From Oscillospiraceae bacterium (GTDB lineage: Bacteria; Bacillota; Clostridia; Oscillospirales; CAG-272), in the NCBI GenBank assembly GCA_015063795.1, contig SVTL01000015.1, forward strand, positions 1-53,125: a stretch of DNA of 53,125 bases, in the 5' to 3' direction. The notes beneath the pieces were generated by a model, which worked only from the letters and a program-made list of their open reading frames with translations, did no database searches and was not told where the DNA came from. Within the stretch, counting starts at the first letter, position 1, and every line of letters starts with the position of its first letter. A program made the position numbers and the translations under genes. Of the stretch, positions 1 through 53,125 are shown piece after piece.

Positions 1-1
1 G

Positions 2-2953
2 GCGGCTCTTCAGATCGCCGGCGAGGGCAGTACCGTTATCATCAATGACGGTGAGTTCTGGGGCTGCGGCGGTGCTGACGTCATCGGCATCAACGGTCTG
101 AACGGCGGAAGCGTAAAGGAATACACCCTGCGTATCAACGCCGGCACCTTCGACACCTCCAAGACCGATAAGGAGCGCGTTCCCGACCGATGTGCGGGTG
201 TTGTGAACAGCGGTCCCTGGCCCTGGTCTCATTCAAACTGGATGTTGTGGGCGAACTGCCGCTGCATCCGGGATACTCTCCGCGGCAATATCGGCATCCC
301 CGCCGTGGACGGCTACGGCGAAAACGTGTTCAACACGAAAATGGTTCACGTCTATATCGACGATGAAGAGCCGGAGGACGAGTGCATTGACAATGCCGAT
401 CTGAATTTCCGCTATAAGAGCGACAGCGACACCATCATCGTAAAGCCCAGAGCGGAAAAGGATTACTGGCACACCGAAACCCATACATGGAACAATTATG
501 CCGATCGCGCTCACTATCAGATCTATGCCTATTTAAAGGGCGAGGAAATCGGCGGCAAAACGCTGTACTATGGACCGGCAGAAACCCCGACGCTTTTCTT
601 CTCCGCAGAATCCCATTACGATCTGACGGACGATGACAACCCCTATTTTGACAGAGGTCATCTGGCTATTTGTAATTGGATCCTGTACGAAGAGGATGAA
701 AACGGCAATTTGATAAACAGTTACCCGCGTACGAGTGCGCCCTTCAAAACGGAACACAGGGACGGACATACCATTTTCAATTTCAAGATCCCGCTGAGCT
801 ACTTCACGAATTATTCGGCGGTGGCGTGGGATGAAGATCATACATATTATATGGTCGCGTATATGGAGGAGCGTTTTGACAGTAACGTAAATAGCTACGA
901 GTCGCATTCCTATACGACCGGTGTTTTCCAGGACTGGGAGAATGGCATTTACGACGGCGACGGCGTTTATGACTTCTATTACAATATGGGGCTTGAGATC
1001 GTCTACGGCCAATCCCTTGCTACCTGCGGCGCAGAGGTTGTTTACAGCAACGCTATCTATAACAGCGATCCTGTACTGACCTTCAACGACGCGTTCAATG
1101 AAATGAAAGTGAACGGAACGGAAGTCTACCAGTGGCAGGTTCTTGAAGGCGATAAGTGGGTGGATCACGGAAATTACCAATACTCTCCCGAACTGGCTGT
1201 CGATGGGCTTCTTAAGCACCAGGGCGTAACCGGCAAGCAGGTGCGTCTGAAGATCACCCCCGAGTACGGCGATGAGCGCCCGATCTACTCCAACGCCTGC
1301 ACGGTGCTGAAGGATCAGAATACGCGCTGGCCCACCTTGGGCAACTTTAGCTGGAAAGCAGACTCTGACCATTCCGGAAAATATTGTTTAAACACGAATA
1401 CCTTTAACGACTGGCTGGAATTGCTGATCTATCCCTATGACTCCGACCGCGATCTTTCCACGCTGGATTGGAGCAAAGCCATAAGCCCGTCCGGAGACGG
1501 ACCTGTTGTGTTCGATGATCTGGAGATCGGCGTCTATACCGTTTATGCGCGCTTCAAGGAAACGGAAGATTACGAAGCGGGCACCGAGATCGGATACAGC
1601 AAAGCGGTCGTTGGCCCGTACACGGCGCCCACCGGCACAAACATACTCTATGAAGGAAAGCCTGTTACGGAGATCTTCGTAAAGAAGGGCGAGACCTTTG
1701 AACTTACGGTTGGTCCCGTTCCCGCGAACGCAACGCTGAACAGCACGAACGTAACGACATGGCTGCCCGATACGGAAAAGAGCAATATCCTTCAATACTA
1801 CACCGGCAGTAATGGTCTCTATGCACCCTTTAACAAATCCCGTAGCGGAAGAACGATTGAGTTCATGGCTGATCAATTGGGTTATGTCACCATCAACGCC
1901 CAAACAACGCTTGCAGACGGCAAGAGCTCTACTGAACCCATAACCGTTCGTGTCGTTCCGGAGAACTATATCCCTTACACGGTTTCGGTCGTGAACAGAG
2001 GTGCAAAAGTGGAAGAAGGCGGCTCGTTTACGCCGCAGGTGGCACTGCACGCCCGCGTTGAGATGCTGAAACAGCGCCGTGCAACCAAGTTTGAAGCCGA
2101 GGATCTTTTGGACAGCGAGATCAAAACACAGCTGCAAAGCGATACGATCAAGAAACAGCTGAGAGACAGGCTCATGTGGGCTTTGGTGAATCCTATTCCT
2201 CAGCTCGGCAGTCCGATGTACACCGAAAGCACCGCCAAGGCGAGCATCAATACCACAACCGGTAAGATCACGCTCAAAGACGCCGCTGTGGCAGGGAATG
2301 TGATCCGCTTTGTGGGAATCCTGAATGATCCTTATCTCGGAAAAATCACGATTCCCGGTTCCTTCACCGTCGTTGCCGCACCGGAACCCGAGCCTCACAC
2401 CTGTGATTACGAGGGCTATTCCGTCATAGAGGGCAACATGGGCGCGCATTACCGCGTGTGCGAATGCGGCAAGAAGAAAACGGAAACGCACAGCTTCACG
2501 GAGTTCACCTCTGAGGCTGCCAATCAGGCGGTAAGCAAATACGTATGTCCCTGCGGATTCTCTTACAGCAAGACCGCCGATGCTCCCGCACCGATACACG
2601 TTCATACGCTTGAATACGCTTACGACCATTACAACCACTGGCAGATCTGCACCGATGAAGACTGTACCGATGCCGATTTCTCCATCCTTGCTCCTCACAG
2701 CTTCACACCTCTGAGCGATGAAGAAAGCGGCACGGAAGGCTATGTTTGCAGCATCTGCAAGTATGTAAAGACTCACTTGCAGGGCGACACCAACGGCGAC
2801 GGTGCTGTGGATGTTCTGGATCTTCTTCGCGCGAAGATCATGCTCACCGCAGGCGACGGAACGCTTGAAGAAACGCTGGCGGCGGATATCAACGAAAACG
2901 GTACACTGGATGCAGACGATCTGATCCTTCTGCTGAAGGAAATTCTCGGTTGA
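2..2953 (+). CDS. Large secreted dockerin-bearing (cellulosomal) protein, 5'-partial; Cys/His-rich repeats precede a C-terminal type-I dockerin
   Basis: The frame is open from window base 2 with no stop, so the gene continues upstream. The C-terminus GDTNGDGAVDVLDLL...AADINENGTLDADDLILL is a duplicated Ca-binding dockerin motif. Three CxC/HSFT modules precede it. Confidence 0.85.
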   Translation, partial: AALQIAGEGSTVIINDGEFWGCGGADVIGINGLNGGSVKEYTLRINAGTFDTSKTDKERVPDRCAGVVNSGPWPWSHSNWMLWANCRCIRDTLRGNIGIPAVDGYGENVFNTKMVHVYIDDEEPEDECIDNADLNFRYKSDSDTIIVKPRAEKDYWHTETHTWNNYADRAHYQIYAYLKGEEIGGKTLYYGPAETPTLFFSAESHYDLTDDDNPYFDRGHLAICNWILYEEDENGNLINSYPRTSAPFKTEHRDGHTIFNFKIPLSYFTNYSAVAWDEDHTYYMVAYMEERFDSNVNSYESHSYTTGVFQDWENGIYDGDGVYDFYYNMGLEIVYGQSLATCGAEVVYSNAIYNSDPVLTFNDAFNEMKVNGTEVYQWQVLEGDKWVDHGNYQYSPELAVDGLLKHQGVTGKQVRLKITPEYGDERPIYSNACTVLKDQNTRWPTLGNFSWKADSDHSGKYCLNTNTFNDWLELLIYPYDSDRDLSTLDWSKAISPSGDGPVVFDDLEIGVYTVYARFKETEDYEAGTEIGYSKAVVGPYTAPTGTNILYEGKPVTEIFVKKGETFELTVGPVPANATLNSTNVTTWLPDTEKSNILQYYTGSNGLYAPFNKSRSGRTIEFMADQLGYVTINAQTTLADGKSSTEPITVRVVPENYIPYTVSVVNRGAKVEEGGSFTPQVALHARVEMLKQRRATKFEAEDLLDSEIKTQLQSDTIKKQLRDRLMWALVNPIPQLGSPMYTESTAKASINTTTGKITLKDAAVAGNVIRFVGILNDPYLGKITIPGSFTVVAAPEPEPHTCDYEGYSVIEGNMGAHYRVCECGKKKTETHSFTEFTSEAANQAVSKYVCPCGFSYSKTADAPAPIHVHTLEYAYDHYNHWQICTDEDCTDADFSILAPHSFTPLSDEESGTEGYVCSICKYVKTHLQGDTNGDGAVDVLDLLRAKIMLTAGDGTLEETLAADINENGTLDADDLILLLKEILG

Positions 2954-3176
2954 AGTCAAGGCCTGAGACCGTTTCTTTGAAGCTGCCTGCCATGCCGGTC
3001 CGAATTGACCGCTTGTCTGCAAAAATTCAAAAAAAAAATATGGCAAAAGGATCCGCATTCTCTGAAGAGGGGGAGCCCCGTCTCCCCTTCTTCTCAAAGT
3101 CCTTCTCCGTGGGTGTGTGAGAAGGATTTCGAGAAGAAGCCATCTTCAAAATATCTTGATACAGGAGGCATGGATT

Positions 3177-3620
3177 ATGGACTATACAGGCAAATGGGTG
3201 TTTCATTCCATTGGTACGGTGAACGATTCAGATGAACTGGTGTACCTCAGTGCAGAGGAATATCTGAACGCACCGATGCCGTATGTTGATGAATCGGACA
3301 AGGAAGCCGTGGCAGACGAGATGAAGGAGAGACGGCAGATGATCGGCGGGCAGATCGCTGTGTGCGGGGACGGCAAGCTGTATATGCTGATGCCTCTGCC
3401 CGAAAAGGTTTCCCAAGAGGAGATCGACGAGGCTGTCAAGGCGGGCATCATCAAGCTGTTCGACGGCATGATGGCCGATGAGCCGAAGGCATGGGAAGAA
3501 CGGGACGGCGCGCTGTGGCTGGAGGTCGGCGAGGGGATGAGCGAGGACGGATGGGTGAAGCTCTCCGATGGCGACGGGTATCTTACCTTTGCGACCGCCC
3601 GCTATGTGAAAGCGGAATAA
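3177..3620 (+). CDS. Hypothetical acidic cytoplasmic protein (147 aa)
   Basis: ATG at 3177 has AGGAGG 8 nt upstream. The ORF-track start at 3117 lacks an SD. No recognisable domain. Confidence 0.6.
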   Translation: MDYTGKWVFHSIGTVNDSDELVYLSAEEYLNAPMPYVDESDKEAVADEMKERRQMIGGQIAVCGDGKLYMLMPLPEKVSQEEIDEAVKAGIIKLFDGMMADEPKAWEERDGALWLEVGEGMSEDGWVKLSDGDGYLTFATARYVKAE

Positions 3621-3629
3621 GGCGGCATT

Positions 3630-3842
3630 TTGAAAAAGCTTTTGTTGATTTTCGGCATTCTGATCCTCATTTCCGGCGCTATCGCTTTGGTATTCTCCGC
3701 CCTGCAAGGATACGGCTATTTTCATTTGCTGGACGGAGACGCCGATCTGTATATCCGACTGCACAGGAGAATGATCCTGTTTTTTGTGATCGGAATTGTT
3801 CTTTCGTTGCTGGGGATCTTGTGCATGATCATTCGCAGATGA
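3630..3842 (+). CDS. Small two-TM membrane protein (70 aa)
   Basis: TTG start. Two hydrophobic helices flank a short loop. Weak support. Confidence 0.35.
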   Translation: MKKLLLIFGILILISGAIALVFSALQGYGYFHLLDGDADLYIRLHRRMILFFVIGIVLSLLGILCMIIRR

Positions 3843-3919
3843 CCTTTTGAAAATTTGAATCTTTCTCTGCAGGCAAAGCAAACGAAAATGCGGCAGAGAG
3901 CCAATCAGGAGGAAAAAAG

Positions 3920-4531
3920 ATGAGTATTTTTGATTCATTAAAAAGCGCGGCGCTCTCCGCACTCAAAAGAGAGTCGAGAAAAGCGGTGACCAATGCGGTA
4001 AACACCGCTGTTCAGAACATCGGAAAAGGCAGAAATCACACGGAAAGATTTACATTCACCGCACTTCCGACCAATGTGGACGAGCTGAAAGCGCTTCCCG
4101 AGGCCAAGATGGACACCGCCTTCAAGACGACCGCTCTGACGATCCTTGCACTCAGCCGATACGAAGCCGATCCCGAAGCCACCTTTGCGATGCTTTCTTT
4201 TCTGAAGGGGCCCGAAGAATTCAGCACCAGCGAAAAGAGCTTTATGAAGGACCGTCTGAAGGACAAGGAATATAAAGTGCGTTCCTTCTTTGAGGGCGCA
4301 AAGCCGGAGAATGACTATACGCCGAATAAGCCCTATGTCGTTTCGGTGATCGAGAATCCGTATTCGTTCGACAATGAAAACTGGGCAACGCTTTATGTGA
4401 CCAGCGGCGGCGCGGATCATCCCAGAAACATCAAGCTGCGCAAAAAGCCCTCCACCGGCCAGTGGTTCTTAAACGACATTCAGTGCCTCGGAGACATCCG
4501 CCTTCCGAAGTCCGAGGACAAATGGGCGTAA
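3920..4531 (+). CDS. Hypothetical protein (203 aa)
   Basis: SD caGGAGGaaaaaagATG. N-terminal amphipathic helix. No recognised family. Confidence 0.65.
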   Translation: MSIFDSLKSAALSALKRESRKAVTNAVNTAVQNIGKGRNHTERFTFTALPTNVDELKALPEAKMDTAFKTTALTILALSRYEADPEATFAMLSFLKGPEEFSTSEKSFMKDRLKDKEYKVRSFFEGAKPENDYTPNKPYVVSVIENPYSFDNENWATLYVTSGGADHPRNIKLRKKPSTGQWFLNDIQCLGDIRLPKSEDKWA

Positions 4532-4536
4532 GCGGT

Positions 4537-4968
4537 ATGAACATGGATCTGTTTGACAGCGGATCGTTTCAAATCGCCGTGCCCGATGGCTGGATAGCCT
4601 TCTGCGGCATTGACAGCGAATGCAGGACAACGCAGAAGAAGGTACATATTTTCAAGGAAGCGAAGCTTGAAACCGACATTTTCACCCATGCCGGCATCAC
4701 GGTCTGCTTTTTCAGCAAGGAGGATTTTTATCTGTCTCCCAAGTTTTTCTACGACGATGTTGTCGACATGGAGCCGTTCACCCTCGGCGCTTACACATGG
4801 GACGGCTATACCTGTACAAGTTTCGGCTATCCCTATACGATGCTGGAAGCAAGGCAGGACGGCTGTGTCTTTCAGGTGATGATCCTCACCAAAAACGGCG
4901 AACATGAGATCTCGCTTGCGGATGCGGACGTACAAGCCATATTAACAAGTCTTACACAAACGAACTGA
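4537..4968 (+). CDS. Hypothetical protein (143 aa, MNMDLFDSG...)
   Basis: In-frame ATG lies 6 nt after the upstream stop, which suggests translational coupling. The ORF-track start at 4462 overlaps the preceding gene. Confidence 0.45.
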   Translation: MNMDLFDSGSFQIAVPDGWIAFCGIDSECRTTQKKVHIFKEAKLETDIFTHAGITVCFFSKEDFYLSPKFFYDDVVDMEPFTLGAYTWDGYTCTSFGYPYTMLEARQDGCVFQVMILTKNGEHEISLADADVQAILTSLTQTN

Positions 4969-4980
4969 CAAGGAGGTAAC

Positions 4981-5742
4981 ATGATGGCAAAACATACCTG
5001 TGCAATCTGCGGAGCAGAAGTCGGTCTGCTCACCGAACAGAAGCTGGCGGACGGCAATTTCATCTGCCGCAAGCTCTGCGTAAAAAAATGCATGAAGCTC
5101 TTCAACAAGGTCGAAGCCACGCTTGATTCGGTCAATTCCCATATCGAGCAGGTGGAATTCGGCACAAAGGTCTGGAATCAGATCTTCGTTCCGCTGACAA
5201 AAACGAAGGTCAAGGAAGAAAAACTGAAGCGGTTCGGAAAGAACGGCGAGCTGTATGTCTCTCCCTCCACAGGCCTTATTGCACTCACCGAAAACCGCTA
5301 TAAGATCTTTATCTTCGGCAAATCCACCATCGCCTGCGTTTACCGTCTCGCGGATCTGTACGGCTACGATTACGATTCCGAAACGGTAAAAAATTCCGAG
5401 GGCAAGGAAGAAACCAAGCATTATTGTGTGCTCATGTTCCACAACACGCCCGGACTGTATGAGGTCCGTCTGGAGGTCCGCGCCCGCGAATATGAAGACA
5501 TGGAAAAGCATTTCAACACCCTTTTCGGGATTCAGAAGACGCTTCGCAACATCGGCAATACCTTCAGGCAGCAGATGAATGCCGCAAAAGCAGTGGCAGG
5601 CGCATTCAAGGCAGCGAAAGACGGCACGTTGGATGAAGCGCAGGCGGAAGCGACCGCGGATGCGCTGGACGCAGCTCAGTATGGCGACAGAAGTGAATGG
5701 ATCGCCAAAGCGGATGCGGCACTGGCAACGATCGCCAAATAA
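4981..5742 (+). CDS. Zinc-ribbon-containing hypothetical protein (CxxC...CxxxC N-terminus, Ala-rich helical C-terminus)
   Basis: SD AGGAGG sits before tandem ATGs at 4981 and 4984. N-terminus MMAKHTCAICGAEVGL...FICRKLC. Confidence 0.65.
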   Translation: MMAKHTCAICGAEVGLLTEQKLADGNFICRKLCVKKCMKLFNKVEATLDSVNSHIEQVEFGTKVWNQIFVPLTKTKVKEEKLKRFGKNGELYVSPSTGLIALTENRYKIFIFGKSTIACVYRLADLYGYDYDSETVKNSEGKEETKHYCVLMFHNTPGLYEVRLEVRAREYEDMEKHFNTLFGIQKTLRNIGNTFRQQMNAAKAVAGAFKAAKDGTLDEAQAEATADALDAAQYGDRSEWIAKADAALATIAK

Positions 5743-5812
5743 TCGATTCAGACAGCAGACAGGGCGATGGAGCGGAATGTTCCCTCGCCCTCTCATGCCA
5801 AAGGAGAAACAT

Positions 5813-7147
5813 ATGAAACGAAGAACCGTTCTGTTTGTCGGATTGCTCCTGATCCTGTGCCAGCTTGTCGGCTGTCAGGCTGAACGCACGCCCGATGAAG
5901 CAGAAGCTTATCAAAGCAGCGCAGAGAAAACAGAAACAGACGAGGGAGGGAACGATCCCATGATGCCGTCCGCACAACGGTCTGCCGCAGACCATATCAG
6001 CCTGACCAAGACCTTTGCTCAGCAATCTGAATGGGACGGCGAAACCCTGCTGGCGTTGAGCGAATACTCTGTTGTGGCTCTGCATGAAGAAAGCGCCCGA
6101 ATGTATCCCGCTCTGGCCGAAACGCTGGAACAGACAAAGAACATGACAGTGCGCTCGATGGAGGACGAGTTTGACAATCTTCTTTCCACAGCAAAAGAGG
6201 AGCGGAATCGTCTCGGCGCGGACAGCTTTGTGACAAAAACCTCCACTCTTGATGTACAGATCCGCCGCGCCGACAGTGTGGCGGTCAGTCTGCTGTCGGA
6301 TTCCTTTCTGGTGTACGGCAACATCAACGACCGCTATGTGAACGGAACGACATACGATACGAAAACCGGAAAGCAGCTGATGCTCACCGATGTGATCAAG
6401 GACATGAGCAAGATCCCCGCCATCGTGAAAAAGGAGCTGACCTCCCACACATGGAAGGGCGACCTTCTCTCGGCAAGCGCTGTGGAGGAGTATTTTCTCA
6501 ACACGCCCGCAGACGGCATTGCATGGACGCTTGACTCTGACGGCGTGACCTTCTATTTCAAAAACGGCGATGTGGCTCAGATCGGTCGGAACGGACGATT
6601 GGCGGCAACGGTGTCCTTTGCACAGTACCCTGATCTGTTTGAAGAAACCTACACGGCTGTCCCCGATTCATACATGGTAGAGCTTCCTCTCGCACATCCG
6701 TTTTACACCGATCTTGACGGCGACGGCGATCCGGAAGAGCTGACTGTCACTCCCGTCCTTGATGAAAGCGGTCTGCTTTACGGATCCTTTGATGTTTACA
6801 CCGACATGGATGCAGAGCATTACCATGCGGATTTTTCCGCGGATACGCTTTACCGCACCGGCGGCTATCATCCGTATTACATCAAAACCGCGGACGGACG
6901 GCATTATCTGTACGTTTTCGCGGAAGGAAGCGAGCTGGCGTCAAGGGACATGACGCTTCGTGTGATCGACATCACCGACGGAACGTTCAAGGAAGCCGGT
7001 GATCTGCACATCGCTCCCGGATCGATTCCGATTGACACCTCCTATGCGTTGACCGATCCGGACAACATGATGCTGGAGCATTTTGAAACGCAGCAGCAAA
7101 CCGCGGCTTACCGCGTGGGAAGCGACGGAATGCCTGTACTGAAATAA
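5813..7147 (+). CDS. Lipoprotein (444 aa) with a possible DUF4163/DUF3298 (RsiV/PdaC-like) extracellular domain
   Basis: AGGAG SD, then MKRRTVLFVGLLLILCQLVGC with a lipobox LVGC. The upstream part of the 522-aa track ORF has no SD. Confidence 0.7.
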   Translation: MKRRTVLFVGLLLILCQLVGCQAERTPDEAEAYQSSAEKTETDEGGNDPMMPSAQRSAADHISLTKTFAQQSEWDGETLLALSEYSVVALHEESARMYPALAETLEQTKNMTVRSMEDEFDNLLSTAKEERNRLGADSFVTKTSTLDVQIRRADSVAVSLLSDSFLVYGNINDRYVNGTTYDTKTGKQLMLTDVIKDMSKIPAIVKKELTSHTWKGDLLSASAVEEYFLNTPADGIAWTLDSDGVTFYFKNGDVAQIGRNGRLAATVSFAQYPDLFEETYTAVPDSYMVELPLAHPFYTDLDGDGDPEELTVTPVLDESGLLYGSFDVYTDMDAEHYHADFSADTLYRTGGYHPYYIKTADGRHYLYVFAEGSELASRDMTLRVIDITDGTFKEAGDLHIAPGSIPIDTSYALTDPDNMMLEHFETQQQTAAYRVGSDGMPVLK

Positions 7148-7160
7148 AGAGGATTCTTCT

Positions 7161-7820
7161 ATGTATTATTCCAAAAATCACGGAGAACTGGTTTTCATCG
7201 ACCGTGGTATGGGGGAACTTGAGTTTAGCGGTAAGGGCGGCATCCGGCGGGAAGATACCGAGATATGGAATCCGGTCGAGAACTGGAAGGACGTTTTCAC
7301 GACAGTGACGGTTTGTGAGGATATCACGGAGCTTTACGCAGGCGTTCTCGAACAGTTTCCGAACGTGAAAAAACTGAATCTGCCGAAATCTCTGAGGTGC
7401 ATTGACATGACCGATGCACTGAAAATGCTTCTTCACACAAACGATGTGCTCGTACATGCGGCTTACGGATCATACGGCGACGCTTTCGCACAGGAGCACG
7501 GACTGCGGTTCCTGCCGGAGAATATCGAGCTCGGATGGCACCGGGACGAGTCGCATGACGAAAGTACGAAGCTGGTACTGCGCTTTTACGAAGACGGCAC
7601 GACGGATATCCTCATCGATGTTTTCACCACAGGCATCTCGGCAGGCTCGAGCGGCGGCGCATCTCTGGATCGACCGATGCCGGAGGATTATTATCCGGGA
7701 TGCACTCTTGACGAGTTTGCAGATATGTTCCCGGCTCGGTATCATGAGCAGATCATGAGCAATCCCGAAGTGAAAGTATTTCTGCAGCGTGAATCCAAAC
7801 GTAAAAATAAATCGGAATAA
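7161..7820 (+). CDS. Hypothetical protein (219 aa)
   Basis: SD aaagAGGA 7 nt before the ATG. No recognised domain. Confidence 0.6.
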   Translation: MYYSKNHGELVFIDRGMGELEFSGKGGIRREDTEIWNPVENWKDVFTTVTVCEDITELYAGVLEQFPNVKKLNLPKSLRCIDMTDALKMLLHTNDVLVHAAYGSYGDAFAQEHGLRFLPENIELGWHRDESHDESTKLVLRFYEDGTTDILIDVFTTGISAGSSGGASLDRPMPEDYYPGCTLDEFADMFPARYHEQIMSNPEVKVFLQRESKRKNKSE

Positions 7821-7828
7821 ACGAAAGG

Positions 7829-8082
7829 GGGATACCGAATGGCAGACAACAGGAAAAACGGACGATACTTCATTCCAATGATCTCCATGGAGATTTTTTG
7901 CGGAAAAAGCAGATGACCGTCTGATTGGCGGAGTTTCCCGTTTGTCGGGATATGTGAATCAGACACGCAGGGATGAACCAAATACGATTTACTGCATTGC
8001 CGGAGATATGTTTCGAGGTTCGGTGATTGATTCCGAAGTCCGCGGCGTTTCTACCATTGAAATCATGAATATGATATTATGA
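7829..8082 (+). pseudogene. Remnant of a 5'-nucleotidase/metallophosphoesterase N-terminus (frameshifted, no start codon, truncated)
   Basis: Frame 2 reads ...RTILHSNDLHGDFL and then stops. Frame 1 continues DRLIGGVSRL...NTIYCIAGDMFRGSVIDSEVRGVSTIEIMN and then stops. These are the metallophosphatase NDxHG and GDxxxG motifs. Confidence 0.55.
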
Positions 8083-8307
8083 TATCTCCGGATGTGGTCT
8101 TTTTTGCCACACCTCCGATCGACGGTGTGTTTCAGGAATACGTCGCTCACGAAGCGGAGCTGTGCTTCAAGCTTCCGGAAAAGTGAATCTGAAAGGGATC
8201 GTGACCGACGTATTCGATCTGGACGATGTCCAAACGGCCATGGATCACAGCATAAGCAACAAAGCGGATATCGTCAAGGCGGTTATCCGAATCGCAAAGG
8301 ATGCTTG
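8083..8307 (+). pseudogene. Remnants of a zinc-type MDR alcohol/polyol dehydrogenase (central fragment joined to C-terminal fragment, Rossmann domain deleted)
   Basis: Two fragments: ISPDVVFFATPPIDGVFQEYVAHEAELCFKLPEK* and LKGIVTDVFDLDDVQTAMDHSISNKADIVKAVIRI*. They match the substrate-entry region and the C-terminal strand of MDR dehydrogenases. Confidence 0.5.
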
Positions 8308-8318
8308 AAACAAAAAAG

Positions 8319-8402
8319 CAATCCCTTTCCACTTCGGTGGGCGAGGGATTGTTTTTTATAAAAAAGCTCTCTGCTCTTCTCAGCAGAGAGTTCTTTTTTT
8401 TA
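8319..8402. terminator. Two consecutive hairpin terminators; the second is bidirectional (A-run/hairpin/T-run)
   Basis: Hairpin caatccct...agggattg followed by TTTTTT. Then AAAAAA, hairpin gctctctgct...agcagagag, and TTTTTTTT. Confidence 0.7.
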
Positions 8403-8415
8403 TGCTTTTATGCCT

Positions 8416-8646
8416 TCAATCCTCCTCCAACAGCTTGGAGGGGGATATGTTTAATACCTGCGCAATCTTGAACAGCGTCTCCAGCGAAACACCGCGAACC
8501 GTTCCGGTGCCCTCGACTTGTCCTAAGAAATTCACGCTTTTATCGATCATTTCCGCGAAAGCTTCTTGTGTGTAGCCTGCCTTTTTTCGATAATAAGCGA
8601 TTTTCAAACCCAATGTAATATATTTATCTGCAAACTCTGTTTTCAT
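8416..8646 (-). CDS. XRE-family HTH transcriptional regulator (76 aa)
   Basis: Cro/C1-type HTH (GYTQEAFAEMIDKSVNFLGQVE). SD AGGGGG 8 nt upstream. Confidence 0.8.
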   Translation of the reverse strand: MKTEFADKYITLGLKIAYYRKKAGYTQEAFAEMIDKSVNFLGQVEGTGTVRGVSLETLFKIAQVLNISPSKLLEED

Positions 8647-8695
8647 TCTATCGCCCCCTGTATAGTTATAGTTTACAGGGAAACGAGAAAAATTA

Positions 8696-8727
8696 TTACT
8701 TTCCTAAAGTAAAAGATTATTTACTTT
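8696..8727. promoter_or_regulatory. Operator-like inverted repeat TTACTTTcctAAAGTAA plus a third TTACTTT half-site, upstream of the XRE-76 gene
   Basis: Perfect 7-bp inverted repeat with a 3-bp spacer at 8696-8712, repeated half-site at 8721-8727. TGTATAAT -10-like box at 8742-8749. Confidence 0.45.
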
Positions 8728-8788
8728 AAATCAATGATAATGTATAATAGGTGATGAATCATTTAACTGAGGTTAAAAAAAACAAAAA

Positions 8789-8841
8789 CCTGCTGTTTCA
8801 TCGGTCATCGCACGATTGAAGAAAAGAAAAAAACTCACTGT
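8789..8841 (+). repeat. Copy A of a ~53-nt direct repeat: frameshifted 5' coding fragment of a SLOG/DUF1273 gene (TCCFIGHRTIEEKKK...)
   Basis: About 95 % identical to copy B at 9365-9416. Homologous at protein level to the N-terminus of the intact gene at 9750. Confidence 0.75.
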
Positions 8842-8878
8842 GATTTTCCGAATACAGAGAGTTTTTCATGCGCATGAA

Positions 8879-9214
8879 TTATTTATTTCTTAAAACAGCC
8901 TTTGTGGTTTTGATAACCTCCGCAAGGGACTTGAGTTCTTCCGCAGAGCAATCCGAAAGAATATCGTCAATCAACTTCATGGAAACATGATTGCTCTTGA
9001 CTAAGCTGCCATATGCGATTTCGTCAAGAGTTACACCAAGCGCGTTTGCGATATTAACTAATGTGGGCAAGCTCAGTTTGGTTGCCGCACGTTCGATATG
9101 AGAAATGTTGGACGGCTCAATGCCGGATTCTTCTGCAAGCTTTGCTTGCGTCCATCCTTTTGCAGTACGAATCTCTTTGATTCTGCTGCCGATCGAAATA
9201 TAATCAATCCCCAT
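8879..9214 (-). CDS. XRE-family HTH regulator (112 aa) with a C-terminal helical extension
   Basis: Start MGIDYISIGSRIKEIRTAKGWTQAKLAEESG with SD GAGGTG 7 nt upstream. The track start MYIIL at 9283 has no SD. Confidence 0.75.
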   Translation of the reverse strand: MGIDYISIGSRIKEIRTAKGWTQAKLAEESGIEPSNISHIERAATKLSLPTLVNIANALGVTLDEIAYGSLVKSNHVSMKLIDDILSDCSAEELKSLAEVIKTTKAVLRNK

Positions 9215-9250
9215 GGAATTCACCTCATCATTTGCACTGAAGTTATTGTA

Positions 9251-9297
9251 TATCCGATTCGGATATGGTAAAATAATGTACATATCCGATTAGGATA
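9251..9297. promoter_or_regulatory. Two palindromic operator-like sites, TATCCGAtTCGGATA (9251-9265) and TATCCGAtTAGGATA (9283-9297), upstream of XRE-112
   Basis: Perfect and near-perfect 15-bp palindromes spaced 32 bp apart in the regulator's own promoter region. Confidence 0.5.
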
Positions 9298-9364
9298 CAG
9301 AATAATATTTATTTGTTTTTTCTTGTGCAAACGATACACGCGGTGAGTATTTTGACAAAATATC

Positions 9365-9437
9365 CCTGCTGTTTCATCGGTCACCGCACGATTGAAGGAA
9401 AGAAAAAACTCACTGTTCTTTCACAGCGAGCTTTCCA
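9365..9437 (+). repeat. Copy B of the SLOG 5' fragment repeat (PCCFIGHRTIEGKKKLTVLSQRA)
   Basis: About 95 % nt identity to copy A over 52 nt. Protein similarity to the intact SLOG N-terminus extends about 25 codons. It runs into the antisense of the next regulator gene. Confidence 0.75.
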
Positions 9438-9440
9438 ACC

Positions 9441-9641
9441 TTATTTGCGTGTCGGCTTTACATTGGAATCGGGTTTGATATCGCCCTCAATGGGGCCGTT
9501 GGCATCCTCAAAGGCTTTGATGTGCTGTCGGATCAAAACCAGCACCTGACTGTTCACACTTCTTCCCTCGTAATCGGCAACATAAGTAATTTTGTTCAGC
9601 ATTTCCTCTTCGATCCGAATCGATACGCTCTTGATAGCCAT
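9441..9641 (-). CDS. Ribbon-helix-helix (Arc/CopG-like) DNA-binding protein (66 aa)
   Basis: SVSIRIEEEMLNKI...YEGRSVNSQVLVLIRQHI fits the RHH beta-alpha-alpha pattern. SD GAGGTG 6 nt upstream. Confidence 0.65.
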   Translation of the reverse strand: MAIKSVSIRIEEEMLNKITYVADYEGRSVNSQVLVLIRQHIKAFEDANGPIEGDIKPDSNVKPTRK

Positions 9642-9749
9642 AAGATCACCTCAAAACAAATATATGATGTATTTATTTTAGATGCATTATGTGATATAAT
9701 GGCTAAAATAGATATATGGTATATCTATAAAATTTTAGGAGATGAACCA

Positions 9750-10232
9750 ATGACATCGAAGAACATCCTGCATACCTGCTGTTTCATCGGTCGTCGCAAG
9801 ATCGAGGAAAGCGAAGGATTGACGTTGAGCATAAGGCAACATATTGAAAGACTGATCACGGAAGAACGGGTGAACACCTTTTTGTTCGGAAGCCGATCGG
9901 ACTTTGACCGCCTGTGTCTGAAGACGGTGAGCGAACTGCAGAAACAATACCCGCACATCAAAAGAATCTACGTGCGGGCGGAATTCCCTTTCATTGACGA
10001 TACCTACAAAGCCTATCTGCTGCGATCCTACGACGAAACCTACTACCCCGAAGCGATCCTCGGTACCGGACGAGCGGTCTACATCAGGCGCAACCGCCAC
10101 ATGATCGACAACAGCCGCTTCTGCATCGTTTACCTCGACGAAGCCTCCGCCCCCCGCAACAGCGGCACCCGTCAGGCAGTCGCCTATGCCAAAGCGAAAG
10201 GCGCCATCACCGTCAACATCGCAGAAGCATAA
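9750..10232 (+). CDS. SLOG-family (YpsA/DUF1273-like) protein (160 aa)
   Basis: N-terminal CCFIGRR motif typical of DUF1273 proteins. SD tAGGAGatg 7 nt before the ATG at 9750. The track ORF start at 9522 is an upstream extension without an SD. Confidence 0.7.
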   Translation: MTSKNILHTCCFIGRRKIEESEGLTLSIRQHIERLITEERVNTFLFGSRSDFDRLCLKTVSELQKQYPHIKRIYVRAEFPFIDDTYKAYLLRSYDETYYPEAILGTGRAVYIRRNRHMIDNSRFCIVYLDEASAPRNSGTRQAVAYAKAKGAITVNIAEA

Positions 10233-10250
10233 ACGGCATCCTTTCGCTTG

Positions 10251-10298
10251 CAAAAAAACATCCGCCGAGGAATCGAAACTCCGCGGCGGTGTTTTTTC
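10251..10298. terminator. Bidirectional rho-independent terminator between the SLOG and GNAT genes
   Basis: AAAAAAA, then hairpin catccgccg...cggcggtg, then TTTTTT. Confidence 0.65.
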
Positions 10299-10301
10299 CG
10301 T

Positions 10302-10955
10302 TTATCGGACAACCGACGAATGGCTGTATATATAGAACTCTTCCTGGCTGGGCGCCCACGCCTTTTCCTTGGGCGGGAACGAAGCGTCAAACGTTTCCAC
10401 CGCGGCGGTGTCCTCACAGCAGTCGGCAGCCGTTGAGGGGATATACATCCACGGTCTGCCGTCCAGCGCGCCGGGGATCAGCTCGCAGACCAGAAGCGCA
10501 GTCGGGTAATGTCCCGCCGCCGCAAAGCTGACGTTCTTCTTTTTGCAGCTGACAAAGCCGCGGCTGACGTAATTGCCCGGGTTGCCGAAGTTGATGTTCA
10601 CATCATATCCCATCGCCCGCGCCGCATCAAAGGAATGCTCGATGAGCAGCTTGCCCAGCTTCTGCCGTTGATAGGCGGGGGCAACGCAGAGCGGACCGAA
10701 GGACACGATCTCCTTCCTTTTTCCGGCTTCATCTTCAAGCCACGCCTTTGTGTACATGATATTCCCAATGATCTTGCCATCTTTTTCGATCACAAACGCA
10801 AGCTCGGGAATAAAATCGGGATGAGAGCGCATGGTGTGGACAAAATAATGCTCGTCAGCACCCGGCTTGTAGACATTCCAGAACGCCTCTCTGGTCAGTT
10901 CCTCCACGGCTCGGTAGTCGGTTTCTTTTTCCAAACGGATCGTCAAATCGTTCAT
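10302..10955 (-). CDS. GNAT-family N-acetyltransferase (217 aa)
   Basis: Acetyl-CoA-binding motif QRQKLGKLLIEH. Start MNDLTIRLE with SD AGGAAAGGA. The upstream track extension is unsupported. Confidence 0.8.
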   Translation of the reverse strand: MNDLTIRLEKETDYRAVEELTREAFWNVYKPGADEHYFVHTMRSHPDFIPELAFVIEKDGKIIGNIMYTKAWLEDEAGKRKEIVSFGPLCVAPAYQRQKLGKLLIEHSFDAARAMGYDVNINFGNPGNYVSRGFVSCKKKNVSFAAAGHYPTALLVCELIPGALDGRPWMYIPSTAADCCEDTAAVETFDASFPPKEKAWAPSQEEFYIYSHSSVVR

Positions 10956-11342
10956 TTTTAAATCCTTTCCTATGTCGTTGACGGCGAGAATACGAGAGGA
11001 TTGCGGGATTGGTTTGGCAAACCTCTCGTTTACCGCACAATCTCCAAGGTGTTGTTCTTCTTCAAACAGCATTCTCCAAAAAAAGATAGTCAGGCTGAGC
11101 CTGCAGAGACAGTATAGCACATTGTCGCATTTTGTTCAAGAGAAAATGCACCTTGGATTGTTTTTTTCCTTGTCTTATGCTATAATAAAACAGACAGATC
11201 CCAAAGGATGAAAAAAGTTGCATGAGAGACATGCGGCGCTCATTCCCGCCGCGGTCTGAAACAGACAAAAACGATGCATGAACGGAGAAAAAACGGCATA
11301 GGCTGATACGGTTTCCCATCCAACATAAAGGAGCTTCTCTCC

Positions 11343-11984
11343 ATGGATTTTTTCATCAAGATCACTCTCCGCGCTTTTCTTGCCGTGATCATCGGCATCG
11401 TCATCGGCAGCGAACGGGCGCATCACGGGCGCGCCGCCGGCATGCGGACACACATTCTTGTGGCGCTGGGCGCTTCGCTGACCGCTATGATCAGTCTGTA
11501 TGCAAAAGAATATCTCGGCTATGAGGGAGACATCCTCCGTCTGTCGGCGCAGGTCATCTCGGGCGTCGGCTTTCTCGGCGCGGGCATGATCATCCTCAAA
11601 AACAACAGCATCATCACAGGGCTGACCACCGCCGCAGGTGTGTGGACCACGGGTGTGATCGGCATCGCCATCGGCTGCGGCTTTTACTTCGGTGCGCTGA
11701 TCATCACTTTTTTCTACATGGTCTCCATCATCCTCTTGGGCAGGCTGGAGCGCCCGAAAAAACAGCGCGACATCCTGTACATCGAGATCAACTCCATGTA
11801 CAAGGCCAACGAGACCGTGGAAAGGCTGAGGGCGACCGGGGCGGATTTTACCCACCACTTTCTCCCGCCGAAAAGCGGTTTTCCGGGGCATCTCGGTATC
11901 AGCCTGCTGATCGGAAGCCGTAAGACCTTTCCCGTCGAAAGTCTGAAGGAAGTTGAACACATCGTGTTTTACGAGGAAGAATAA
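11343..11984 (+). CDS. mgtC: MgtC/SapB-family membrane protein
   Basis: Five TM helices with a MgtC signature (GIVIGSERAHHGRAAGMRTHILV). SD aAAGGAGc. Confidence 0.85.
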   Translation: MDFFIKITLRAFLAVIIGIVIGSERAHHGRAAGMRTHILVALGASLTAMISLYAKEYLGYEGDILRLSAQVISGVGFLGAGMIILKNNSIITGLTTAAGVWTTGVIGIAIGCGFYFGALIITFFYMVSIILLGRLERPKKQRDILYIEINSMYKANETVERLRATGADFTHHFLPPKSGFPGHLGISLLIGSRKTFPVESLKEVEHIVFYEEE

Positions 11985-12002
11985 CAAGAGAGGAACGATA
12001 CT

Positions 12003-12803
12003 GTGAAAGCCATCGTACAAAATTTGAAGCTCTATCTCTTTGACATGGACGGCACGCTGTACATCGGCGAGAAGCTGTTCGATTTCACCGCAGACCTGCT
12101 GGCCGCCATCAAAGAGCGCGGCGCTTCGTATATGTTCATCACCAACAACTCGGCCAAGAGCGTCAGCGACTACGTGAAAAAGCTGAAAAGGCTGGGCATT
12201 GACGCCGACGAGAGCGAGTTCTTCACCTCCTCGCAGGCCACCGCTTACTATCTGAAGAAGCACCTCCCCGCCGCCCGTCTCTATGTCTGCGGTACCCGTT
12301 CGCTGAAGGAGGAGCTGGAAAGAGAGGGCTTCACTGTCACCGATCGGCTGGACGAGGTGGACTGCATCGTCATGGGCAACGACACCGAGCTGACCTTCCA
12401 AAAGCTTCACGATGTTTCCAAGCTTCTACTCACGCGCAAGGACATCCCCTACATCGCCACCAACCCCGATTACGTCTGCCCCACCGAATTCGGCTCGGTC
12501 CCCGACTGCGGCTCTTTTTGCGATATGCTGTACAACGTCGCCAAGCGCCGTCCGATCGTCATCGGGAAGCCAGAACCGCTGATGCCGATGCTGGCCATGG
12601 AACGCGCCGGCTGCACGCCTGAGCAGACCGCCGTCATCGGCGACCGCATCTACACCGACATCAAAAGCGGTCTCAACGCAGGAGCGGTCACCATGCTGGT
12701 CATGAGCGGTGAGACCACGCCCGAAATCCTAAGCCAATCGCCCGACAAGCCCGATCTGGTCCTTGCCGATGCCGGCGAGCTTCTTCCCTGTCTCAAGCCG
12801 TAA
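12003..12803 (+). CDS. HAD-IIA family hydrolase (NagD/UMP-phosphatase-like)
   Basis: DMDGTLY motif I, ITNNS motif II, GDRIYTDI motif IV. GTG start with SD aGAGAGGaa. Confidence 0.8.
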   Translation: MKAIVQNLKLYLFDMDGTLYIGEKLFDFTADLLAAIKERGASYMFITNNSAKSVSDYVKKLKRLGIDADESEFFTSSQATAYYLKKHLPAARLYVCGTRSLKEELEREGFTVTDRLDEVDCIVMGNDTELTFQKLHDVSKLLLTRKDIPYIATNPDYVCPTEFGSVPDCGSFCDMLYNVAKRRPIVIGKPEPLMPMLAMERAGCTPEQTAVIGDRIYTDIKSGLNAGAVTMLVMSGETTPEILSQSPDKPDLVLADAGELLPCLKP

Positions 12804-12812
12804 GCTCCCCAA

Positions 12813-12907
12813 AGGATGCGCCATCACGCGCGTCCTTTTTTCTTTCCCGCTCTCCCCCGCCCGTTCCCCCGCCAAGGGCGGATGCTCTGCATCCGCCTCT
12901 TCTTTTT
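12813..12907 (+). terminator. Two tandem rho-independent terminators after the HAD gene
   Basis: Hairpin aggaugcgc/gcgcguccu followed by TTTTTT (12813-12842). Hairpin ggcggatgc-tct-gcatccgcc followed by tcttcttttt (12876-12907). Confidence 0.7.
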
Positions 12908-13118
12908 GCCTTCGCATCACAAACAGCGGCCGCCGCCGGCAACAACGGCAAAAAGCGACGACGGACCGTTTTCCGAGCAAGCGAGCTTGCGTAAGGAAAC
13001 GGTTCGCCGCTTGGCAGGGGACGGGCGGGGCGGTTGTGCGTTTTTGTGGATAGTACACAAGAAAACAACCGCTGTTTTATTGGTATCGACAAATCGAAAA
13101 GCAATCACCTCTCCACTC

Positions 13119-13147
13119 TTGACAATCACTTGACCATGTGATACAAT
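13119..13147 (+). promoter_or_regulatory. Sigma-A-type promoter (TTGACA-17-TACAAT) for the DUF1836-like/NfeD/FloT operon
   Basis: Consensus -35 box, 17-nt spacer, TACAAT -10 box, about 40 nt before the start codon. Confidence 0.7.
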
Positions 13148-13184
13148 CATAGTACAGGTATTGATCCGCTAAGGAGGTGATGGG

Positions 13185-13739
13185 ATGGCAAGCGTATACC
13201 CGGGAACGACGGTGGAGGTGTCGGCTCTGCAGAGAGGCGGTTCCAAGCAGTTGTTTGACGGCATCTTTGCCGCGGGCGGCATCACGCTCTCCCAAGTGTC
13301 GGTGATGACGGGGCTTGAGCCATACGTGATCCAGAACTGGGTGAAGCGGAAGTTTGTCTCGCCCCCCGTCAAGCGGCTCTACTCGCGGGAGCAGTTTGCG
13401 CGGATCGTCATCATCAATATGCTCCGCGAGGCGCTTCAGATCGAAAAGATCTGCAATCTGATCCATGTGATCGGCGGCAAGTTCGGCGATCCGACCGACG
13501 ATTTGATCGGCGACGAAGAACTCTATCACCGCTATGCGGATATGCTCTGCGACGAAAGCATCCGTCTGACCGATCCAAGCACAGTGCAAAAGGCGGCGGA
13601 AGCAGCCTCCCTCTCCTTTGAAGGCAAAACGCCCGATGCCCAAAAGCAGCTGATCCGTATTCTCCAGGTCATGCTCTTCGCCCATGCGGCGTCAAGACTC
13701 CGCAGCTCGGCAGAAGAGATCCTGTTCACCCTCTCTTGA
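13185..13739 (+). CDS. DUF1836-like putative DNA-binding protein (184 aa)
   Basis: SD AAGGAGGtg. Motif GITLSQVSVMTGLEPYVIQNWVKRKFV resembles the DUF1836 HTH region. First gene of the flotillin operon. Confidence 0.6.
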   Translation: MASVYPGTTVEVSALQRGGSKQLFDGIFAAGGITLSQVSVMTGLEPYVIQNWVKRKFVSPPVKRLYSREQFARIVIINMLREALQIEKICNLIHVIGGKFGDPTDDLIGDEELYHRYADMLCDESIRLTDPSTVQKAAEAASLSFEGKTPDAQKQLIRILQVMLFAHAASRLRSSAEEILFTLS

Positions 13740-13759
13740 TATTTGAAAGGAACATTGCT

Positions 13760-14428
13760 ATGTTTATCCTCGATTGGTGGAATTCCCTCTCATTCATATC
13801 CCAGGTGTTTTACCTGATCGCCATTCCCTCCACGCTGCTTCTTCTGGTGCAGACGGCGATGACCTTCCTCGGTCTCGGCGGAGAAGGAGGCGATGCATCC
13901 GATCTGCCCGACGATCTTTCCGCAGACCTGCCCGATGAGCTCGATCTGCCCGATGCCGATGCCGACGGTCTGTTCGGAAGCGGTGACATCGAATCGCCTG
14001 CCGATGCGGGCGGCGGTCTTGACGGACTCCGTCTGTTCACCCTGCAGGGGATCGTGGCCTTCTTCGTGGTCTTCGGCTGGCTGGGCGCGGCCTTGGACAC
14101 AATGGGCATCCCCCTCGCGCTCACGCTTCTCATCGCCGCCGTCGGAGGCTTCGGCATGATGTTCCTGTTGGCATTTTTAACGCGTGCGGTCTTCCGTCTG
14201 AGAAGCGACGGCACCGCCGACAACCGCAACGCCATCGGCGTCTCAGGCAAGGTCCACCTGACCATTCCGCCCTCCCGCACGGGCAGCGGTAAGGTCCACA
14301 TCCTGCTCCAGGGCTCTTACACCGAGCGGGAAGCGGTCACAGACGACAATCAGCCCATCCCCACCGGATGCGAGGTGGTGGTCATCGGGCTCAGCGGTCA
14401 GACCGATCTGGTGGTCAGAAGAAAATAA
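13760..14428 (+). CDS. NfeD-like membrane protein (YuaF-type flotillin partner)
   Basis: N-terminal TM helices, an acidic linker, and a C-terminal OB-fold (GSGKVHILLQGSY...VVVIGLSGQTDLVV). SD GAAAGGA 8 nt before the ATG at 13760. Confidence 0.7.
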   Translation: MFILDWWNSLSFISQVFYLIAIPSTLLLLVQTAMTFLGLGGEGGDASDLPDDLSADLPDELDLPDADADGLFGSGDIESPADAGGGLDGLRLFTLQGIVAFFVVFGWLGAALDTMGIPLALTLLIAAVGGFGMMFLLAFLTRAVFRLRSDGTADNRNAIGVSGKVHLTIPPSRTGSGKVHILLQGSYTEREAVTDDNQPIPTGCEVVVIGLSGQTDLVVRRK

Positions 14429-14504
14429 ACCCAACCGTTTCATCTCATTCAGCATCTATATAATACAAAATAAGACAAAACAAACATAATACGGAGGTAA
14501 CACC

Positions 14505-15920
14505 ATGAAACCCGAAATCATTATTCTCGTCTGTGCAGTCGTTCTGATCCTGATCTCGTTTTTGATGTGGGTCGCGTCGCGGTATAAAAAATGCCCGTCC
14601 GACAAGATCATGGTCATCTACGGTTCCATCGGCAAAAACAAGGACGGCTCCAACCGAAGCGCCAAATGCATCCACGGCGGCGCCGAGTTTGTTGTCCCCG
14701 TCTTCCAGTCCTACGCCTATCTGGATCTGACTCCCATCTCCATCCAGGTGGATCTGAAAAATGCCCTCTCCCGCCAGAACATCCGCATCGACGTGCCCTC
14801 CCGCTTCACGGTGGGTATCTCCACCGAGCCCGGCGTGATGCAGAATGCCGCTGAACGTCTTTTGGGGCTCCAGCTGTCCGAGATCCAGGAGCTGTCCAAG
14901 GACATCATCTTCGGTCAGCTTCGTCTGATCATCGCTACCATGGACATCGAGGAGATCAACACCGACCGCGATAAGTTCTTGGCGGCAGTCAGCAGCAACG
15001 TGGAAACCGAGCTGAAGAAGATCGGTCTGCGCCTGATCAACGTCAACGTCACCGACATCAGCGACGAATCGGGCTATATCGCCGCATTGGGTAAGGAAGC
15101 CGCGGCCAAGGCCATCAACGACGCCAAGAGAAGCGTTGCCGAGCAGGAGCGCGACGGCTCCATCGGTGAGGCCAACGCCCACATGCAGCAGCGCATCAAG
15201 GTGTCGGAATCCGACTCCATCGCCATCCAGGGCGAAAACGAAGCCAAGATGAAGATCGCCATGTCCGAGGCCGCGCTGAAGGAAAAAGAGGCCGAGGCGC
15301 TGAAGATCGCCACCACCGCCGAAAAGATCCAGGCCGCCAAAGCGCTGGAGGAATCTTATGCCGCGGAGGAAGCCGCCGAAAAGGCTCGCCGCGACCGTGA
15401 ACAGGCCACGCTGGAGGCCGACGTTATCGTCCGCGCCGAGGTGAAGAAGAAGGAGATGGAGCTGGCCGCCGAAGCCGAGGCCGAACAGCTTCGCCGTCGT
15501 GCTCAGGGTGAGGCCGATGCCATCTATGCCAAGATGGAGGCCGAGGCACGCGGTCTGGAAGAGATTTTGAAAAAGCAGGCCGCCGGTTTCGCCGAGATCG
15601 TCAAATCCGCAGGCGGAGACGCCGATGCCGCACTGAAGCTTCTGATCGCCGATAAGTTGGAGGATCTGATGCGCGTTCAGGTGGATGCGATCAAGAACAT
15701 CAAGATCGACAAGGTCACCGTCTGGGACGGCGGACAGAACGGCGACGGCAAAACCTCCACCGCCAACTTCATCTCGGGCATGATGAAATCGGTTCCGCCC
15801 CTTGACGAGGTCTTTTCCATGGCCGGTATGCAGCTTCCCACCCTGCTGGGGCAGAAGACTGCCGAAGCCAACGCCGCCTCTGCCGCAGCCGAGCCTGCAC
15901 CCGCAACCGAAGACAAGTAA
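14505..15920 (+). CDS. floT: Flotillin (SPFH/band-7 family, FloT/YuaG-like)
   Basis: N-terminal TM helix, SPFH domain, a long Ala/Glu-rich coiled coil (EAAEKARRDREQATLEA...), then a flotillin C-terminal domain. Confidence 0.9.
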   Translation: MKPEIIILVCAVVLILISFLMWVASRYKKCPSDKIMVIYGSIGKNKDGSNRSAKCIHGGAEFVVPVFQSYAYLDLTPISIQVDLKNALSRQNIRIDVPSRFTVGISTEPGVMQNAAERLLGLQLSEIQELSKDIIFGQLRLIIATMDIEEINTDRDKFLAAVSSNVETELKKIGLRLINVNVTDISDESGYIAALGKEAAAKAINDAKRSVAEQERDGSIGEANAHMQQRIKVSESDSIAIQGENEAKMKIAMSEAALKEKEAEALKIATTAEKIQAAKALEESYAAEEAAEKARRDREQATLEADVIVRAEVKKKEMELAAEAEAEQLRRRAQGEADAIYAKMEAEARGLEEILKKQAAGFAEIVKSAGGDADAALKLLIADKLEDLMRVQVDAIKNIKIDKVTVWDGGQNGDGKTSTANFISGMMKSVPPLDEVFSMAGMQLPTLLGQKTAEANAASAAAEPAPATEDK

Positions 15921-15944
15921 TTGACAAAACAAAAGGAGATCGCC

Positions 15945-16544
15945 ATGCACGGAAAACACTTTCAGAGGCTGATCCTGAACATGGTCAAGGGCTTTGCCAC
16001 TCTCGCCCTTTGCAACGGAATCGGCTACCTCTTTTACATCATGATCCTCAACGTTGGCAACGCCGAGGACCCCAAAACGGCCTCGGGACGCACCGCCATC
16101 TTCAGCTTGATTCTCTTTGCGGCCTCCATCTATGCGTTTTACCTCGTGGCGATCGCCGAAAGCTCCGATTCGGGCAAGATCGACGAGCGAAAGCTTCTTG
16201 AAGACGCCTACAAGGATTCGGGCTATGCGCTCGACTACAAGGCCTATTTCATCGAGCAGGTCAAGACCCGCCTGTGGGGGTACTACTTCGCGGTGGGCGT
16301 CGGTCAGCTCCCCCTCTTCCTCAACTTCCTTGTGGAAGCGGTCATCCCGGGGGATGTGACCATTTACGAGCTGCCCATTCCGCTCTTCAAGTTCTATACC
16401 ACCAACATCTTCGCCTATGAGCTTTTGGGCAAGGCCTGGTTCCTTGGCCCCGTCCTCTATCTGCTCCTCTTCATCCCCATCTTCACCTATCTGGTGTACA
16501 GAGAGCAGAAGACCTGGATGGCCAAGCCCAGCTATGTGAAGTGA
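15945..16544 (+). CDS. Polytopic membrane protein, hypothetical (199 aa)
   Basis: SD AAGGAG before the ATG at 15945. Several TM helices. Co-oriented in the flotillin operon. Confidence 0.55.
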   Translation: MHGKHFQRLILNMVKGFATLALCNGIGYLFYIMILNVGNAEDPKTASGRTAIFSLILFAASIYAFYLVAIAESSDSGKIDERKLLEDAYKDSGYALDYKAYFIEQVKTRLWGYYFAVGVGQLPLFLNFLVEAVIPGDVTIYELPIPLFKFYTTNIFAYELLGKAWFLGPVLYLLLFIPIFTYLVYREQKTWMAKPSYVK

Positions 16545-16548
16545 GGCA

Positions 16549-17190
16549 ATGGGAACACAGATCTTCTATCTTCTCCTGTACTGCTCGCCCGCTCTCATCG
16601 TTCTGTACATCCTGTTCGTTCACCCGCCTTTCAAAACGCTGTCCGGGCACATCGCGCTCAGCATCCGCATCCGTCGAATCTGCAAAAAGCGCGGCCTTGT
16701 TTACACCCACCGCCGTTCCTTTCTGACCGCGCGTCTGTTCGAAAGCCGCTCCACCCCCGACTTCACCGTGGAAACGGCGGATAAGATCCTGCGCGTTCGG
16801 TATGTTTTCCGCTTTTATTACAAGTATTTCACCCTGCAGTTCACAGGAGACGATGCCTATTCCATTTCCACCCTCCTGCGCTTCCGTGTTGTTGCGAAAA
16901 GCGATCACCGCGGCAGGATGGTCACCTCTTCCGAACCCTTTGACGGCGATGCCCCTGCCATGTATGAAGGTGACGGCTTCGGCCATACCGCCGCGCGGAA
17001 GGAAACGGTTGACATCTATCTGGTCTACCCCGCCTTCGATGACCTGCGGATCGTGAGAAACAACCGCAGCGAAGCGGCCGCCTTCGGCGAAAGGATCAAG
17101 CGCCGCTATGTCCACGGGCGCACGAGCTTTCTCCGCCTGCTCGACGGGGAAAAGGCCGTCCGCTTTGCCGCCGCAAACGGAAAACGATAA
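16549..17190 (+). CDS. Hypothetical protein with an N-terminal TM helix (213 aa)
   Basis: Starts 4 nt after the previous stop. The antisense ORF at 16483-17217 is judged spurious. Weak support. Confidence 0.45.
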   Translation: MGTQIFYLLLYCSPALIVLYILFVHPPFKTLSGHIALSIRIRRICKKRGLVYTHRRSFLTARLFESRSTPDFTVETADKILRVRYVFRFYYKYFTLQFTGDDAYSISTLLRFRVVAKSDHRGRMVTSSEPFDGDAPAMYEGDGFGHTAARKETVDIYLVYPAFDDLRIVRNNRSEAAAFGERIKRRYVHGRTSFLRLLDGEKAVRFAAANGKR

Positions 17191-17247
17191 AAGCATCCCA
17201 AAAACCACTTCCATCAAATTTTACGAAATCACAACGGAGAAACCGCC

Positions 17248-18141
17248 ATGCCAACAACCAAATCGATCATCAAACGTGCCATCACCGAGGATGGCAGCGC
17301 CAGAATCTTTTTCATCGACAGCACCGCCATTGTCAAAAGAGCGTGCGAGATCCATCACACCTCCAAAACCATGACCGCCGTTCTGGGACGGGCCCTCTCG
17401 GCTGCTTCCCTGATGGGTACCCTGCTCAAGGATAAGGACAATTCTCTCACTCTGCAGTTTCGCGGAGACGGACCGGCCGGTATGGTGGTCTGCGTCAGCG
17501 ATTATGCGGGCAATGTCCGCGGCTATGCCGAGCATCCCGACGTTGAGCTTCCGCCCAATGCCATCGGCAAGCTGGATGTCAGCGGCGCGATCGGACGCGG
17601 CACGATGTATGTCATCAAGGATATGGGCATGCAGGAGCCGTATGTGGGCGTTTGCCCTCTGGTGTCGGGCGAAATCGCGGAGGATGTGACGCAGTACTTT
17701 GCCACCAGCGAACAGACGCCCTCGGTCTGCGCTCTCGGTGTCCGCGTGGATACAAGCAACGTCTGCTTTGCCGCCGGCGGCTTTCTGCTGCAGCTGATGC
17801 CGGGCGCCGACGAGAAGGTGATCGACCGTCTGGAGGCCAACATCAATCTTATGGGCTCGGTTTCCAAACGGATCGCCGACGGTGCCACGGGCGAGGAGAT
17901 CATCGCCGCCGTTTTCGACGGCATTGCCTACACCATGTTTGACGAATTCGATGCGGAATACAAATGCACCTGCGCCCGCGAGAAGTACAAGATCGCCCTG
18001 GTCGGCCTCAACAATGCGGATATGGCGGAGCTGGATGCAGCTGATGAGCCCATCGAGACCAACTGCCGCTTCTGCGGAACGCAGTATGTCTTTTCGCTGG
18101 ATGAGATCCATCAAGCACGCAAAGAAGCCGGACGGGAATAA
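17248..18141 (+). CDS. hslO: Redox-regulated chaperone Hsp33
   Basis: C-terminal Zn centre CTCAREK...CRFCG (CxC...CxxC). Full-length Hsp33 architecture. SD acGGAGaaac. Confidence 0.9.
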   Translation: MPTTKSIIKRAITEDGSARIFFIDSTAIVKRACEIHHTSKTMTAVLGRALSAASLMGTLLKDKDNSLTLQFRGDGPAGMVVCVSDYAGNVRGYAEHPDVELPPNAIGKLDVSGAIGRGTMYVIKDMGMQEPYVGVCPLVSGEIAEDVTQYFATSEQTPSVCALGVRVDTSNVCFAAGGFLLQLMPGADEKVIDRLEANINLMGSVSKRIADGATGEEIIAAVFDGIAYTMFDEFDAEYKCTCAREKYKIALVGLNNADMAELDAADEPIETNCRFCGTQYVFSLDEIHQARKEAGRE

Positions 18142-18148
18142 AAAACGC

Positions 18149-18182
18149 AAAGCGTCTTCCGAACAGGGGGACGCTTTTTTGT
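18149..18182 (+). terminator. Rho-independent terminator after hslO
   Basis: Hairpin agcgtc...gacgct followed by TTTTTT. Confidence 0.7.
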
Positions 18183-18264
18183 ATCCTGCCCCCCCTTTTT
18201 GTATCAAAAAATGCTTTTCAACATACGATAACAGAAAGACAACAAGCAAACGGAGGCATGGGAA

Positions 18265-19452
18265 ATGGCAGGGATCCATCGGTTTTACAGAGAATCGGCA
18301 ACCCTTTCACCGTTCGGGCAGGTGGAAGAGGCAATCGCAAGATACACAAGCGCTCATCCGTCTCAAAAGCTCTTCCGCATGGGCATCGGCGAGCTCTCCC
18401 AGCCGATCTGCCCAGCGGCAGTCAACGCCATGAAGCAGGCGGCGATCGAGCTGTCAAAGGCCGAGACCTTCCGCGGTTACCAGCCCGAATGCGGAGCCGG
18501 CTTTCTGCGACGTGCCATCGCAAGCCATTACCAAGCGCGAAGCATCCCGCTTTCTTCAAACGAGGTGTTCGTCACAAGCGGTGCCACCGAGGGGCTCAGC
18601 GGACTGTCCGATCTGTTTGCCGCGGACTGCCGTGTTCAGATCGTTGAGCCCACCTATCCTGCTTATGCGCTCCTTAACCGCTTGCAGGGGCGTGAGATCT
18701 TCCGCATGGCCTGTCTTCCCGACGGGCGCCTGCCTCTGCCCGATCGCTCTTGTCGCGCCGATCTGATCTTTCTCTGCTCGCCCAACAACCCCACCGGCGC
18801 CGCTGCCGATCACACAACGCTCAAAGCGTGGGTGGACTATGCCAACGAGCAGGAGGCGGTCATTCTCTTTGACGCCGCCTATGAAGCCTTTGTCACCGAT
18901 CCCACCCTGCCCCGCAGCATTCTGGAGATCGAGGGTGCGCGAAGCTGTGCGATCGAGATCGGTTCGTTATCCAAGACCGCCTCCTTCACCGGTGTGAGGC
19001 TGGGGTATGTTCTCATCCCCCATCAGCTCAAACGGGACGGCATCGCGCTGGCCGATCGCTTCCGTGAGCATTGCGCCATTCGCACCAACGGCGTTTCCTA
19101 CATCGTCCAGCGAGGGGGCGAGGCTGTGTTTACCCCCGACGGGCAGGCGCAGATCCGAAGGGCGCTGGACATCTACCGCCGCAATGCCTCCCTCTGGAAG
19201 CAAACGCTCTCTTCCCTGTCCCTCCCATACGGCGGCGGTACGCATCTGCCCTTTCTCTTTTTCCGCTGTCCGAACGGCATGAGCGGATGGGAGCTGTTCG
19301 ACCGCCTGTTAAGCGAAAAGCAGGTGGTCGGGATGCCGGGCGAGGTGTTCGGACCGTTCGGCAAAGGCTGCTTCCGTCTCTCTGCCCTCTCTTCGCCCGC
19401 CGATACTGCCGAGGCGGCGCAACGCTTTTTTGAGGCGATAAACAAGCTTTGA
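18265..19452 (+). CDS. Class-I/II PLP aminotransferase, LL-diaminopimelate aminotransferase (DapL)-like
   Basis: SLSKTASFTGVRLGY contains the PLP-binding lysine. The N-terminal region resembles DapL. SD aCGGAGGc. Confidence 0.75.
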   Translation: MAGIHRFYRESATLSPFGQVEEAIARYTSAHPSQKLFRMGIGELSQPICPAAVNAMKQAAIELSKAETFRGYQPECGAGFLRRAIASHYQARSIPLSSNEVFVTSGATEGLSGLSDLFAADCRVQIVEPTYPAYALLNRLQGREIFRMACLPDGRLPLPDRSCRADLIFLCSPNNPTGAAADHTTLKAWVDYANEQEAVILFDAAYEAFVTDPTLPRSILEIEGARSCAIEIGSLSKTASFTGVRLGYVLIPHQLKRDGIALADRFREHCAIRTNGVSYIVQRGGEAVFTPDGQAQIRRALDIYRRNASLWKQTLSSLSLPYGGGTHLPFLFFRCPNGMSGWELFDRLLSEKQVVGMPGEVFGPFGKGCFRLSALSSPADTAEAAQRFFEAINKL

Positions 19453-19484
19453 AACCGTTTTTTATAAAAATATGCGAAAATCTC

Positions 19485-19513
19485 TTGACAAAACCGCGAA
19501 AATGTGATATCTT
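19485..19513 (+). promoter_or_regulatory. Promoter TTGACA-17-TATCTT (TG-extended) for the trpB leader
   Basis: Consensus -35 box. The -10 box reads tgaTATCTT. Confidence 0.55.
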
Positions 19514-19529
19514 GATAAAAAGTGAATAC

Positions 19530-19880
19530 AAACCGTTGAAGCGGAGATAACGTCAGTGATGCCTTCACAGAGAGCCTGCGGCGCTGGGATGCAGGTAGGA
19601 AACAAGCTGGCAAATGGACCGCGGAGGGTGCAGTCAAAGGCGAACGGATCGGATTCGGTCTTGCCGCTGAGTATTCTGCAACGTGTCGGCGCGCGTCAGT
19701 CGTCGGGGATATGTCGGTATCCTGAAAAGCGCATCGTAATTTCAAAATTGCGATGAATTCAAGGTGGCACCGCGGATAAAATCGCTTTATTCGTCCTTGA
19801 CAGAGAACCTTTTTCTGTCGGGGGCGTTTTGTTTTCCCCGCCGGCAATCCCAAAAGAAAGGCGGAAACCATTATGTTTCT
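19530..19880 (+). ncRNA. T-box leader (probable Trp specifier) upstream of trpB
   Basis: Canonical T-box sequence AAGGTGGCACCGCGG at 19761-19775. Upstream AGAGA-like box and a GCUGGGA loop (UGG). Downstream GC-rich hairpin followed by a U-tract before the RBS. Exact stem boundaries are not resolved. Confidence 0.6.
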
Positions 19881-19965
19881 TCTCACCAAGCGATGGCGGC
19901 GCTGCTCTGCCCTTTAACAAACACACCAACCTGAAAACGAATGCAAAAAACGGAGGAATGTTCCC

Positions 19966-21183
19966 ATGGAATTCAACGGAATCAATTTTGACACATATCT
20001 GAAAAACTATCCCGATCAAAACGGCTACTTCGGTAAATACGGCGGATGCTACATCTCCGAGGACCTGAAGGCAGCCATGGCCGAGATCACCGAGGCTTAT
20101 TTCACCATCTGCAAATCCAGCAAATTCATCAGCGAGCTGCGCCGCATCCGCAAGGAGTTTCAGGGCAGACCCACGCCCATCTCCTATCTGGAGCGTCTGT
20201 CGGGCAAGCTCGGCAACGTTCAGCTCTACGTCAAGCGCGAGGATCTGAACCACACCGGAGCGCACAAGCTCAACCACTGCATGGGCGAGGCTCTGCTGGC
20301 CAAATACATGGGCAAAAAGAAGGTCATCGCCGAGACGGGTGCCGGTCAGCACGGCGTTGCTCTTGCCACCGCCGCCGCTTACTTCGGACTTGAGTGCGAC
20401 ATCTACATGGGCTCGGTGGACATCAAAAAGCAGGCTCCCAATGTTGCCAGAATGAAGATCCTCGGTGCAAATGTGGTGGAGGTCACACACGGTCTGGCCA
20501 CGCTGAAGGAGGCGGTGGACGCTGCTTTCGAGGCCTATGCCAAGGACTACAAAAACTGCATCTACTGCATCGGCTCGGTGGTCGGCCCCCATCCCTTCCC
20601 CATGATGGTCCGCGACTTCCAGAGCGTGGTGGGCATTGAAGCCCGCGAGCAGTTCACCTCGATGACCGGCGAATTGCCCGATGCCATCGTCGCCTGCGTG
20701 GGCGGCGGCTCCAATGCGGCCGGCTTCTTCTCGGGCTTCCTCAACGATCCTGTAGACATCTACGGCGTTGAGCCTCTCGGACGCGGTCCGAAGCCGGGCG
20801 ATCACGCCGCCAGCCTGCAGTACGGCACCGAGGGCGTCATGCACGGCTTCAACAGCATCATGCTCAAGGACGAAAACGGCGATCCCGCCCCCGTTTATTC
20901 GGTGGCCAGCGGTCTCGATTACCCCTCCTCCGGTCCCGAGCATGCCTTCCTGCATGAGCTGGGGCGCGTCAAGTATGACGTGGTAGACGACGAGGAGACC
21001 GTCGATGCCTTCTTTGAGCTCTCCCGTATGGAGGGCATCATTCCCGCCATCGAAAGCTCCCACGCCGTTGCTTATGCCATGAAGCTGGCCAAGAAGATGG
21101 GCAAGGGCTCCATCCTCATCAACCTCTCCGGCCGCGGCGACAAGGATATGGATTATATCATCGAAAAATACGGCATCCGCTAA
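19966..21183 (+). CDS. trpB: Tryptophan synthase beta chain, TrpB2-type (stand-alone)
   Basis: [12 protein letters not shown]-lysine motif. 405 aa. N-terminal region typical of TrpB2. No trpA in the window. Confidence 0.9.
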
Positions 21184-21201
21184 CCCAAAAAAGCCATAAA
21201 A

Positions 21202-21242
21202 ACAGCGTTGTGTTTTCCTGCACAGCGCTGTTTCTTTTTTTA
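21202..21242 (+). terminator. Rho-independent terminator after trpB
   Basis: Hairpin acagcgttgtg...cacagcgctgt followed by a T-run. Confidence 0.7.
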
Positions 21243-21325
21243 TCCAAAAGCCGCTCTTCGTCCGCTTTACAAAAGGCGGCGGATGTGGTATACTGTTTCT
21301 ATCCAAACAAAAAGGGGGAAGACGC

Positions 21326-22225
21326 ATGGCCGCACACCGCAAAGCCTATGTTGAAATCACCAACCGATGCAACCTGAGCTGTGCCTTCTGCCCGGGCACC
21401 GACCGAGCGGCAGGCTGTCTTGACGAAACGCAGTTCACCTTTCTTGTCCGCCGTCTGACGCCCTTTGCCGAATATTTGTATTATCACCTGATGGGTGAGC
21501 CCACCGCCCATCCGCTTCTCCCCCGTTTTCTCGAAATCGCGGCCGGTATGGGAATGAAATCGGTCATCACCACCAACGGAACGCTTCTTCCCTCCCGCGG
21601 CGATGCCATCCTGCAGGCAAAGCCCTACAAAGTGAGCATCTCTCTCCATGCCTTTGAGGCCAACGAGACCGATCTTTCCTTTGAATCCTATCTTGACGGC
21701 TGCTTCTTTTTTGCCAAAAAAGCATCGGAAAAAGGCGTGATCACCGCTCTGCGGCTCTGGAATCTGGACGGGCGCGCCGAGGGGGCTCTGCACGAGAAAA
21801 ACGAGCTGATCTTGGACAAAATGAAAGCATATTTTCCAAGCGAGTGGCAGAAGATCCGCAGCGGACAAAGGCTGTGCGAGCGCGTTTTTCTCGAATGGGG
21901 CGAAAAATTCGACTGGCCGGACCTGCAGAGTGAGATCCGCTCGGAAAGCGGCTTTTGCTACGCTCTCCGCGACCAGATCGGCGTTTTGTGCGATGGGACG
22001 GTGGTTCCCTGCTGCCTCGACCGCAACGGCGATCTGGCGCTGGGCAACCTGTTCGATCAGCCGCTGGAGGAGATCCTGTCCTCAGCCCGTGCCAAAGCGA
22101 TCCATGACGGCTTCACCGCCCATCGATGCGCCGAAAATCTCTGCCAACGCTGTATGCGGGCGGGCTATTACCGCAAACAGCCTCAATCACCTGAACAGCC
22201 CGAATCATGCAAACAGCCCGAATAA
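21326..22225 (+). CDS. Radical SAM protein with a C-terminal SPASM-type Cys-rich domain (299 aa)
   Basis: CNLSCAFC matches the Cx3Cx2C radical-SAM core. HLMGEP and ITTNGTLL motifs are present. The C-terminus has 7 further Cys (CCLDRNGDLALGN...CAENLCQRC). No precursor peptide gene is nearby. Confidence 0.8.
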   Translation: MAAHRKAYVEITNRCNLSCAFCPGTDRAAGCLDETQFTFLVRRLTPFAEYLYYHLMGEPTAHPLLPRFLEIAAGMGMKSVITTNGTLLPSRGDAILQAKPYKVSISLHAFEANETDLSFESYLDGCFFFAKKASEKGVITALRLWNLDGRAEGALHEKNELILDKMKAYFPSEWQKIRSGQRLCERVFLEWGEKFDWPDLQSEIRSESGFCYALRDQIGVLCDGTVVPCCLDRNGDLALGNLFDQPLEEILSSARAKAIHDGFTAHRCAENLCQRCMRAGYYRKQPQSPEQPESCKQPE

Positions 22226-22234
22226 GGAGATATC

Positions 22235-23290
22235 ATGCAAGAACCATACATCCATCCGCTTCAAGCCATCGTGCCGCCGCTGATCGAATGGTACCAAAAA
22301 AACCGCATCGAGTGGCCCTTCCGAAAAGATCCCACGCCCTACCACGTCTGGCTGTCGGAGATCATGCTGCAGCAGACTCGTATCGAGGCGGCACTCCCTT
22401 ACTACGAACGCTTTCTCACCCAGCTTCCCACCGTAGAGGCGCTGGCAGCCGTGGAGGACGACAAGCTGATGAAGCTCTGGCAGGGGCTTGGCTACTACAG
22501 CCGCGCACGCAATCTGAAAAAAGCGGCGATTCAGATCTGCGAGCAATACGGCGGCGTTTTGCCCAAAGACGTAACGCTTCTCAAAAAGCTCCCCGGCATC
22601 GGCGACTACACGGCAGGCGCCATTTCTTCCATTGCCTACGGATGCCCCGAGCCCGCCGTTGACGGCAACGTCCTGCGCGTGATCATGCGCCTCACCGCCT
22701 GCTCCGATGACATCATGCTTCCCGCCGTCCGCACCCGCGTGGCCGACACCCTGCGCTCCTTTTACCCCAGCGGCAAGGACGCCTCCCTTTTCACCGAGGG
22801 GCTGATGGAGCTGGGCGAGGTGGTCTGCATCCCCAACGGCGAGGCGCGCTGTTCTCTCTGCCCCATCCGCGGGCATTGCGAGGCCTTCCGACGCGGCGAG
22901 ACCGACCGCTATCCGGTGCGAAGCTCGAAAAAGGAGCGTCGGATCGAGAAAAAAACGATCCTGCTGCTCAAAAACAGCGACCGCTATGCCATCATCCGCC
23001 GTCCGGAAAAAGGACTGCTGGCCGGGCTTTGGGAATTTCCCTCGCTCGACGGGCATCTGACCGCAGACGATATCGGCGCATGGTGCAAAGAAAAAGGGCT
23101 TGCGCCGCAAAATGCGATCCCCTGCGGCAAGGCCAAGCACATCTTTTCCCATGTGGAGTGGCACATGATCGGCTATCAGATCGACTGTGCAAGCGAAAAC
23201 GCCGATTATGTGTGGGCGGACACCGAAATCATTCGGAGCGAATATGCCCTGCCCACCGCCTTCCGCTTTTACGTAGCTCTTTTGGATTGA
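22235..23290 (+). CDS. mutY: A/G-specific adenine DNA glycosylase
   Basis: HhH-GPD domain. [4Fe-4S] loop CIPNGEARCSLCPIRGHC. C-terminal NUDIX-like domain. Starts 9 nt after the radical-SAM stop with SD AAGGAG. Confidence 0.9.
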   Translation: MQEPYIHPLQAIVPPLIEWYQKNRIEWPFRKDPTPYHVWLSEIMLQQTRIEAALPYYERFLTQLPTVEALAAVEDDKLMKLWQGLGYYSRARNLKKAAIQICEQYGGVLPKDVTLLKKLPGIGDYTAGAISSIAYGCPEPAVDGNVLRVIMRLTACSDDIMLPAVRTRVADTLRSFYPSGKDASLFTEGLMELGEVVCIPNGEARCSLCPIRGHCEAFRRGETDRYPVRSSKKERRIEKKTILLLKNSDRYAIIRRPEKGLLAGLWEFPSLDGHLTADDIGAWCKEKGLAPQNAIPCGKAKHIFSHVEWHMIGYQIDCASENADYVWADTEIIRSEYALPTAFRFYVALLD

Positions 23291-23304
23291 TCTTTCTTCA
23301 TCAA

Positions 23305-23360
23305 AAAACAACAGCTCCCGCGGCATCTTGAACTGCCAAACGGGGGCTGTTTTGTTTGTT
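23305..23360. terminator. Bidirectional terminator shared by mutY (+) and the ECF-S gene (-)
   Basis: AAAAAA, then hairpin acagctcccg...cgggggctgt, then TTTTGTTTGTT. Confidence 0.6.
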
Positions 23361-23377
23361 CTTCTATGGTTGTTTTT

Positions 23378-23884
23378 TTACCGCTTATCGGAAAAGAAAC
23401 GGTCGGCTTTCAGACGGCTCAGCATCGTGAACAGCAGCATGGCCAGCGTCAGACCGACCGCACCCTGCAGAGCGTCACCCGGCAGGCTCAGCGCCGCACC
23501 CCAGCCGTTTCCGAGGAGAAGAGCGGAAAAGCCGAAATAGCCAAGCACCATCAGCGTCTCTGCCAGAAGTCCCGACAGCAGGCGGATACCGCTCTTTCCT
23601 TTTCCTCCGATCCAAGAAGCGATCAGCGCCATCGTCCCCTTGATGAGGAAGGTGGCCGGCACATACATCACGTATCCGCCGAGCAGGTCCGCCAGGCAGG
23701 AGCCGATCCCCGCCGCCAGAAAGCCATACAGCGGCCCCAGCAGCCATCCGCAGAGCAGGACAAAGCCGTCTCCGAAATTGATGTATCCATTGAGCCCGTT
23801 GGGGATGCTGATGACCGCCGTTGCCAAAAAGACGACTGCCGCCATCATCGCCGCACAGACTGTTTTCCGCACGCTGTTTTTCAT
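23378..23884 (-). CDS. ECF-transporter substrate-specific (S) component membrane protein (168 aa)
   Basis: Six-TM pattern (GDGFVLLCGWLLGPLYGFLAAGIGSCLADLLGG) typical of ECF S-components. Start MKNSV with SD GAGGTG. Confidence 0.65.
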   Translation of the reverse strand: MKNSVRKTVCAAMMAAVVFLATAVISIPNGLNGYINFGDGFVLLCGWLLGPLYGFLAAGIGSCLADLLGGYVMYVPATFLIKGTMALIASWIGGKGKSGIRLLSGLLAETLMVLGYFGFSALLLGNGWGAALSLPGDALQGAVGLTLAMLLFTMLSRLKADRFFSDKR

Positions 23885-23993
23885 AAAAAACACCTCATTC
23901 GCAAAAAATTGCACTTGCTTTTCGGATGAAAACAGTATATACTATATCTGATCTTATGAAAATATCCAAAACAGGAGAAAAAGATAATACCAG

Positions 23994-25085
23994 ATGAAGA
24001 AAACGCAAGAGAATGAAAAACATCTCCCCGCCTATGTGGCTCTTTACCAAAAGCTGCGCGAGGAGATCGTGCGCGGTGTATATACTCACGGAAGCAAGCT
24101 TCCCTCCAAGCGCGTGACCGCCGCCGAGGAGGGGGTGAGCGTTATCACCGTTGAGCATGCCTATGCGCTTCTGGCCGATGAGGGATATGTGGAAGCCAGA
24201 GAGCGGAGCGGTTATTTTGTAACCTTTCGGGAGGGGGACGGCTTTTTGTCCTCGGCCATGCGGACTGCCCCTGCTCATCCTCAGATCAAAAAAGCACTGC
24301 CCGCCTCCGAGGAAGCCTGCTCCTTTCCCTTGCTGGCACGGACCATGCGGCGTGTGCTCTCCGTGTACGGCGAGGAGCTTCTGGAAAAATCACCGGGAAG
24401 AGGCTGTCTTTTTCTTCGTCGGGAGCTGGCGCGCTATCTCTCACGAAGCCGCGGCATCGACACCCATCCCGACGGCATCGTCATCGGCTCGGGCTCGGAG
24501 TATCTGTACGGCCTTGTGATCCGTCTTCTGGGGCGGCAGAGAGGATACGCCATCGAATCGCCCTCCTACCGCATGATCGAGCAGGTCTACCGCTCCTTTG
24601 AGGTGGTCCCCGAAAAGCTCCCGCTGGGACACGACGGCATCGAAAGTGACGCTCTTTGGCAGACCAACGCCGCCGTTCTTCATCTCACGCCCTACCGCTC
24701 CTTTCCCAGCGGCGTGAGCGCATCGGCCTCCAAGCGTCACGAGTACCTGCGCTGGGCAGACCGCGACGGGCGCTATCTGGTGGAGGACGACTTTGAATCG
24801 GAGTTTTCGGTCTCGCGCAAGCACGAGGAAACGCTGTTTTCCCATACAAGGCGGGAAAATGTCATTTACCTGAACACCTTTTCCAAAACCATCTCCCCCT
24901 CCATGCGCGTCGGGTACATGGTCCTGCCCCCCTCGCTGGCCGAACGGTTTGAGCAGGAGCTGGGCTTCTATTCCTGCACCGTTCCCACCTTTGAGCAGTA
25001 TGTATTGGGCGAGTTGATCGCCGCAGGGGATTTTGAACGGCACATCAACCGTGTCCGCCGTCAGAAGCGCCGCGCGGCAAAATGA
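23994..25085 (+). CDS. MocR/GabR-family (GntR-HTH plus aminotransferase-like) regulator, apparently C-terminally truncated (363 aa)
   Basis: N-terminal GntR HTH, then an AAT-fold domain with the PLP-lysine motif FSKTISPSMRVGY. It ends about 100 aa earlier than typical MocR proteins, exactly where the GC content drops. Confidence 0.8.
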   Translation: MKKTQENEKHLPAYVALYQKLREEIVRGVYTHGSKLPSKRVTAAEEGVSVITVEHAYALLADEGYVEARERSGYFVTFREGDGFLSSAMRTAPAHPQIKKALPASEEACSFPLLARTMRRVLSVYGEELLEKSPGRGCLFLRRELARYLSRSRGIDTHPDGIVIGSGSEYLYGLVIRLLGRQRGYAIESPSYRMIEQVYRSFEVVPEKLPLGHDGIESDALWQTNAAVLHLTPYRSFPSGVSASASKRHEYLRWADRDGRYLVEDDFESEFSVSRKHEETLFSHTRRENVIYLNTFSKTISPSMRVGYMVLPPSLAERFEQELGFYSCTVPTFEQYVLGELIAAGDFERHINRVRRQKRRAAK

Positions 25086-25177
25086 AGCGGTGCGCGCGGA
25101 TCAAAAGGACGTTTTGAATGAAACAGGTCTTTCCTATTCTCAGGAAGAACAGCATCCACGGACACAAATACCAAAAA

Positions 25178-26101
25178 TCAATCCATATTACAGACCAAGC
25201 TGTGCTCCACTTCCGATGTATATTTTCTTCCTAAAATATAGTTGATGGATTCCTCCGCTATTTTGTCTGTTGAATAGTCAACGCTTAACACCTTTACGAT
25301 GACATTCTTCAGCACAGAAAGGTTGTCAAATCCCGCGATCTGCACATTTTCGGGATACCCCAAATGCTTCAAAGCTTGAAGCGTATAGTAATCGGTCGCG
25401 CAAATAATCGCCCCGTCATTTGAAAGATCTTCAACATTTGTAACAATGCGATGGCTTTTCCCCAGTGTTCTCATTGCTTGAACAAAGCCGTTCAGCCTCA
25501 TACGCTGTGCGTTGATTGCATGCAGCGGTTTGTTCAAAACGGGAGCAAAATACTGAACATCCCCGGACGGTATCTTCTCGGCAATCGTTTTCGACAAATC
25601 GTACATTGCTTTCTCATCGTCTATCCCAACAAACGGCAGATCAAACAGTCTGTTTCCAATCAAAACGATTGGCTTTTTTAACGAGGTCAGATAATTTTTG
25701 TATTCCTCGTTATCACTGCCCACCGAAAACAAAACGATGCCATCCACGCCGATATAATCAAAATAGTCCAATGCCTTTTTTTCGTTTTTTTCATCTTTTT
25801 CCGAAAACTGAAAGATGATAGAATATCCGAGATTTCTTGCCGCCTTGACCAAACTCATCGCAAGCTTTGAAAAATATTCATTGTAAAGATCAAAAAGAAC
25901 AACACCGATCAGCATCGAGTTCGCTTGATCACCCATTTGAACATTCGGACGGTAATCGTATTCTTTTGCAACTTCAAGAATTCGTGCTTGAGTTTCGGGA
26001 TTGATCCCTTTCCTGTTATGAAGCGCACGGTCCACCGTTCCCTGAGAGACACCGCAAATTCTTGCAAGCTGTGTTGTTGTTATTTTGGAAAAACGTTTCA
26101 T
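25178..26101 (-). CDS. LacI-family transcriptional regulator
   Basis: N-terminal HTH (TTTQLARICGVSQGTVDRALHN) plus a periplasmic-binding-protein-like sugar domain. Overlaps the GH116 stop by 4 nt, suggesting an operon. Confidence 0.85.
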   Translation of the reverse strand: MKRFSKITTTQLARICGVSQGTVDRALHNRKGINPETQARILEVAKEYDYRPNVQMGDQANSMLIGVVLFDLYNEYFSKLAMSLVKAARNLGYSIIFQFSEKDEKNEKKALDYFDYIGVDGIVLFSVGSDNEEYKNYLTSLKKPIVLIGNRLFDLPFVGIDDEKAMYDLSKTIAEKIPSGDVQYFAPVLNKPLHAINAQRMRLNGFVQAMRTLGKSHRIVTNVEDLSNDGAIICATDYYTLQALKHLGYPENVQIAGFDNLSVLKNVIVKVLSVDYSTDKIAEESINYILGRKYTSEVEHSLVCNMD

Positions 26102-28605
26102 TGCAGCTTCAGCTCCTCATGTATTTCAACAGGATCGAAAACGATACAACCGTTAGCAACCTGAAAATCGATGTTTTCTCCGTCAACGGTAACATTTGTG
26201 ATCTGATCGGCGCCGGGTATGGCAATGGAATTCAATACCAAAGCCTTGCCAAAGACAGAAAGAATACACCGCTTCTCATAAAACGCAACACGCCCCCAAC
26301 TGTCACAAGCACTGAACAGATATGTTCCGCTGTTTTGAACAGGAGAAAAGCCGATATGCTTCTTCGTCATATCAAAGTGAAAGCCGCTGTATATGGGCAT
26401 CAAAGCATACGATGCCATCGAACGCGCATAATTGCTTCCGCATTCGATCTCATTCCAAGGATTTCGCTTTTCCCCGTCATACCGATCACGAACCGCTTTG
26501 ACGATGGTTTCGCCCTCGTCAACATAACCATGAGATATCATAAGCCCTGCAAGAGCATATTCAAAGCCTGTCATCGTTTCCTCACAGTAAGGGATCGGTA
26601 TCGCAGGGACCTTGGCACCTTCAGGATATGAGCAGATGATCGTTCCCGCCTCATCGTTCAGCGAGAAATTGCGCCACAGGTTTACAACGTTTCGCATGGA
26701 GGGCTTATAGTTGTTTTGATAAAGATTTTCAAGCGCGTTTTTTTTCTTTTCAAGATCAAAAACACCTTTTCGGCCAATCAGCACAGCATGCCAATCCGCC
26801 AGCATTTGGTCGATCATACAGCCGTCCGCAATCTGGTATTTGATCTCCTTTGCTTCTTCGTTCCAATATTTCTGAACGGCATCATAGCGTTCAAGAATGG
26901 ATTTGTCCGAAAGATCAATGAATTGATGGAAATATCTTCCATTGAAAAGATGCTCGTTCATAAATGCTTTGCCTTTTTCATAAAGCGTTGCGTAAAGGCT
27001 TGCCCGCTTTTCATCGCCAAGAGACCTTGCCATATCGGCACCGCAATCGAGCGCAAGCAGATAAAAGCCCTGAAGCCACGAGCTCGGTCCGAAAAGTTCC
27101 ATATCGAGCGTGTGATGCTGACGTCCCTCGAGAACGCCATCCATATCCGCATCCCACTTATCCGGATTTTCCTCTGACCACGCGTATTCAAGCATTTTGA
27201 AAATGCTCTCTGAATGCTTTTTCAGCCATTCGTTATCGCCTGAAAATTTCCATTCCCGATAGCACTTCAAAACCTCTCCCATCTGTCCGTCTACACAGGC
27301 GCGCTCCGTATACATCTCTCTTTTCAAGGGAAGATTGATGCGGAAGCTCGTAGCACCGCTGTCAAGAAGCGCATACTTCAGCGTATTTTCACGGATGGAA
27401 CGTTCAAGCCTTGGGAACAGATACGGCAGTGCATACGCATAATTCCAAACATGCTGACAGGTCCCGGAGCAGGAGCCGATGGTTTCACCGCAACCCTCCC
27501 ACCCCCAAAACGAGCCATCCTCAAGCCTGAGCACGGTAGGGGACTTGAGAACCGAAAGGTTTGCCGAGATCGCATCCTTGACCGATGCGGGAAGTGTGCA
27601 GGATTGTAAGGTTTTCGCAAACAACTCGGTTTTCCCGCCGAGCCAATCAAAATGTTTAAGCGCATACATGGCTGTCTCAAAGGAAGTTTGAAACTGTGTT
27701 GCGTAATAATTTCGCCACGTGGTACATTCCTCGTTACGCGGCTTCCAGTAGTTATAAGCAACCGGGACATTCCAAGCAATCACAAAACAAACCTTCGCTT
27801 TCGCGCCGGCAGGTATATTCACATACGAAACAACGGTGCCATGATCTCTCTTTGACGGCTCTGAATACCTTCTTTCCGGCATACGGTCTAAGCCGGAAAA
27901 CTGTTTCCAATAGGTGGTACAGCCGTCCATCCAGCCCCCTCTGTACCAATATTCCTGAGCAGAGCTGTCCTTATGATCGGTAAGAACACAAAGATCGAAA
28001 TATCCTTTTTCTTTATCATTCAAGTCGGCGCTTTTTAAGAAAATGCCGCTTACATCCCCCTCTTTTATGGCTTTGTTCAAAGAAGAGGCAGCAGGATTGC
28101 ATACCGTGCAGGCAAGCGAAAAGCGTATGGGTTCATCGGTTATGTTTTCTATTTCCCATTCAAAAAATGCCGACGGAAGACTTGAATGAAAGTCATCATG
28201 CGGTATCAGCGGATTAAAGGCACAAAGGCGTACAACGGCCGGGAAATCCTCGTCGGTGAACGAGAGCTTCGCTATCGGGAAACTGCCGTCAAAGGTCACG
28301 TTTTTGAAATGCGGAAGCCCGGCAAGCGAGTTTGCGCGCGGACCGTAACCAAATCCAACATGGCTACGGCTTAAGCACGGTATGCCCATGAGGTTTTCGA
28401 CAGTATCGCCGTGTAAAACTTTAGCAATATTCTTATTTGAATAGGAGGCCTTAATGGCGAAATGAGAGTATCCGTTTCGCGTGCATTTGCTTGGACGGTT
28501 AAAGATTTCCCAATCCTTCAACTCTCCGTTTCCTGCAAGACCAATGCAGCCTGTTCCAATGCCTCCGAGAGGAAAAGAAATGTTTTTTTTGCCTTGATAG
28601 ATCAT
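26098..28605 (-). CDS. Glycoside hydrolase family 116 (GBA2-type beta-glucosidase/glucosylceramidase-like), 835 aa
   Basis: N-terminal FPLGGIGTGCIGL motif and overall length typical of GH116. Start MIYQG with SD GGAGG. The 51-aa upstream track extension has no SD. Confidence 0.85.
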   Translation of the reverse strand: MIYQGKKNISFPLGGIGTGCIGLAGNGELKDWEIFNRPSKCTRNGYSHFAIKASYSNKNIAKVLHGDTVENLMGIPCLSRSHVGFGYGPRANSLAGLPHFKNVTFDGSFPIAKLSFTDEDFPAVVRLCAFNPLIPHDDFHSSLPSAFFEWEIENITDEPIRFSLACTVCNPAASSLNKAIKEGDVSGIFLKSADLNDKEKGYFDLCVLTDHKDSSAQEYWYRGGWMDGCTTYWKQFSGLDRMPERRYSEPSKRDHGTVVSYVNIPAGAKAKVCFVIAWNVPVAYNYWKPRNEECTTWRNYYATQFQTSFETAMYALKHFDWLGGKTELFAKTLQSCTLPASVKDAISANLSVLKSPTVLRLEDGSFWGWEGCGETIGSCSGTCQHVWNYAYALPYLFPRLERSIRENTLKYALLDSGATSFRINLPLKREMYTERACVDGQMGEVLKCYREWKFSGDNEWLKKHSESIFKMLEYAWSEENPDKWDADMDGVLEGRQHHTLDMELFGPSSWLQGFYLLALDCGADMARSLGDEKRASLYATLYEKGKAFMNEHLFNGRYFHQFIDLSDKSILERYDAVQKYWNEEAKEIKYQIADGCMIDQMLADWHAVLIGRKGVFDLEKKKNALENLYQNNYKPSMRNVVNLWRNFSLNDEAGTIICSYPEGAKVPAIPIPYCEETMTGFEYALAGLMISHGYVDEGETIVKAVRDRYDGEKRNPWNEIECGSNYARSMASYALMPIYSGFHFDMTKKHIGFSPVQNSGTYLFSACDSWGRVAFYEKRCILSVFGKALVLNSIAIPGADQITNVTVDGENIDFQVANGCIVFDPVEIHEELKLQ

Positions 28606-28647
28606 AACTGCCTCCAAAAAAAGATTCTTCGCCTTTATTTTATAATA

Positions 28648-28687
28648 AAAAAAACGCCGTGTCCACTTACACGGCATAATTTTTTTG
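28648..28687. terminator. Bidirectional hairpin terminator (A-run, gccgtg/cacggc, T-run)
   Basis: AAAAAAAA, hairpin gccgtgtccacttacacggc, then TTTTTTT. Confidence 0.6.
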
Positions 28688-28825
28688 AAAAACCATCGAT
28701 TGAACAAACCATGTATCGTTGCGCATATAATCCACTGTCTTCGGATGGATTGTATCATAAAAGCTCAATGTTTACACATAAAAATGAAGCACACGCTGCT
28801 CTCGCAGGAAGCGAAACGATTTTTT

Positions 28826-28943
28826 GCTCTTCTCTTTTCTCAAAAAACGACAATTTGAGAGAAGAGAGAAAATCGAAAAAGTGAAAAGAGAAAAGAACAA
28901 AAAGAAACGACAATCTTCAATTGAAAATTGTCGTTTCTTTTGG
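28826..28943. repeat. Structured direct repeat, copy 1: CT-tract, aacgacaattt, GA-tract, then a perfect 11-bp hairpin gaaacgacaat/attgtcgtttc and a T-run
   Basis: About 85 % identical to copy 2 at 29753-29889. The hairpin at 28904-28937 plus TTTT acts as the terminator of the upstream minus-strand mini-operon. Confidence 0.8.
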
Positions 28944-29006
28944 CTGTGGGCTACGAAAAAGACATTTTCGGCATTTTTGCGTATGACTTCGAACTCTCAC
29001 CGTTCA

Positions 29007-29336
29007 TTAGTTAGTATTTTTGCTGTTGTTAATATGGTTTCCATTTTTATCCCTATTTATAGGAACGGCGGTAAGGGAAAATTGCATGCAATGGCACGGA
29101 CAAGGAATTTCTATTTTATATTTATCTTTTGCACCTCTGTATGTAAAATCGCCGCCACATCTAACCACCTCACACCAAGTATAAATTTCCGCCATAGCTC
29201 GAGGGCAGAAACTTTGAGGCGTTTCGTATTCAAAATGAAAAACGTCTCCCTTTTCTAATCCAAGTCTGCAATTCTTTGCCTCTCCTTCAATTACTTCTAC
29301 ATCAAAAGCCCAATCTTCAACAATCCATTTGTTCAT
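29007..29336 (-). CDS. Small Cys-rich protein, TIGR04076-like (109 aa)
   Basis: Conserved-looking FCPRAMAEIY...GGDF...IPCPCHC Cys pattern. Overlaps the upstream gene by 4 nt (ATGA). The family assignment is from memory only. Confidence 0.5.
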   Translation of the reverse strand: MNKWIVEDWAFDVEVIEGEAKNCRLGLEKGDVFHFEYETPQSFCPRAMAEIYTWCEVVRCGGDFTYRGAKDKYKIEIPCPCHCMQFSLTAVPINRDKNGNHINNSKNTN

Positions 29337-29683
29337 TTGCCGTTCTCCTTTGCAGTATTCAAGGATGCAACAAGCATTCTCTTGATTTCTTCAGCAAGCG
29401 AGAGTAAGCTATCAAAATTATAATTCATAAGCTTTGTGTTTTTAAGAAGTTTCAACCAATAAATACTTTCTCCTGTTTCCTTAAGTGAAATATGAAGCTT
29501 TGATATAAAATCCGCTTTGCTGTTACCGTAAACTGCTTCGTTTATGTTTGCACCTATGCTTGTTGCAGAGCGAAGTAATTGTTTGGCGATAGTTGTATCT
29601 TTTTTTGATTTGGAAAACTCTTCATAAAACAATACGATTTATGTTGCAAAATCGAGAGATTTATCGAGCAAAGGACTGTTCAT
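29333..29683 (-). pseudogene. Four-helix-bundle (23S rRNA IVS / Avd-like) protein gene with an in-frame TAA at codon 15
   Basis: ATG at 29683 with SD GAGGTG. It reads MNSPLLDKSLDFAT-TAA-IVLFYEEFSKSKKDTTIAKQLLRSATSIGANINEA in one continuous frame, with the stop at 29639-29641. This matches the family consensus ...DKSFDFALRIIKLY...LSKQLLRSGTSIGANI. Confidence 0.6.
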
Positions 29684-29703
29684 TCGTCATCACCTCTGAT
29701 TGA

Positions 29704-29732
29704 ATTATACCACAAATTATTATATAATTCAA
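29704..29732 (-). promoter_or_regulatory. Promoter TTGAAT-17-TATAAT for the four-helix-bundle/TIGR04076 mini-operon
   Basis: Read on the minus strand, about 20 nt upstream of the SD. A 7-bp inverted repeat gctttgc-gaa-gcaaagc lies immediately upstream. Confidence 0.55.
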
Positions 29733-29752
29733 CGCTTTGCGAAGCAAAGCTA

Positions 29753-29889
29753 CCTTTTCTCTTCTCTTTTCTCTCTTATCTTTTCTCTGGAAACGACAAT
29801 TTGAGAGAAGAGAGAAAAGTGAAAAGATAAAAGTGAAGAGACCAAAAAGAAACGACAATCTTCTGTCGAAAATTGTCGTTTCTTTTTGG
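29753..29889. repeat. Structured direct repeat, copy 2, immediately 3' of tRNA-Ser; its hairpin and T-run is the tRNA terminator
   Basis: CT-tract, aacgacaattt, GA-tract, then hairpin gaaacgacaat-cttctgtcgaaa-attgtcgtttc at 29849-29882, flanked by an A-run and a T-run. Adjoins the tRNA 3' end. Confidence 0.8.
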
Positions 29890-29977
29890 CGGAGAAGGAG
29901 AGATTCGAACTCTCGCGCCGCTTTCGCGACCTACGCCCTTAGCAGGGGCGCCTCTTCACCAACTTGAGTACTTCTCC
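29887..29977 (-). tRNA. tRNA-Ser (anticodon GCT), class II, CCA encoded
   Basis: Minus strand reads GGAGAAG-TA-CTC-AAGTTGGTGAA-GAG-G-CGCCC-CTGCTAA-GGGCG-[19-nt variable arm]-GAGAG-TTCGAAT-CTCTC-CTTCTCC-G-CCA. Perfect 7-bp acceptor stem. 91 nt. Confidence 0.9.
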
Positions 29978-30016
29978 TTGGTGACGATCCGATCGTCTAT
30001 TCCATTCAGCCTGTAC

Positions 30017-30044
30017 AGTATATCACAAATCCCTGCGTTTTGCA
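30017..30044 (-). promoter_or_regulatory. Promoter TTGCAA-17-TATACT for tRNA-Ser
   Basis: On the minus strand. The -10 box ends about 35 nt before the tRNA 5' end. Confidence 0.55.
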
Positions 30045-30084
30045 ATAGGACAATTATGAATAATATGTTAATATTGAAGAAGAG

Positions 30085-30130
30085 GCGGCCTTACAAAACA
30101 AGATCGGCAAGGAACCGATGTAGCTCCCTG
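30085..30130 (-). terminator. Terminator downstream of hprK (minus strand)
   Basis: Minus strand reads gatcggcaggga...tccttgccgatc followed by ttgttttgt. Confidence 0.5.
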
Positions 30131-30166
30131 CCGATCGATCGTTTCTTTTTCAGCGCCGATTCGCCC

Positions 30167-31096
30167 TTACTGGTTCTGCATCATCTGCTCCATGATGCGC
30201 TTGTTGAACTCCTCGGCGGTGTCATACCCCATCTTCTTCTGACGGTGGTTCATCGCAGCGATCTCCAAAATCACGGCCAGGTTACGGCCGGGCTTAACGG
30301 GGATGGTCAGCGTGGGCACATTGATGCCCATGATGTCGGTATACTCACGGTCGAGGCCGAAGCGGTCATACATCTTGCCCTGAACCCAGTTTTCCAGGTT
30401 GATGATCAGGTCGATCTTCTCGGTCTCCTTGACCGCACCCATACCGAAGATGCGTCCCACATCCACCACGCCGATGCCGCGCAGCTCCACATAATGCCGT
30501 ATGATCTCGGGCGCGGAGCCGACCAGCGTTTTGGCCGACACCTTTTTGATCACGACCGCATCGTCGGCGATCAGACGGTGGCCGCGCTTGACCAGCTCGA
30601 TGGCGGTTTCACTCTTACCCACGCCACTGTCGCCGAGGATCAGGATACCCTCGCCGTAGACCTCCACCAGCACGCCGTGACGGGTGATGCAGGGCGCCAG
30701 GCTCAGATTCAGCGAAGCGATCAATGCGCTCATAAACTCCGACGTATACCGAGGCGTGCGGAGAAGCGGTACACCGAAGCGGGCGGACAGCTCCTTCATA
30801 TCGGGAAAGATTTCCAGATTGTTGGTCACCACCAGAGCGGGAAAGCGGTGGGACAAAAACTGGGAGAGACGGGAATGGCGGGTTGCCATATCGATCTGCG
30901 TGAGATACTCATGCTCGGCATTGCCGATGATCTGAATGCGCGAGGAATCAAAATAATCAAAAAAGCCGGTGAGAGCCAGACCTGAACGGTTGACCTCGGC
31001 GGAATGAACCAGATGCTCGCCCTCGGTCATGGAGATGACCTCCAGCTGAAATTCTTCCACCAATGTATTGACAGCAACGGAACTTTTTTCTTCCAT
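30167..31096 (-). CDS. hprK: HPr kinase/phosphorylase
   Basis: Walker A GDSGVGKSE. Strong similarity to the Bacillus HprK layout. Start MEEKSS chosen by alignment. Alternative starts at 31108 (ATG) and 31120 (GTG). Confidence 0.9.
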   Translation of the reverse strand: MEEKSSVAVNTLVEEFQLEVISMTEGEHLVHSAEVNRSGLALTGFFDYFDSSRIQIIGNAEHEYLTQIDMATRHSRLSQFLSHRFPALVVTNNLEIFPDMKELSARFGVPLLRTPRYTSEFMSALIASLNLSLAPCITRHGVLVEVYGEGILILGDSGVGKSETAIELVKRGHRLIADDAVVIKKVSAKTLVGSAPEIIRHYVELRGIGVVDVGRIFGMGAVKETEKIDLIINLENWVQGKMYDRFGLDREYTDIMGINVPTLTIPVKPGRNLAVILEIAAMNHRQKKMGYDTAEEFNKRIMEQMMQNQ

Positions 31097-31147
31097 AAAA
31101 ATGTCCATCCTTTCTTTCACGAACGATTGTGCGTCAGGGGAGCACCC

Positions 31148-32422
31148 TTACGCCTTCGGCATGCGGATCTTCTGCACAACCCCCACGCCGATCATGACCA
31201 GCGATACGACAACAAAGAAGCTGAGCACACCCATCATCAAAAGCAGCTGCTCATCCCTCGGCTTTGCCATCTCGGTCGATGCAGAGGGGATCTGCATCTC
31301 ATCCGGCAGAATACCGTCTTCGATGGGCTCCTCCTCGATCACAGGCGGAACAAAGGCAAGCGGCATTTTGATCTCGGTAAATTCCAGGATCTTGGGATAG
31401 ATGATCTCGCAAAGATCGATCTTGCAGCGGGTGATGTTCAGAGTTGAACGGCTGGGAAGATGGTTTTCATATCCATCATAGATCTCCGTGATCTCGATGC
31501 AATCGGTGAAATCGCCGTCAAGGATGGTCATATTGACCGTGGCATTGGTGTTTCGATAACCGCCGTTGCCGCAGCCGTAAATACCGCCGAGGAAACGGCC
31601 GCCGCTGATGGTGATCGTGGTGCTGCCCGTGGTGGGCGTATTGCGCTCCGCCGATGTTCCGATCACATCGCCGTAAAACGTGCCGCCCTCAATGGTCAGC
31701 AGGGTGTTGCCCACGTGCGGGTAATTGATGCCGATGCCCACATTGGCACCCGACACCGTTCCGAATTCGCCGGCACCCTTGCGGAAGATCAGCTCGGAAT
31801 TGCGCTCGGCCGTTTTATACCGGTTGCCCGCCGCCACGCTGAGATAATAAGCGGCGTCTCCCTCATTCTCCGGATCGGCCGGACGGCTGGTGACACCGGA
31901 ACCGATGATCGTCCGCTCATAGCCGCCGCAGAGATAGCGGTTCTCCCCCTCCATGATGAAGGTGATGTTTTCCCACGTGGTCTCGCCCTTGGCAACGATG
32001 TGGGCGATGCCGTCAACGGTGATGGCCGCGTTGTTGGTCTTGCGGTAATCGACACCACCGTAAACGCTGGTGAAGGTGATGCGGTAATCGCCGTTGCTGG
32101 CCAGAAAACAGTCCTTGGTATGCGAGCTGCTTCCCTTTGCACAATGGACATCGATTCGGACAGGACCGCAGACCACAACGCGTCCACCGGTTTTTCTCAG
32201 AAGATCGGTGACCTGATAGAGCAGGCTGTTTTTGTGATTGTCCGAGCCGCGGTCGGCGATGACAACACCCATCGCGTTTTCGGCGCTGGAGCCGTCACGC
32301 TTGCCCGCTCCCTCATCGGAGACAAACACAACCGTTTCCGCAGCCGATATGGGAATGGCCGCAGCAAAAGAGGCGGCGATCAAAACGGTCAAAAGCAAAG
32401 CGAAAAGCGTTGTTTTCTTCAT
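31148..32422 (-). CDS. Secreted beta-helix-like surface protein with a C-terminal TM anchor (424 aa)
   Basis: Signal peptide MKKTTLFALLLTVLIAASFAAAIPISAAE after SD AGAGAGGA. Gly-rich repeats (GGTFYG, GGRFLGGIYGCGNGG). C-terminal hydrophobic helix followed by KIRMPKA. Confidence 0.7.
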   Translation of the reverse strand: MKKTTLFALLLTVLIAASFAAAIPISAAETVVFVSDEGAGKRDGSSAENAMGVVIADRGSDNHKNSLLYQVTDLLRKTGGRVVVCGPVRIDVHCAKGSSSHTKDCFLASNGDYRITFTSVYGGVDYRKTNNAAITVDGIAHIVAKGETTWENITFIMEGENRYLCGGYERTIIGSGVTSRPADPENEGDAAYYLSVAAGNRYKTAERNSELIFRKGAGEFGTVSGANVGIGINYPHVGNTLLTIEGGTFYGDVIGTSAERNTPTTGSTTITISGGRFLGGIYGCGNGGYRNTNATVNMTILDGDFTDCIEITEIYDGYENHLPSRSTLNITRCKIDLCEIIYPKILEFTEIKMPLAFVPPVIEEEPIEDGILPDEMQIPSASTEMAKPRDEQLLLMMGVLSFFVVVSLVMIGVGVVQKIRMPKA

Positions 32423-32464
32423 GTGTCTGTGTCCTCTCTGTTTCTTGCATAAAAACGTTGATAT

Positions 32465-32489
32465 AAGCCGATGCAGTCGGCTTTTTTTC
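32465..32489 (+). terminator. Orphan plus-oriented terminator-like hairpin inside a divergent promoter region
   Basis: Hairpin aagccga-tgca-gtcggctt followed by TTTTTTT. No plus-strand gene lies upstream of it. Confidence 0.4.
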
Positions 32490-32671
32490 ATTGTATCAAA
32501 TTTTACAAAAAAATGCAATCGGTCCGCGCTATTTTTTTGAATTTTTCCGACAAAAAGCCGTTTTCCCAAAAGCGTACCCATTCTTCGCATCAGAATTTTA
32601 TGCAAAAATGTATAAAACCTTTACCCAAGGCAAAAATAGTATTGCAATCTCAAAGAAAGGTACGGATCATT

Positions 32672-33430
32672 ATGAATTCGAATTCAAAAAAGAGCGGTTG
32701 GCTCCTCTATGGGATGCTGACGCTCATCGTCGCCGCCATCCTTGTCATCACGCTCCTGCCCTTCATCGGCAGCCGGCGGAATGATAAAAACAAAAAGCCG
32801 GAGGAAAGCACGTCCGTTCCCGAGCAGACCGAGGAAACCGAGACGGCCGCATCCCCTGAAAGCGAGGCAGACAAGCCGTCGGCCAGCACCGATGTGCAGA
32901 CAACGCCCGACGACTCGGAAAGCACCGCCCCTGCCGAGAGCAGTCACTCCCCCGCCTCCTCCTCGGGACTTATCCGCATCGCCCGTCCCGCCGAGGGCTA
33001 CCTGCTGAAGGGATTTGATGCAGAGATGCCGGTTTATTCGCTGACCATGAACGACTACCGCGTACATCTCGGCATTGACGTCGGGGCTAGCATCGGGGAC
33101 GCGGTCTGCGCCTTTGCCGACGGCAGCATCCTCCACGTTTACGACGATCCCATGAACGGGCGCGCGGTCACCATCGACCATGGAAACGGGCTTATGTCTC
33201 ACTACTTCAACCTGGCAAATGATCTGCCTGAGGATGTGTATGAGGGCGCGCTGGTCCATTGCGGTCAGATCATCGGCGCTGTGGGCGATACGACACTGGT
33301 GGAGCTGTCCGACGAGCCTCACCTCCACTTCGAGCTGACCGAAAACGGCGCTTACGTTGATCCGATGCGCTATCTCAGCTACGAAACGCAGGCCTCCGCC
33401 GAGGTCATCTCCCGCTCCTACGAGGGCTGA
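32672..33430 (+). CDS. M23-family (LytM-domain) peptidase with an N-terminal TM segment and a Ser/Thr/Glu-rich linker
   Basis: HLGIDV...DHGNG...HLHFE LytM motifs. Start MNSNSKK with SD AAAGG. The upstream 67 aa of the track ORF is unsupported. Confidence 0.8.
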   Translation: MNSNSKKSGWLLYGMLTLIVAAILVITLLPFIGSRRNDKNKKPEESTSVPEQTEETETAASPESEADKPSASTDVQTTPDDSESTAPAESSHSPASSSGLIRIARPAEGYLLKGFDAEMPVYSLTMNDYRVHLGIDVGASIGDAVCAFADGSILHVYDDPMNGRAVTIDHGNGLMSHYFNLANDLPEDVYEGALVHCGQIIGAVGDTTLVELSDEPHLHFELTENGAYVDPMRYLSYETQASAEVISRSYEG

Positions 33431-33439
33431 AAGCAGAAA

Positions 33440-33482
33440 GAGAGAACAAACGCAGTCAAGTCTGTTCTCTCTTTTTTGTTTT
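33440..33482. terminator. Bidirectional terminator between M23 peptidase (+) and GDPD (-)
   Basis: Hairpin gagagaaca...tgttctctc followed by TTTTTTGTTTTTT, preceded by an A-rich run. Confidence 0.7.
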
Positions 33483-33493
33483 TTGTGAAAGAT

Positions 33494-34369
33494 TCAAAAA
33501 TTCTGTTTTCCCTTCCCTTGAGCCTTATATCTTTTTCCGGTCTCGTTCAGGTAACGGCACATGGCAAGCGTCCAATCGGTCTGAAGGATGTCGTAGCCGC
33601 GGTCAGCCAGCCAACCCCAGCCATAGTCGGGAGAAACGGTGAAGGCTGTATCATCGGAATGTCCGGCAGACAGCTGAGAGCGATAGTGATAGATAATGGC
33701 GTTTGCCCAAACAAGCTTATTGTCCGCATGAAGCTTATCGATAAAGTCAACCGAACCAACGCCTGTGGTCTCGTCGGTGAACACGACTTCGCAACCGATA
33801 TAATGGATCTTACGGCGCATCATGCTCTCGTGGATGCCGTCATCGGTCTTCACGATGGGCATATAATTGACCTCGGGAGCATACTCCTCGATGAGATCGA
33901 CAATCTCCTTCTTCGGCGAGGACTTGACAACGATCTGATCAAGCATTCCGTGCGCCCGGATCGCATCCGAAATCTCGCGCGGATGATCCCAGAACTTATC
34001 CACATTGATGTAACATCTGCCCTTGAAGGCATCCAACACCTCGTCAAAGGTGCAAAGACCGAATTGGGTGTACTCCCGATCCACGTTGACATAACGCAGC
34101 TTGCGGATCTCCTCGTCCGTGAGCTGAGGAATGAACATTTTCCCCTCGGTGCCAAGGTAATTGAGATGGTTGTACTCCATCTTGGGATGAAAGATCCAAA
34201 GGGTACCGTCAGCACTCTTGTTGAGGTCGACCTCGATCATATCGGCACCGTGGCGGACAGCGATCTCATAAGCCGCCAAGGTGTTGCAAGGGATGTTTCC
34301 TCCGCATTCGCCACGGTGTGCAGCAACAATAATACGTTCAGCGGCATCCTTCATCAAATCAAAGACCAT
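33494..34369 (-). CDS. Glycerophosphodiester phosphodiesterase (GDPD) family protein
   Basis: HRG...E...D...DG..W.FHP catalytic motifs. Start MVFDLMK with SD AGGAG. Confidence 0.8.
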   Translation of the reverse strand: MVFDLMKDAAERIIVAAHRGECGGNIPCNTLAAYEIAVRHGADMIEVDLNKSADGTLWIFHPKMEYNHLNYLGTEGKMFIPQLTDEEIRKLRYVNVDREYTQFGLCTFDEVLDAFKGRCYINVDKFWDHPREISDAIRAHGMLDQIVVKSSPKKEIVDLIEEYAPEVNYMPIVKTDDGIHESMMRRKIHYIGCEVVFTDETTGVGSVDFIDKLHADNKLVWANAIIYHYRSQLSAGHSDDTAFTVSPDYGWGWLADRGYDILQTDWTLAMCRYLNETGKRYKAQGKGKQNF

Positions 34370-34431
34370 GCGTTTTCTCCTGTTCTGCTTCTGCCGTTTG
34401 AATGCTTCCGCCCAAAAGGCAGTTTTTTGTT

Positions 34432-35076
34432 TTATGCTTTCTTTTTCATCTCCGACCGACACAGATCGGACAGCGGACACTCTTCACACAGCGGTCTCTG
34501 CGCGCGACAGACGTCACGGCCGAACAGCACGAGACGGTGGCAGAAATCGTTCTGCTTATCGGGAGCGATCCGCCCTTTCAAAATCCTCTCCACCTTCGGC
34601 GCGTCCTTGGTGCCCTCCTCGCAGTAGCCGAAGCGTCCTGCCAGCCGCATACAATGCGTATCGGCCACGATGGCGGGCTTGCCGTACACGTCTCCCACGA
34701 TCAGATTGGCGATCTTCCGCCCCACACCCGGGAAGGTGAGCAGCGTATCGATGTCGTCGGGCAGGATGCCGTCATATTCATCCCGCAGCTTTTCGCAGGC
34801 GGCCTTGATGTCCCTCGCCTTGGTGCGGAACAGACCGCAGGGACGAACGATCTCCTCCAGTTCGGAAAGGTCACAGTCGGCCAGCTCGGACAGCGTGGGG
34901 TACCGCTCAAAGAGGACAAGCGAGATCTCGTTCACCCGCTTATCGGTGCACTGGGCCGACAGACGGCTCATGACCAGCAGCTTCCACGGCTCACCCTCGA
35001 AATGGAGTCCGCAGAGAGCCTCGGGGTACAGCGCCTCCAGCCGGGCGACCAGCTCTTCGTCAAAGCTTCGCTTCAT
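34432..35076 (-). CDS. nth: Endonuclease III
   Basis: HhH-GPD (LTFPGVGRKIANLI) and a [4Fe-4S] motif CxxxxxxCxxCxxxxxC at the C-terminus. Confidence 0.9.
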   Translation of the reverse strand: MKRSFDEELVARLEALYPEALCGLHFEGEPWKLLVMSRLSAQCTDKRVNEISLVLFERYPTLSELADCDLSELEEIVRPCGLFRTKARDIKAACEKLRDEYDGILPDDIDTLLTFPGVGRKIANLIVGDVYGKPAIVADTHCMRLAGRFGYCEEGTKDAPKVERILKGRIAPDKQNDFCHRLVLFGRDVCRAQRPLCEECPLSDLCRSEMKKKA

Positions 35077-36326
35077 CGGATCTGACCGCTGCCGTCGATG
35101 AGGAACTTGTCGGTGGTCAGCGCATACATCCCCATCGGACCGCGGGCGTGCAGCTTCTGGGTGGAAATGCCGATCTCGGCGCCCAGACCGAACACATTGC
35201 CGTCGGTAAAGCGGGTGGAGGCATTCACATACACCGCCGCCGAATCGATGCCTTTCTTGAACGCATCGGCCGAAGCCAGACTTGTGGTGACGATGGCCTC
35301 GCTGTGGTGGGTGGAATAGCGGTTGATGTGGGCGATTGCCTCCTCAAGGTCCCTGACCACCTTCACGCCGATGATATAATCGTTGTATTCGCGCCACAGA
35401 TCGTCCTCGGTCATGGGGAGAGCATCGGGCAGAATGGCGCAGACCTGCTCACAGCCGCGGATCTCTACGTTTTCAGCCTTGGCGCGCTCGGCAAAGCGGG
35501 GGAGGAACTCTTTTGCGATCGCTTCATGCACCAGCAGCTTTTCTAAGGAATTGCAGACCGACGGACGGCTGATCTTGGCCGACACCGACAGCTTCAGCGC
35601 CATGTCCATGTCCGCGTCCTTTTCAATGTACATATGGCAGTTGCCCGCGCCCGTTTCGATGACCGGCACACGCGCCGCTTCCACCACGCTCTTGATCAGT
35701 CCGGCGCCGCCGCGGGGGATCAGCACATCCACATATTCGCGGAGCGTCATCAGGCGGTTGGCATACTCGCGCTCGGTGCGCTCCACCAGCGAGATCGCAT
35801 TTTCGTCCATGCCGTTTTCCTTCAGCACGCCGCGCATCAGACTCACCAGCGCCTTGTTGCTACAGATCGCCTCCTTACCGCCGCGGAGGATGACCGCATT
35901 GCCCGTTTTCAGGCAGAGGGCGGCCGCATCCACGGTCACGTTGGGACGGGCTTCATAGATGATGGCCACGCATCCCAGAGGAGCGCGGACATGCGAGATC
36001 TTCAGCCCGTTGGGGCGGACGATGCATTTCCCCGAGCCGATGGGATCGGCCAGACGGATCAGCTCGCGCAGGGAGGAGGCAATGCCGCCGATGCGCGCCT
36101 CGGTCAGGCGGAGGCGGTCCAGCATGGTCTTGGGCAGACCGTTTTCATCCGCGGCCGCCAGATCCTTTTCGTTTTCCTTCAGCAGATAGTCGGTGTTTTG
36201 CTCCAGCGCCGAAGCGATCTTTTCCAGCAGATCGTCCTTGACGGCGGTGGGCAGAGAGGCCAGCGCATAGGACGCCTTCTTCGCGCCCGCACAAAGTTCG
36301 AGAAGATACGATTCTTCGTAAGCCAT
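35073..36326 (-). CDS. proA: Gamma-glutamyl phosphate reductase
   Basis: Full-length ProA-like ALDH-family protein with a catalytic Cys (VCNSLEKLLV). Overlaps nth by 4 nt. Confidence 0.9.
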   Translation of the reverse strand: MAYEESYLLELCAGAKKASYALASLPTAVKDDLLEKIASALEQNTDYLLKENEKDLAAADENGLPKTMLDRLRLTEARIGGIASSLRELIRLADPIGSGKCIVRPNGLKISHVRAPLGCVAIIYEARPNVTVDAAALCLKTGNAVILRGGKEAICSNKALVSLMRGVLKENGMDENAISLVERTEREYANRLMTLREYVDVLIPRGGAGLIKSVVEAARVPVIETGAGNCHMYIEKDADMDMALKLSVSAKISRPSVCNSLEKLLVHEAIAKEFLPRFAERAKAENVEIRGCEQVCAILPDALPMTEDDLWREYNDYIIGVKVVRDLEEAIAHINRYSTHHSEAIVTTSLASADAFKKGIDSAAVYVNASTRFTDGNVFGLGAEIGISTQKLHARGPMGMYALTTDKFLIDGSGQIR

Positions 36327-36373
36327 GGGGGGTACTCCTTTTTTCGTTGAAATCGGATGGATCTGTTTTTGTC

Positions 36374-37165
36374 TTACTGCTTGGGCTCGGCGGCGAAGTA
36401 GGTGCCCACGTGTCTTCCCTCGATCAGCTCATAAATGACCTCGGGATCGGCACCGTTGATGATGAACATGGGAATGGCCGCCTGCGTGACGATGCCCGCC
36501 GCCTTCAGCTTGGTGGCCATACCGCCCGTACCGCGGTCGCTTCCCACGCCGCCGCCCAGCGCCATGACCTCCTTGACGTCGGAGACGGTATCGATCCGCG
36601 TGGCGTTGGGATCCTTGCGGGGATCGGCGGTATACAGACCGTCCACGTCGCTGAGGTTGATGAGCACATCCGCCCCCGACACGCAGGCTACATACGCCGA
36701 GAGCGTATCGTTTCCGCCGAACTTCACGCCATCGTAAGAAACCGAGTCGTTCTCGTTGACGATGGGCACGCATCCCATTTCCAGCAGGGTGCGGAAGGTG
36801 TTTTCCACGTTCTCGCGGGAGACAGCATTGTCAAATGTATCCTTGGTCATCAGGATCTGAGCGACCGTGTGTCCGTAATCCGAGAAAAAGCGCTCGTACA
36901 CACCCATCAGCTCGGCCTGCCCCACAGCGGCCAGGGCTCTCTTTTCGTCAACCGTTGCCTTGTGGTCGGTCATACCGATCTTCGCCCGTCCCGCACTGAC
37001 CGCGCCCGAGGAGACCAGCACGATCTCCCGTCCGCCGTTTTTCAGGTCAGACAGCACCCGCACCAGCTTTTCCATCCGATGCAGGTTCAGCCGTCCGTTG
37101 TCATAGGTCAGAGTGGACGAACCGATCTTGAATACGATCCGCTTTGCGTCTTTTACGATGTTCAT
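36374..37165 (-). CDS. proB: Glutamate 5-kinase (short form, no PUA domain)
   Basis: Amino-acid kinase fold (KIGSS...VSSGAV). Lies upstream of proA. Confidence 0.9.
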   Translation of the reverse strand: MNIVKDAKRIVFKIGSSTLTYDNGRLNLHRMEKLVRVLSDLKNGGREIVLVSSGAVSAGRAKIGMTDHKATVDEKRALAAVGQAELMGVYERFFSDYGHTVAQILMTKDTFDNAVSRENVENTFRTLLEMGCVPIVNENDSVSYDGVKFGGNDTLSAYVACVSGADVLINLSDVDGLYTADPRKDPNATRIDTVSDVKEVMALGGGVGSDRGTGGMATKLKAAGIVTQAAIPMFIINGADPEVIYELIEGRHVGTYFAAEPKQ

Positions 37166-37361
37166 ATGGGTAACCTTTCCGGTGTTTGATATTGTAAATT
37201 TTTATAAAAGTCTTTCCATTTTCGCAGAAATGTTTTATAATATATCTATTATAGTCAATTGGAGTCGAAATTTCAAGAGAATCCGAAAAAGAATCCGAAA
37301 AATTCTCGGAATTTTCTCTCAAAACACAAAAACCATTCACTTCCGAAAAAGGAGACGACAT

Positions 37362-37799
37362 ATGAACATCCCCTTCGTTAAGCTGCGCGAGAATGCGCAC
37401 GAACCGATTTACGCCACCAAAGGAGCCGCCGCTGCCGATCTGCGTGCCGCGATCCCGGAAGAGATCGAGCTTCAGCCCGGTCAGCGGATGATCGTCCCCA
37501 CCGGTCTTGCCATCGCCCTGCCCGAAGGATTTGTGGCTCTTCTCTTTGCCCGCAGCGGACTGGCCGCCAAGCACGGGATCGCCCTTGCCAACAGCGTCGG
37601 CGTCATCGACAGCGATTACCGCGGCGAGATCGGAGTCGCTCTGATCAATCTGGGAAGCGCCCCCTACCGCATCCAGCCCGGCGAGCGCATCTGCCAGATG
37701 ATGGTCCTCCCTATTTCGCAGGCCTGCTTTGCTGCCGTTTCCGCTCTCCCCGAAAGCGAACGGGGCGAGGGCGGCTTCGGATCGACCGGCAAGCAGTAA
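37362..37799 (+). CDS. dut: dUTP diphosphatase
   Basis: The five dUTPase motifs (AAAADLRA, ARSGLA, GVIDSDYRGEI, ...GGFGSTG). SD AAGGAG. The upstream track extension is unsupported. Confidence 0.85.
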   Translation: MNIPFVKLRENAHEPIYATKGAAAADLRAAIPEEIELQPGQRMIVPTGLAIALPEGFVALLFARSGLAAKHGIALANSVGVIDSDYRGEIGVALINLGSAPYRIQPGERICQMMVLPISQACFAAVSALPESERGEGGFGSTGKQ

Positions 37800-37829
37800 A
37801 GACAAGAACAAAAAAGGATACACCATACT

Positions 37830-38396
37830 ATGATCGTTTTGGCATCCAAATCCCCCCGCCGTCAGCAATTGATGAAGGAGGCGGGAATCGACTATGTGCT
37901 CAAGGTCCGCGACACCGACGAATCCCACGACGAATCGATGGGCGCAGAGGAGCTGGTGAAAATGCTGGCCGAGCGAAAGGCCGACGCCGTCCGTCCCCTC
38001 TGCAGCGAGGAAGACATCATCATCTCTGCCGACACGGTAGTCGCCTGCGAGGGCAGAATCCTCGGCAAGCCCGACGGATATGAGGGCGCGCTTTCCATGC
38101 TCGCTTTTCTCAGCGGACGGGAACAAAGCGTGTTCACCGGCGTCTGTATTTGGGGAGCGGGCAAAAAGGTCGTCTTTGCCGACGAGAGCGTGATCGTCTT
38201 CCGTGAGCTGAGCGAGGAGGAGATCCGCCGCTATGTGGAGGACGAAGAGCCCTATGACAAGGCCGGTGCCTATGCCGTCCAGGAGGGCGGAGGACACTTT
38301 GTCCGCGAGATGCGCGGCGATTACAACAATGTGGTCGGCCTGCCCGTGGACCGCGTGAAAAAAACGCTGCAGGAAGAATTCGGTTACAAAGGATAA
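37830..38396 (+). CDS. maf: Maf-family nucleoside triphosphate pyrophosphatase
   Basis: LASKSPRRQQLM N-terminus and GLP motif. Conserved position upstream of mreB. Confidence 0.85.
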   Translation: MIVLASKSPRRQQLMKEAGIDYVLKVRDTDESHDESMGAEELVKMLAERKADAVRPLCSEEDIIISADTVVACEGRILGKPDGYEGALSMLAFLSGREQSVFTGVCIWGAGKKVVFADESVIVFRELSEEEIRRYVEDEEPYDKAGAYAVQEGGGHFVREMRGDYNNVVGLPVDRVKKTLQEEFGYKG

Positions 38397-38402
38397 CACA
38401 TC

Positions 38403-39428
38403 ATGAAAAGAAGCATTGGCATCGATCTCGGTACCTCCAATACCCGCTTATATCTGAAAGGCAAGGGGATCGTTCTCCGCGAGCCGTCGTATGTGGCCAT
38501 CGACACCCACTCGTATAAGGTGCTGGCCGCCGGCAAGGAAGCGTATGACATGATCGGACGTACCCCCGGCGACATGGCCACCTTCCGCCCCCTGCGTGAG
38601 GGCGTTATTGCCGACTTTGACGTGGCGGTGACCATGCTCCGTCTCTTCATCGAAAAGGCGGTGGGCAGTCTGTCGCTCAACCAGTGCCGCACCATTCTCT
38701 CGGTACCCGAGGGGGTGACCGAGGTGGAAAAGCGCGCTGTGGAGGAGGCCGCTCTGGAGGCAGGCGCTGTCAGCGTGGCGCTGATCGAATCGCCTGTGGC
38801 AGCCGCTCTCGGCGCCGGGCTCCCCATCACCGAGGCCAGAGGCAACATGGTGGTGGATATGGGCGGCGGTATCACCGAAGCGGCGGTCATCAGCATGGGC
38901 AACATCGTGTTGTCCGATTCGCTCCGCATCGGCGGGAGCCAGCTGGATGACGCCATTTTCACCTACATAAAATACAACCGCAACATCCTCATCGGCGAAC
39001 AGGCTGCCGAGGAATTGAAGATCGAAAACGGCTCGGTGTTTGAGGGGCGCAGCAAGGACGATGCCGACATCCGCGGCCGCAATTTGATCAGCGGTCTGCC
39101 CGCTGTGTCCAGAATCACCAGCGACGAGCTGCGCGAAGCCATGAGCGAGCAGGTGGACCGTATGGCCGAGGGGATCTGCCGCGTTCTCGAGCAGACGCCT
39201 CCCGAATTGGCCAGCGATATCTACGACGGCGGCATCACCCTTGTGGGGGGCGGCGCCATGCTCTGCGGCTTTTCCGACCTGCTCAACAAGCGGACCGGCA
39301 TCCGCATTCACGTCGCTCCCGCCGCAGAGGACTGCATCGTCAACGGCATCGGAACTCTGCTTGACAACGAAAGCGCAGGCAATTCCCTGCTCTCCTTCCG
39401 TTCGCGTCCGAGGCGCAGCTTCTTATGA
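38403..39428 (+). CDS. mreB: Rod shape-determining protein MreB
   Basis: Actin-fold ATPase motifs (IGIDLGTSNT, DMGGGITE). Confidence 0.9.
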   Translation: MKRSIGIDLGTSNTRLYLKGKGIVLREPSYVAIDTHSYKVLAAGKEAYDMIGRTPGDMATFRPLREGVIADFDVAVTMLRLFIEKAVGSLSLNQCRTILSVPEGVTEVEKRAVEEAALEAGAVSVALIESPVAAALGAGLPITEARGNMVVDMGGGITEAAVISMGNIVLSDSLRIGGSQLDDAIFTYIKYNRNILIGEQAAEELKIENGSVFEGRSKDDADIRGRNLISGLPAVSRITSDELREAMSEQVDRMAEGICRVLEQTPPELASDIYDGGITLVGGGAMLCGFSDLLNKRTGIRIHVAPAAEDCIVNGIGTLLDNESAGNSLLSFRSRPRRSFL

Positions 39429-40261
39429 AGTACCTGTTGAAAAGCAAAGCGGTGATCTTTGTGTTCACCGTTGCGGTGATCCTCGTCGCCGCCTCCGCCG
39501 TGCTGTCGGCCACGGGGCGCGCTTCGCTCATCAAAAACGCGGCAGCCACCGTCATCACCCCCATTCAGAACGGCTTTGCCTACTGCGTGCGTGCCATCGA
39601 CGGCTTCGCCGAGCGCTTCACCGCCTACGACGAGCTGAAAAGCGAAAACGAAAGCCTGAAGGCCCGCCTCGCCGAGCAGGAGGAGGAGCTGTACGCGGCA
39701 AAAAAACTGATCGTCGAAAACGAATACCTGAAGGAATATCTGGAATTAAAGGACACGCAGAGCCATCTTGAGCTGGCACAGGCCTCGGTCATCGGCCGTG
39801 AGAGCGGCAACTACATGACCGTCTTTACGCTCAACAAGGGCTCGCTGCACGGCATCAAGCCGAATATGCCCGTCATCGATGGCAACAACGCCGTGGGCTA
39901 CATCACCGAGGTGGGCGTCAACTGGTCGAAGGCAGTCACGCTGATCGAAACAGCCTCCTCCGTGGGCTGTTACGTGGAGCGCACGGGGGATCTCGGTGTC
40001 TGCGAGGGCGACTTCTCCTACAAAAAGGAGGGCGTCTGCCGCCTGACCTATCTGCCCTATGACGCCGACATTCAGCAGGGCGACCGCATTCTCACCTCAG
40101 GGCTGAGCGACATCTACCCCGACGGTCTTGTGATCGGCTACGTGAAAGACATCCTCCCCGATGAGACCAGACGCGAGATCCATGCGCTGATCGAAACGGC
40201 AGCCGATCTGTCCGAGCTGCGCGAGGTGATGATCATCACCGGACGGGAGAAGGACGCATGA
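39425..40261 (+). CDS. mreC: Rod shape-determining protein MreC
   Basis: N-terminal TM helix, coiled coil, and a beta-rich C-terminus. Overlaps mreB by 4 nt. Confidence 0.85.
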   Translation: MKYLLKSKAVIFVFTVAVILVAASAVLSATGRASLIKNAAATVITPIQNGFAYCVRAIDGFAERFTAYDELKSENESLKARLAEQEEELYAAKKLIVENEYLKEYLELKDTQSHLELAQASVIGRESGNYMTVFTLNKGSLHGIKPNMPVIDGNNAVGYITEVGVNWSKAVTLIETASSVGCYVERTGDLGVCEGDFSYKKEGVCRLTYLPYDADIQQGDRILTSGLSDIYPDGLVIGYVKDILPDETRREIHALIETAADLSELREVMIITGREKDA

Positions 40262-40776
40262 GCGCGCGCAGAGAGACGGTGCTCACCGCCGTCAGATACG
40301 GTCTTTCGCTTCTCCTGCTGCTTCTGCTGCAGACCGTCGTTCTTCCCATGCTCCCCCTTGGCATTTTCCCCAACCTGCTTCTGCCCGCCGTCATCGCCGT
40401 TGCGCTCATCGAGGGCTACGAGGGTGGTATGCTCTTTGCTCTTTTCGCGGGGCTGTTCGGCTGGGCGCTGGGCGAGACCGGCTTCTCGGTCCTCCCTTTG
40501 TTTTACGTCACCGTCGCATTTTTTGCCGGCTTTCTCTCCGAGCAGTTTGATGCCGGGCGGAAATGGCCGGTCTTTGCCCTGCTCAATGCGCTCTTCTGCG
40601 CTTGCGGCGGGCTGTTTACCCTCTTCCGCATCGTGGCCACCTGGACCGGCTACGATCTTTTGACCGTGCTGAAAGACGTGATCTGGCCCGAATGCCTCTT
40701 CACCTATCTGCTCTCCTTTCCCATCTCCCTGTTCTTCGTTCTGCTCAAAGGAAGACGCAGGCAGAAAAAACATTGA
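40258..40776 (+). CDS. mreD: Rod shape-determining protein MreD
   Basis: Polytopic membrane protein of 172 aa. Conserved position after mreC. Confidence 0.8.
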   Translation: MSARRETVLTAVRYGLSLLLLLLLQTVVLPMLPLGIFPNLLLPAVIAVALIEGYEGGMLFALFAGLFGWALGETGFSVLPLFYVTVAFFAGFLSEQFDAGRKWPVFALLNALFCACGGLFTLFRIVATWTGYDLLTVLKDVIWPECLFTYLLSFPISLFFVLLKGRRRQKKH

Positions 40777-40811
40777 CCATCTCCACTCACCACACAAAAG
40801 GAACTGCCGCC

Positions 40812-42815
40812 ATGAACGACTCCCCCACTCCCTTCCGAAAAAAAGCACGCATCGTCTTCTTGGGCGTGTTTTTTCTGCTGGTCTGTCTGCTGTATGTCTC
40901 CCGTCTGGTGAATATGCAGATCGCCAACCCGGAGTTTTTTGCGGGCAGCGGACGTACCTATACCGAAAAAGCCGTCATTCAGGCCGTCCGCGGCGAGATC
41001 TTTGACCGCAACGGCAACAAGCTGGCCGCCAACGAATACCATTACGACTTAGCCTTTGACCAAACGCTTCTGCCCAAACAGGAGGAGACGGTCAATGCCT
41101 CTCTCGATGCGCTTTTTACTCTTTTGAGCAGGCAGGGCCGGGCGGATCTGCTTCTGCCCTCCCTCTCGCGCAACGATGCTTTTTATGCCTTCCTTTCCCA
41201 AAACGGTCTGGAAAAGGACATCCTCACCAAGGATCTTATGGCCTTTCTCTTTGAGCGGTACGCCATCGACGAGGCCCTTCCCTGCCGCAAGGAGATCGCT
41301 CTGATCCGCTACGAATGGGAGACCTCCCACAAAAACACCGAATCGCCCTACCCGCTTCTGTCCGATCTTGATGTTTCGCTGATCGGCGTGCTGGAGGAGG
41401 CCGACATCCGCGGGCTCACCATTCTCAAGCGCGTTGTCCGCGTCTATCCCTACGCCGGCTATGCCTCCCACGTGCTGGGCACCACCGGCAAGATCCATCG
41501 GGAGGATCTGGCGTATTACAGCGAGCTGGGCTATCCCATGGACGCCATCGTGGGCGTCAGCGGCGCGGAAAAGGCCTTTGAATCGATCCTGCACGGAAGT
41601 GACGGCGCACTCACGCTGACGCTGGACAAGAACGGGCGCATCATCGATCAGAAGGTGACCAAGGAGCCCGTTGCCGGGCAGGACGTGTATCTGACGCTGG
41701 ATATCGAGCTGCAGATCGCAGCCGAAAAGGCTCTGGCGGAAAACATCGAGTCCATCCGCACCAAGGGGCTGAACAGCGGTAAGGCTCTCAACGGCGACGA
41801 CTGCCGCACGGGTGCTCTGGCCGCGGTCGATCCGCGCGACAACAGCATTCTGGTGCTGGCCTCCTACCCCTCCTATGATCTGAACACCTATTACAGCGAC
41901 TATGCTTCGCTTCTGGCCGATCCCGACACCCCTCTGCTCAACCGTTCGCTGTCCGGCACCTATGCCCCCGGCTCGGTGTTCAAGCCCGCCGTGGCTGCCG
42001 CTGCACTGGAGAACGGGATCATCACCCCCTATGACCGCATCGACGACACCGGCGTTTACGATTACTATGCGCCCAGCTACTCCCCCCGCTGTTGGTATTA
42101 TTCCTACTACGGGCGCGGGCATGGCGAGCAGAATGTGACCGACGCGATCATGAATTCCTGCAACTATTTCTTCTACGACATCGGCCGCCGTCTCGGCATC
42201 GAGCGCATGAACGCCTACTGCAAGCAGCTGGGGCTGGGACAGGCCACCGGCATTGAGCTGTATGAGGAAAAGGGTACGCTGGCCGGTCCCGAATCCCGCG
42301 AGATCAGCGGTCTCGGCATCTGGAATCCGGGCGATACCCTGCAGGCCGCCATCGGTCAGATCGAAAATGCGTTCACGCCCCTGCAGCTGTCGGTGTATAT
42401 GTCGGCTCTGCTGAACGGCGGCAGACGCTATGAGGCGCATCTGTTCGACCATGCCGCCACCTTCTACCGCGGCGAAGTCACGTCCGACCACCAAACGCAG
42501 GTGCTCAGCCAGGCACAGATGAGCGAAAGCACCGTGTCGGTGATCAAAAACGCCATGAAGAGCGTTATGGAGGACGGTACCGCCTCCCGTCTCTTTGCCG
42601 ACTACGAGATCGCCACGGGCGGTAAAACGGGTACGGCGCAGGTCTCCGCGAAGAAGAGCAACAACGCCGTTCTCTCGGTCTTTGCCCCCTTCGATCAGCC
42701 CGAGATCGTGGTCACCTGCATCATCGAGCAGGGCGTGAACGGTACCGACGCCGGCCCCTCGGTCAAGGCCGTTCTCGACCGTTATTTCTCCGTGGGCGCC
42801 TATGCAGAGGAGTAA
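40812..42815 (+). CDS. mrdA: Penicillin-binding protein 2 (peptidoglycan D,D-transpeptidase)
   Basis: N-terminal TM anchor, a dimerisation domain and a transpeptidase domain. Start MNDSPTPF with SD AAGGA. The track ORF start at 40563 overlaps mreD. Confidence 0.85.
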   Translation: MNDSPTPFRKKARIVFLGVFFLLVCLLYVSRLVNMQIANPEFFAGSGRTYTEKAVIQAVRGEIFDRNGNKLAANEYHYDLAFDQTLLPKQEETVNASLDALFTLLSRQGRADLLLPSLSRNDAFYAFLSQNGLEKDILTKDLMAFLFERYAIDEALPCRKEIALIRYEWETSHKNTESPYPLLSDLDVSLIGVLEEADIRGLTILKRVVRVYPYAGYASHVLGTTGKIHREDLAYYSELGYPMDAIVGVSGAEKAFESILHGSDGALTLTLDKNGRIIDQKVTKEPVAGQDVYLTLDIELQIAAEKALAENIESIRTKGLNSGKALNGDDCRTGALAAVDPRDNSILVLASYPSYDLNTYYSDYASLLADPDTPLLNRSLSGTYAPGSVFKPAVAAAALENGIITPYDRIDDTGVYDYYAPSYSPRCWYYSYYGRGHGEQNVTDAIMNSCNYFFYDIGRRLGIERMNAYCKQLGLGQATGIELYEEKGTLAGPESREISGLGIWNPGDTLQAAIGQIENAFTPLQLSVYMSALLNGGRRYEAHLFDHAATFYRGEVTSDHQTQVLSQAQMSESTVSVIKNAMKSVMEDGTASRLFADYEIATGGKTGTAQVSAKKSNNAVLSVFAPFDQPEIVVTCIIEQGVNGTDAGPSVKAVLDRYFSVGAYAEE

Positions 42816-42853
42816 GATACGGCAAGGCGAAAATGAAATAATCTTTAATTTTC

Positions 42854-42882
42854 TTGACAAAAAAACCAAACAAGTGTATACT
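42854..42882 (+). promoter_or_regulatory. Promoter TTGACA-17-TATACT
   Basis: Consensus boxes about 45 nt upstream of the zinc-ribbon membrane protein gene. Confidence 0.6.
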
Positions 42883-42931
42883 AAATAAAGAAAGCATCCC
42901 CATATTCTACATTTTTCAGGAGGAAACCGCC

Positions 42932-43399
42932 ATGAAAGTATGTCCGAAATGCAACTCGCAGCTGGATGACAGCATCCTGTTCTGCCCCAATTGCGGCGCC
43001 GCTCAGAACGCGCAGCAGCAACAGCATCAGCAGCCCTATACGCCCTATGTCGATCCCAACGACCGCACCGCCGAATTCGATGCCAAGGATATCTCCGAAA
43101 ACAAGGTGATCGCCATGGCGCCCTACCTGCTGGGCTGGATCGGCATTGTTGTGGCGCTTCTTGCCGCCGGCCAGTCCAAGTTTGCCTCCTTCCATGTCCG
43201 TCAGGCTCTGAAGATCGAGATCGTCTCCGCTCTTCTCGGACTCTGCGCCGCAGTTCTGGTCTGGACCTTCATCGTTCCTGCAGCTGCCGGCATCGCCGCC
43301 ATCGTCCTGCTGGTGGTGAAGATCATCTGCTTCTTCAACGTCTGCAGCGGCAAGGCCAAGGAAGCGCCCATCGTCAGCTCGCTGAAGTTTTTGAAATAA
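42932..43399 (+). CDS. Zinc-ribbon plus DUF4870-like membrane protein (155 aa)
   Basis: MKVCPKCNSQLDDSILFCPNCG zinc ribbon, a Gln-rich linker, then two TM helices. SD AGGAGG. Confidence 0.65.
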   Translation: MKVCPKCNSQLDDSILFCPNCGAAQNAQQQQHQQPYTPYVDPNDRTAEFDAKDISENKVIAMAPYLLGWIGIVVALLAAGQSKFASFHVRQALKIEIVSALLGLCAAVLVWTFIVPAAAGIAAIVLLVVKIICFFNVCSGKAKEAPIVSSLKFLK

Positions 43400-43413
43400 T
43401 CGGCACAGGCAAA

Positions 43414-43450
43414 ACAATCCCCGCTCCTTTGATGAAGCGGGGATTTTTCA
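43414..43450 (+). terminator. Rho-independent terminator
   Basis: Hairpin aatccccgct...agcggggatt followed by TTTTT. Confidence 0.75.
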
Positions 43451-43490
43451 TGTTTCTGTTTTTTACCGTCGGAGGCAGCCGCGCGGTGGC

Positions 43491-44777
43491 TTACTCCTCT
43501 GCCTTCTTGTCCTTCTTGCCCTTGCCGAAGCTCAGCTTCTTGGGGAAGAGCGAACGGTCCACGATCAGCGTCAGCACGATGCCGATCACGATCGCAACGG
43601 TCAGATCAAAGAGAATGGTGGACACCATGGTCACCGAGAAGACGATCATGGACGTAATCAGACGGTTCTTGAAGATGTGTCCGATGGTCTCCCACTCGTT
43701 CATACGCCAGGCGGTGACGATCAGCACACCGGCCAGCGAGGCCAGCGGGATACGGGACATAACGGGAGCGAGCACCAGCATGGAGACCAGCAGGAAGACC
43801 GCGTGCAGAATGCCGGCCAGACGGGTTTTCGCACCCGACTTGATGGCAACGCTGGTTCGGGCAATGGCCGCCGTGGAGGGGATACCGCCGAAGAACGGAA
43901 GCACCGCATTGCTGATGCCCTGAGCCACCAGCTCACGGTCGTTGTCCAGCATCTTGCCGGTCATGCGCCCTGCCGAAGCGCCGCACAGAAGGCTTTCGAT
44001 CATGCCGAGAGCGGCGATGCTGATCGCAGGGGAGATGAATGCCCCGATCTGAGACAGATTGAGAGACGCGAGGCTGAAGCGATCCTCGGAGATGATGGTC
44101 TGCGGAATGGCACCCACCGAGGGAACGTCGATGTCAAAGATCATGCAGACCGCCGTGGCCAGAATGATCGAGACCAGAGAGGAGGGCATGACCGCATTCC
44201 ACTTCTTCGGATAGGCAAACATAAACACGATCACGCAAAGACCGAAGAGGATGGAGGTCAGCTTGGGCGAGAAGCCCACGGTGAAATAGGACGCGATCTT
44301 TTCCAGCGTGGACGAGCCGACCGAGGTGACACCGAAGAAGTTGTCCAGCTGGCCGAGCGCGATGATCAGCGCGATGCCCGACGTGAAGCCCGCAATGACC
44401 GGTCCGGGGATAAAGGAGGCCAGACGCCCGACCTTGAAAATGCCCATCAGGATCAACAGGATGCCGGCCATAAACGTAGCGGCAAACACGCCCTGGATGC
44501 CGTAGGTGGCCACCAGCGACATCAGAATCGCCGCCATGGCTCCCGTAGGACCCGAGATCTGGTAGAAGGCGCCGCCGAGAGCGCAGGTGAGGCAGCCGGC
44601 GATGATGGCGGTGATCAATCCCGCCGAGGCTGTGGCGCCGCTGCTGACGCCGAAAGCCAATGCCAGAGGAAGCGCCACCGCACAGGTGGTCAGGCCCGCC
44701 ATCAGGTCCTTGGTAAAGGCTGACAGACCGTAGCCGCTGAATTCCTCTTTGAGATCTTTCGCAAATTTACGAATCAC
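43491..44777 (-). CDS. SulP-family anion transporter (no STAS domain; 428 aa)
   Basis: Sulfate-transporter TM core (GLTTCAVALPLALAFG...). No C-terminal STAS domain. Confidence 0.8.
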   Translation of the reverse strand: MIRKFAKDLKEEFSGYGLSAFTKDLMAGLTTCAVALPLALAFGVSSGATASAGLITAIIAGCLTCALGGAFYQISGPTGAMAAILMSLVATYGIQGVFAATFMAGILLILMGIFKVGRLASFIPGPVIAGFTSGIALIIALGQLDNFFGVTSVGSSTLEKIASYFTVGFSPKLTSILFGLCVIVFMFAYPKKWNAVMPSSLVSIILATAVCMIFDIDVPSVGAIPQTIISEDRFSLASLNLSQIGAFISPAISIAALGMIESLLCGASAGRMTGKMLDNDRELVAQGISNAVLPFFGGIPSTAAIARTSVAIKSGAKTRLAGILHAVFLLVSMLVLAPVMSRIPLASLAGVLIVTAWRMNEWETIGHIFKNRLITSMIVFSVTMVSTILFDLTVAIVIGIVLTLIVDRSLFPKKLSFGKGKKDKKAEE

Positions 44778-44843
44778 AAAGGTGTCCTCCGTGTTTGATT
44801 GATATAAAATTCAAGGCCTCAGGGGTCTTTGAAAAAGCATGCC

Positions 44844-45311
44844 TTAGGCTCTTTTGTTTTCCAGCTGATCGCACAGATCCTTCACGCCCTGCTCGATGTC
44901 GGCATAGGCGCTGTCGAAATCGCGGGTGTACCACGGATCGGCCACGCCTCGGCTCAGCCCCGAATAGGCGGTGAGCATCGACAACTTGCCCTCCGGATCG
45001 CCGCCGAACAGCCAACGCATCGAGCGCATGTTGGACTCGTCCATGCCGATGATATATTCATACGCCGCATAGTCGCATTGTCTCAGCAGCGTGGCGTGAC
45101 GGCTGTGGTACGGAATGCCGTGAGCATCCATCATACGGCGCGCGGGCGGATAGATATCGCCGCCGTGCTCCTCGTCGCTGACGCCCGCCGACGCGACCTC
45201 ATACCGCTCGGCAAGTCCTCTTTTCTTCAGCTCATGCTTCATCACAAACTCCGCCATCGGACTGCGGCAGATGTTGCCGTGGCAGACAAACAGGATCCGT
45301 GTTTTCTTCAT
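44844..45311 (-). CDS. Low-molecular-weight protein-tyrosine phosphatase / arsenate-reductase-fold protein
   Basis: CHGNICRS P-loop (CX5R) and a DPWY motif. Confidence 0.85.
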   Translation of the reverse strand: MKKTRILFVCHGNICRSPMAEFVMKHELKKRGLAERYEVASAGVSDEEHGGDIYPPARRMMDAHGIPYHSRHATLLRQCDYAAYEYIIGMDESNMRSMRWLFGGDPEGKLSMLTAYSGLSRGVADPWYTRDFDSAYADIEQGVKDLCDQLENKRA

Positions 45312-45475
45312 CTTGCTTCCTTATATATGACGCAATATCGTTGCGTATCGGAACGGCTGCGTTTTTTTGGCGCATCCGTTTTTCGCACAACAAAAGATAT
45401 TATATCGCCTTCCGCTTCCCTTGTCAACGCACTTTCGGGAATTTTTTCTTTTTTTCGTCTCTTTTCGACCGTCTT

Positions 45476-46198
45476 TTACGCCAGCAGCACCTGTACCGTT
45501 TCCCGGAAGCGGCGGTAATCGTCGATGGTGAGATAGGGGAAGTCTGAACGGTAGACCGCTTCATCGTTGCCGCCGAGACCGTAATCGTCGCCGATGTAGA
45601 CCACGTTTTCGTGGGAGAGCCCCTGTTCGCGGCAGTAAGAGTCCAGCGCGTGGTATTTGTCGTAAGGCTTCGGCGCCATATCGAAGGAGGAAGAGCCGCC
45701 GACAAACACGCAGTAATCGGGGAAGGCCTCGCAAACCTCCCGATAGATCAGGCGGCGCTTGGCACGGTCGGGATCAAAGGCCAGCTTGTCCTCCGCCTTC
45801 GCCTTTGTCCCCAACAGCGGAAAGGTGACGCAGCCCGACGGGTGGAACTCCACCGACTCGCCGTCATACGCCGTATAGCCGAAGCGCTCGCGCAGAGTCT
45901 TGACTGTCTGTTCCACCGCTTCCCTGTCGCAGGGGAGCGACAGGTCCTTCTCCAGACGGACCGTTTTCGTCCTTTCGTCGTACACGCCGTACTGCATGCC
46001 GTAATTGCCAATGATGTCCAGCGGATACTGCTCCATCTGAGCGAAAATGCGCCCTACCTGCCCAGCGCCCACCATCAGAAGCGTATACCTCTGCGAAAGC
46101 GCATCCAAAACCGCGCGGTGCTCGGGCGAAAGCGGCGTTTTGTGCTGAGTCAGCGTGCCGTCCAGATCCATGGCCACGACCTTGATGCGATGATCCAT
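45476..46198 (-). CDS. HAD-IIB (Cof-type) hydrolase
   Basis: VAMDLDGTL motif I and GDDYGLGGND motif IV. Start MDHRIKV with SD GGAGGAG. The track N-terminal extension is unsupported. Confidence 0.75.
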   Translation of the reverse strand: MDHRIKVVAMDLDGTLTQHKTPLSPEHRAVLDALSQRYTLLMVGAGQVGRIFAQMEQYPLDIIGNYGMQYGVYDERTKTVRLEKDLSLPCDREAVEQTVKTLRERFGYTAYDGESVEFHPSGCVTFPLLGTKAKAEDKLAFDPDRAKRRLIYREVCEAFPDYCVFVGGSSSFDMAPKPYDKYHALDSYCREQGLSHENVVYIGDDYGLGGNDEAVYRSDFPYLTIDDYRRFRETVQVLLA

Positions 46199-46420
46199 AT
46201 CTTCTCTCCTCCGTTTTTTTCTCGTTTCTCTCCGCCCTTCGGCGACCATTTCCTGCATTGTACCATATTTTTCTCTTCCTGTAAACCGTTTTTCGGCACG
46301 ACAAAGCCGTGAGAAATCACCTCGAAAACGCCGAAAGGCAAATTTAAAGCAAAAAAAGAGACGAATAAAGCCAATAAAAATAAAAAAAGATATTTATTTG
46401 CAAAAAAATGCAAAAAAAGA

Positions 46421-46449
46421 TTGCCAAACGAAAAAGAGTATGATATAAT
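46421..46449 (+). promoter_or_regulatory. Promoter TTGCCA-17-TATAAT preceded by an A/T-rich UP-like region
   Basis: Strong -10 box about 60 nt upstream of the oxidoreductase gene. Confidence 0.65.
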
Positions 46450-46511
46450 GGGGACATAAAACACCAAAAATGAGCTTTCCCGAATTTTTCTGGATAGGAG
46501 ATGGAAATTCT

Positions 46512-48347
46512 ATGAGCAGATTGTTGCTCCGTACCCCCGATCAGTCTCAGGCGCTGATCGACAACCTGTACGACAATATCGAACGCCGCGTGGGCGCCAC
46601 CCCGCCCGGTGTCTGTCCTGTGGATATGGCGCTGTCCTTCCTTGAGATGTGCCATGCGCAGACCTGCGGAAAATGTACGCCCTGCCGCATCGGTCTCGGT
46701 CAGTTGGCCGACCTGCTTCGCCAGGTTCTCGACGGCGAGGCCGAGCTTGAAACGCTGGATCTGATCCGATCCACCGCCGCAGCCATCGAAGAAAGCGCCG
46801 ACTGCGCCATCGGTACCAACGCCGCCCGCGTGGTGCTGGACGGTCTGAAGGCCTTCCGCGACGATTATCTTTCCCATGTGAAGAACAAGGCCTGCCTGGG
46901 CTCGATGAACGAGCCGGTTCCCTGCGTCTCGCTCTGCCCGGCCAATGTGGACATCCCCGGCTACATCGGTCTGATCGCCGCCGGCCGTCCCGCCGATGCG
47001 GTCAAGCTGATCCGCAAGGACAATCCCTGGCCCATCGCCTGCGCTTACATCTGCGAGCACCCCTGCGAGGCCAAGTGCCGCCGTTCCATGATGGATGCCC
47101 CCATGAACATCCGCGGGCTGAAGAAATATGCCGTCAACAACGCCGGCGAAGTGGAAAATCCCCCCTGCGCTCCCGCCACGGGCAAGAAGGTGGCGATCGT
47201 TGGCGGAGGTCCAGCCGGTCTCACCGCCGCTTACTATCTGACGCTGATGGGACATAAGGTCACCGTTTACGAAAGACAGAAGCAGCTGGGCGGTATGCTG
47301 CGCTACGGCATCCCCTCCTACCGCTTCCCCCGCGAAAAGATCGACGAAGAGATCCGCAACATTCTGTCGGTCGGCATCGAGGTCAAGACCGGTGTCAACA
47401 TCGGCAAGGACATCACCTTAAAGCAGCTGCGCGAGCAGAACGACGCTCTCTACATTGCCATCGGCGCCCAGGGCGACAAGAAGGTTGGTATGGAGGGCGA
47501 GGACTGCGGCAACGTCATGTCGGCCGTGGAAATGCTCGGCAGGATCGGTGACGGCGAAATGCCCGACTTCAAGGGCAAGAAGGTGGTCGTCATCGGCGGC
47601 GGCAACGTGGCCATGGACGTCACCCGCACCTCGGTCCGTCTGGGCGCGGAAAAGGTCACCTGTGTCTACCGCCGCCGTCAGATCGATATGACCGCTCTGC
47701 CCGAGGAGGTGGAGGGTGCTCTGGCCGAGGGCGCGGAGATCCTCCAGCTGCAGGCTCCCGTCCGCATCGAGGCCGATGAAAACGGCAACGCCGCCGCGCT
47801 GTGGGTCCAGCCCCAGATCATCGGTGCCGTCGGCCGCGATTTCCGTCCCCGTCCGTCGAAGGCCGATCTGCCCGAAATGCGCATCGAGGCCGACATCATC
47901 GTTCTCGCCATCGGCCAGAGCGTGGAAAACGACGGCTTTGAGGAGCTGAACATCCAGACCAAATGGGACAACATCATCGCCGGCGAGGACACCGCGCTTC
48001 CTTCTCAGGACGGCATCTTCGCAGGAGGCGACTGTGTTACCGGTCCCGCCACCGCCATCAAGGCCATCGCCGCCGGTAAGGCCGCCGCTGCCAACATCGA
48101 CAGCTATCTGGGCTACAACCACGAGATCACCGTGGATGTGGACATCCCCTCGCCCAAGCTTGCCAACAAGCCGGCTCACGGCCGCGTCAACCTGCTGGAG
48201 CGCGAGGCGAACGAGCGTAAGAACGACTTTGTCTGCATCGAATGCGAGATGACCGATCAGGAGGCACGGGTGGAATCGTCCCGCTGCCTGCGCTGCGACT
48301 ATTTCGGCTACGGCTGCTTCAAGGGAGGGAGAAACACAAAATGGTAA
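46512..48347 (+). CDS. NAD(P)H oxidoreductase subunit: NuoF-type C-terminal [4Fe-4S]/SLBB module fused to a GltD-like FAD/NAD(P) domain; hydrogenase partner
   Basis: CGKCTPCRIG (NuoF cluster motif), CEHPCEAKC, and the dinucleotide fold VAIVGGGPAGLTAAYYL. Its stop overlaps the hydA start. Start MSRLL with SD AGGAGA. Confidence 0.8.
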   Translation: MSRLLLRTPDQSQALIDNLYDNIERRVGATPPGVCPVDMALSFLEMCHAQTCGKCTPCRIGLGQLADLLRQVLDGEAELETLDLIRSTAAAIEESADCAIGTNAARVVLDGLKAFRDDYLSHVKNKACLGSMNEPVPCVSLCPANVDIPGYIGLIAAGRPADAVKLIRKDNPWPIACAYICEHPCEAKCRRSMMDAPMNIRGLKKYAVNNAGEVENPPCAPATGKKVAIVGGGPAGLTAAYYLTLMGHKVTVYERQKQLGGMLRYGIPSYRFPREKIDEEIRNILSVGIEVKTGVNIGKDITLKQLREQNDALYIAIGAQGDKKVGMEGEDCGNVMSAVEMLGRIGDGEMPDFKGKKVVVIGGGNVAMDVTRTSVRLGAEKVTCVYRRRQIDMTALPEEVEGALAEGAEILQLQAPVRIEADENGNAAALWVQPQIIGAVGRDFRPRPSKADLPEMRIEADIIVLAIGQSVENDGFEELNIQTKWDNIIAGEDTALPSQDGIFAGGDCVTGPATAIKAIAAGKAAAANIDSYLGYNHEITVDVDIPSPKLANKPAHGRVNLLEREANERKNDFVCIECEMTDQEARVESSRCLRCDYFGYGCFKGGRNTKW

Positions 48348-50077
48348 AGATCACCATCGACGGCATGAGCCTTGAGGTTCCTGCCGACATTACAATACTC
48401 GAAGCCGCCAGAACGGCCGGCATCAACATCCCCACGCTCTGCTACTTAAAGGACATCAACGAGATCGCCGCCTGCCGCATCTGTGTGGTGGAGGTGGAGG
48501 GCGTTGACCGCCTGGTTCCCGCCTGCAACACCAAGGTGGAGGAGGGCATGGTGGTTCTGACCAACACCAACCGCGTGAAGGAGAACCGCAAGATCAATCT
48601 TCAGCTCATCCTCTCTCAGCACAACAGCAACTGTCCCACCTGCGTGAGAAACGGCAACTGCACCCTGCAGCGACTGGCTGCGGAAAGCAACCTGTCCAGC
48701 GATCTTTACAGCAAGAAGATCTCGTCCAAGCCCTGGTCCAAGGACAACCATCTCATCCGCGACGAAAGCAAGTGCATCAAGTGCATGCGCTGCATCCAGA
48801 TCTGCGACAAGGTGCAGAAAATGAACGTCTGGGATGTGATCAACACCGGCAGCCGCACCACCGTGGGCGTCAGCGGCAACCGCAAGTTCAACGAGACCGA
48901 CTGTACCCTCTGCGGTCAGTGCATCACCCACTGCCCTGTGGGCGCGCTCCGCGTCAACGACGACACGTCCAAGGTCATCGCCGCTCTGACCGATCCCGAG
49001 ATTACCACCGTTGTGCAGGTGGCTCCCGCCGTCCGCGCCGCATGGGGCGAGCATCTCGGGCTGACCAAGGAGCAGGCCACCACCGGACGCATGGTCGCCG
49101 CCCTCCGCCGTCTCGGCTTTGACTACATCTTCGACACCAACTTCGCCGCCGACCTGACCGTCATGGAGGAAGGCAGCGAATTCATCGAGCGCTTCACGCA
49201 CAAGAGCGAATACGCCTGGCCCATGCTCACCTCCTGCTGCCCCGGCTGGGTACGCTTCGTGAAGGGCAATTTCCCGCAATATACCGACAACCTGTCCACC
49301 GCCAAGTCGCCTCAGCAGATGTTCGGCGCGGCCGCCAAGAGCTACTTCGCCGAAAAGGTCGGCATCGATCCCAAGAAGATCTTTGTCGTTTCCATCATGC
49401 CCTGCGTGGCCAAGAAGAGCGAATGCAAGCTGCCCGCTCACGTCAACGACAACGGCGATCCCGATGTGGATGTGGTTCTGACCACCCGCGAGTTCCAGCG
49501 TATGCTTCTCGCCGACAAGGCCGATCTGGGCTCGCTTCCCGAGTCGGAATTCGATTCGCCTCTCGGTCAGAGCTCGGGTGCCGGTCTGATCTTCGGCGCC
49601 ACCGGCGGCGTGATGATCGCCGCTCTCCGCAGTGCCTACTATCTGGTCACCGGCAAGAATCCCGATGCCGACGCCTTCTCGTCCATCGGAGGCAAGATCG
49701 GCTGGAGCGAGGCCGTGTTTACCATTCCCGGCGCGGGCGAGGTGAAGGTAGCCGTAGTCAGCGGTCTGAGCAACGCTCGCGCGCTGATGGAAGCCATTGA
49801 AACAGGCAAGGTCGCCTATGACTTTGTGGAGGTCATGGCTTGTCCCGGCGGATGTGCCGGCGGCGGCGGTCAGCCCATTCACGACGGCTTTGAGATGGCC
49901 GCACAGCGCGGCGATATCCTTTGGGAGCTGGACAAGAAGGCTGCCAACCGCTTCTCGCATGAGAACCCCGACATCCAGGCTCTCTACCGCGACTATTTCG
50001 AAAAGCCCCTGAGTGAAAAGGCTCACCACCTGCTCCACACCGACCACCACACATGGGAGATGCCCAAGAAGAAATAA
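48341..50077 (+). CDS. hydA: [FeFe] hydrogenase catalytic subunit (N-terminal [2Fe-2S] and [4Fe-4S] ferredoxin-like domains plus the H-cluster domain)
   Basis: H-cluster motifs TSCCPGWV, MPCVAKKSE, EVMACPGGCAGGGGQP. Start/stop overlap ATGGTAA. SD GGGAGGGA. Confidence 0.9.
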   Translation: MVKITIDGMSLEVPADITILEAARTAGINIPTLCYLKDINEIAACRICVVEVEGVDRLVPACNTKVEEGMVVLTNTNRVKENRKINLQLILSQHNSNCPTCVRNGNCTLQRLAAESNLSSDLYSKKISSKPWSKDNHLIRDESKCIKCMRCIQICDKVQKMNVWDVINTGSRTTVGVSGNRKFNETDCTLCGQCITHCPVGALRVNDDTSKVIAALTDPEITTVVQVAPAVRAAWGEHLGLTKEQATTGRMVAALRRLGFDYIFDTNFAADLTVMEEGSEFIERFTHKSEYAWPMLTSCCPGWVRFVKGNFPQYTDNLSTAKSPQQMFGAAAKSYFAEKVGIDPKKIFVVSIMPCVAKKSECKLPAHVNDNGDPDVDVVLTTREFQRMLLADKADLGSLPESEFDSPLGQSSGAGLIFGATGGVMIAALRSAYYLVTGKNPDADAFSSIGGKIGWSEAVFTIPGAGEVKVAVVSGLSNARALMEAIETGKVAYDFVEVMACPGGCAGGGGQPIHDGFEMAAQRGDILWELDKKAANRFSHENPDIQALYRDYFEKPLSEKAHHLLHTDHHTWEMPKKK

Positions 50078-50097
50078 GGTCGGTCAAAATCGCATAA

Positions 50098-50146
50098 AAA
50101 CACAAGAGGTGCCGCCCGTTTGATGGGTTGCACCTCTTTTTTTGTA
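50098..50146. terminator. Bidirectional terminator after hydA
   Basis: AAAAA, hairpin agaggtgc...gcacctct, then TTTTTTT. Confidence 0.75.
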
Positions 50147-50157
50147 TTCAAAATGCC

Positions 50158-51117
50158 TTAGCCCGCATAGCCTCTCGGCGGCAGGGTGATGGCAAGCTCG
50201 GTCTCGGTCTTGTCCGCGCCCGTCAGATACGTGATCTTCAGCTTGCCCTTCGCCTCAAACTCACCGCTTGTGACAAAATCGGCAACGTTCTCGGAGGCAT
50301 TTTCAAGAATATATTCCTTATAATAATCATCCTTGTCAAAAATATCCCGCACCACGATCAGGTGCTGTCCGTCTCTCTGCTCGGCATAGACCACAAGGTC
50401 GTATTTGGCCGTCAGCACATACGAAAAGGGCTCGGACACACGCCCCTCCGACAGTTCATAATAGGTAGCAGTTCTGGTAGATGGGCCTGCTTCCTGAAAG
50501 GCGATGCCCGTCACATGGGTGCTGACACTTTCTTCCATCGGCATTTTCGTCAAATTCTCTTCGCAAGCCAAAACCTGCCCATCATAATCGACAACAATAT
50601 AGTAATTGAGATTTTCTTCCGGGGAACTGTAAATTCTGTCAGCATAAACACTACTCGGTTCATATCGAGTAACATCTTTGATCGCTCCGTAAAACAATCC
50701 ATAGTGGCCGCCGTCGTTCATATCAAAAGTTCCGTACACTTCCACATACTTACCGTTATGCCGTTCTGCCTCTTTTTTGGAAATCACAGTCTCATCAAGA
50801 TCGATCCAAATACGTTGATCCCCGCCGTATTTCAAATCTTCTTCGCTCAATGCAATGCAGTTTCCTTCAAACTCGATGTTCCCAACACCAATCACACGAA
50901 CCTCTTTCCCATGGTATTTTTCAGGCGTGGCAAGTAGCTGCACCATCGAAACAAAACCATACTGAGAACGTGAGTAGCATTCCTCTTTTTCAACTTCCTC
51001 CTCTGCCTCAAACGAAAGCAATCCGTTTCGGTAAAACACACCCAGAACAAACGCCGCAAGAAGAATCAGAAGAACAAACTGCAGAATGCATAGAATCCAA
51101 AGTGCTTTTTTGTTCAT
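50158..51117 (-). CDS. Membrane-anchored hypothetical protein (319 aa)
   Basis: N-terminal signal-anchor helix (MNKKALWILCILQFVLLILLAAFVLGVF). No recognised domain. Confidence 0.6.
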   Translation of the reverse strand: MNKKALWILCILQFVLLILLAAFVLGVFYRNGLLSFEAEEEVEKEECYSRSQYGFVSMVQLLATPEKYHGKEVRVIGVGNIEFEGNCIALSEEDLKYGGDQRIWIDLDETVISKKEAERHNGKYVEVYGTFDMNDGGHYGLFYGAIKDVTRYEPSSVYADRIYSSPEENLNYYIVVDYDGQVLACEENLTKMPMEESVSTHVTGIAFQEAGPSTRTATYYELSEGRVSEPFSYVLTAKYDLVVYAEQRDGQHLIVVRDIFDKDDYYKEYILENASENVADFVTSGEFEAKGKLKITYLTGADKTETELAITLPPRGYAG

Positions 51118-51214
51118 TTTGCCACCGCCTTTTTGTTTGATAATCTATTATATCACATTTCAAACAAAAAGTAAAGCCGGCGCAGTATAATTCCTCTGAA
51201 AAATCAAATATTAA

Positions 51215-51279
51215 CTTCACATTTTTTGATTCAAAAGGAGATTATATATAAGAAAGCCACAGGCATTGTCAGACGCATC
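51215..51279 (+). repeat. Direct repeat copy 1: SD plus 5' end of a SpoVT/AbrB-type gene, with the start codon mutated (tatataTAAGaaagcc)
   Basis: Motif ttttgattcaaaaggagatt...aaagccacaggcattgtcagacgcatc, about 90 % identical to copy 2. It would encode MKATGIVRRI, but ATG has become AAG. Confidence 0.75.
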
Positions 51280-51384
51280 CATAAATGAGGTGTAATAACA
51301 CCAAGACCCGAAAAGCCTCATAGGCACTACATTTTTACAGATTTTCTCAAAATCAATTTGCACAAATACAAAATCTATCCATAG

Positions 51385-51418
51385 CAAAAGCGAGGTATAT
51401 GTTATCTCGCTTTTGTTT
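51385..51418. terminator. Bidirectional hairpin terminator downstream of the Gfo/Idh/MocA gene
   Basis: Hairpin aaagcgag-gtatatgttatc-tcgcttt followed by T-rich sequence on both strands. Confidence 0.6.
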
Positions 51419-52634
51419 ATAAATCGCAAACATCTTTTCTTGGACGCTTATACCATTTACCGTTCGTAAAGTCAGGCATCGCCTGAGGGGCACCCCCCTG
51501 CTGAATTGAGATTTCTGAAAGCACCGAAACTGCCTGCCATGTGGCAGCATCATAAACATCAACAGGCATTTCTGTTTTATTTATCAAAGCATCGGTAAAC
51601 GCTTTATAACAAAACCAATCCATACCGCCATGGCCCGCTTTCATTTCTTCATCTGTTATATTTTTCCATATGCTTGGCAGATATTCTTCCTCGTATTTTT
51701 TAGCATTATTCAGATTGTCTATATAATAATCATACATATCCCAGTAAGTATGTTTTTCACCGTCAAGAAAAACCGAATTCGTATCCTGCATAAACATACC
51801 TTTTGTTCCTCTAACTGTAAAATCACGCGTATATGAACGAGGAAGTGTGGTGTCAAGTCGGAGCATAATCGTTTCGCCGTTTGCACAAGTCAAAATCGTG
51901 ATGATAACATCCCCCTGCTTAAAATCCGCATTTTTCATTTCCTCGGTGGCGTCGTCACGCTCTTTTATATAGTCTTTAAGGCCGACAGCCTTTGTTGCAA
52001 ATGAAGATACGGTAAGAATTCGGTTGCCTCTGTTAATATCAAGAAGCTTAGCAATAGGGCCCAAATCATGTGTAGGATAGTTATCACAGCAACGGTTTAA
52101 ATAGTTATCAAAACGGTAATGACGATTTACATGCCCATAAGCAATTTCATCTCTTAAATCATGAGAATAAGAGCCGGAGCAATGGACAACGGTGCCGAAT
52201 TTCCCTTTTCTTGCCATAGCGGTTGCCAAGAGCTCAGCCTTACCCCAACAACAATTTTCCACAAACATGTACGGCGTGCCGGTTTCCTCTTGAACTCTCA
52301 CTAACTCATAACAGTTTTCCAAAGAATATTCGCATCCAACTTCACTTGCAACAGCAATTCCTTTTTTCATTGCATAAACTGCAATTTCAGTGTGTGTGCT
52401 CCAATCACTAAACACAAATACCGCATCAACGATATCCACCGCAAGAGCTTCTTTATAATCGGTAAAACCCTTCGCATCTTGTCCAGCTTCTCTTACCAAT
52501 TCGATTGCTCTTTGTATTCTATCTTCATATAAATCGCAAACAGCAACAATGTTAAGGCTACTTATTTTCAACAGCACTTTTTTGAGCAAATCGTATCCAC
52601 GATTCCCCAGTCCGACAACACATGCATTTATCAT
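51417..52634 (-). CDS. Gfo/Idh/MocA-family NAD-binding oxidoreductase (possibly a GH109-like NAD-dependent glycosidase)
   Basis: N-terminal Rossmann GLGNRG motif and a GHGGMDW motif in the C-terminal half. No signal peptide. Confidence 0.75.
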   Translation of the reverse strand: MINACVVGLGNRGYDLLKKVLLKISSLNIVAVCDLYEDRIQRAIELVREAGQDAKGFTDYKEALAVDIVDAVFVFSDWSTHTEIAVYAMKKGIAVASEVGCEYSLENCYELVRVQEETGTPYMFVENCCWGKAELLATAMARKGKFGTVVHCSGSYSHDLRDEIAYGHVNRHYRFDNYLNRCCDNYPTHDLGPIAKLLDINRGNRILTVSSFATKAVGLKDYIKERDDATEEMKNADFKQGDVIITILTCANGETIMLRLDTTLPRSYTRDFTVRGTKGMFMQDTNSVFLDGEKHTYWDMYDYYIDNLNNAKKYEEEYLPSIWKNITDEEMKAGHGGMDWFCYKAFTDALINKTEMPVDVYDAATWQAVSVLSEISIQQGGAPQAMPDFTNGKWYKRPRKDVCDL

Positions 52635-52867
52635 ACTCTTTTCTCCTTTAAGCCAACAATATATGTTATGTTCATTTTAATAAAATCGCTTTCATTGAAA
52701 AGCCCATATAAAATTAAATCAACATCGGTATCGAGCCAAATCAATCCCGTTATGATAACACCAATAGACTCAATGACAAATATCCACTTTGCCCAATTTT
52801 TAATTTTACCGCCTATGGTTTCGTATAAATGATCAAATATAAAGAAAACATCCGATTGTTTCTTCAT
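52631..52867 (-). CDS. Small membrane protein (78 aa), hypothetical
   Basis: One or two TM helices. Its 3' end overlaps the downstream gene by 4 nt (ATGA). Confidence 0.4.
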   Translation of the reverse strand: MKKQSDVFFIFDHLYETIGGKIKNWAKWIFVIESIGVIITGLIWLDTDVDLILYGLFNESDFIKMNITYIVGLKEKRV

Positions 52868-52932
52868 TATAGCACAAACACATTAAAAAGTAAACACACT
52901 AGTATAAATCTCCCCGTTTTACAAATACTATC

Positions 52933-52998
52933 ATCACAAATTTTGATTCAAAAGGAGATTTTATATATATGAAAGCCACAGGCATTGTCAGACGCATC
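52933..52998 (+). repeat. Direct repeat copy 2: intact SD and ATG plus the first 11 codons (MKATGIVRRID) of a SpoVT/AbrB-type gene, then unrelated sequence
   Basis: aaaGGAGattttatatatATGaaagccacaggcattgtcagacgcatcgac. The 11-residue match to the SpoVT/AbrB N-terminus ends abruptly. An embedded TTGTCA-N18-TATAAT-like motif follows. Confidence 0.75.
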
Positions 52999-53125
52999 GA
53001 CTCTTCTGTTATAATAGGGGCAAAGGTCAGAAGCCTTGAAAACACGGGGTTTTCGCTGATTTTTGTCCAACTTCATCAATACCCCAAGCCGTGATGAGGC
53101 TGCCATCACAACAGCTCCTACGCTG

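Follow-up and report, generated by a model that had tools for sequence, protein, structure and literature searches.

Stacked flanks of conserved anchors at three loci of an Oscillospiraceae genome, probably built by repeated DNA import

Three loci in a 53,125-nt stretch of Oscillospiraceae DNA (the window, which is an entire contig) carry small gene cassettes that lie between direct repeats. We judge it probable that these loci are independent stacks of the flanks of conserved anchors, produced as foreign DNA was imported repeatedly into three recombination hotspots, and that no new dedicated insertion system is needed to account for them. The cassettes look like scars of known processes, namely a conjugative element in spoVT and the stepwise displacement of gene fronts by imported DNA. 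A first-pass annotation of this DNA had proposed one possibly undescribed trans-acting mechanism for all three loci. That proposal is not supported, because a site-specific conjugative element accounts for locus 3 and because the anchors and junctions of the three loci differ. Indeed, the junction at spoVT is nucleotide-exact in six hosts, whereas that at the SLOG gene falls at codon 12 in one lineage and at approximately codon 26-32 in another.

Repeats, composition, and conservation of the cassettes

The description of these loci as repeat-bounded, AT-rich cassettes with their own promoters and terminators was borne out. The repeats were recovered at all three places, and pattern searches gave no chance match for any of them in shuffled sequence (0/100 each). 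Cassette GC content is 0.30-0.46 compared with 0.536 for the window, and consensus promoters and terminators were found where they had been predicted. The architecture also extends beyond this genome, with an array of spoVT starts in contig L043 and a duplicated SLOG start beside an Arc module in contig L055. A scan of the whole window for direct repeats of at least 38 nt with at least 80% identity returned these three loci and no others. The three repeat families and their junctions have no sequence in common, and the cassettes have no common end motifs.

Two other features were upheld in part. The GAGGTG Shine-Dalgarno sequence reported for several cassette genes is in mild excess, being present at two of seven cassette genes and at the upstream ATG of a broken IVP gene versus one of 40 core genes, but this bias is a weak compositional signal only. 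The reported lack of a recombinase is true of the window by Pfam search, but the contig stops 124 nt into a conjugative element, and the recombinase relevant to locus 3 would therefore lie outside the window. Reverse transcriptases are likewise absent from the window.

Comparison among strains, which had been put forward as a check, gave a divided result. Locus 2 is variable, but every same-species contig spanning locus 1 or locus 3 has the same stack at that place. Mobility of the stacks or of the locus 2 islet was not seen directly among the same-species contigs compared. The three cassettes are foreign or strain-variable.

A conjugative element at codon 11 of spoVT

Between the two repeat copies at locus 3 (51147-51279 and 52866-52998), identity is 72% at the left end, increases to 87%, and reaches 97% at the right end. 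They had been regarded as an abrB fragment derived from an adjacent resident gene. This fragment is in fact the promoter and codons 1-11 of spoVT, and both copies are truncated, with neither being part of an intact resident gene. Intact 180-aa spoVT genes with the same 27-mer are found in L031 and L032 (TIGR02851, E = 1e-66, full length), and the second copy aligns over its full length to the region upstream of intact spoVT genes (76% over 136 nt in L134; 81% in L031). What is repeated is the sequence that naturally lies upstream of spoVT, and it includes a predicted promoter for a divergent neighbor gene.

The locus begins with spoVT 5′ unit 1 (51147..51279, plus strand), which comprises the spoVT promoter and Shine-Dalgarno sequence and codons 2-10, with AAG at 51250 in place of a working start codon. 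A sigma-70-like promoter is predicted on its minus strand (51175-51147), where it would drive a 319-aa gene. Adjacent to unit 1 is X2 (51280..51416, plus strand), a probable decayed left-end scar of a spoVT-targeting element that is fused to the GH109 terminator (51386-51415). The cargo is encoded on the minus strand and consists of a GH109-like Gfo/Idh/MocA oxidoreductase gene (51417..52634; Pfam Glyco_hydro_109_C, E = 1.6e-54) and, beside it, a 78-aa membrane ORF (52631..52867). Unit 2 (52866..53001, plus strand) carries a minus-strand promoter (52894-52866), the spoVT promoter and Shine-Dalgarno sequence, an ATG at 52969, and codons 1-11, and is followed by the left end of an integrated conjugative element (53002..53125, plus strand) that runs off the contig. 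Contrary to the proposal, the interrupted gene end is not regenerated at this locus, as each of the two spoVT starts is dead.

The conjugative element integrates site-specifically at spoVT codon 11. Six host backgrounds are set apart by synonymous differences and by the genes upstream, yet the element sequence is constant after this codon. The 125 nt that follow the junction are 99-100% identical, compared with 70-88% for the 33 coding nucleotides before it and 47-77% for the next 100 nt upstream. Host polymorphisms reach within 3 nt of the junction, and the same 41-aa junction ORF recurs beside six different upstream gene sets. Unit 2 together with positions 53002-53125 is the attL of this element. 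Beyond the junction (as seen in L042), the element encodes ParB, DUF6017, DUF3801, and a VirD4/TraG-type (T4SS-DNA_transf) coupling protein (E = 1.9e-19); every contig breaks within the element, and its visible portion is only about 3.4 kb from the left end. No recombinase of this element was found in that portion or in the viral contigs scanned, and the element probably carries a large serine recombinase gene at its opposite end.

Other loci provide context for this target site. In L089, a different, mobilizable element resides in spoVT, and its large serine recombinase ORF (Resolvase, Recombinase, and Zn-ribbon) runs into the gene. L064 has an attR-type join at codon 11 with no spoVT 5′ sequence, a join that may belong to the present element. 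Among 80 metagenome spoVT loci, nearly all have one full-length copy and none has a second 5′ copy; the spoVT matches in L064, L068, L084, and L089 start only at residue 11, 16, 21, or 24. The spoVT-targeting element seems to be undescribed in the literature searched. The spoVT product is a forespore, sigma-G-dependent regulator, and because of this forespore specificity, excision of the element could not be germline-neutral.

Unit 1 and X2 together are probably a more ancient attL of this element family that has since decayed. X2 aligns to a scar in L043 with a score of 39 versus 10.6 +/- 1.9 in shuffles (0/2000 reach 39), and the L043 scar aligns in register to the element left end with a score of 19 versus 8.8 +/- 1.45 (0/2000 shuffles). 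Direct alignment of X2 to the element left end is not significant, such that the homology is transitive via the L043 scar. The segment between the two junctions (51280-52998) carries the GH109-like gene and the 78-aa ORF only, with no integration or transfer genes. It is bordered on the left by an attL-type scar and on the right by the host half of another attL, rather than by a canonical attR or attI. The cassette is laid out like a natural spoVT upstream flank, and the two genes and unit 2 probably made up such a flank in a former host, from which they would have been brought in with the element. Such carriage would resemble the cis-mobilization and gene capture of CIME-ICE accretion. Homologs of the GH109-like gene with 85-86% identity are found in AraC-regulated sugar loci elsewhere, and no donor with GH109 adjoining spoVT was found among the homolog loci compared. 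Two tandem attL-type junctions are not expected from canonical serine-integrase chemistry, which therefore does not account for the first stack.

A second, unrelated genome (L043/L145) has three spoVT 5′ units that bound sugar-gene cassettes, and this array is far from any element or spoVT gene. In the two- and three-unit arrays of the two genomes, each cassette has the order terminator, cargo, promoter unit, in one orientation. An improbable idea is that the codon-11 element family, with hosts among many Oscillospiraceae/Ruminococcaceae species, also assembles integron-like arrays. Each transfer cycle would stack a spoVT promoter/5′ unit and a captured neighbor gene, which would be expressed from the divergent promoter of the unit, and the arrays in the two unrelated genomes would be footprints of this process. 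If true, the element family would do more than disrupt sporulation. We find it quite improbable that the family builds such arrays actively, through an integration/excision cycle that stacks an attL and a captured gene under the bidirectional spoVT promoter. The uniform orientation of cassettes in both genomes and the derivation of the scars from the element left end fit this scheme, but there are two examples only, the L043 array is remote from spoVT and from any element, none of the spoVT loci in other species has a second 5′ copy, and passive accretion with decay yields the same pictures.

The SLOG stack and the islet downstream of tRNA-Ser

SLOG (DUF1273) genes are usually paired with a divergent small regulator. 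At locus 1, two SLOG 5′ remnants, each of which keeps a regulator, are located upstream of an intact SLOG gene. A 44-nt segment of the SLOG 5′ end is present at 8789-8832, at 9365-9408 (95% identical to the first), and at 9775-9818 inside the intact gene (80%). The leftmost unit is the XRE76 module (8358..8765, minus strand), with a bidirectional terminator (8365-8392), an HTH_3 regulator gene (8416..8646, minus strand; Pfam E = 6e-11), and a divergent promoter region. SLOG 5′ remnant 1 (8720..8866, plus strand) has the promoter TTTACT-17-TATAAT (8720-8748), a start region at 8751/8754, the repeat coding for CCFIGHR (8789-8832), and a hairpin (8833-8861) with a 13-nt loop that was spotted by eye and not called by the terminator scan. 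This remnant can be aligned to SLOG gene starts up to approximately codon 26-32. The XRE111 module (8879..9305, minus strand) contains another HTH_3 regulator gene (8879..9214, minus strand; Pfam E = 1.4e-16) with a GAGGTG Shine-Dalgarno sequence and palindromic operator-like sites (9243-9305) recognized as inverted repeats. SLOG 5′ remnant 2 (9343..9436, plus strand) has an in-frame GTG at 9343, the second repeat copy, and a hairpin that doubles as the Arc gene terminator (9436-9403, minus strand). In the Arc-SLOG module (9441..10232, plus strand), an Arc/RHH regulator gene (9441..9641, minus strand; Pfam Arc, E = 5.6e-6) and a divergent promoter accompany the intact DUF1273/YpsA (SLOG) gene (9750..10232, plus strand), which scores 25.6 bits against Pfam YpsA, under the 27.7-bit cutoff.

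These modules have relatives in other genomes. The XRE76 protein is 88% identical to a regulator in L052 that is divergently paired with an intact SLOG gene, and DNA homology between 8358-8765 and L052 3578-3984 ends 17 nt ahead of the L052 SLOG ATG. The XRE76 module appears to be the resident upstream partner of a SLOG gene. Across this orthologous locus, XRE76 and the downstream acetyltransferase are 88% and 86% identical to their L052 counterparts, whereas SLOG is 57% identical and three L052 genes are missing, which indicates that the SLOG body was replaced. The Arc-SLOG module is homologous throughout to that of L055, from another species (DNA 69.6% over 9441-10052; Arc protein 82%). Thus, natural XRE76-SLOG and Arc-SLOG pairs exist elsewhere, in L052 and L055, respectively; a natural XRE111-SLOG pair was not found in the genomes compared. 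L055 has its own duplicated SLOG start (32/37 nt identical), located 51 nt past the Arc stop codon, and its breakpoint is at codon 12 rather than codon 26-32. Its arrangement is independent of that in the window. The two window remnants are 95% identical, have the same end and a homologous hairpin, and are followed by different genes. These features suggest that the joints were not random illegitimate ones but reflect either a favored site or gene conversion.

We suggest that foreign, xenologous regulator-promoter-SLOG modules, XRE111 and then Arc, were joined within the 5′ end of the resident gene with no clean replacement. Homology-anchored recombination on one side and illegitimate recombination on the other would result in sequential displacement (HFIR-like), in which every event shifts the older regulator and about 30 SLOG codons leftward. 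The repeat-flanked cassette might then be moved to other alleles by ordinary homologous recombination. Homology-facilitated illegitimate recombination, the fallback of the first-pass annotation, is the best reading for locus 1 but only a possible one for locus 2.

The anchor of locus 2 is a tRNA-Ser(GCT) gene (29887..29977, minus strand; ARAGORN) with hprK on its far side. A two-hairpin terminator segment of about 120 nt is present in two copies with 83-88% identity, both on the minus strand: the tRNA-proximal copy T(B) (29767..29886) and the distal copy T(A) (28821-28941). T(A) is preceded by a 65-nt boundary segment (28939-29003; together 28821..29003) that is kept at 81% in the alternative haplotype L046. 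Between the copies are the islet genes (29007..29732, minus strand), with the promoter TTGAAT-17-TATAAT (29732-29704). One is a four-helix-bundle/23S-rRNA-IVP family gene (29333..29683, minus strand; Pfam PF05635, E = 5e-21; NCBIfam TIGR02436) that is broken by an in-frame TAA at 29639-29641, and the other encodes a 109-aa TIGR04076-family protein (29007..29336, minus strand; NCBIfam TIGR04076). A low-GC block with LacI and GH116 genes (25178..28605, minus strand; Pfam; GC 0.42-0.47) extends the variable region.

The islet downstream of tRNA-Ser varies among strains. L046, from the same species, is 100% identical down to position 29520, beyond which it has an ABC-transporter block instead of the 109-aa gene, T(A), and the GH116/LacI genes. 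The LacI and GH116 block is also missing from the sister species contig L051, where an unrelated terminator follows tRNA-Ser, and L024 has a different IVP allele. All GH116-bearing contigs retain the islet. The repeat abuts the tRNA 3′ end, with GCCA followed directly by AAAAG at both copies, but the overlap with the tRNA is GCCA (4 nt) only, and a T-arm-like 11-mer is not collinear. A putative tRNA remnant at the repeat was not convincing, and a tRNA-targeting genomic island was rejected because the repeat is not the tRNA 3′ end and an integrase is absent. Because the IVP protein resembles Avd, a diversity-generating retroelement was weighed as well; it was rejected, given that there is no reverse transcriptase and that the copy differences are not adenine-specific. 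Perhaps the terminator duplication arose by the same route as locus 1, or it might derive from a decayed tRNA-targeting element.

Competing explanations and known systems

An unlikely explanation that nevertheless deserves consideration is that all three stacks are att-site accretions by site-specific elements, with codon 11 of spoVT, the 5′ end of SLOG, and the 3′ end of tRNA-Ser as their targets. In that case, the cassettes would be CIME-like decayed or captured pieces moved in cis or trans by recombinases elsewhere in the genome. Site-specific targeting of this type is demonstrated for spoVT, tandem CIME-element structures are common (PMC5704250), and the cassettes at every locus resemble what naturally flanks the anchor in another genome. 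Moreover, the two SLOG remnants have a single breakpoint, and the locus 2 repeat abuts the 3′ end of a tRNA gene, a classic integrase target. However, no element or recombinase is beside locus 1 or 2 in the 53 kb, the locus 2 repeat takes in just those four tRNA nucleotides and the supposed tRNA remnant is unconvincing, and the SLOG breakpoint is different in L055. Replacement of the SLOG body and three neighbor genes is also not a product of simple integration or excision.

The single trans-acting system, which would recognize translation-initiation regions and terminators, insert cassettes that carry promoters, and regenerate the interrupted end, is very unlikely. Its appeal is an architecture that is common to three loci and recurs in other genomes, along with the mild over-representation of GAGGTG among cassette genes. 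Against this, locus 3 is conventionally explained, repeat families, junctions, and cassette ends have no shared sequence or motif, SLOG junction positions are not conserved, the spoVT end is not regenerated, and wherever the sampled population covers one of the three stacks, that stack is fixed. Even less credible is ordinary local tandem duplication with later divergence, which the first-pass annotation had named among the outcomes that would overturn its view. The repeats are direct and close, but they involve the boundaries alone, and the genes they enclose are unrelated (XRE111 versus Arc), which already contradicts this reading. Divergence between copies is 5-28%, as would be expected of alleles from different genomes, and each unit has close relatives in other species. 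We continue to favor independent import at three hotspots.

Integrons have some likeness to these loci, with one- or two-gene cassettes in one orientation, a recurring separator sequence, and the newest cassette beside the anchor. Integron identity was rejected, because the window has no integrase and the sequence that recurs between its cassettes comes from the 5′ end of the target gene or from a terminator. Moreover, there is no intI, attI, or attC-type imperfect palindrome in the window, and the cassettes have their own promoters. Locus 2 resembles tRNA-linked islets in that strain-variable, low-GC genes are located right downstream of a tRNA and bounded by direct repeats. It differs in that the terminator region forms the repeat instead of the tRNA 3′ end, no integrase is present, and the islet is only 0.8 kb.

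Locus 3 is reminiscent of the CIME-ICE accretion model set out for ICESt1/ICESt3 of Streptococcus thermophilus (PMC5704250, section 2.3). In both cases, a functional conjugative element is in tandem with a small recombinase-less piece bounded by copies of the target-gene end, a structure explained by integration, decay, and re-integration, or by composite transfer. In ICESt1/ICESt3, a tyrosine integrase restores the target end and creates attL, attI, and attR (PMC5704250). At locus 3, by contrast, the element splits the gene at codon 11, and the two junctions that can be seen are both of the attL type. The element also resembles the intervening elements of sporulation genes, such as skin in sigK, SPbeta in spsM, gin in gerE, and yin in yabG (PMC5025042, PMC4191935, PMC5595907, PMC10747680), in its fixed point within the coding region of a sporulation gene (here spoVT codon 11) and in the use of large serine recombinases by related elements. 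Those elements are prophage-like or minimal, reside in mother-cell-expressed genes, and are excised in development, whereas the spoVT element is conjugative.

For locus 1, the likeness is to the T6SS effector-immunity arrays of Vibrio cholerae, for which displacement by HFIR has been proposed (PMC5361080). In these arrays and in Rhs C-terminal displacement, modules are anchored by a conserved gene segment, the remnant and its partner gene stay, and the arrays grow. The direction differs, as T6SS/Rhs arrays have a conserved 5′ body and 3′ ends that pile up downstream, whereas at the SLOG locus 5′ ends, regulators, and promoters pile up upstream. The common theme of the three loci is the stacked flanks of a conserved anchor.

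Repeats and low-GC cassettes in the window

All three sets of direct repeats described in the first-pass annotation, those at the SLOG locus (8.4-9.8 kb), downstream of tRNA-Ser(GCT) and near the right end of the contig, were recovered in place. Pattern searches gave 0 chance matches in shuffled sequence, and a scan of the whole window found no further direct repeats of at least 38 nt at ≥80% identity. The window, a complete 53,125-nt contig of a MAG, has a GC content of 0.536 and carries ordinary core genes, among them hprK, proA/proB, nth, mreB, a PBP and an Fe-hydrogenase; the cassette genes lie at 0.30-0.46 GC, and consensus promoters and terminators are present at the cassette edges, so the AT-richness and the independent promoters proposed earlier are borne out. 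The proposed preference of cassette genes for a GAGGTG Shine-Dalgarno sequence fares less well. This sequence precedes two of seven cassette genes, as well as the upstream ATG of a broken gene for a four-helix-bundle protein (IVP), against 1 of 40 core genes, and as a sign of foreign origin it is no more than weak. Contigs nearly identical to the window were found in a set of JGI (3300029705, 3300031555) and ENA (ERZ272483xx) metagenomes.

spoVT as an integration target

The repeat near the right end of the contig had been described as a fragment of abrB. A 27-mer from it, AAAGCCACAGGCATTGTCAGACGCATC, matched two MAGs in a scan of a genome collection, and in both it opens an intact 180-aa gene, MKATGIVRRIDDLGRVVIPKEIRR…; a first scan of metagenome contigs with this 27-mer gave no match. 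The 180-aa protein matches the SpoVT equivalog model TIGR02851 over its full length (E = 1e-66; 224 bits, slightly below the 235.9-bit cutoff), and therefore the fragment is the spoVT promoter together with the first 10-11 codons. Both copies in the window are truncated. Copy 1 (51147-51279) ends in …CGCATC followed directly by CATAAATGAGG, with AAG where ATG is expected, and copy 2 (52866-52998) ends in …CGCATCGAC followed by TCTTCTGTTATAATAGG. The 130-nt repeated unit is the natural spoVT upstream region, as its full length aligns with the region 5′ of intact spoVT genes, for example that on contig L134. Its opposite strand carries a strong promoter, sigma-70-like in sequence (TTTACT-17-TGnTATAAT), which in L134 faces a divergent neighbor gene. 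Thus, each cassette, consisting of a terminator, one or more genes and this unit, is laid out as the left flank of spoVT in some genome. A HipBA or other toxin-antitoxin reading of the locus was ruled out because the 405-aa protein encoded between the copies is GH109-like.

A 41-aa ORF spans the copy 2 junction, and the same ORF lies behind six different upstream gene sets (MatE; dockerin/radical-SAM; ECF CbiQ; others). When these are aligned, the 125 nt past the junction are 99-100% identical in all six hosts, whereas the 33 coding nt before it are only 70-88% identical, with the differences at synonymous sites, and the 100 nt further upstream are 47-77% identical. A nearly identical element side joined to a divergent host side indicates that one mobile element has integrated at the same spoVT nucleotide in different hosts, and copy 2 plus window positions 53002-53125 almost certainly constitute its attL. 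Past the end of the contig, the element encodes ParB, a 203-aa protein, DUF6017/HTH_36, DUF3801 and a VirD4/TraG-type coupling protein, a gene content that marks it as conjugative. Codon 11 of spoVT is a hotspot for this element, which has spread nearly unchanged into at least six backgrounds.

The element is also present at spoVT codon 11 in contigs L012, L038, L039 and L042, and its at least six host backgrounds come from the same metagenome series and carry it with near-identical sequence. When viral contigs were scanned, neither ParB nor the SLOG repeat nor the left end of the element gave a match. SpoVT is a forespore regulator. If the insertion inactivates it, the element may turn off proper spore maturation in its hosts.

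Other insertions in spoVT bear on the type of enzyme involved. Nearly all of the 80 spoVT loci in the metagenome scan have one full-length copy, and none has a second 5′ copy. A different mobilizable element interrupts spoVT at about codon 31 in contig L089 (3709-10474); it carries a Mob_Pre relaxase, a DUF5906 primase-like gene, a RhuM-like gene and a large serine recombinase (Resolvase, Recombinase and Zn-ribbon) whose ORF reads in frame into the C-terminal part of SpoVT. Contig L064 has an attR-type junction at spoVT codon 11. Together, these two loci make a serine recombinase the likeliest enzyme for the window's element, with its gene presumably located beyond the contig ends, and the rebuilt attB of spoVT would read …CGCATCGACGACCTCGG…. 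On another contig, L068, rplN is joined in frame to spoVT codon 16, which looks like an assembly artefact.

The segment that follows copy 1 (X2, 51280-51416) seems to have a related origin. Compared directly with the element's left end, X2 shows no significant similarity, its score being reached in 320 of 1000 and 568 of 2000 shuffles, and we accept homology between the two only through an intermediate. This intermediate is an array in an unrelated MAG (GCA_045539375.1; L043 2840-7340, equivalent to L145 6840-11340), where three spoVT promoter/5′ units bound sugar-gene cassettes, one with AraC and a GH109 homolog and another with GH4. Neither a spoVT body nor the element was found within 10 kb of this array. 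In its complete unit, the ATG and ten codons run on into about 85 nt that align in register with the left end of the element (score 19 versus 8.8 +/- 1.45, reached in 0 of 2000 shuffles). X2 in turn matches this L043 scar (score 39 versus 10.6 +/- 1.9; 0 of 2000 shuffles). With X2 resembling the scar and the scar resembling the element's left end, the most plausible reading of copy 1 and X2 is an attL left long ago by a member of this element family and since decayed, an assignment that we consider quite likely from these sequence comparisons. A donor in which the GH109 gene is native beside spoVT was sought and not found; the two closest homologs lie in AraC sugar loci. Integration, decay and re-integration, or else a composite transfer, would be the most economical account of the stack.

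The SLOG and tRNA-Ser loci

The Pfam score of the intact gene at 9750..10232 falls just under the cutoff, but hundreds of full-length homologs place it in the DUF1273/YpsA SLOG family. These share the N-terminal motif TCCF[FI]GHR, which is exactly what the repeat at this locus encodes. Upstream, on the opposite strand, are the small regulator genes XRE76, XRE111 and Arc, each with its own promoter region and terminator, and XRE76 and XRE111 each precede a SLOG start of about 26-32 codons. A palindrome in two copies (ATATCCGATTCGGATAT and ATATCCGATTAGGATAC; 9243-9305) upstream of XRE111 probably represents its operator sites. PADLOC returned nothing for SLOG, Arc, the IVP or the 109-aa protein of the tRNA-Ser locus, and only generic HTH hits for the regulators.

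Two comparison contigs indicate how the stack may have arisen. L052 has an intact SLOG gene and, divergent from it, a regulator that shares 88% identity with XRE76; DNA homology to the window ends just before the SLOG ATG. The downstream acetyltransferases are 86% identical, which identifies the loci as orthologous, yet identity between the SLOG proteins is no higher than 57%, and the window lacks three of the L052 genes. In L055, an Arc protein 82% identical to the window's is paired with SLOG, with homology to window 9441-10052 extending across the complete Arc-promoter-SLOG unit. Thus, the window's lineage appears to have kept the resident XRE76 and about 30 resident SLOG codons while xenologous modules replaced the rest. 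In L055 the SLOG start is also duplicated: the ATG and 12 codons recur 51 nt past the Arc stop codon, with 32 of 37 nt identical. Another species thus shows the same architecture, at another chromosomal site, and there the SLOG start breaks off at a different position. Breakpoints that vary, a gene body that was replaced and neighbors that were lost fit sequential displacement by anchored (homology-facilitated) illegitimate recombination, which from these alignments seems a fairly probable history for the locus. The two SLOG remnants in the window are 95% identical and share a breakpoint and a homologous hairpin, which could reflect a preferred site, gene conversion or the import of an already stacked donor by homologous recombination. 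A hybrid junction within the SLOG gene was sought from GC content, and the climb after about 10020 is only suggestive.

More than one species thus shows swapping and stacking of DUF1273/SLOG regulator-plus-promoter modules, and this may inform how these poorly understood genes are controlled. Many of the homologs collected (P0242-P0360) are on contigs of 0.6-2.5 kb, suggesting that SLOG genes often occupy assembly-breaking regions that are strain-variable or repeated. The palindromic Arc-SLOG contig L057 and the inverted first 99 nt of L028 both look like assembly artefacts. To the left of the XRE76 module (7942-8308) are three short ORFs that by eye resemble fragments of a metallophosphoesterase/5′-nucleotidase and a zinc alcohol dehydrogenase C-terminus. 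They are too short for Pfam, which gave no hits, and the region would be a junkyard of gene pieces.

The tRNA-Ser locus, in a low-GC stretch at about 25.0-30.0 kb, reads on the minus strand as tRNA-Ser(GCT), terminator copy T(B) (29767-29886), a consensus promoter, the IVP gene (23S-rRNA-IVP / TIGR02436), a 109-aa TIGR04076-family gene, a 65-nt boundary segment, terminator copy T(A) (28821-28941), GH116 and LacI. The tRNA (29887-29977) was called by ARAGORN; an Rfam gathering-threshold scan scored no family anywhere in the window, the tRNA family included. An in-frame TAA (29639-29641) interrupts the IVP gene 14 codons past the GAGGTG-preceded ATG, with the same stop in contig L046, and the gene is probably a pseudogene or uses an internal TTG start.

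This locus varies between strains and can be described as an islet beside a tRNA gene, with the terminator duplicated. L046, whose HprK is 100% identical, matches the window exactly down to 29520. Beyond that point T(A), GH116/LacI, the 109-aa gene and the greater part of the IVP gene are absent; the boundary segment is still there at 81% identity, and an ABC-transporter block comes next. In another sample (L024 1-190), a divergent IVP allele leads at about 29370 into a 109-aa gene that is almost identical to the window's. In a sister species (L051), whose HprK is 81% identical, a simple terminator of unrelated sequence follows tRNA-Ser and the islet genes are absent. The islet is present in 11 of 11 contigs with the exact GH116, among which none has GH116 directly after tRNA-Ser. 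Strain heterogeneity near 29630-29650 is suggested by the fact that most metagenome contigs break there. Downstream of GH116, the LacI-family gene (25178-26101) encodes 307 aa in most contigs; a 252-aa call with a gap after GH116 in L021, L140 and L143 is probably a frameshift variant. The alternative island of L046 (9407-9964) contains inverted repeats of 87 nt, 93% complementary and separated by 252 nt, as well as a tandem-like repeat of 64 nt; these resemble a MITE or IS remnant.

Anchored illegitimate recombination and a decayed tRNA-targeting element are both candidate origins for the islet, and we put forward either mechanism only tentatively. A possible tRNA-Ser 3′/T-arm remnant in the boundary segment was dropped because it aligned unconvincingly. 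The 120-nt terminator does not look like a dispersed MITE/REP family, as among all the loci collected it was found neither elsewhere in the window nor in contigs of other species, its occurrences being the two window copies and this species' contigs. A DGR built on an Avd-like IVP was likewise ruled out, with no reverse transcriptase in the window and no adenine-specific differences between copies.

Known processes and a shared architecture

The theme that the first-pass annotation saw in these loci is descriptively real, in that a cassette is the natural flank of an anchor from another genome stacked beside the resident anchor. The conserved anchors are the spoVT start, the SLOG start and the tRNA-Ser end. 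No shared machinery seems to be needed to explain this. A single trans-acting system finds no support in three anchors without common sequence and in junctions that are exact to the nucleotide at spoVT versus variable at SLOG, and the idea that insertion regenerates an interrupted end fails at the spoVT copies, where a conventional cause has been demonstrated. Pfam found no recombinase, transposase or integrase in the window, as claimed, but this most probably reflects a contig that breaks off within the element. Homology-facilitated illegitimate recombination (HFIR), which had been offered as a fallback, suits the SLOG locus and is one of two candidate origins at tRNA-Ser.

On balance, we favor the view that known processes suffice and that no new dedicated system is needed. 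Site-specific integration with accretion, together with sequential displacement by anchored recombination, would be enough, and a cassette once flanked by target repeats could spread by ordinary homologous recombination. A candidate new recombination system is thereby removed, and the case illustrates that contig ends can conceal the very recombinase behind a locus. Of the by-products of the analysis, the spoVT-targeting conjugative element is the most interesting. It is what is new here, as no description of spoVT as the target of a conjugative element was found in the literature searched; the kinds of process involved are already known.

The account preferred for the spoVT stack corresponds to the accretion of CIMEs and ICEs with gene capture that has been described for streptococcal elements (PMC5704250). 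The stack differs in its tandem of two attL-type junctions, an arrangement that would not be expected if the enzyme is a serine integrase. For T6SS effector-immunity arrays and Rhs loci, sequential displacement of the HFIR type was proposed earlier (PMC5361080). Such effector-immunity and toxin arrays displace 3′ ends, whereas the SLOG locus is their mirror image at the 5′ end.

Follow-up and report, generated by a model that had tools for sequence, protein, structure and literature searches.

The stretch of DNA analysed here (the window, 53,125 nucleotides from an Oscillospiraceae bacterium) carries a chromosomal SLOG/YpsA-like gene that probably has a swappable repressor–promoter slot at its 5′ end, and the three small repressor genes upstream of it would then be a fossil stack, left by two additive cassette acquisitions and not by a programmed switch. 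Three observations speak for a fossil stack rather than a switch, namely that no recombinase lies nearby, that the junctions differ between species and that ten near-clonal contigs contain no variants.

The plus-strand SLOG/DUF1273 gene is preceded by a minus-strand trio of repressor genes, XRE76, XRE111 and the Arc-like RHH66 (Table 1). The original prediction of three minus-strand regulator genes is thus borne out by the open reading frames and by Pfam (HTH_3, HTH_3 and Arc). XRE111 is the XRE-112 of that prediction, which included an extra codon upstream of the ATG; the type found in relatives is named XRE112. The three genes had been called unrelated, which is correct for RHH66, the only one with a different fold, but not for XRE76 and XRE111, which are 32% identical across the HTH domain. 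RHH66 also matches the PHROG family 'Arc-like repressor' (5e-5), and the best PADLOC match of XRE76 is to 'control protein' models of R-M systems (7e-9). The antitoxin models HipB, PezA and MqsA all matched the regulators far under their cut-offs. A type II toxin–antitoxin module was rejected since regulator and SLOG gene are divergent in 67 of 67 classified loci, with no co-directional operon. The array segment is AT-rich relative to its flanks, as had been proposed (GC 0.30–0.45 against 0.50–0.60, and 0.24–0.31 in the intergenic parts), and GC3 is host-like in the SLOG gene (0.70) and not host-like in the regulators (0.45–0.57). The genes called in the ~6 kb to the left and to the right include no recombinase, integrase or transposase family, in agreement with the earlier remark that no recombinase is nearby. 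The left neighbour of the array is an alcohol-dehydrogenase pseudogene with an internal deletion.

Table 1. Features of the regulator array and the SLOG gene, in window coordinates
Feature	Position	Strand	Evidence or details
Hairpin H0, conserved left border of the module, bidirectional intrinsic terminator	8364-8393		AAGCTCTCTGCTcttctcAGCAGAGAGTT, A tract before, T tract after
XRE76, 76 aa	8416-8646	-	HTH_3 (PF01381) 6e-11, 42.6 bits (cut-off 23)
Cassette 1 divergent promoter/operator region (predicted)	8647-8788		inverted repeats 8692-8713 / 8720-8741
SLOG 5′ stump 1, codons CCFIGHRTIEE, no usable start codon	8789-8828	+	nhmmer E = 3e-6 at 8786-8824
Hairpin H1, weakened border hairpin of XRE111 cassette	8829-8866		arms 8829-8841 / 8854-8866, loop 12 nt
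XRE111, 111 aa, HTH with C-terminal extension	8879-9214	-	HTH_3 1.5e-16, 60.6 bits (cut-off 23)
Cassette 2 divergent promoter/operator region (predicted)	9215-9364		inverted repeats 9243-9267 / 9281-9305
SLOG 5′ stump 2, codons CCFIGHRTIEG, in frame with TTG 9352	9365-9402	+	nhmmer E = 1.3e-4
Hairpin H2, border hairpin/terminator of RHH66 cassette	9403-9436		terminator scan, minus strand
RHH66, 66 aa, Arc-like ribbon-helix-helix	9441-9641	-	Arc (PF03869) 26.6 bits (cut-off 20.4), residues 8-40
RHH66–SLOG divergent promoter/operator region (predicted, presumably active)	9642-9749		inverted repeats 9660-9681 / 9703-9724
Intact SLOG/DUF1273 (YpsA-like) gene, 160 aa	9750-10232	+	Pfam YpsA 25.6 bits; constant part from Cys-Cys codons, 9775

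After each of the two outer regulators comes a copy of the SLOG 5′ end. These copies (8789-8832/8841 and 9365-9408/9416) share 95% identity, with one 1-nt indel that falls in a run of As, and a third copy within the resident gene (9775-9818) is 80% identical; all three translate as CCFIG(H/R)R. Two plus-strand segments of ~53 nt and ~95% identity with the SLOG N-terminus were therefore correctly described, and a 33-mer of the repeat is restricted, within the 53 kb, to the two fragment sites (0 expected by chance). Their reading as SLOG coding sequence applies to the CCFIGHRTIE codons but not to the last ~17 nt (AAAAAACTCACTGT), which form the left arm of a terminator hairpin and are not clearly SLOG coding. 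The DNA match with the resident gene, put at ~25 nt, is more exactly an identity of the first 18 nt and 30–32 matches over 36 nt, and agreement at the protein level extends over only ~11 codons (CCFIGxRxIEE) and not over about 25. In the same 36-nt comparison, the two stumps agree with each other at 34 positions, whereas 70 SLOG genes of other genomes reach a mean of ~25 and at best 30. The stumps are thus closer to the resident gene than other genomes' genes are on average, and the suggestion that they are copies of a different allele is not supported. Collinearity of stump 1 with intact XRE76–SLOG modules stops at 8824-8831, and that of stump 2 with XRE112–SLOG modules at 9384-9395; the reading frame of stump 2 continues to 9549 as a 65-codon nonsense ORF antisense to RHH66.

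Each cassette has a border hairpin on its left, and the one at the left border of the module is conserved (AAAAACTCTCTGC...GCAGAGAGTTTTT). H0 is positive in a terminator scan on both strands and has a folding energy of -17 to -19 kcal/mol (z ~ -5.2); H1 still fits the fuzzy border-hairpin pattern but is weaker (-11 to -12 kcal/mol, z ~ -2), and H2 is strong on the minus strand (-20 kcal/mol) and weak on the plus strand (-12.7 kcal/mol, no T tract). Among homologous modules, the border hairpin lies 6–23 nt beyond the regulator stop in at least 37 of 67, and 40 of 43 matches to the hairpin pattern in 596 kb mark the left border of a module, downstream of five regulator types. Compensatory changes are found in 7 of its 11 stem pairs. 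Between regulator and SLOG sequence, each cassette has its own predicted control region. That of cassette 1 contains a plus-strand promoter (TTTACT at 8720-8725, a 17-nt spacer and TATAAT at 8743-8748) and a GAGG ribosome-binding site; an alignment of 21 XRE76-type intergenic regions shows that its TTTAC boxes and -10 element are conserved and that the SLOG start codon has gone via a ~7-nt deletion. Cassette 2 has two ATATCCGATTCGGATAT-like predicted operator copies inside its inverted repeats, a GGTGAG ribosome-binding site (9342-9347) and a TTG start at 9352, with operators and ribosome-binding site conserved in 5 of 5 XRE112-type regions. From a reading of the sequence, the RHH66–SLOG region would use an extended -10 element (TGATATAAT, 9692-9700) and an AGGAG ribosome-binding site, and it is strongly conserved among 19 RHH66-type intergenic regions.

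We compared 80 homologous loci, 67 of them with classified regulators. Nearly every SLOG gene in this set faces one divergent small repressor, which belongs to one of at least eight types (seven HTH, one RHH), and the window's regulators all have counterparts among these. XRE76 is 82–96% identical to the single divergent regulator of ~28 SLOG loci, RHH66 is 74–91% identical to that of ~21, and XRE111 is 76–89% identical to SLOG-adjoining regulators in L075, L032, L014, L052 and L059. Look-ups starting from XRE76 homologues found a SLOG gene adjoining in 3 of 3, and all three window cassettes align collinearly with intact modules, starting at the hairpin and extending 30–50 nt into SLOG. SLOG similarity does not track regulator type (0.690 versus 0.680, the observed difference being reached in 119 of 2000 permutations). 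The clearest exchange is seen between L073 (RHH66) and L089 (XRE76), which share greA–lysS synteny and a SLOG protein 96% identical. Their DNA homology stops at the hairpin T tract and restarts at ACCTGCTG, with unrelated cassettes of 323 and 394 nt between a left flank 83% identical over 2.4 kb and a right flank 95% identical over 1.6 kb. L025 and L046 follow the same pattern, with SLOG proteins 95–96% identical, common flanks and different cassettes, and the greA–lysS site holds XRE76, HTH80 or RHH66 depending on the species. The alternative proposal of a cassette-exchange locus is thus upheld on an evolutionary time scale but not as a programmed, ongoing switch, for which neither a nearby recombinase nor, among ten near-clonal contigs, any variant was found.

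Arrays of two to three regulators occur in 10 of the 67 classified loci, and XRE76 is outermost in all six arrays that hold it (~1/216 for random order). Together with the single-partner modules elsewhere, this consistent polarity supports the view that promoter-carrying regulatory units entered serially at the SLOG 5′ end. Other arrays contain stumps of 4 to ~56 codons. L021 has the same architecture as the window, with a 153-nt stump 96% identical to its own resident gene, and in L013, L042 and L035 4-codon stumps are fused to the hairpin. The left junction thus falls at codon 4 in these three, at ~codon 18 in the window and at ~codon 56 in L021, and it lies inside the old promoter in L052, L059, L014 and L056. 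Only the right edge, at the Cys-Cys codons, is constant, which contradicts the claim of one defined insertion point. Ten independent metagenome contigs, themselves near-clonal, are at least 99.9% identical and show no structural variant, a weak test given their near-clonality, and a search for a one- or two-cassette state of the window lineage found no sufficiently close relative. The dS values between the regulators and their nearest relatives are saturated (0.7–1.5), so that no donor can be named and no transfer is recent among the sampled genomes.

These data suggest how the stack may have been built. In rumen and gut Oscillospirales, a small divergent repressor would govern both the SLOG gene and its own gene, and the replaceable cassette carries the repressor gene and the promoters of both genes, together with the ribosome-binding site and the opening codons of SLOG. 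It sits in a constant frame, formed on the left by the bidirectional terminator hairpin and on the right by the codons T-C-C-F-(F/I)-G-H-R. Cassettes have passed between lineages, and most of these exchanges would have been clean replacements, with recombination taking place in the two frame elements or in the flanks beyond them. The window lineage would have made two additive acquisitions: the incoming cassette would have joined the resident gene at the Cys-Cys codons, and its hairpin end would have joined farther downstream, at the A-rich codons ~17–20. This could have happened when a circularised fragment of a close relative's DNA underwent Campbell-type integration, or by homology-facilitated illegitimate recombination at the microhomology between GAAGAACT and AAAAAACT. 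As a simple linear double crossover cannot duplicate resident sequence, a circular or sister-chromatid intermediate is assumed. Each event would have displaced the older promoter and repressor outwards and fused an 11-codon resident stump to the newcomer's terminator. XRE76, outermost and presumably oldest, would have arrived first, followed by XRE111 and then RHH66; that stump 1 lacks a start codon, when stump 2 still has its ribosome-binding site and TTG, fits stump 1 being the older. RHH66, now proximal, presumably controls the SLOG gene, and XRE76 and XRE111 would persist as intact self-regulated orphans whose outward promoters drive the stumps only. Against this scheme, the two internal junctions are nearly identical over ~53 nt, hairpin left arm included, and in both junction copies the same position of the left arm fails to pair properly with the right arm belonging to it. 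Such likeness is unexpected for two fully independent illegitimate joins and an extra step is thus needed, which may have been tandem duplication of the first junction and then replacement of a cassette by crossing over in the hairpin loop, or else conversion of one repeat by the other.

A different origin, which we regard as unlikely, would start from three complete regulator–SLOG modules in tandem, the first two SLOG genes being later deleted from ~codon 18 to the next hairpin. Whole modules, from the hairpin to the SLOG stop, do occur in unrelated contexts and thus appear mobile as units (L048 and L020 have only hairpin and SLOG in common), some genomes hold two modules at separate loci (L028/L050, L056/L080), and the pseudogene left of the array shows that the DNA there is deletion-scarred. 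However, tandem co-oriented SLOG genes are seen in 0 of 80 loci, compared with 10 with regulator arrays, and no SLOG 3′ remnant is left at any junction. Furthermore, the 5′ copies are alike at 30–34 of 36 positions, when SLOG genes of different origin average ~25, which, with the near-identity of the L021 stump to its resident gene, agrees with a single resident allele having been duplicated, unless the tandem-module reading is supplemented with gene conversion. A programmed system is less probable still. Here the hairpin and the Cys-Cys sequence would serve as integron-like sites for a recombinase encoded elsewhere, or the 53-nt repeats would mediate frequent deletions that switch the SLOG promoter and repressor. 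The cassette borders are indeed sharp and recur in many genomes at the same places, they are marked by an imperfect palindrome that is conserved, and by eye there is a loose likeness between the hairpin left arm (AAAAACTCTCTGCYG) and the 5′ sequence of SLOG (GAAAACACCTGCTG), so that short similar sequences flank each cassette; the window's direct repeats could in principle recombine. On the other hand, apart from the lack of recombination genes within ~6 kb, left junctions fall at many different positions between arrays, synonymous variation in the Cys-Cys codons is free and thus reveals no DNA-level constraint there, and the hairpin covariation is that of an ordinary terminator stem. None of the ten contigs, which come from separate samples and are near-clonal, has a rearranged form, and collections of phages, viral contigs and plasmids contain essentially no members of the SLOG family.

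Selection for the stack itself bears on its maintenance, not on its origin, and is compatible with additive acquisition. The outer repressors would then be functional, silencing incoming or paralogous SLOG modules of the same type much as orphan immunity genes do, or adding inputs to SLOG. In all 11 arrays the outer regulators are intact, full-length open reading frames, and their dN/dS to the nearest relative (median 0.03; 0.05 for XRE76) is as low as that of proximal regulators (0.02), but the saturated dS could hide relaxed selection since orphaning. Outer regulators of L059, L014, L052, L056 and L039 lack promoter regions of their own and lie 25–60 nt from the next gene in the same orientation, an operon-like arrangement that would keep them expressed, and in the window the weak plus-strand terminator of H2 makes read-through from the XRE111-side promoter to SLOG possible. 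However, comparison by eye with the motifs reveals no XRE76 or XRE111 operator in the proximal RHH66–SLOG intergenic region, and we consider such maintenance improbable. An assembly artefact, in which repeats from strains with different cassettes were collapsed into a chimeric contig, deserves scarcely any credence. The window is a metagenome-assembled contig with short repeats, and a related contig (L008) starts inside the array, 144 nt before SLOG, but the whole array is also present, with 0–2 mismatches in 2.6 kb, in nine more contigs, which come from separate JGI and ENA assemblies. The 44–53-nt repeats are also shorter than the reads and k-mers (k141 contigs), and analogous arrays exist in 10 other genomes.

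The additive stack that we favour resembles most closely the orphan immunity arrays of Vibrio T6SS and the C-terminal displacement of Rhs/CDI, for which one conserved anchor and an illegitimate join have been proposed (Kirchberger et al. 2017, PMC5361080). In both cases a constant gene has interchangeable modules, and a newcomer displaces the old module and leaves part of it behind, giving a polar array in which the orphans, homologues of partners that are functional elsewhere, are accompanied by remnants of the displaced gene end. The window's orphans are likewise homologous to SLOG partners in other genomes, growth is polar (XRE76 outermost in 6 of 6), and stumps are present in the window, L021, L013, L042 and L035. 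The SLOG locus, however, varies at its 5′ end and promoter and not at a 3′ toxin domain, its orphans are transcriptional repressors and not immunity proteins, the array grows upstream with a conserved terminator hairpin as second border, and it has no known toxin–immunity function. Only YpsA overexpression data (PMC6459960) hint that the SLOG protein may be toxic. In regulatory switching, as the work of Oren et al. (2014) is presented in PMC9944727, close relatives have regulatory regions that share no homology although they lie at one and the same place between conserved flanks, and this independently of the gene under regulation. By that account, L073/L089 and L025/L046 are textbook cases; the SLOG unit differs from the switching described there in including a complete regulator gene and the first codons of its target, in having at least eight alternatives across bacterial families and in that old units may stack instead of being replaced.

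Likenesses also extend to the immunity regions of temperate phages and to the C-protein control units of R-M systems, mosaic and exchangeable units in which a minimal Cro/C1- or Arc-type repressor is divergent from the controlled gene with palindromic operators between them; the match of XRE76 to R-M 'control protein' models fits here. The window, however, has no phage or R-M genes, the family's near-absence from phage and viral collections applies here too, and the SLOG target is a single chromosomal gene, often beside greA–lysS. Integron cassettes, too, are added at one array end beside a fixed point, push older ones away and have palindromic border elements. An integron-like site-specific system was nevertheless rejected, as no linked recombinase, such as an integrase, is found in the neighbourhood and left junctions vary; furthermore, the border hairpin acts as a terminator, and SLOG arrays are short (two to three cassettes) and apparently static.

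The locus thus offers a case, with borders at the nucleotide level, in which a gene body is kept while its entire control unit (repressor gene, both promoters, operators, ribosome-binding site and first codons) swaps among at least eight alternatives across a bacterial order, and in which swaps that failed to be clean would leave a readable stack of earlier control units. With it, regulatory switching takes in complete repressor cassettes as well as non-coding DNA, and displacement arrays, known from 3′ toxin ends, gain a regulator version at 5′ ends. A more far-reaching and doubtful reading is that the hairpin-to-Cys-Cys slot is a selected exchange site of a conflict system. Repressor identity would then be a polymorphic 'specificity', the SLOG protein a harmful effector (for example, one acting on cell division or a nucleotide signal) freed when its repressor is inactivated, and repressor turnover would be driven by anti-repressors of phages and mobile elements. 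Stacked orphans would be kept for silencing incoming or paralogous SLOG modules of the same type, making the array a transcription-level counterpart to orphan immunity-gene arrays. The expression of SLOG seems to evolve under unusual pressure, so that the function of the gene deserves to be tested, and the locus draws attention to an abundant, uncharacterised YpsA-like family of rumen and gut Clostridia, with at least 574 loci in a scan of 185,579 representative genomes.

The family call itself stands on fold more than on the Pfam threshold. The window protein scores 25.6 bits against PF06908, just below the gathering cut-off of 27.7, so that the proposed HMM check alone did not confirm the assignment to SLOG/DUF1273. 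Most of its 477 homologues, however, have a precomputed PF06908 match, and several are named DUF1273 family protein by NCBI. A profile built from 38 members found no sequence match among PDB chains. The AF2 model (pLDDT 89.1, pTM 0.86) has B. subtilis YpsA (2NX2) as its best Foldseek match in the PDB (E = 8e-7, TM 0.71), followed by the SLOG domains of DprA and ThsA; the modelled protein thus has a SLOG (Rossmann-like) fold, closest to YpsA and common also to DprA and the ThsA sensor domain. Sequence identity to YpsA is 14%, and, unlike YpsA, the window family has no gpsB neighbour and is marked by an N-terminal CCF(F/I)GHR motif and a divergent repressor of its own. Cell division is blocked when YpsA is overproduced (PMC6459960, PMC7376506), which would account for tight repression being needed. 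No PADLOC model matched the SLOG protein. Its next homologue after the window is 65% identical, and the window protein has R15 at a position that is His in at least 90% of the family.

Stacks of repressor genes beside the SLOG gene are a recurrent by-product of cassette exchange: in a widespread YpsA-like gene the repressor cassette is exchangeable within a fixed frame and comes in at least eight kinds, an arrangement that appears undescribed in the literature searched, and its occasional stacks record past exchanges. Both regulatory switching and displacement arrays are already known, and the finding is a variant of the two.

The array noted earlier, three regulators with copies of the SLOG 5′ end, was confirmed with small corrections. 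The gene predicted as XRE-112 exists but encodes 111 aa, the extra codon preceding the ATG, and the regulators are not all unrelated, since XRE76 and XRE111 share 32% identity over the HTH domain and are thus distant homologues; RHH66 has a different fold from both. The intergenic region upstream of each regulator is AT-rich (0.24–0.31 GC), with its own inverted repeats and promoter-like hexamers, and the first two are followed by copies of SLOG codons (CCFIGHRTIE), here called stumps, that are mutually 95% identical and 80% identical to their counterpart in the intact gene; the chance expectation for a 33-mer from the repeat is 0. Of the 53-nt repeat originally described, the SLOG codons stand, but the tail, AAAAAACTCACTGT, is the left arm of a hairpin whose right arm follows 6–12 nt later. 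No known RNA family came near its gathering score across 7800–10500, and this candidate is ruled out.

Features of the array, with profile matches where obtained
Feature	Coordinates	Strand	Profile match
Terminator hairpin	8364-8393		
XRE76	8416-8646	minus	HTH_3 6e-11
Stump 1 repeat	8789-8832		
Border hairpin H1	8829-8866		
XRE111	8879-9214	minus	HTH_3 1.5e-16
Stump 2 repeat	9365-9408		
Border hairpin H2	9403-9436		
RHH66	9441-9641	minus	Arc 26.6 bits, cut-off 20.4
SLOG gene, 160 aa	9750-10232	plus	
Repeat counterpart in SLOG gene	9775-9818		

The DNA to the left of the array bears scars of deletion. Immediately beside the array on this side (8079–8308), two short ORFs resemble residues ~110–147 and ~309–346 of zinc-dependent alcohol/sorbitol dehydrogenases (about 350 aa) and together make up an internally deleted, N-terminally truncated pseudogene; a Pfam search of the two gave no match. 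A third fragment (7942–8082) is possibly a metallophosphoesterase piece.

An identical SLOG protein occurs on 13 contigs. The ten examined, nine of which span the array, all show the three cassettes in the same arrangement at 99.9% identity or more, which excludes misassembly. They represent a near-clonal strain in which no array variants were seen, and the sampled population therefore says little about long-term stability or length variation. One metagenome contig of the window's strain, L008, starts inside the array 144 nt upstream of SLOG; the repeats may have broken the assembly there. A search of metagenome contigs for empty or single-cassette states and paralogues, using the lineage-specific 5′ sequence TGYTGYTTYATCGGTCRYCGCA, gave two matches, which is chance level, in a collection evidently without rumen samples; one of the contigs retrieved (L091) is not SLOG.

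A genome scan with the family profile yielded 80 loci from other species, mostly rumen or gut Oscillospiraceae, Acutalibacteraceae and unclassified Eubacteriales, of which 67 were classified; the SLOG family as a whole numbers more than 574 loci. At almost every SLOG gene, one small divergent regulator lies directly upstream. All three types in the window recur as SLOG partners, XRE76 in about 28 loci (82–96% amino-acid identity), RHH66 in about 21 (74–91%) and XRE112, the type of XRE111, in 5 (76–89%), alongside HTH80, HTH82, HTH103, XRE91 and XRE112b. Each window cassette, comprising a repressor, divergent promoters and operators, RBS and the first SLOG codons, aligns collinearly in DNA sequence with intact modules, starting at the hairpin and continuing through the first 30–50 nt of SLOG, and operators, promoters and RBS are conserved within each regulator type. 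In the reverse direction, look-ups from XRE76 homologues found SLOG next door in three of three contexts. With dN/dS of 0.02–0.06, the regulators are under strong purifying selection, and they are old, since dS is 0.7–1.5 even to the nearest relative.

The frame around this variable slot is constant. A border hairpin, consensus AAAAACTCTCTGC-loop-GCAGAGAGTTTTT, is found 6–23 nt past the regulator stop codon in at least 37 of the 67 classified modules; it accompanies five regulator types and turns up in unrelated genomic contexts. Compensatory changes occur in 7 of its 11 stem pairs, its variants track host lineage and not regulator type, and since A and T tracts flank it, it behaves as a bidirectional intrinsic terminator. 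It is not a genome-wide repeat: 40 of 43 pattern matches in 596 kb fall at a module border, and the 53-kb window has one outside the array context, which is chance level. One of the three matches away from a border, in L020 (4537–4568; AACCTCTCTGC...GCAGAGAGG), is a second border-type hairpin, which follows directly downstream of the GNAT gene and is 3 kb distant from the SLOG module.

SLOG similarity is independent of regulator type and SLOG phylogeny does not track it, contrary to what inheritance of whole modules would predict. Exchange is most directly seen in pairs of closely related loci. L073 carries RHH66 and L089 carries XRE76; they have greA-lysS synteny in common and SLOG proteins 96% identical, and their DNA homology ends at the hairpin T tract and restarts exactly at ACCTGCTG. 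The lysS-side left flank of this pair is 83% identical over 2.4 kb, and SLOG with 1.2 kb downstream is 95% identical, a divergence step at the cassette that suggests a recombination tract ending in the slot. L025 (HTH80) and L046 (RHH66) show the same exchange pattern, and the greA-lysS site holds XRE76, HTH80 or RHH66 depending on species. From these homology borders, the exchanged unit is therefore the regulator, both promoters, the RBS and the first 5–9 codons. This is the regulatory switching that has been defined for E. coli intergenic regions (PMC9944727), except that the piece switched here holds a whole repressor gene. The greA-lysS genes are absent from the window, which has in common with L041, L086 and L020 only the right-hand GNAT gene.

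Two or three regulators are present in 10 of the 67 loci (L013, L014, L021, L035, L039, L042, L052, L056, L059 and L060), and the XRE76 look-up gave a further array, which may belong to the species of L059. In each of the six arrays with XRE76, the commonest type, it takes the outermost place (about 1/216 under random order), and new cassettes therefore enter beside SLOG. Junctions vary from array to array. L021 retains a stump of 153 nt, or about 51 codons, that matches its resident gene at 96% identity and is followed by a hairpin and an XRE91 cassette, and the 45 nt between stump and hairpin gave no informative match; L013, L042 and L035 keep the start codon and 3–4 codons fused to the hairpin; and in L052, L059, L014, L056 and L039 the old promoter is lost and the regulators lie 25–60 nt apart in one orientation. 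Two tandem complete modules were found in none of the 80 loci. L061, alone among the 80, has two SLOG genes side by side, tail to tail (1792–2855), with a plus-strand gene of 158 aa and a minus-strand gene of 145 aa. In L094/L095, the context of P0202, a three-regulator array by SLOG is flanked by a HipA-type kinase toxin pair on one side and by AAA_14/DUF4143 and Fic genes on the other; conflict-type genes abound in this neighbourhood, in contrast to the housekeeping greA-lysS context of many loci.

For the window itself, the 5′ copies match each other at 34/36 and the resident gene at 30–32/36, whereas 70 SLOG genes from other genomes average about 25/36 (best 30/36). Since the copies also have the lineage-specific codons ATC GGT C.. 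CGC in common, the stumps are old copies of the lineage's own gene and not, as first proposed, of a different allele. Serial insertion of regulatory cassettes was right in substance; the foreign allele was not, nor was the single defined point, as left junctions vary. The most economical history would begin with XRE76-SLOG, to which an XRE111 cassette and then an RHH66 cassette were added; loss of the ATG from stump 1 by a small deletion, with RBS and TTG start kept in stump 2, fits XRE76 as the oldest. Host composition is seen in the SLOG body and not in the cassettes. Each newcomer would have joined the gene at the Cys-Cys codons, while its hairpin end attached to A-rich codons 17–20; in our reading, GAAGAACT of typical SLOG genes resembles AAAAAACT of the hairpin arm. 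Duplication of resident sequence would be expected if a fragment of a close relative's DNA had circularised and integrated in the Campbell manner, or the route could be homology-facilitated illegitimate recombination, which has been put forward for Rhs loci and for T6SS immunity arrays (PMC5361080). As far as the end of the hairpin left arm, the two internal junctions hardly differ, and this arm has its mispairing at one and the same position with either right arm. The second junction was therefore probably copied from the first. Either the repeats gave rise to a tandem duplication and the proximal cassette was then replaced through a crossover in the hairpin loop, or gene conversion took place between the repeats. 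Such copying appears to recur in the independent three-cassette array L042, whose internal junctions (3100–3160 and 3510–3570) are nearly identical (CAAAAAAACTCTCTGCCrTGCGACAAAGAGTTTTT), and none of the models tested explains it simply.

A phage or plasmid module is ruled out by no match in 50,697 phage records, a single distant match in 2.9 million viral contigs and three distant matches in large "plasmid" records that look like chromids; a type II toxin-antitoxin operon is ruled out because the genes are divergent. Against an integron-like or phase-variable device speak, on present evidence, the varying left junctions, the freely varying synonymous sites of the CC codons, the lack of variants in the sampled population and, as originally noted, the lack of any recombinase nearby. 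PADLOC, which has no model for SLOG, gave no match for SLOG or RHH66 and only generic HTH matches for the XREs, ruling out a known defence system.

The SLOG/DUF1273 assignment proved right at the level of fold. The Pfam YpsA score is slightly below the cut-off (25.6 against 27.7), many homologues are annotated as DUF1273/PF06908, and a PDB sequence-profile search with 38 family members gave no YpsA match, so that a fold comparison was needed. An AlphaFold model (38 homologues as input; pLDDT 89) best matches B. subtilis YpsA (2NX2, TM 0.71), then DprA and the ThsA SLOG domain. The family stands apart, with an invariant N-terminal CC motif and 14% identity to YpsA. No member seen is more divergent or more GC-rich than the window's protein (GC3 0.70), which has a best homologue at 65% identity where many others are mutually 75–99% identical and carries R15 where at least 90% of members have His (GHR to GRR). 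The GNAT gene beside it, by comparison, is 86–87% identical to its counterparts in L041 and L086, and these observations suggest that this copy evolves fast or has an altered function. YpsA, when overproduced, harms the cell (PMC6459960, PMC7376506), and if, by analogy with this 14%-identical relative, the SLOG protein did likewise, tight repression would be sensible.

At present, RHH66 should control SLOG, since it and its conserved operators (9660–9724) sit on the SLOG-adjacent promoter, where no XRE76 or XRE111 operator motif is visible when the sequence is read against the type motifs. The outer promoters face stumps only, and the outer repressors are intact, with dN/dS no higher than in proximal copies, so that they must be of use still or have been orphaned recently. 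Hairpin H1 is weakened; H2 is strong for RHH66 transcripts and weak on the plus strand, so that some read-through from the XRE111-side promoter may run antisense to RHH66, toward SLOG. Stump 2, with its RBS and start, opens a plus-strand frame (9352–9549) that continues for 65 codons antisense through RHH66; if the XRE111-side promoter fires, it would give an antisense transcript and possibly a nonsense peptide.

Follow-up and report, generated by a model that had tools for sequence, protein, structure and literature searches.

Introduction

Intervening sequences with an S23p/IVP open reading frame occur in the rRNA genes (23S, and also 16S) of Leptospira, Coxiella and CPR bacteria (PMC4990558; 10.1101/2024.02.27.582315). 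Here we describe a cassette behind a tRNA-Ser gene that resembles these intervening sequences in several respects: both are small, AT-rich, sporadic 'selfish' insertions tied to a stable-RNA gene, both encode a protein of the uncharacterised four-helix-bundle family PF05635, and both have structured ends and an IVP reading frame that is often decaying, in our case through a nonsense codon. The rRNA elements, however, lie within rRNA helices, are co-transcribed, are cut out by RNase III at a stem of terminal inverted repeats and are free of cargo, whereas the cassette lies outside the RNA, directly after the tRNA CCA, and is equipped with a promoter of its own, a second gene that varies, and left and right ends that are not complementary. 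The fold and family that contain IVP also include Avd, the accessory protein of diversity-generating retroelements (PMC10053308); unlike those retroelements, the cassettes examined have no reverse transcriptase and no template or variable repeats in or beside them.

Like the cassette, IS200/IS605 insertion sequences and their non-autonomous derivatives (PATEs) are without terminal inverted repeats or obvious target duplication. In IS200, a transcription-terminator hairpin occupies the far left end, and a second long hairpin comes after it. In IS200/IS605 and the cassette alike, the element enters in a single orientation on the 3' side of a short specific sequence (...CCA for the cassette), the right end closes in a target-like sequence (here (A/C)CA), and hairpins stand at or near the ends. 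The cassette nevertheless encodes neither TnpA (Y1) nor TnpB, its conserved gene being Avd-like; its left hairpin begins at the junction rather than ~19 nt inside, and its right-end hairpin is weak, a mechanistic link being a candidate by likeness.

In islands and integrative elements anchored at tRNA genes, as here, DNA of foreign composition accumulates 3' of the tRNA gene, the newest insert plausibly lying nearest to it. The present interval differs in being without an integrase, in having repeats that are not duplicated tRNA 3' segments, and in insert size (1-3.5 kb, compared with tens of kb). Integron gene cassettes have in common with tRNA-end cassettes a modular frame, swappable small adaptive cargo and a structured border repeat, but their recombination-site sequences are different, their anchor is attI/intI rather than a tRNA, and they do not have a promoter and leader gene of their own in each unit.

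We analysed a window of 53,125 nt (positions 1 to 53,125 of contig SVTL01000015.1, Oscillospiraceae bacterium, assembly GCA_015063795.1), in which a sequence-only reading had described a single tRNA-anchored, low-GC islet at 25086-29886. Our analyses indicate, with a probability of about 0.75, that this 4.8-kb interval is instead a stack of separately acquired pieces of foreign DNA 3' of tRNA-Ser(GCT), a cassette of a mobile family among them, beside an undamaged MocR gene.

Results and Discussion

Composition and organisation of the interval

The interval has a GC content of 0.429, the contig minimum among 4.8-kb windows, against a mean of 0.554 (sd 0.034, minimum 0.475) for the 388 comparison windows that do not overlap it. 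Its tetranucleotide correlation with the remaining contig falls to 0.33-0.60, while other regions give 0.85-0.91. The sharp drop in GC that had been placed between 25085 and 29887 is thereby confirmed. The interval adjoins the 3' end of tRNA-Ser(GCT), and a Pfam domain search found no integrase or transposase domains in it or its immediate flanks; composition and domain search together support the earlier view that this is integrase-free foreign DNA fixed to the 3' end of a tRNA gene. The claim that it forms one unit did not survive, since it contains at least two independently delimited acquisitions and a solo repeat; it is not one degraded island. No syntenic relatives of the locus were present in the collections searched. 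The features of the interval and its flanks are as follows.

23994..25085, plus strand: MocR/PdxR-like regulator, 363 aa (Pfam GntR and Aminotran_1_2; NCBIfam PdxR)
25164..28687, minus strand: GH116-LacI unit with its own upstream region (limits from DNA homology to loci L226 and L230)
25178..26101, minus strand: LacI-family regulator, 307 aa (Pfam LacI and Peripla_BP_1)
26098..28605, minus strand: GH116 glycoside hydrolase, 835 aa (Pfam Glyco_hydr_116N and GH116 catalytic region)
28637..28677, minus strand: terminator-like hairpin (28677->28654) overlapping a promoter-like site (28665->28637) (consensus scan)
28688..28820, minus strand: AT-rich linker (MAFFT alignment, tentative)
28821..28941, minus strand: DR1, solo copy of the 121-nt left-end repeat (direct-repeat search)
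28942..29006, minus strand: RE, cassette right end (GTGAGAGTTCGAAGTCATACGC...TCTTTTTCGTAGCCCACAGCC), ~60 nt (common to five cargo types)
29007..29336, minus strand: cargo gene, Cys-rich TIGR04076-family protein, 109 aa (NCBIfam TIGR04076)
29333..29683, minus strand: IVP gene, 23S-rRNA-intervening-sequence-protein/Avd-like four-helix bundle (Pfam PF05635, TIGR02436)
29704..29732, minus strand: cassette promoter TTGAAT-17-TGgTATAAT, then RBS GAGGTGA (consensus scan)
29767..29886, minus strand: DR2, cassette left end (LE) (repeat search, consensus scan, alignment of cassettes)
29887..29977, minus strand: tRNA-Ser(GCT), insertion target (ARAGORN; Rfam 56.6 bits)
30045->30017, minus strand: host promoter-like site of tRNA-Ser(GCT) (promoter scan)

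The MocR gene is intact host DNA by homologue comparison

The MocR gene (GC 0.59, GC3 0.70) is host DNA. Its product scores 364 bits against NCBIfam PdxR (cut-off 320) over model positions 1-359 of 448, and its match to the Pfam aminotransferase profile is limited to positions 37-280 of 361. The sequence-only reading had tentatively attributed this shortness to an insertion that clipped the gene, unless the subtype proved to be naturally about 360 aa long. Alignment shows that it is: all 119 homologues with 60-68% identity are 359-377 aa long, the motif GDFERHINRVRRxKRK is conserved in the 11 nearest aligned (A1), with the stop 3-12 residues beyond, and in other genomes the genes that come next after short MocR genes are unrelated. 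Homologue lengths, conserved terminus and unrelated downstream genes rule out truncation by insertion, and on this comparative evidence the protein is an intact member of a naturally short subfamily.

A GH116-LacI unit probably acquired from lower-GC Clostridia

GC3 in the GH116-LacI unit is 0.45-0.50, compared with 0.70-0.74 in the flanking core genes (LacI, GC 0.416 and GC3 0.45; GH116, GC 0.47 and GC3 0.50). The two genes overlap, as had been read from the sequence; the overlap measures 4 nt, and the same overlapping pair was found in two other, unrelated genomic contexts. Nucleotide identity to L226 and L230 is 81% over 3.53 kb (blastn, 25163/25165 to 28686/28688) and is restricted to 25164-28687. 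The LacI protein is 82-83% identical to the LacI partners at these two loci; the closest GH116 homologues (834-845 aa) reach 80-82% identity and those of the adjacent MocR and HPrK 67-68%, although the higher database identity of GH116 than of MocR may partly reflect differing evolutionary rates. In the low-GC Clostridia with a matching pair (host GC 0.42-0.46), the GC of the unit (0.43-0.44) equals that of its flanks. The unit was very probably acquired horizontally, because it is 81% identical over 3.5 kb to DNA of hosts in which its GC is native; this piece (25164-28687) would be a self-contained GH116 glycosidase with its LacI regulator, imported from a lower-GC Clostridia lineage.

GH116 probably starts at 28605 (835 aa) and not at 28758, because 835 aa is the length on which all gene callers and homologues agree and because a terminator-like hairpin and a promoter sit within the longer ORF. 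The site at 28637..28677, a pattern match only, lies 5' of GH116 and within the shared unit. The linker next to DR1 has weak similarity, tentatively, to the -10 region of the cassette promoter (MAFFT). A search for the cassette right-end sequence beyond LacI found none.

A cassette placed exactly after the tRNA CCA

The remaining piece, 28942-29886, is a separate cassette of ~0.95 kb placed exactly after the tRNA CCA. Its recognition as a separate two-gene 'mini-cassette' from the sequence holds, and to this can be added defined ends and a precise insertion point at the tRNA end. In the direction of the tRNA the order is the 121-nt LE, a CT/GA hairpin, a consensus sigma-70 promoter with RBS, IVP, cargo and RE. 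The 121-nt direct repeat brackets the cassette (28821-28941 and 29767-29886). Its tRNA-proximal copy begins at the base after the tRNA, with which it has only the terminal (G)CCA in common, and for this reason it is not a classical tRNA-derived att repeat; the reported absence of such a repeat stands, and the bracketing repeat adds to the earlier description.

DR2 opens at the first base beyond the tRNA with a strong, 22-bp bidirectional terminator hairpin, followed by the CT/GA hairpin, in which the stem arm recurs a third time; the DNA fold of DR2 has an energy of -37.7 kcal/mol (z = -8.1). DR1 combines the terminator hairpin with CT and GA tracts and the AAATTGTCGTTT motif. DR2 is 94% identical to the left ends of loci L233 and L243, from other organisms, but 83-88% identical to the adjacent DR1, for which identity to the same left ends is 87%. 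Most simply, DR1 would be a terminator element that once abutted the tRNA and was displaced by insertion of the cassette at the CCA, and the LE hairpin would now terminate the tRNA-Ser(GCT) transcript.

The IVP product matches PDB 2RLD (E 2e-23). The cargo gene (GC 0.376) starts in an ATGA overlap with the IVP stop and encodes a protein that scores 34.9 bits against TIGR04076 (cut-off 33) and has no match in Pfam, PHROG, PADLOC or PDB. RE terminates in ...GTAGCCCAYAG(A/C)CA and carries a small hairpin, CGAAAA/TTTTCG, which three variants are predicted to form, a compensatory change included, and which is energetically weak (z -0.3 to -1.0).

A cassette family at tRNA ends

Related cassettes were sought in a metagenome scan that selected for exact hairpin arms and is highly redundant, with the same loci recurring from many samples. 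Among the 121 instances listed, 75 have the hairpin 5 nt or less from a tRNA 3' end, behind at least 15 anticodons, and independently retrieved loci add tRNA-Gln(ctg) and tRNA-Arg(ccg) as hosts. In an alignment of 15 cassettes, homology begins directly after ...CC and stops at the IVP stop, and the promoter is kept throughout. The cargo that follows varies (GNAT, glyoxalase, AAA_18 (P-loop kinase), YunG, TIGR04076 and others), and RE is conserved behind five cargo types. L233 has the layout of the window, with LE, IVP, cargo and RE between the tRNA and a further LE. Assembly across a repeated element can yield chimeric contigs, so the pairing of a particular tRNA with a particular cargo is less secure than the overall architecture.

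The architecture, the two sharp boundaries, tRNA-end specificity, variable cargo, foreign composition and near-identical copies behind different tRNAs are all directly visible in these loci. On sequence comparison, they form a large family with interchangeable cargo, which in Clostridia of gut and rumen occupies the 3' ends of many different tRNA genes; it is widespread and apparently undescribed so far, our literature search having found no prior description of a tRNA-end cassette family.

The same observations could be read with nothing mobile, the 121-nt element being a lineage-wide tRNA terminator under selection or gene conversion and the IVP-cargo operons vertical neighbours of tRNAs. 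Many tRNAs indeed have the hairpin or a solo repeat alone, without IVP, the cassette is without a recombinase, and no presence/absence polymorphism was seen in the species among the contigs read (13 with identical MocR and 16 with identical cargo, all of the same arrangement if long enough); nor were filled and empty allele pairs found for any cassette. We nevertheless regard this account as unlikely. Across more than 120 distinct clusters, most of them on contigs below 2 kb, IVP identity is 89-97%, while core proteins of the organism reach at most 68% in the same database. Cassette GC is ~0.35 irrespective of that of the host (0.42-0.55), and IVP plus cargo have 0.35 in hosts of 0.50-0.54. 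RE is kept after unrelated cargo, the L233 and L239 alleles part exactly at its end, and cassettes 96% identical stand behind tRNA-Gln(ttg), tRNA-Ser(cga) and a third tRNA-like end.

Very unlikely is a single integrase-type island in the tRNA-Ser 3' end that truncated MocR and later lost its integrase and att sites. Such an island would fit a segment that is low in GC, tRNA-adjacent and integrase-free beside a MocR some 90 C-terminal profile positions short of canonical PdxR/GabR. Its MocR component is already refuted, however, by the normal length and conserved terminus within the subfamily; the interval splits into units with their own homology limits and relatives, and the repeats have just CCA in common with the tRNA and no tRNA 3' segment. 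An integrase-less cluster of integron cassettes (CALIN) with the 121-nt repeat as attC, suggested by small promoter-poor cargo of typical integron kind (GNAT, glyoxalase/bleomycin-resistance), a structured ~120-nt repeat between cassettes and occasional tandems (L147, L213, L224, L233), is the least probable explanation, for the junctions are CCA followed by AAAAAGAAACG and a closing ...AG(A/C)CA rather than GTTRRRY cores, every cassette brings a promoter of its own together with a conserved IVP gene, and the arrays, of 1-2 units, are anchored on tRNA genes and not on attI/intI.

Possible movement and the role of IVP

Under the preferred reading, of stacked separate acquisitions that include a mobile-family cassette, movement would depend on factors supplied in trans, as the cassette carries no recombinase gene. 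Neither a recombinase nor a circular junction or excision product came to light, and we infer mobility only from comparative anatomy. A single-strand HUH/Y1 transposase might use the end hairpins as in IS200/IS605 elements and insert the cassette 3' of '(N)CCA'; a site-specific recombinase could be encoded at an unlinked location; or homologous recombination could proceed through the repeat and the conserved tRNA. The most economical guess for IVP is a DNA- or RNA-binding accessory that recognises GAAACGACAAT, a motif repeated three times. The copy in the window has an in-frame TAA at 29639-29641 (codon 15), after which a 99-aa ORF restarts at TTG 29632; intact orthologues (115-116 aa) have Q, K, E or D at codon 15.

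Composition and gene content of the low-GC interval

The window, which is the whole of one contig from a metagenome assembly, changes abruptly in composition beside its tRNA gene. GC content at 25086–29886 is 0.429, the lowest among all 4.8-kb windows of the 53-kb contig (those outside the interval have a mean of 0.554, a standard deviation of 0.034 and a minimum of 0.475); its tetranucleotide correlation with the remaining contig is 0.33–0.60, against 0.85–0.91 (approximately 0.88) for typical 2-kb windows, and GC3 is 0.31–0.50 in its genes compared to 0.70–0.74 in core genes. A previous sequence-only reading had described the interval as one tRNA-anchored islet, and the compositional break that it drew is real and sharp in both GC content and tetranucleotide profile. 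The anchoring also holds, since the interval directly adjoins the single tRNA found by ARAGORN and Rfam, tRNA-Ser(gct), and ends one base before it. We likewise agree that there is no integrase and no tRNA-derived att repeat: every ORF in 25–30 kb is accounted for (LacI, GH116, TIGR04076 and IVP), none carries a recombinase domain in Pfam or NCBIfam, no tyrosine or serine integrase lies at the tRNA-proximal end, the flanking genes are housekeeping genes, and the two 121-nt repeats have only (G)CCA in common with the tRNA. The interval and its borders are composed as follows:

23994–25085, MocR-family regulator gene
25178–26101, minus strand, LacI gene, overlapping the GH116 gene by 4 nt
to 28605, minus strand, GH116 hydrolase gene, its start best placed at 28605 (835 aa), not 28758
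28821–28941, DR1, solo copy of the 121-nt repeat
28942–29006, minus strand, right end of the cassette
29007–29336, minus strand, 109-aa ORF (cargo), with the PF05635 IVP gene upstream
29333–29683, minus strand, IVP gene (23S rRNA intervening-sequence protein, Avd-like)
29767–29886, minus strand, DR2, tRNA-proximal repeat copy and left end of the cassette
29887–29977, minus strand, tRNA-Ser(gct)

The interval is like a classical tRNA genomic island in its position at the tRNA 3' side and its atypical composition, but unlike one in lacking an integrase and in having repeats that are not duplicates of the tRNA 3' segment. As a tRNA-anchored patch of foreign DNA it is ordinary; the ‘island’ is an ordinary transfer of carbohydrate-utilisation genes plus a second, distinct thing, the cassette. 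This corrects the earlier claim, in that the regulator is intact and the island is reinterpreted. The full arrangement is present in every contig that reaches far enough (13 read through an identical MocR, 16 through an identical cargo protein), and no presence/absence polymorphism was seen in this species. No syntenic relative of the locus occurs among GTDB representatives or MocR relatives; a synteny search with HPrK in GTDB representative genomes returned 80 loci (best 67% identity), none with tRNA-Ser, MocR, LacI or GH116 nearby. The 317-aa HPrK ORF has no exact match on record, probably owing to a different called start.

A naturally short MocR regulator

The islet had been thought to have clipped MocR. 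The 363-aa protein has a GntR-type wHTH at its N-terminus (PF00392, residues 14–76), matches the aminotransferase domain PF00155 over positions 37–280 of 361, and matches the PdxR model over positions 1–359 of 448 with 364 bits (cut-off 320). Canonical full-length MocR/PdxR/GabR proteins total about 450–480 aa, and this one ends approximately 90 profile positions before the canonical PdxR/GabR end, so that its fold-type-I aminotransferase domain is without a complete C-terminal small subdomain; its stop does coincide with the GC transition. Those observations stand, but the truncation does not. Searching 5.8 billion proteins gave 119 homologues (57–68% identity, 94–100% query coverage), nearly all of 359–377 aa, with three of 386–409 aa and one exception of 614 aa. 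When the 11 nearest are aligned, the C-terminal motif GDFERHINRVRRxKRK hardly varies, and the stop comes within 3–12 residues of it. Since the whole subfamily shares this length, MocR is a natural short form, an outcome that the earlier reading had itself named as refuting it, and the stop at the GC transition is simply the end of host DNA.

The exceptional 614-aa ‘MocR’ (P0002, at positions 3480–5324 of metagenome locus L001) is a short MocR in which approximately 250 residues are duplicated internally, likely an assembly artefact. Genes downstream of the short MocR are unrelated between other genomes (an acyltransferase, a MatE transporter), and none is shared among the contexts of homologues P0002, P0003, P0005 and P0013. 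An ECF-transporter S component is divergent from the MocR gene and a pyridoxal kinase also adjoins it in one relative, neighbours that fit a role as a B6-salvage regulator. More widely, a large MocR/PdxR-like subfamily of Clostridia (P0003–P0120) is naturally about 365 aa long, lacks the small subdomain of the aminotransferase fold, conserves the basic tail RVRRxKRK and often stands beside an ECF S component and pyridoxal kinase.

A probably imported GH116-LacI unit

The nearest relatives of the GH116 protein are 80–82% identical over the full length, against a maximum of 67–68% to anything for the adjacent core proteins MocR and HPrK, and the closest GH116 genes are also trailed by an overlapping 307-aa LacI (82–83% identical). 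The pair occurs in two unrelated neighbourhoods, between SpoVT and FeoA and between ApbE and a GDSL-lipase, the latter approximately 1.3 kb downstream of a relaxase/serine-recombinase element; nucleotide homology of 81% spans exactly 25164–28687 of the window and stops there at both sides. In its other hosts, with GC contents of 0.42 and 0.46, the pair is near flank composition (GH116 0.43–0.44, LacI 0.38–0.39), and in the window its GC3 is 0.45–0.50, against 0.70–0.74 in core genes. Comparison of these loci provides good evidence that GH116-LacI was imported as a ready-made regulator-enzyme unit from a lower-GC lineage of Clostridia; some such lineages occur in the same samples as the window organism. 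No cassette right end was found behind LacI, and no second one anywhere else in the window, so the pair is not claimed as cargo of this cassette type.

In the GDSL-lipase neighbourhood (L230, 308–4576), where the upstream genes encode a relaxase and a large serine recombinase, GH116-LacI may lie on the border of an integrative mobilisable element, a candidate vehicle for the spread of the unit. In another contig of the window species (L002, 11185–12105, corresponding to approximately 25178–26098), LacI is called at 252 aa with a 160-nt gap to GH116, which could reflect a frameshift or a strain variant.

Anatomy of the cassette

The two small genes nearest the tRNA are bracketed by the 121-nt direct repeat (28821–28941 and 29767–29886), whose copies are 83–88% identical. 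In tRNA direction the order is:

first, the tRNA CCA and, at once, a 22-bp bidirectional terminator hairpin, AAAAAGAAACGACAAT...ATTGTCGTTTCTTTTT
second, a CT-rich tract, a third stem-arm copy AAATTGTCGTTTCC, a GA-rich tract and a short hairpin
third, a near-consensus promoter TTGAAT-17-TGgTATAAT, an RBS and the IVP reading frame

Each cassette has its own conserved promoter, TTGAnT-17-TGnTAtAAT; only a short -10-like similarity to it follows DR1, and a promoter remnant there is tentative. The left-end hairpin is strong (fold z -8.1) and is the sole consistent fold found by RNAalifold in 30 repeat copies, which gave no support to the CT/GA hairpin as a conserved RNA structure. In Rfam the tRNA alone exceeds threshold, and sub-threshold matches to the repeat are hairpin noise.

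The IVP gene matches PF05635 at 5e-21 and TIGR02436 at 7e-25. An in-frame TAA occupies its codon 15 (29639–29641, minus strand) behind an intact promoter and RBS, at a position where intact orthologues in the loci examined have a sense codon (Q, K, E or D); judged from the reading frame, the gene would be either a pseudogene or expressed from a TTG restart at 29632. A 99-aa IVP call is also found in contigs L096 and L099. The 109-aa cargo is a Cys-rich TIGR04076-family protein, the start of which sits on the IVP stop (ATGA).

Fifteen aligned cassettes delimit the left part precisely: homology starts exactly after the ...CC of the tRNA, continues via repeat, promoter and IVP up to the IVP stop, and there ceases, different genes beginning, usually by overlapping the stop. 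Cargo genes encode a GNAT acetyltransferase, a glyoxalase/bleomycin-resistance protein, an AAA_18 P-loop protein, a YunG protein, a TIGR04076 protein and two unknowns. Behind five cargo types the same right end of approximately 60 nt follows, ...GAGAGTTCRAAKTCATACGC...TCTTTTTYGTAGCCCAYAG(A/C)CA, and flanks past it are unrelated; a pair of alleles from one species, with 98.9% identity across 4.8 kb, part exactly at its terminus. The terminal (A/C)CA mirrors the CCA of the left junction. The right-end hairpin has 6 bp, is A/T-rich and shows one compensatory change, its folding energy being non-significant. By eye, the right-end GAGAGTTCGAAG resembles the tRNA-Ser T-arm; an origin of this end from a tRNA fragment, considered on that likeness, is not put forward. 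Locus L233 repeats the layout of the window, with tRNA, left end, IVP, cargo, right end and a second left-end copy.

Sequences at the cassette ends
Boundaries in alignments: left, CCA then AAAAAGAAACGACAAT; right, terminating in GTAGCCCAYAGNCA
Junctions: left, ...NCCA then AAAAGAAACG, behind 15 or more tRNA species; right, terminating in ...AG(A/C)CA, in 9 loci
Terminal sequences: right end finishes ...GTAGCCCAYAGMCA; left end starts AAAAGAAACGACAAT
Patterns of the ends: left, AAAAAGAAACGACAAT-N8-16-ATTGTCGTTTCTTTTT; right, TCTTTTTYGTAGCCCAYAGMCA

Distribution behind tRNA genes

A metagenome-contig scan for the hairpin, which favoured exact arms and is redundant, yielded at least 120 loci. Among the matches listed, a tRNA 3' end lies within 5 nt of the hairpin in 75 of 121 instances, with side and orientation constant throughout, and 15 anticodons are represented (Tyr, Met, four Ser, Gln, two Pro, two Arg, His, Lys, Trp and Thr); many remaining instances are truncated where the contig ends or adjoin tRNA-like ends that escaped ARAGORN. 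The full repeat is followed approximately 84 nt on by an IVP gene at 17 loci among the matches listed, and 16 of these IVPs are 81–93% identical to that of the window. Loci recovered separately, by way of IVP proteins, have this layout too, behind tRNA-Ser(cga) and tRNA-Gln(ctg), and a GTDB MAG has the repeat behind tRNA-Arg(ccg).

A distant relative (fecal_MAG_83; L016, 8526–10872) has HPrK, then tRNA-Glu(ctc), then a 42%-identical IVP gene, so that IVP beside tRNA recurs beyond the cassette subfamily studied. At L161 (6779–7378), tRNA-Glu(ctc) precedes two tandem units of approximately 220 nt, each ending in a tRNA-like 3' end (...GTCCCCTACGGGTCACCA) and a terminator, the last abutting the 121-nt repeat; these units may have been left by successive insertions at a single tRNA. 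At L213 (4118–5540), tRNA-Gln(ctg) is followed by a different hairpin of similar terminator style, AAAAAATTCGACAAG...CTTGTCGAATTTTTT, and then by a 320-aa membrane protein, the conserved right end and the 121-nt repeat, forming an IVP-less variant of the cassette.

Evidence for movement and possible mechanisms

IVP and cargo have a GC content of approximately 0.35 where host flanks are 0.50–0.54 (in the window, 0.34–0.38 against 0.55–0.59). More than 120 distinct IVP clusters exist at 89–97% identity, where the organism's core proteins find nothing above 68%, and they lie mostly on contigs of less than 2 kb, the pattern expected of an assembly-breaking repeat. Cassettes 96% identical stand behind tRNA-Gln(ttg), tRNA-Ser(cga) and a third tRNA-like end, and one cassette (99.9% identical) is found with two unlike left flanks; individual pairings of tRNA and cargo could be scrambled by chimeric assembly across the repeat. 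DR2 is 94% identical to the left ends of cassettes in other organisms, against 83–88% to DR1, which fits a cassette inserting at CCA before a resident solo repeat. Among about 150 loci there were no filled/empty allele pairs, and neither an empty site nor a circle junction was found.

We give a probability of roughly 40% to the reading that IVP cassettes are an unrecognised class of small mobile element homing to the tRNA CCA end, a tRNA counterpart of the rRNA intervening sequences that encode the same protein, and that they shuttle single adaptive genes between gut Clostridia within a promoter-plus-leader ‘expression frame’. The analysis shows the anatomy and target specificity of the cassette, whose mobility is an inference. 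The first hairpin now acts as the terminator of the tRNA, the promoter and leader gene drive one coupled cargo gene, and mobility must be supplied in trans.

Of three candidate mechanisms, the cassette features come closest to single-strand transposition of the IS200/IS605 type. As in those elements or in PATEs, the cassette is inserted in one orientation, 3' of a short conserved target that its right end imitates, and it lacks inverted repeats and duplications; a terminator hairpin also opens IS200 itself. The hairpins at the cassette ends are unequal, strong on the left and, on the right, the non-significant 6-bp stem. In contrast to IS200/IS605 elements, neither the cassette nor the interval encodes a Y1 HUH transposase (TnpA). 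The L233 cassette has a Y1_Tnp gene 3 kb away, without a repeat beside that gene. Alternatively, mobility could come from an unlinked site-specific recombinase, or from recombination via the repeat and the conserved tRNA.

The Avd-like IVP may take part in targeting or mobilisation. An obvious candidate for its binding site is the thrice-repeated 11-mer of the left end, and one possibility is that the protein acts by binding GAAACGACAAT, the motif present three times, or the end hairpins in single-stranded form. More speculatively, it might support tRNA-primed reverse transcription of an antisense transcript ending at the bidirectional terminator, in which case the element would land exactly after CCA.

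Comparison with known systems

The IVP family has been described only as uncharacterised and encoded in selfish insertions of 23S/16S rRNA genes (PMC4990558; 10.1101/2024.02.27.582315), and is related to Avd, the accessory protein of diversity-generating retroelements (DGRs; PMC10053308). The cassette is like an rRNA intervening sequence in encoding a PF05635 (S23p/IVP) ORF, but it lies outside a tRNA gene and its ends are not complementary, whereas the intervening sequences lie inside a 23S/16S helix and have complementary termini that RNase III cleaves. The cassette is most aptly seen as a selfish insertion that bears IVP, is tied to tRNA and not to rRNA genes, and is furnished with a cargo slot.

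Integron cassettes or CALINs differ in both sequence and expression: neither cassette junction has the GTTRRRY of attC cores (RYYYAAC ... GTTRRRY), and each cassette has its own promoter and no intI, whereas integron cassettes are promoterless and expressed from Pc by intI/attI. A DGR, with its reverse transcriptase and its template/variable repeat pair beside avd, is also unlike the cassette, which consists of IVP and a small cargo gene only; neither the interval nor the scanned cargo proteins contain an RT domain. Defence-system models matched no cargo, and PHROGs and PADLOC contained nothing for IVP or cargo, which leaves a defence-system or phage reading unsupported.

Plasmid and phage collections gave no cassette match except a 133-nt, 76% stretch of an IVP gene in one phage record, and literature searches on PF05635/IVP/S23p with tRNA, cassettes or terminator repeats yielded no prior description; absence from these sources and from Rfam is no proof of novelty.

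The interest of the locus lies in a cassette family that is very abundant, sharply delimited and free of a recombinase, and that targets tRNA-gene ends and carries interchangeable small genes. If mobile, it would provide a second, much richer context in which to test the function of the long-enigmatic IVP/S23p family, so far known only from selfish rRNA-gene insertions and as the DGR accessory Avd; it would represent a new exchange route for small adaptive genes in gut and rumen Firmicutes, and account for a class of metagenome assembly breaks beside tRNA genes. As a ready-made terminator-promoter-leader module, the cassette could also help to engineer poorly tractable Clostridia.

Other low-GC patches in the window

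A second low-GC patch lies at 8–10 kb (GC 0.42, tetranucleotide correlation 0.39) and a third at 50000–53125 (GC 0.37–0.43). Their features are:

8789, 9365 and 9775, three 44-nt direct repeats of the second patch (8789–9818)
8879–9283, minus strand, XRE-type HTH gene, second patch
9522–10232, YpsA/SLOG-like gene, second patch
51417–52634, minus strand, GH109-type glycosidase, third patch, between direct repeats of approximately 80 nt (51205–51279 and 52922–52998)

The GH109-type patch is possibly another imported CAZyme unit, differently bounded.

Follow-up and report, generated by a model that had tools for sequence, protein, structure and literature searches.

The DNA analysed here, a stretch of 53,125 nucleotides from an Oscillospiraceae bacterium (hereafter the window), raises the question of how a small operon with its own promoter and terminator came to lie directly behind a tRNA-Ser(GCT) gene, framed by two copies of a structured repeat. 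According to the original prediction, a module of about 930 bp had been inserted into, or recombined via, a terminator-type repeat. One part of this was borne out, since a self-contained expression module has indeed been inserted beside the tRNA-Ser terminator, with a GC content of about 36% compared to 55-62% in the flanks by GC profile. The other part was not, and the repeat copies are not two halves of one event. We conclude that the region is probably a two-unit array from a family of small non-autonomous elements, which we call tRNA-tail cassettes. The complete unit (unit 1) would lie exactly between the CCA of the tRNA and its former downstream sequence. The inserted piece is somewhat longer than first thought, running for 946 bp from the first A after the CCA to a terminal ...CACAGCCA, and its distal end is formed by a conserved 3' motif missed in the first reading. 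The features are collected in Table 1.

Table 1. Features of the tRNA-Ser locus in the window
Feature	Position	Strand	Basis or remark
Promoter-like site of the tRNA-Ser gene, TTGCAA-17-TATACT with TG	30017..30045	-	Consensus scan only
tRNA-Ser(GCT)	29887..29977	-	ARAGORN; Rfam tRNA, 56.6 bits
Encoded CCA of tRNA-Ser(GCT)	29889-29887	-	Left junction of the inserted unit
Complete tRNA-tail cassette unit, 946 bp, ~36% GC	28941..29886	-	Homology with L038 and L013; GC profile
HP1 of the unit: A-run, 15-bp stem, loop GACA, T-run; predicted tRNA-Ser terminator	29845..29886	-	Repeats, terminator scan, fold
HP2: long pyrimidine-arm/purine-arm hairpin	29755..29841	-	Inverted repeats I2 and I3; fold
HP3: GCTTTGC-TTCG-GCAAAGC	29734..29750	-	Alignment, terminator/promoter scan
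Putative sigma-70-type unit promoter, TTGAAT-17-TATAAT, extended-10 TG	29704..29732	-	Consensus scan
Four-helix-bundle (4HB) gene, 23S rRNA IVS protein/TIGR02436 family	29333..29683	-	Pfam, NCBIfam and PDB matches
Cargo gene, TIGR04076-like, Cys-rich, 109 aa	29007..29336	-	NCBIfam
Conserved 3' motif of the unit, GAGAGTTCGAAG...AAAATGTCTTTTTCGTAGCCCACAGCCA	28941..29006	-	One occurrence in the window
Solo module ("left copy")	28821..28940	-	Repeat search, terminator scan, fold

The direct repeat had been described as about 120 bp long and about 85% identical, and we recovered it in this form: its copies (28821-28940 and 29755-29886) are 120-135 nt long, 83-88% identical and spaced 945-946 bp apart. 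The threefold occurrence of an 11-mer in each copy was likewise found. GAAACGACAAT occurs six times within one mismatch at the two sites, three times per copy, the first 11-mer of the left copy being AAAACGACAAT with one mismatch. Elsewhere in the 53 kb there was only one unrelated one-mismatch match (1.3 expected), and the total of seven in the window was reached in 0 of 100 shuffles. Both copies, said from the outset to be structured, fold into a terminator-like hairpin and a long pyrimidine/purine hairpin (z = -7.4 and -5.4).

The right copy begins at the base directly after the CCA of tRNA-Ser, in agreement with the original prediction, and its first hairpin, HP1, has the stem arms GAAACGACAATTTTC and GAAGATTGTCGTTTC with one G.U pair. 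This pair is on the tRNA strand in 70 of 72 copies, and U.G is kept in 37 of 39 aligned copies; the stem is thus stronger on the tRNA strand. Intrinsic (rho-independent) terminators are stem-loops with a T-run behind them that close a transcription unit, and HP1, which has these traits, is a predicted terminator of the bidirectional type behind tRNA-Ser. The terminator scan called the full stem of the left HP1 and only the inner 6-bp part of the right one, whose full stem comes from the fold. The loop of HP2 contains the third copy of the 11-mer (29790-29800, plus strand), and its arms vary in sequence between genomes while keeping their complementarity. Modelled as a helix of roughly 30 bp, HP2 could be a candidate RNase III substrate. 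HP3 shows compensatory changes, from C-G to U-A in five sequences and from UU/AA to CC/GG in two.

The left copy is a solo module, 85-88% identical to modules of other genomes. Its HP1 is intact (28900-28940) and has the loop AATT instead of GACA, the purine arm of its HP2 is shortened, and it is accompanied by neither HP3 nor a promoter nor a 4HB gene. We could not recognize the remainder of a unit downstream of it. A complete degenerate mini-unit was considered for the left copy and rejected, as there was no support beyond HP1-HP2, and GH116-LacI was discarded as the cargo of an older unit because the 3' motif is absent at its end. The left copy is probably the relic of an earlier unit (unit 2), reduced to HP1-HP2. 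In line with the earlier claim that it ends the cassette operon, it now is the predicted terminator of the unit 1 operon. Since other genomes show the same order of module, promoter, 4HB gene, cargo and 3' motif, followed by an unrelated terminator, we read the locus as a 946-bp unit plus an older, decayed solo module. The direct repeat would thus reflect two head-to-tail units and not a target duplication.

The promoter proposed for the cassette was found again by consensus scan, with an extended-10 TG. Its sequence is palindromic in the window copy, and its position is kept in other elements. The neighbouring genes in the window encode HprK, GH116, LacI, a GntR-type aminotransferase, an ECF transporter S component and MutY, and no rRNA was found in the region. 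An Rfam search of the region and 14 loci returned only tRNA, tmRNA and riboswitches, with no match for the module, and BLAST of the region against plasmids and phages gave tRNA matches and one weak 4HB match only.

The first gene of the operon had been called Avd-like with a four-helix bundle, and its family assignment stood: the protein matched PF05635 with 75.3 bits (cut-off 33.8), TIGR02436 with 87.5 bits, or 96.8 bits with the N-terminus restored (cut-off 24), and PDB entry 2RLD with E = 1.9e-23. An intact frame did not, as an in-frame TAA interrupts codon 15 (29639-29641), and a 99-aa open reading frame restarts at TTG 29632. The TAA is present in the window, L001, L004 and L130, and L005 and L009 have CAA at this codon. 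As judged from the sequence, the window gene is either a recent pseudogene or a gene with a predicted N-terminally truncated product. Across elements, the 4HB protein is under strong purifying selection, with a median dN/dS of 0.054 at a dS of about 0.9. Identity reaches 71% in the noncoding sequence between HP3 and the ATG, compared to 56% at third codon positions. In L003 the cargo and flank are the same and the 4HB allele is a different one. Protein clusters (90% identity) that resemble the window 4HB variant at 89-97% number at least 120; the contigs bearing them were mostly too short to assemble. Exact 4HB variants occurred in one fixed context across many samples.

The ATG of the cargo gene overlaps the 4HB stop codon by ATGA at 29333-29336, as predicted, and its assignment as TIGR04076-like was reproduced at a borderline 34.9 bits (cut-off 33). 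One JGI annotation of a cargo homologue also names TIGR04076, and the window protein had no match in Pfam, PDB or PADLOC. TIGR04076-like cargo is also carried by units behind tRNA-Leu (L038) and tRNA-Cys (L253) and in an array behind tRNA-Ala (L251). Cargo reading frames start at the ATGA overlap in 17 of 26 cases. Between elements the cargo is unrelated and comprises three GNATs, T5orf172, AAA_18 (P-loop), YunG, TPR and unknowns, besides APH-like proteins, a methyltransferase and small unknown proteins. The T5orf172 cargo matched the PADLOC candidate defence family PDC-S57 with E = 1e-86.

Where, then, does a unit begin and end? Homology of the window with L038 (behind tRNA-Leu) and L013 starts at AAAAG directly after CCA and ends at ...AGCCA/AGACA, and the same boundaries were found in 12 further elements. 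At the 5' side, L046 (behind tmRNA) and L066 (behind tRNA-Gln) are unrelated upstream, and from the CCA-AAAAG junction onwards they differ by two mismatches in about 210 nt. At the 3' side, elements with the same cargo diverge directly after ...MCA into different terminator hairpins. The unit ends read AAAAGAAACG... and ...GCCCAYAGMCA. The 3' motif, of about 60 nt, has the sequence (G)GTTCRAATC...AAAATATCTTTTT...MCA, closes at least 16 other units with unrelated cargo on their distal side, and ends in (A/C)CA, after which an unrelated terminator follows. No conserved structure of the motif was obtained when it was examined for a tRNA-like fold. In the elements compared, we found no terminal inverted repeats, no target-site duplication and no end-to-end complementarity, and the terminal NMCA was independent of the tRNA discriminator base (12 elements). 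As 55 of 56 other tRNA genes in these genomes also encode CCA, a test for an element-borne CCA says nothing either way.

A scan with the HP1 pattern, using one genome per species, gave at least 119 matches where about 1-2 were expected by chance; at least 109 of them are related hairpins, in Clostridia MAGs. Of these 109 modules, 97 lie directly after CCA, although HP1 conservation and tRNA association may be biased in part by retrieval with the hairpin pattern, a worry that is lessened by retrieval through cargo homology, which is independent of the pattern and recovered the same architecture behind tRNA-Cys. Among the matches listed, 82 follow a recognizable T-arm...CCA and about 10% have no recognizable tRNA end beside them. 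ARAGORN-called tRNAs adjoin 74 modules (Ser, Leu, Val, Gln, Tyr, Pro, Arg, Ala, Met, Thr, Gly, His and Glu), and two modules adjoin tmRNA. The original prediction had held that many dispersed copies at unrelated intergenic sites would make the repeat a generic REP-like terminator element: copies are indeed many, but about 90% of them, among the matches listed, are at tRNA or tmRNA 3' ends. A 4HB gene follows the module by about 200 nt at 31 loci, and behind many different tRNAs in about 30 other genomes the module adjoins the same promoter and 4HB gene. The right copy is thus no neutral cassette boundary, as first thought, but forms the 5' end of the element.

In most cases a full element contains only one module, and units measure 0.25-1.1 kb. 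Gene-less copies of 279 bp with the same internal structure (L073 and L110) lie behind different tRNA-Ser genes. In L251, tRNA-Ala is followed by at least six co-oriented units in about 10 kb with 36-42% GC, five of which end in the 3' motif, and after unit 6 the tRNA-Ala terminator appears again as a diverged copy. Head-to-tail junctions were also observed in L112, L044, L014 and L037. Most of these data come from MAGs, in which other tRNA terminators also form conserved families. In IMG/VR, a scan gave eight matches, all of them prophage ends beside a 9-nt tRNA/tmRNA 3' end plus HP1, indicating that the element is not phage-borne. The usual content of a unit is its own terminator hairpins, a promoter, usually a 4HB gene and one swappable cargo gene. 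We found no description of such elements in the literature searched, and they apparently form an undescribed, widespread family of small cassettes in gut Clostridia.

We infer the mobility of the cassettes from this distribution. No transposase, integrase or reverse transcriptase domains were found in the cargo proteins scanned or in annotated neighbours. Among the first downstream reading frames at loci lacking a 4HB gene, which were read by eye from a listing, there was only one IS3-like fragment and no autonomous partner, and recombinase genes were absent within about 6 kb of the window locus and within 20 kb of the L251 array. According to the original prediction, identical cassette content in all relatives would argue against mobility. 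The cassette is fixed in the source species, where every contig found by exact look-ups of the HprK, GH116 and cargo proteins carries it or breaks inside it. No pair of empty and filled sites among close relatives was found via HprK relatives in metagenomes, which were at most 78% identical and without tRNA-Ser synteny. Downstream of P0128, what at first resembled cassette polymorphism proved to be a variable tandem repeat within a gene. The fixed context of exact 4HB variants and the dS of about 0.9 indicate that units move rarely or moved long ago.

The arrangement suggests that units would be inserted by site-specific recombination catalysed in trans. Recombination would take place between the CCA/A-run/terminator-hairpin junction behind a tRNA and the joined ends of the element (...MCA followed by the A-run and HP1). 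Unit 1 consists, in this order, of HP1 as a predicted replacement tRNA terminator, HP2 and HP3, the sigma-70 promoter, the 4HB gene, the TIGR04076-like cargo and the 3' motif ending in CCA, and HP2 and HP3 may set the cassette apart from strong tRNA transcription. As it is the distal unit that has decayed, new units would enter beside the tRNA. Cargo may be swapped through recombination in the conserved flanks, and the 4HB protein could be the nucleic-acid-binding accessory or regulator of the element, reading the three copies of the family-specific GAAACGACAAT. A second family has ATGATGT arrays and a 4HB of its own.

Could both repeat copies instead stem from a single event? A circular cassette with one module may have recombined with a resident module behind tRNA-Ser, homologously or with HP1 as a lox/FRT-like site, which would make the copies attL and attR. 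This would agree with the bracketing of the cassette by the module in the window, with the recurrence of the diverged tRNA-Ala terminator after the sixth unit of L251, and with the geometry of HP1, which is that of a tyrosine-recombinase core site (two inverted 12-mers, an 8-bp spacer and a third copy nearby as an extra arm). However, in most full elements there is one module and ...MCA borders on an unrelated terminator, so that primary insertion needs no resident module. Moreover, the window copies have different central spacers (GACA versus AATT) and an overall divergence of 12-17%, the position of the 3' motif between cargo and left copy is exactly that seen in single-module elements, and the left copy lacks HP3 and the end of the purine arm. 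We consider such an origin unlikely.

Insertion might also have proceeded through RNA. A reverse transcriptase acting in trans, for which the Avd-like 4HB protein serves as cofactor, would use priming or template switching to join a cDNA of the unit to the CCA-3' end of a mature tRNA or tmRNA, and recombination would then fix the hybrid in the tRNA gene. Neurospora retroplasmids integrate beside tRNA sequences in such an RNA-mediated way. The junction exactly after CCA, whatever the identity of the tRNA and also at tmRNA, points in this direction, the common trait being an RNA 3' end and not a DNA sequence, as does the membership of the sole conserved protein in the family of the DGR reverse-transcriptase cofactor Avd; the 3' end of the unit, too, finishes in CCA or ACA. 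We nevertheless regard this scenario as rather improbable. No reverse transcriptase was found in or near the units examined, the unit promoter is downstream of HP1-HP3, so that a full-length RNA would require read-through from the tRNA, the 3' motif lacks a conserved tRNA-like fold, and poly-A or untemplated tracts are absent. The test for an element-borne CCA favours neither side, as the tRNA genes here encode CCA anyway.

It is very improbable that the elements are immobile, that is, a constrained terminator or regulatory motif of Oscillospirales tRNA operons next to an old, vertically inherited 4HB operon, with likeness maintained by selection and gene conversion. The dS of about 0.9 between elements, the stability of contexts within species and the conserved families formed by other tRNA terminators in these MAGs are all consistent with such a history. 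They do not explain why a complete, sharp-ended unit follows different tRNAs as well as tmRNA and is elsewhere stacked in arrays, why the gene-less 279-bp copy is present at two different tRNA-Ser genes, why GC is 36% in a host with 55-62%, or why two modules in different genomes, at different RNA genes, show two differences in about 210 nt. An ordinary integrase-type island, or a generic REP/MITE-like repeat trapping an unrelated resident operon, would share the site beside a tRNA, the hairpin-rich repeats and the IMG/VR prophage ends adjoining HP1, but it has next to no probability and is largely refuted by a repeat without tRNA sequence, the absence of an integrase, of terminal inverted repeats and of target-site duplications, a terminal NMCA that does not follow the discriminator base, the presence of only two copies in 53 kb, and a right copy that in about 30 genomes belongs physically to the promoter-4HB unit.

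The closest known relatives of the tRNA-tail cassettes are the 4HB-encoding intervening sequences (IVSs) of 23S rRNA and the integron cassettes. Like the cassette, the IVSs known from Coxiella, Leptospira, Xanthomonas and others are selfish insertions, small and rich in AT, at a stable-RNA gene with a PF05635/TIGR02436 4HB reading frame, and they have a long stem and short repeated motifs upstream of a decay-prone reading frame (here, the TAA). GACAGAT heptamers precede the reading frame in Coxiella, and the mobility of IVSs is suspected, with the enzyme not known (PMC4990558). Unlike them, the cassette lies after the CCA of tRNA/tmRNA genes, outside any rRNA helix, and has its own promoter and terminator, exchangeable cargo, a distinct 3' motif and arrays; its ends are not mutually complementary, whereas those of an IVS form an end-to-end stem. 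With integron cassettes, the units share co-oriented, mostly single-gene arrays, each member closed by a conserved site of about 60 nt, and similar cargo (GNAT, APH-like, methyltransferase, small unknowns) that is exchangeable on a constant platform. They differ in having no IntI nearby and neither attC R''/L''-L'/R' boxes nor a GTTRRRY core, in that each brings a terminator hairpin and a promoter, in using the 3' end of any tRNA or tmRNA as landing pad, and in their Clostridia hosts.

Tyrosine-integrase islands and prophages also use the 3' side of tRNA/tmRNA genes and have a GC content below that of the host, but the cassette sits after the CCA and not within the gene, duplicates no part of the tRNA, has no integrase and is not bound to one tRNA. 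The 4HB protein has the same fold and Pfam family (PF05635) as Avd of diversity-generating retroelements. We rejected a DGR, as there is no adjacent reverse transcriptase and no TR/VR pair, and the mismatches between the repeat copies, both non-coding, are of all types, with indels, and not adenine-specific. IS200/IS605-derived MITEs, REP/BIME and class C group II introns lack target-site duplications and terminal inverted repeats, have structured ends, insert beside stem-loops and include non-autonomous copies mobilized in trans. In contrast to these hairpin-guided elements, the cassette ends carry no matching hairpins, no TnpA/RAYT partner was found and roughly 90% of copies are tied to CCA ends; copies of 250 nt are also far too small for a ribozyme.

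More tentatively, the cassettes might represent a new class of gene capture, in which enzyme-less units are placed serially at CCA tails, guided by structure or RNA, with the 4HB protein as a specificity or accessory subunit. We put this forward as a possibility that is still doubtful. If true, the S23p reading frames of rRNA IVSs, the DGR cofactor Avd and the cassettes would be one lineage targeting stable-RNA genes.

If the reading of the locus as an array of tRNA-tail cassettes is correct, gut Clostridia (Oscillospiraceae, Acutalibacteraceae and relatives) would possess an abundant, overlooked means of storing and exchanging accessory genes behind tRNA genes, with cargo that includes acetyltransferases, kinase-like proteins and at least one candidate anti-phage gene. 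For annotation, the cassette arrangement would account for contig breaks at these loci, and the "terminator" behind many tRNAs may be part of an element. The insertion point would be precise, harmless to the tRNA and independent of its identity, and an enzyme recognizing the CCA-tail site would be interesting both for its mechanism and for practical uses such as safe-harbour insertion. Finally, the S23p four-helix-bundle family would gain a testable role, as the sole conserved product of the cassettes, kept under purifying selection beside family-specific repeated motifs.

The structured repeats on either side of the cassette, their hairpins, the promoter and the two genes overlapping by ATGA were all recovered as the original prediction had described them (see table). 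The two repeat copies were 83-88% identical, their 11-mer was confined to the cassette locus within the 53-kb window, and both copies folded far more stably than shuffled sequence (z = -7.4 and -5.4). Two features were absent from that prediction. The stretch between the second gene and the left copy is a conserved element end, and the frame of the four-helix-bundle (4HB) gene contains an in-frame TAA at codon 15. This TAA was also found in contigs L001, L004 and L130; since other strains of the same species (L005 and L009) carry CAA (Gln), it is a recent, segregating nonsense polymorphism in the only conserved gene of the element. The unit promoter is palindromic (29700-29735), and TTGAAT-17-TATAAT scores on both strands; the predicted plus-strand promoter, which showed no conservation in the related loci L017 and L066, would yield an antisense RNA of ~150 nt covering HP3-HP2-HP1 and ending at the HP1 T-run.

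Features of the window locus, in minus-strand order
Feature	Position	Strand	Placement
HprK gene and terminator			upstream of tRNA-Ser(GCT)
Promoter-like site		minus	between HprK terminator and tRNA-Ser(GCT)
tRNA-Ser(GCT)	29977-29887	minus	
HP1: AAAA, 15-bp hairpin, T-run	within right copy, 29755-29886	minus	immediately 3' of tRNA-Ser CCA
HP2: ~30-bp pyrimidine-arm/purine-arm hairpin, loop repeating the HP1 3' strand	within right copy, 29755-29886	minus	after HP1
HP3: small hairpin GCTTTGC-TTCG-GCAAAGC		minus	after HP2
Unit promoter TTGAAT-17-TATAAT with TG extension		minus	after HP3
4HB gene		minus	after unit promoter
In-frame TAA, codon 15 of 4HB frame	29639-29641	minus	
TIGR04076-like gene		minus	ATGA overlap with 4HB gene
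Non-coding stretch, 66 nt, end ...GTAGCCCACAGCCA		minus	between TIGR04076-like gene and left copy
Left copy: AAA, second HP1, shortened HP2	28821-28940	minus	after 66-nt stretch
GH116 gene			~210 nt beyond left copy

The distribution of the hairpins was then investigated by scanning one genome per species with the pattern GAAACGACAAT-N(4-30)-ATTGTCGTTTC. At least 119 stretches matched, against a chance expectation of ~1-2; among the matches listed, 10 were unrelated and 109 related. The latter came nearly all from gut MAGs labelled Clostridia, Oscillospiraceae, Acutalibacteraceae or Eubacteriales, two being labelled as the Lachnospiraceae species Butyrivibrio crossotus and Agathobacter rectalis. 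Mostly MAGs and short metagenome contigs make up the evidence base, and the counts from this pattern-biased scan are lower bounds. HP1 was itself the search pattern, and its conservation is therefore not fairly scorable. In ~75 of the 109 related matches listed, the spacing to the third 11-mer is unchanged, so that the two-hairpin module is conserved as a whole. Once oriented, the module opens directly after CCA in 97 of these 109, a recognizable T-arm...CCA preceding it in 82. ARAGORN-called tRNAs for 13 amino acids adjoin 74 copies, and tmRNA genes adjoin two, among the matches listed; several single MAGs hold two or three copies. The copies listed are thus not dispersed at unrelated sites, and a REP-like element, the alternative left open by the original prediction, was rejected. 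In 70 of 72 copies, the HP1 stem has a G.U pair on the tRNA strand versus a C.A mismatch on the other strand, a bias that fits HP1 acting as RNA to terminate the tRNA transcript.

Several further observations concern tRNA ends and the scan. In a predicted prophage family on IMG/VR contigs (L213-L220), the terminus consists of ~9 nt from a tRNA/tmRNA 3' end (TCTCCACCA) and then HP1, and these termini are integrase-type att sites beside a resident module; the related loci L085 and L042 gave the same picture with 23-nt tRNA-Ser and tmRNA fragments. The tRNA 3' flanks of L020, L066, L106, L118 and L044 carry a second conserved terminator family (AAAAAGCAYCGAC...GTCGGTGCTTTTTTCAATGAA), and the tRNA tails of these bacteria generally seem to be occupied by conserved modules. 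Contig L093 (1-676) has a ~130-nt tandem duplication of a CCA-ending RNA, without an ARAGORN or Rfam call, together with the module and promoter. Four pattern matches in unrelated phyla (L025, L051, L068 and L096, from Anaerolineae, Cobetia, Methylobacterium and Thermoflexus) have the 11-mer as an outer stem that encloses a GC-rich palindrome and are probably due to chance, though slightly above expectation.

At 31 loci among the matches listed, HP3, the same promoter and the same ribosome-binding site lead into a 4HB gene ~200 nt after the module, with a product of 115-116 aa. The 5' boundary of this unit is fixed, since L046 (behind tmRNA) and L066 (behind tRNA-Gln) are unrelated upstream and differ by only two mismatches in ~210 nt from CCA/AAAAG onward. 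The sequence that closes the 4HB gene (...AAGGAGAAnnnnAAATGA) also provides the ribosome-binding site and start codon for the gene behind it, whose ORF begins at that ATGA in 17 of 26 elements. This cargo varies, comprising three unrelated GNATs, a T5orf172/MUG113 protein matching the PADLOC candidate defence family PDC-S57, an AAA_18 P-loop protein, YunG, a TPR protein, unknowns and the TIGR04076-like protein (L013, L038 and the window). Between elements with the same cargo in different genomes, homology extends as far as a shared ~60-nt motif, (G)AGAGTTCGAAkTCATACGCAAA..AAAATATCTTTTTYGTAGCCCAYAGMCA; directly past its terminal CA, the elements diverge into unrelated A-run/hairpin/T-run terminators. 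Units range from 250 to 1134 bp, and gene-less 279-bp copies that are alike in internal structure were found in two genomes, behind tRNA-Ser(TGA) in one and tRNA-Ser(GCT) in the other. The units had neither terminal inverted repeats nor a target duplication, their last four bases not tracking the tRNA discriminator base. No transposase, integrase or reverse-transcriptase domain was found in ten cargo proteins (Pfam) or in neighbours (precomputed Pfam annotation), and the first downstream ORFs at loci lacking the 4HB gene, inspected by eye with no domain search, included one IS3-like fragment only. An 11-mer, TTCGAACTCTC, occurs both at the start of the window's 3' motif (28988-28998) and in the tRNA-Ser T arm (29904-29914); the motif of other units likewise opens with a T-loop-like box, GGTTCRAATC, around which no conserved T-arm pairing was seen.

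Units also stand in arrays. The head-to-tail junction, a 3' motif ending in MCA followed by A-run-HP1, is present in the window and in L112, L044, L014 and L037. Homologues of the cargo protein were followed as a retrieval route independent of the hairpin pattern. In L253, tRNA-Cys CCA is followed by a variant HP1, an internally deleted 4HB gene, cargo, a variant 3' motif and a terminator. In L251 (4613-15000), at least six co-oriented single-gene units follow tRNA-Ala(CGC) over ~10 kb (GC 36-42% versus 45-55% in the flanks), encoding a methyltransferase, a 114-aa protein, HTH_3, a 174-aa protein, GrpB and a TIGR04076-like protein, with more small genes beyond, one of them APH-like. The 3' motif closes five of these units, and in three the next unit's hairpin, of one terminator family, starts 10-25 nt later. 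The 4HB gene is absent from these units, and no recombinase was found within 20 kb of the array. Behind unit 6, the tRNA-Ala terminator recurs as a diverged copy, the same picture of bracketing terminator repeats as in the window. Locus L118 (6380-7480, minus strand) represents a second 4HB family, alike in plan but with another 5' region: tRNA-Tyr CCA, a terminator, three ~220-nt tandem repeats in which ATGATGT separates small tetraloop hairpins, a promoter, a divergent 4HB gene and overlapping cargo. Hairpin arrays of a related type, each with its own spacer word, were seen in L044 (GTGAAAT), L059 (GTGAAGTT) and L106 (TTTAGCT). A variable-number tandem repeat, CAGGGCCGGGCGCAAGGCGAAA, in a gene downstream of the unit in L257 (~1050-1400; also L253-L256) makes ORF length strain-dependent and is unrelated to the cassette system.

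In the window, the inserted piece (28941-29886) is 946 bp of ~36% GC in a neighbourhood of 55-62% GC. The right copy is this unit's own 5' module and the left copy a second module, of which HP1 and a shortened HP2 are kept and no other unit part is recognizable. The left copy being a decayed second module, the locus is a two-unit array, with the intact unit adjoining the tRNA and the decayed one distal; we consider it likely that the locus comprises one tRNA-tail cassette unit and the relic of another. Farther downstream (25100-28800), the LacI-family and GH116 genes have 40-50% GC versus 55-62% in the flanks and may be acquired DNA too; no unit-type 3' motif was found at their end. The cassette arrangement is fixed within the species. 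One contig, L003 (1-143), has a different 4HB allele, about half identical by eye, with the same ATGA-type junction, cargo and flank; identity is 99.3% downstream of a breakpoint at ~29370 of the window, ~35 nt before the 4HB stop. The swap indicates exchange by recombination within conserved parts, near the 4HB 3' end. No empty site was found in close relatives, so movement is inferred from distribution, and it appears to be rare on the species timescale.

As to how units insert, both joined sites would read CA, A-run and hairpin, and insertion would be site-specific and catalysed in trans. We tentatively suggest DNA-level site-specific recombination in trans; a lox-like, single-event variant and an RNA-mediated route are each improbable. 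The window's 4HB protein clearly belongs to PF05635/TIGR02436, the family of the ORFs in 23S rRNA intervening sequences (IVS) and of the DGR cofactor Avd. The element itself is not inside rRNA, as an IVS would be, and it has neither the reverse transcriptase nor the adenine-specific repeat pair of a DGR, neither the IntI nor the attC of an integron cassette, and neither the TIRs nor the TSD of a DDE-type MITE; an integrase island was rejected as well, no tRNA part being duplicated and no integrase present. In its working, it most resembles an integron cassette array, with the tRNA tail as platform, while the known elements closest in kind are the 4HB-encoding IVS "selfish elements," whose mobility has long been suspected and for which no enzyme has been identified (PMC4990558). 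A full-text literature search gave no description of such tRNA-tail units, an absence that is not proof of novelty.

Part of the expression logic can be read directly: the unit carries its own promoter, the 4HB and cargo genes are translationally coupled, and the operon is closed by the next hairpin downstream; HP1, at the tRNA end, is shaped like an intrinsic terminator. Purifying selection on the 4HB protein is strong (median dN/dS 0.054 at dS ~0.9), although near-identical 4HB proteins occur with unrelated cargo; the protein therefore serves the unit and not a particular cargo, an argument against its being a cognate antitoxin. Between HP3 and the start codon, the non-coding sequence is 71% identical and thus more conserved than synonymous sites, at 56% (106 pairs). 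As putative binding sites we regard the three 11-mers or, in other families, the heptamer arrays specific to each, and the most economical candidate for their reader is each family's own 4HB protein. Comparably, heptamer repeats precede the S23p ORF in the Coxiella 23S IVS (PMC4990558), so that both systems have repeated motifs upstream of a 4HB/S23p ORF.
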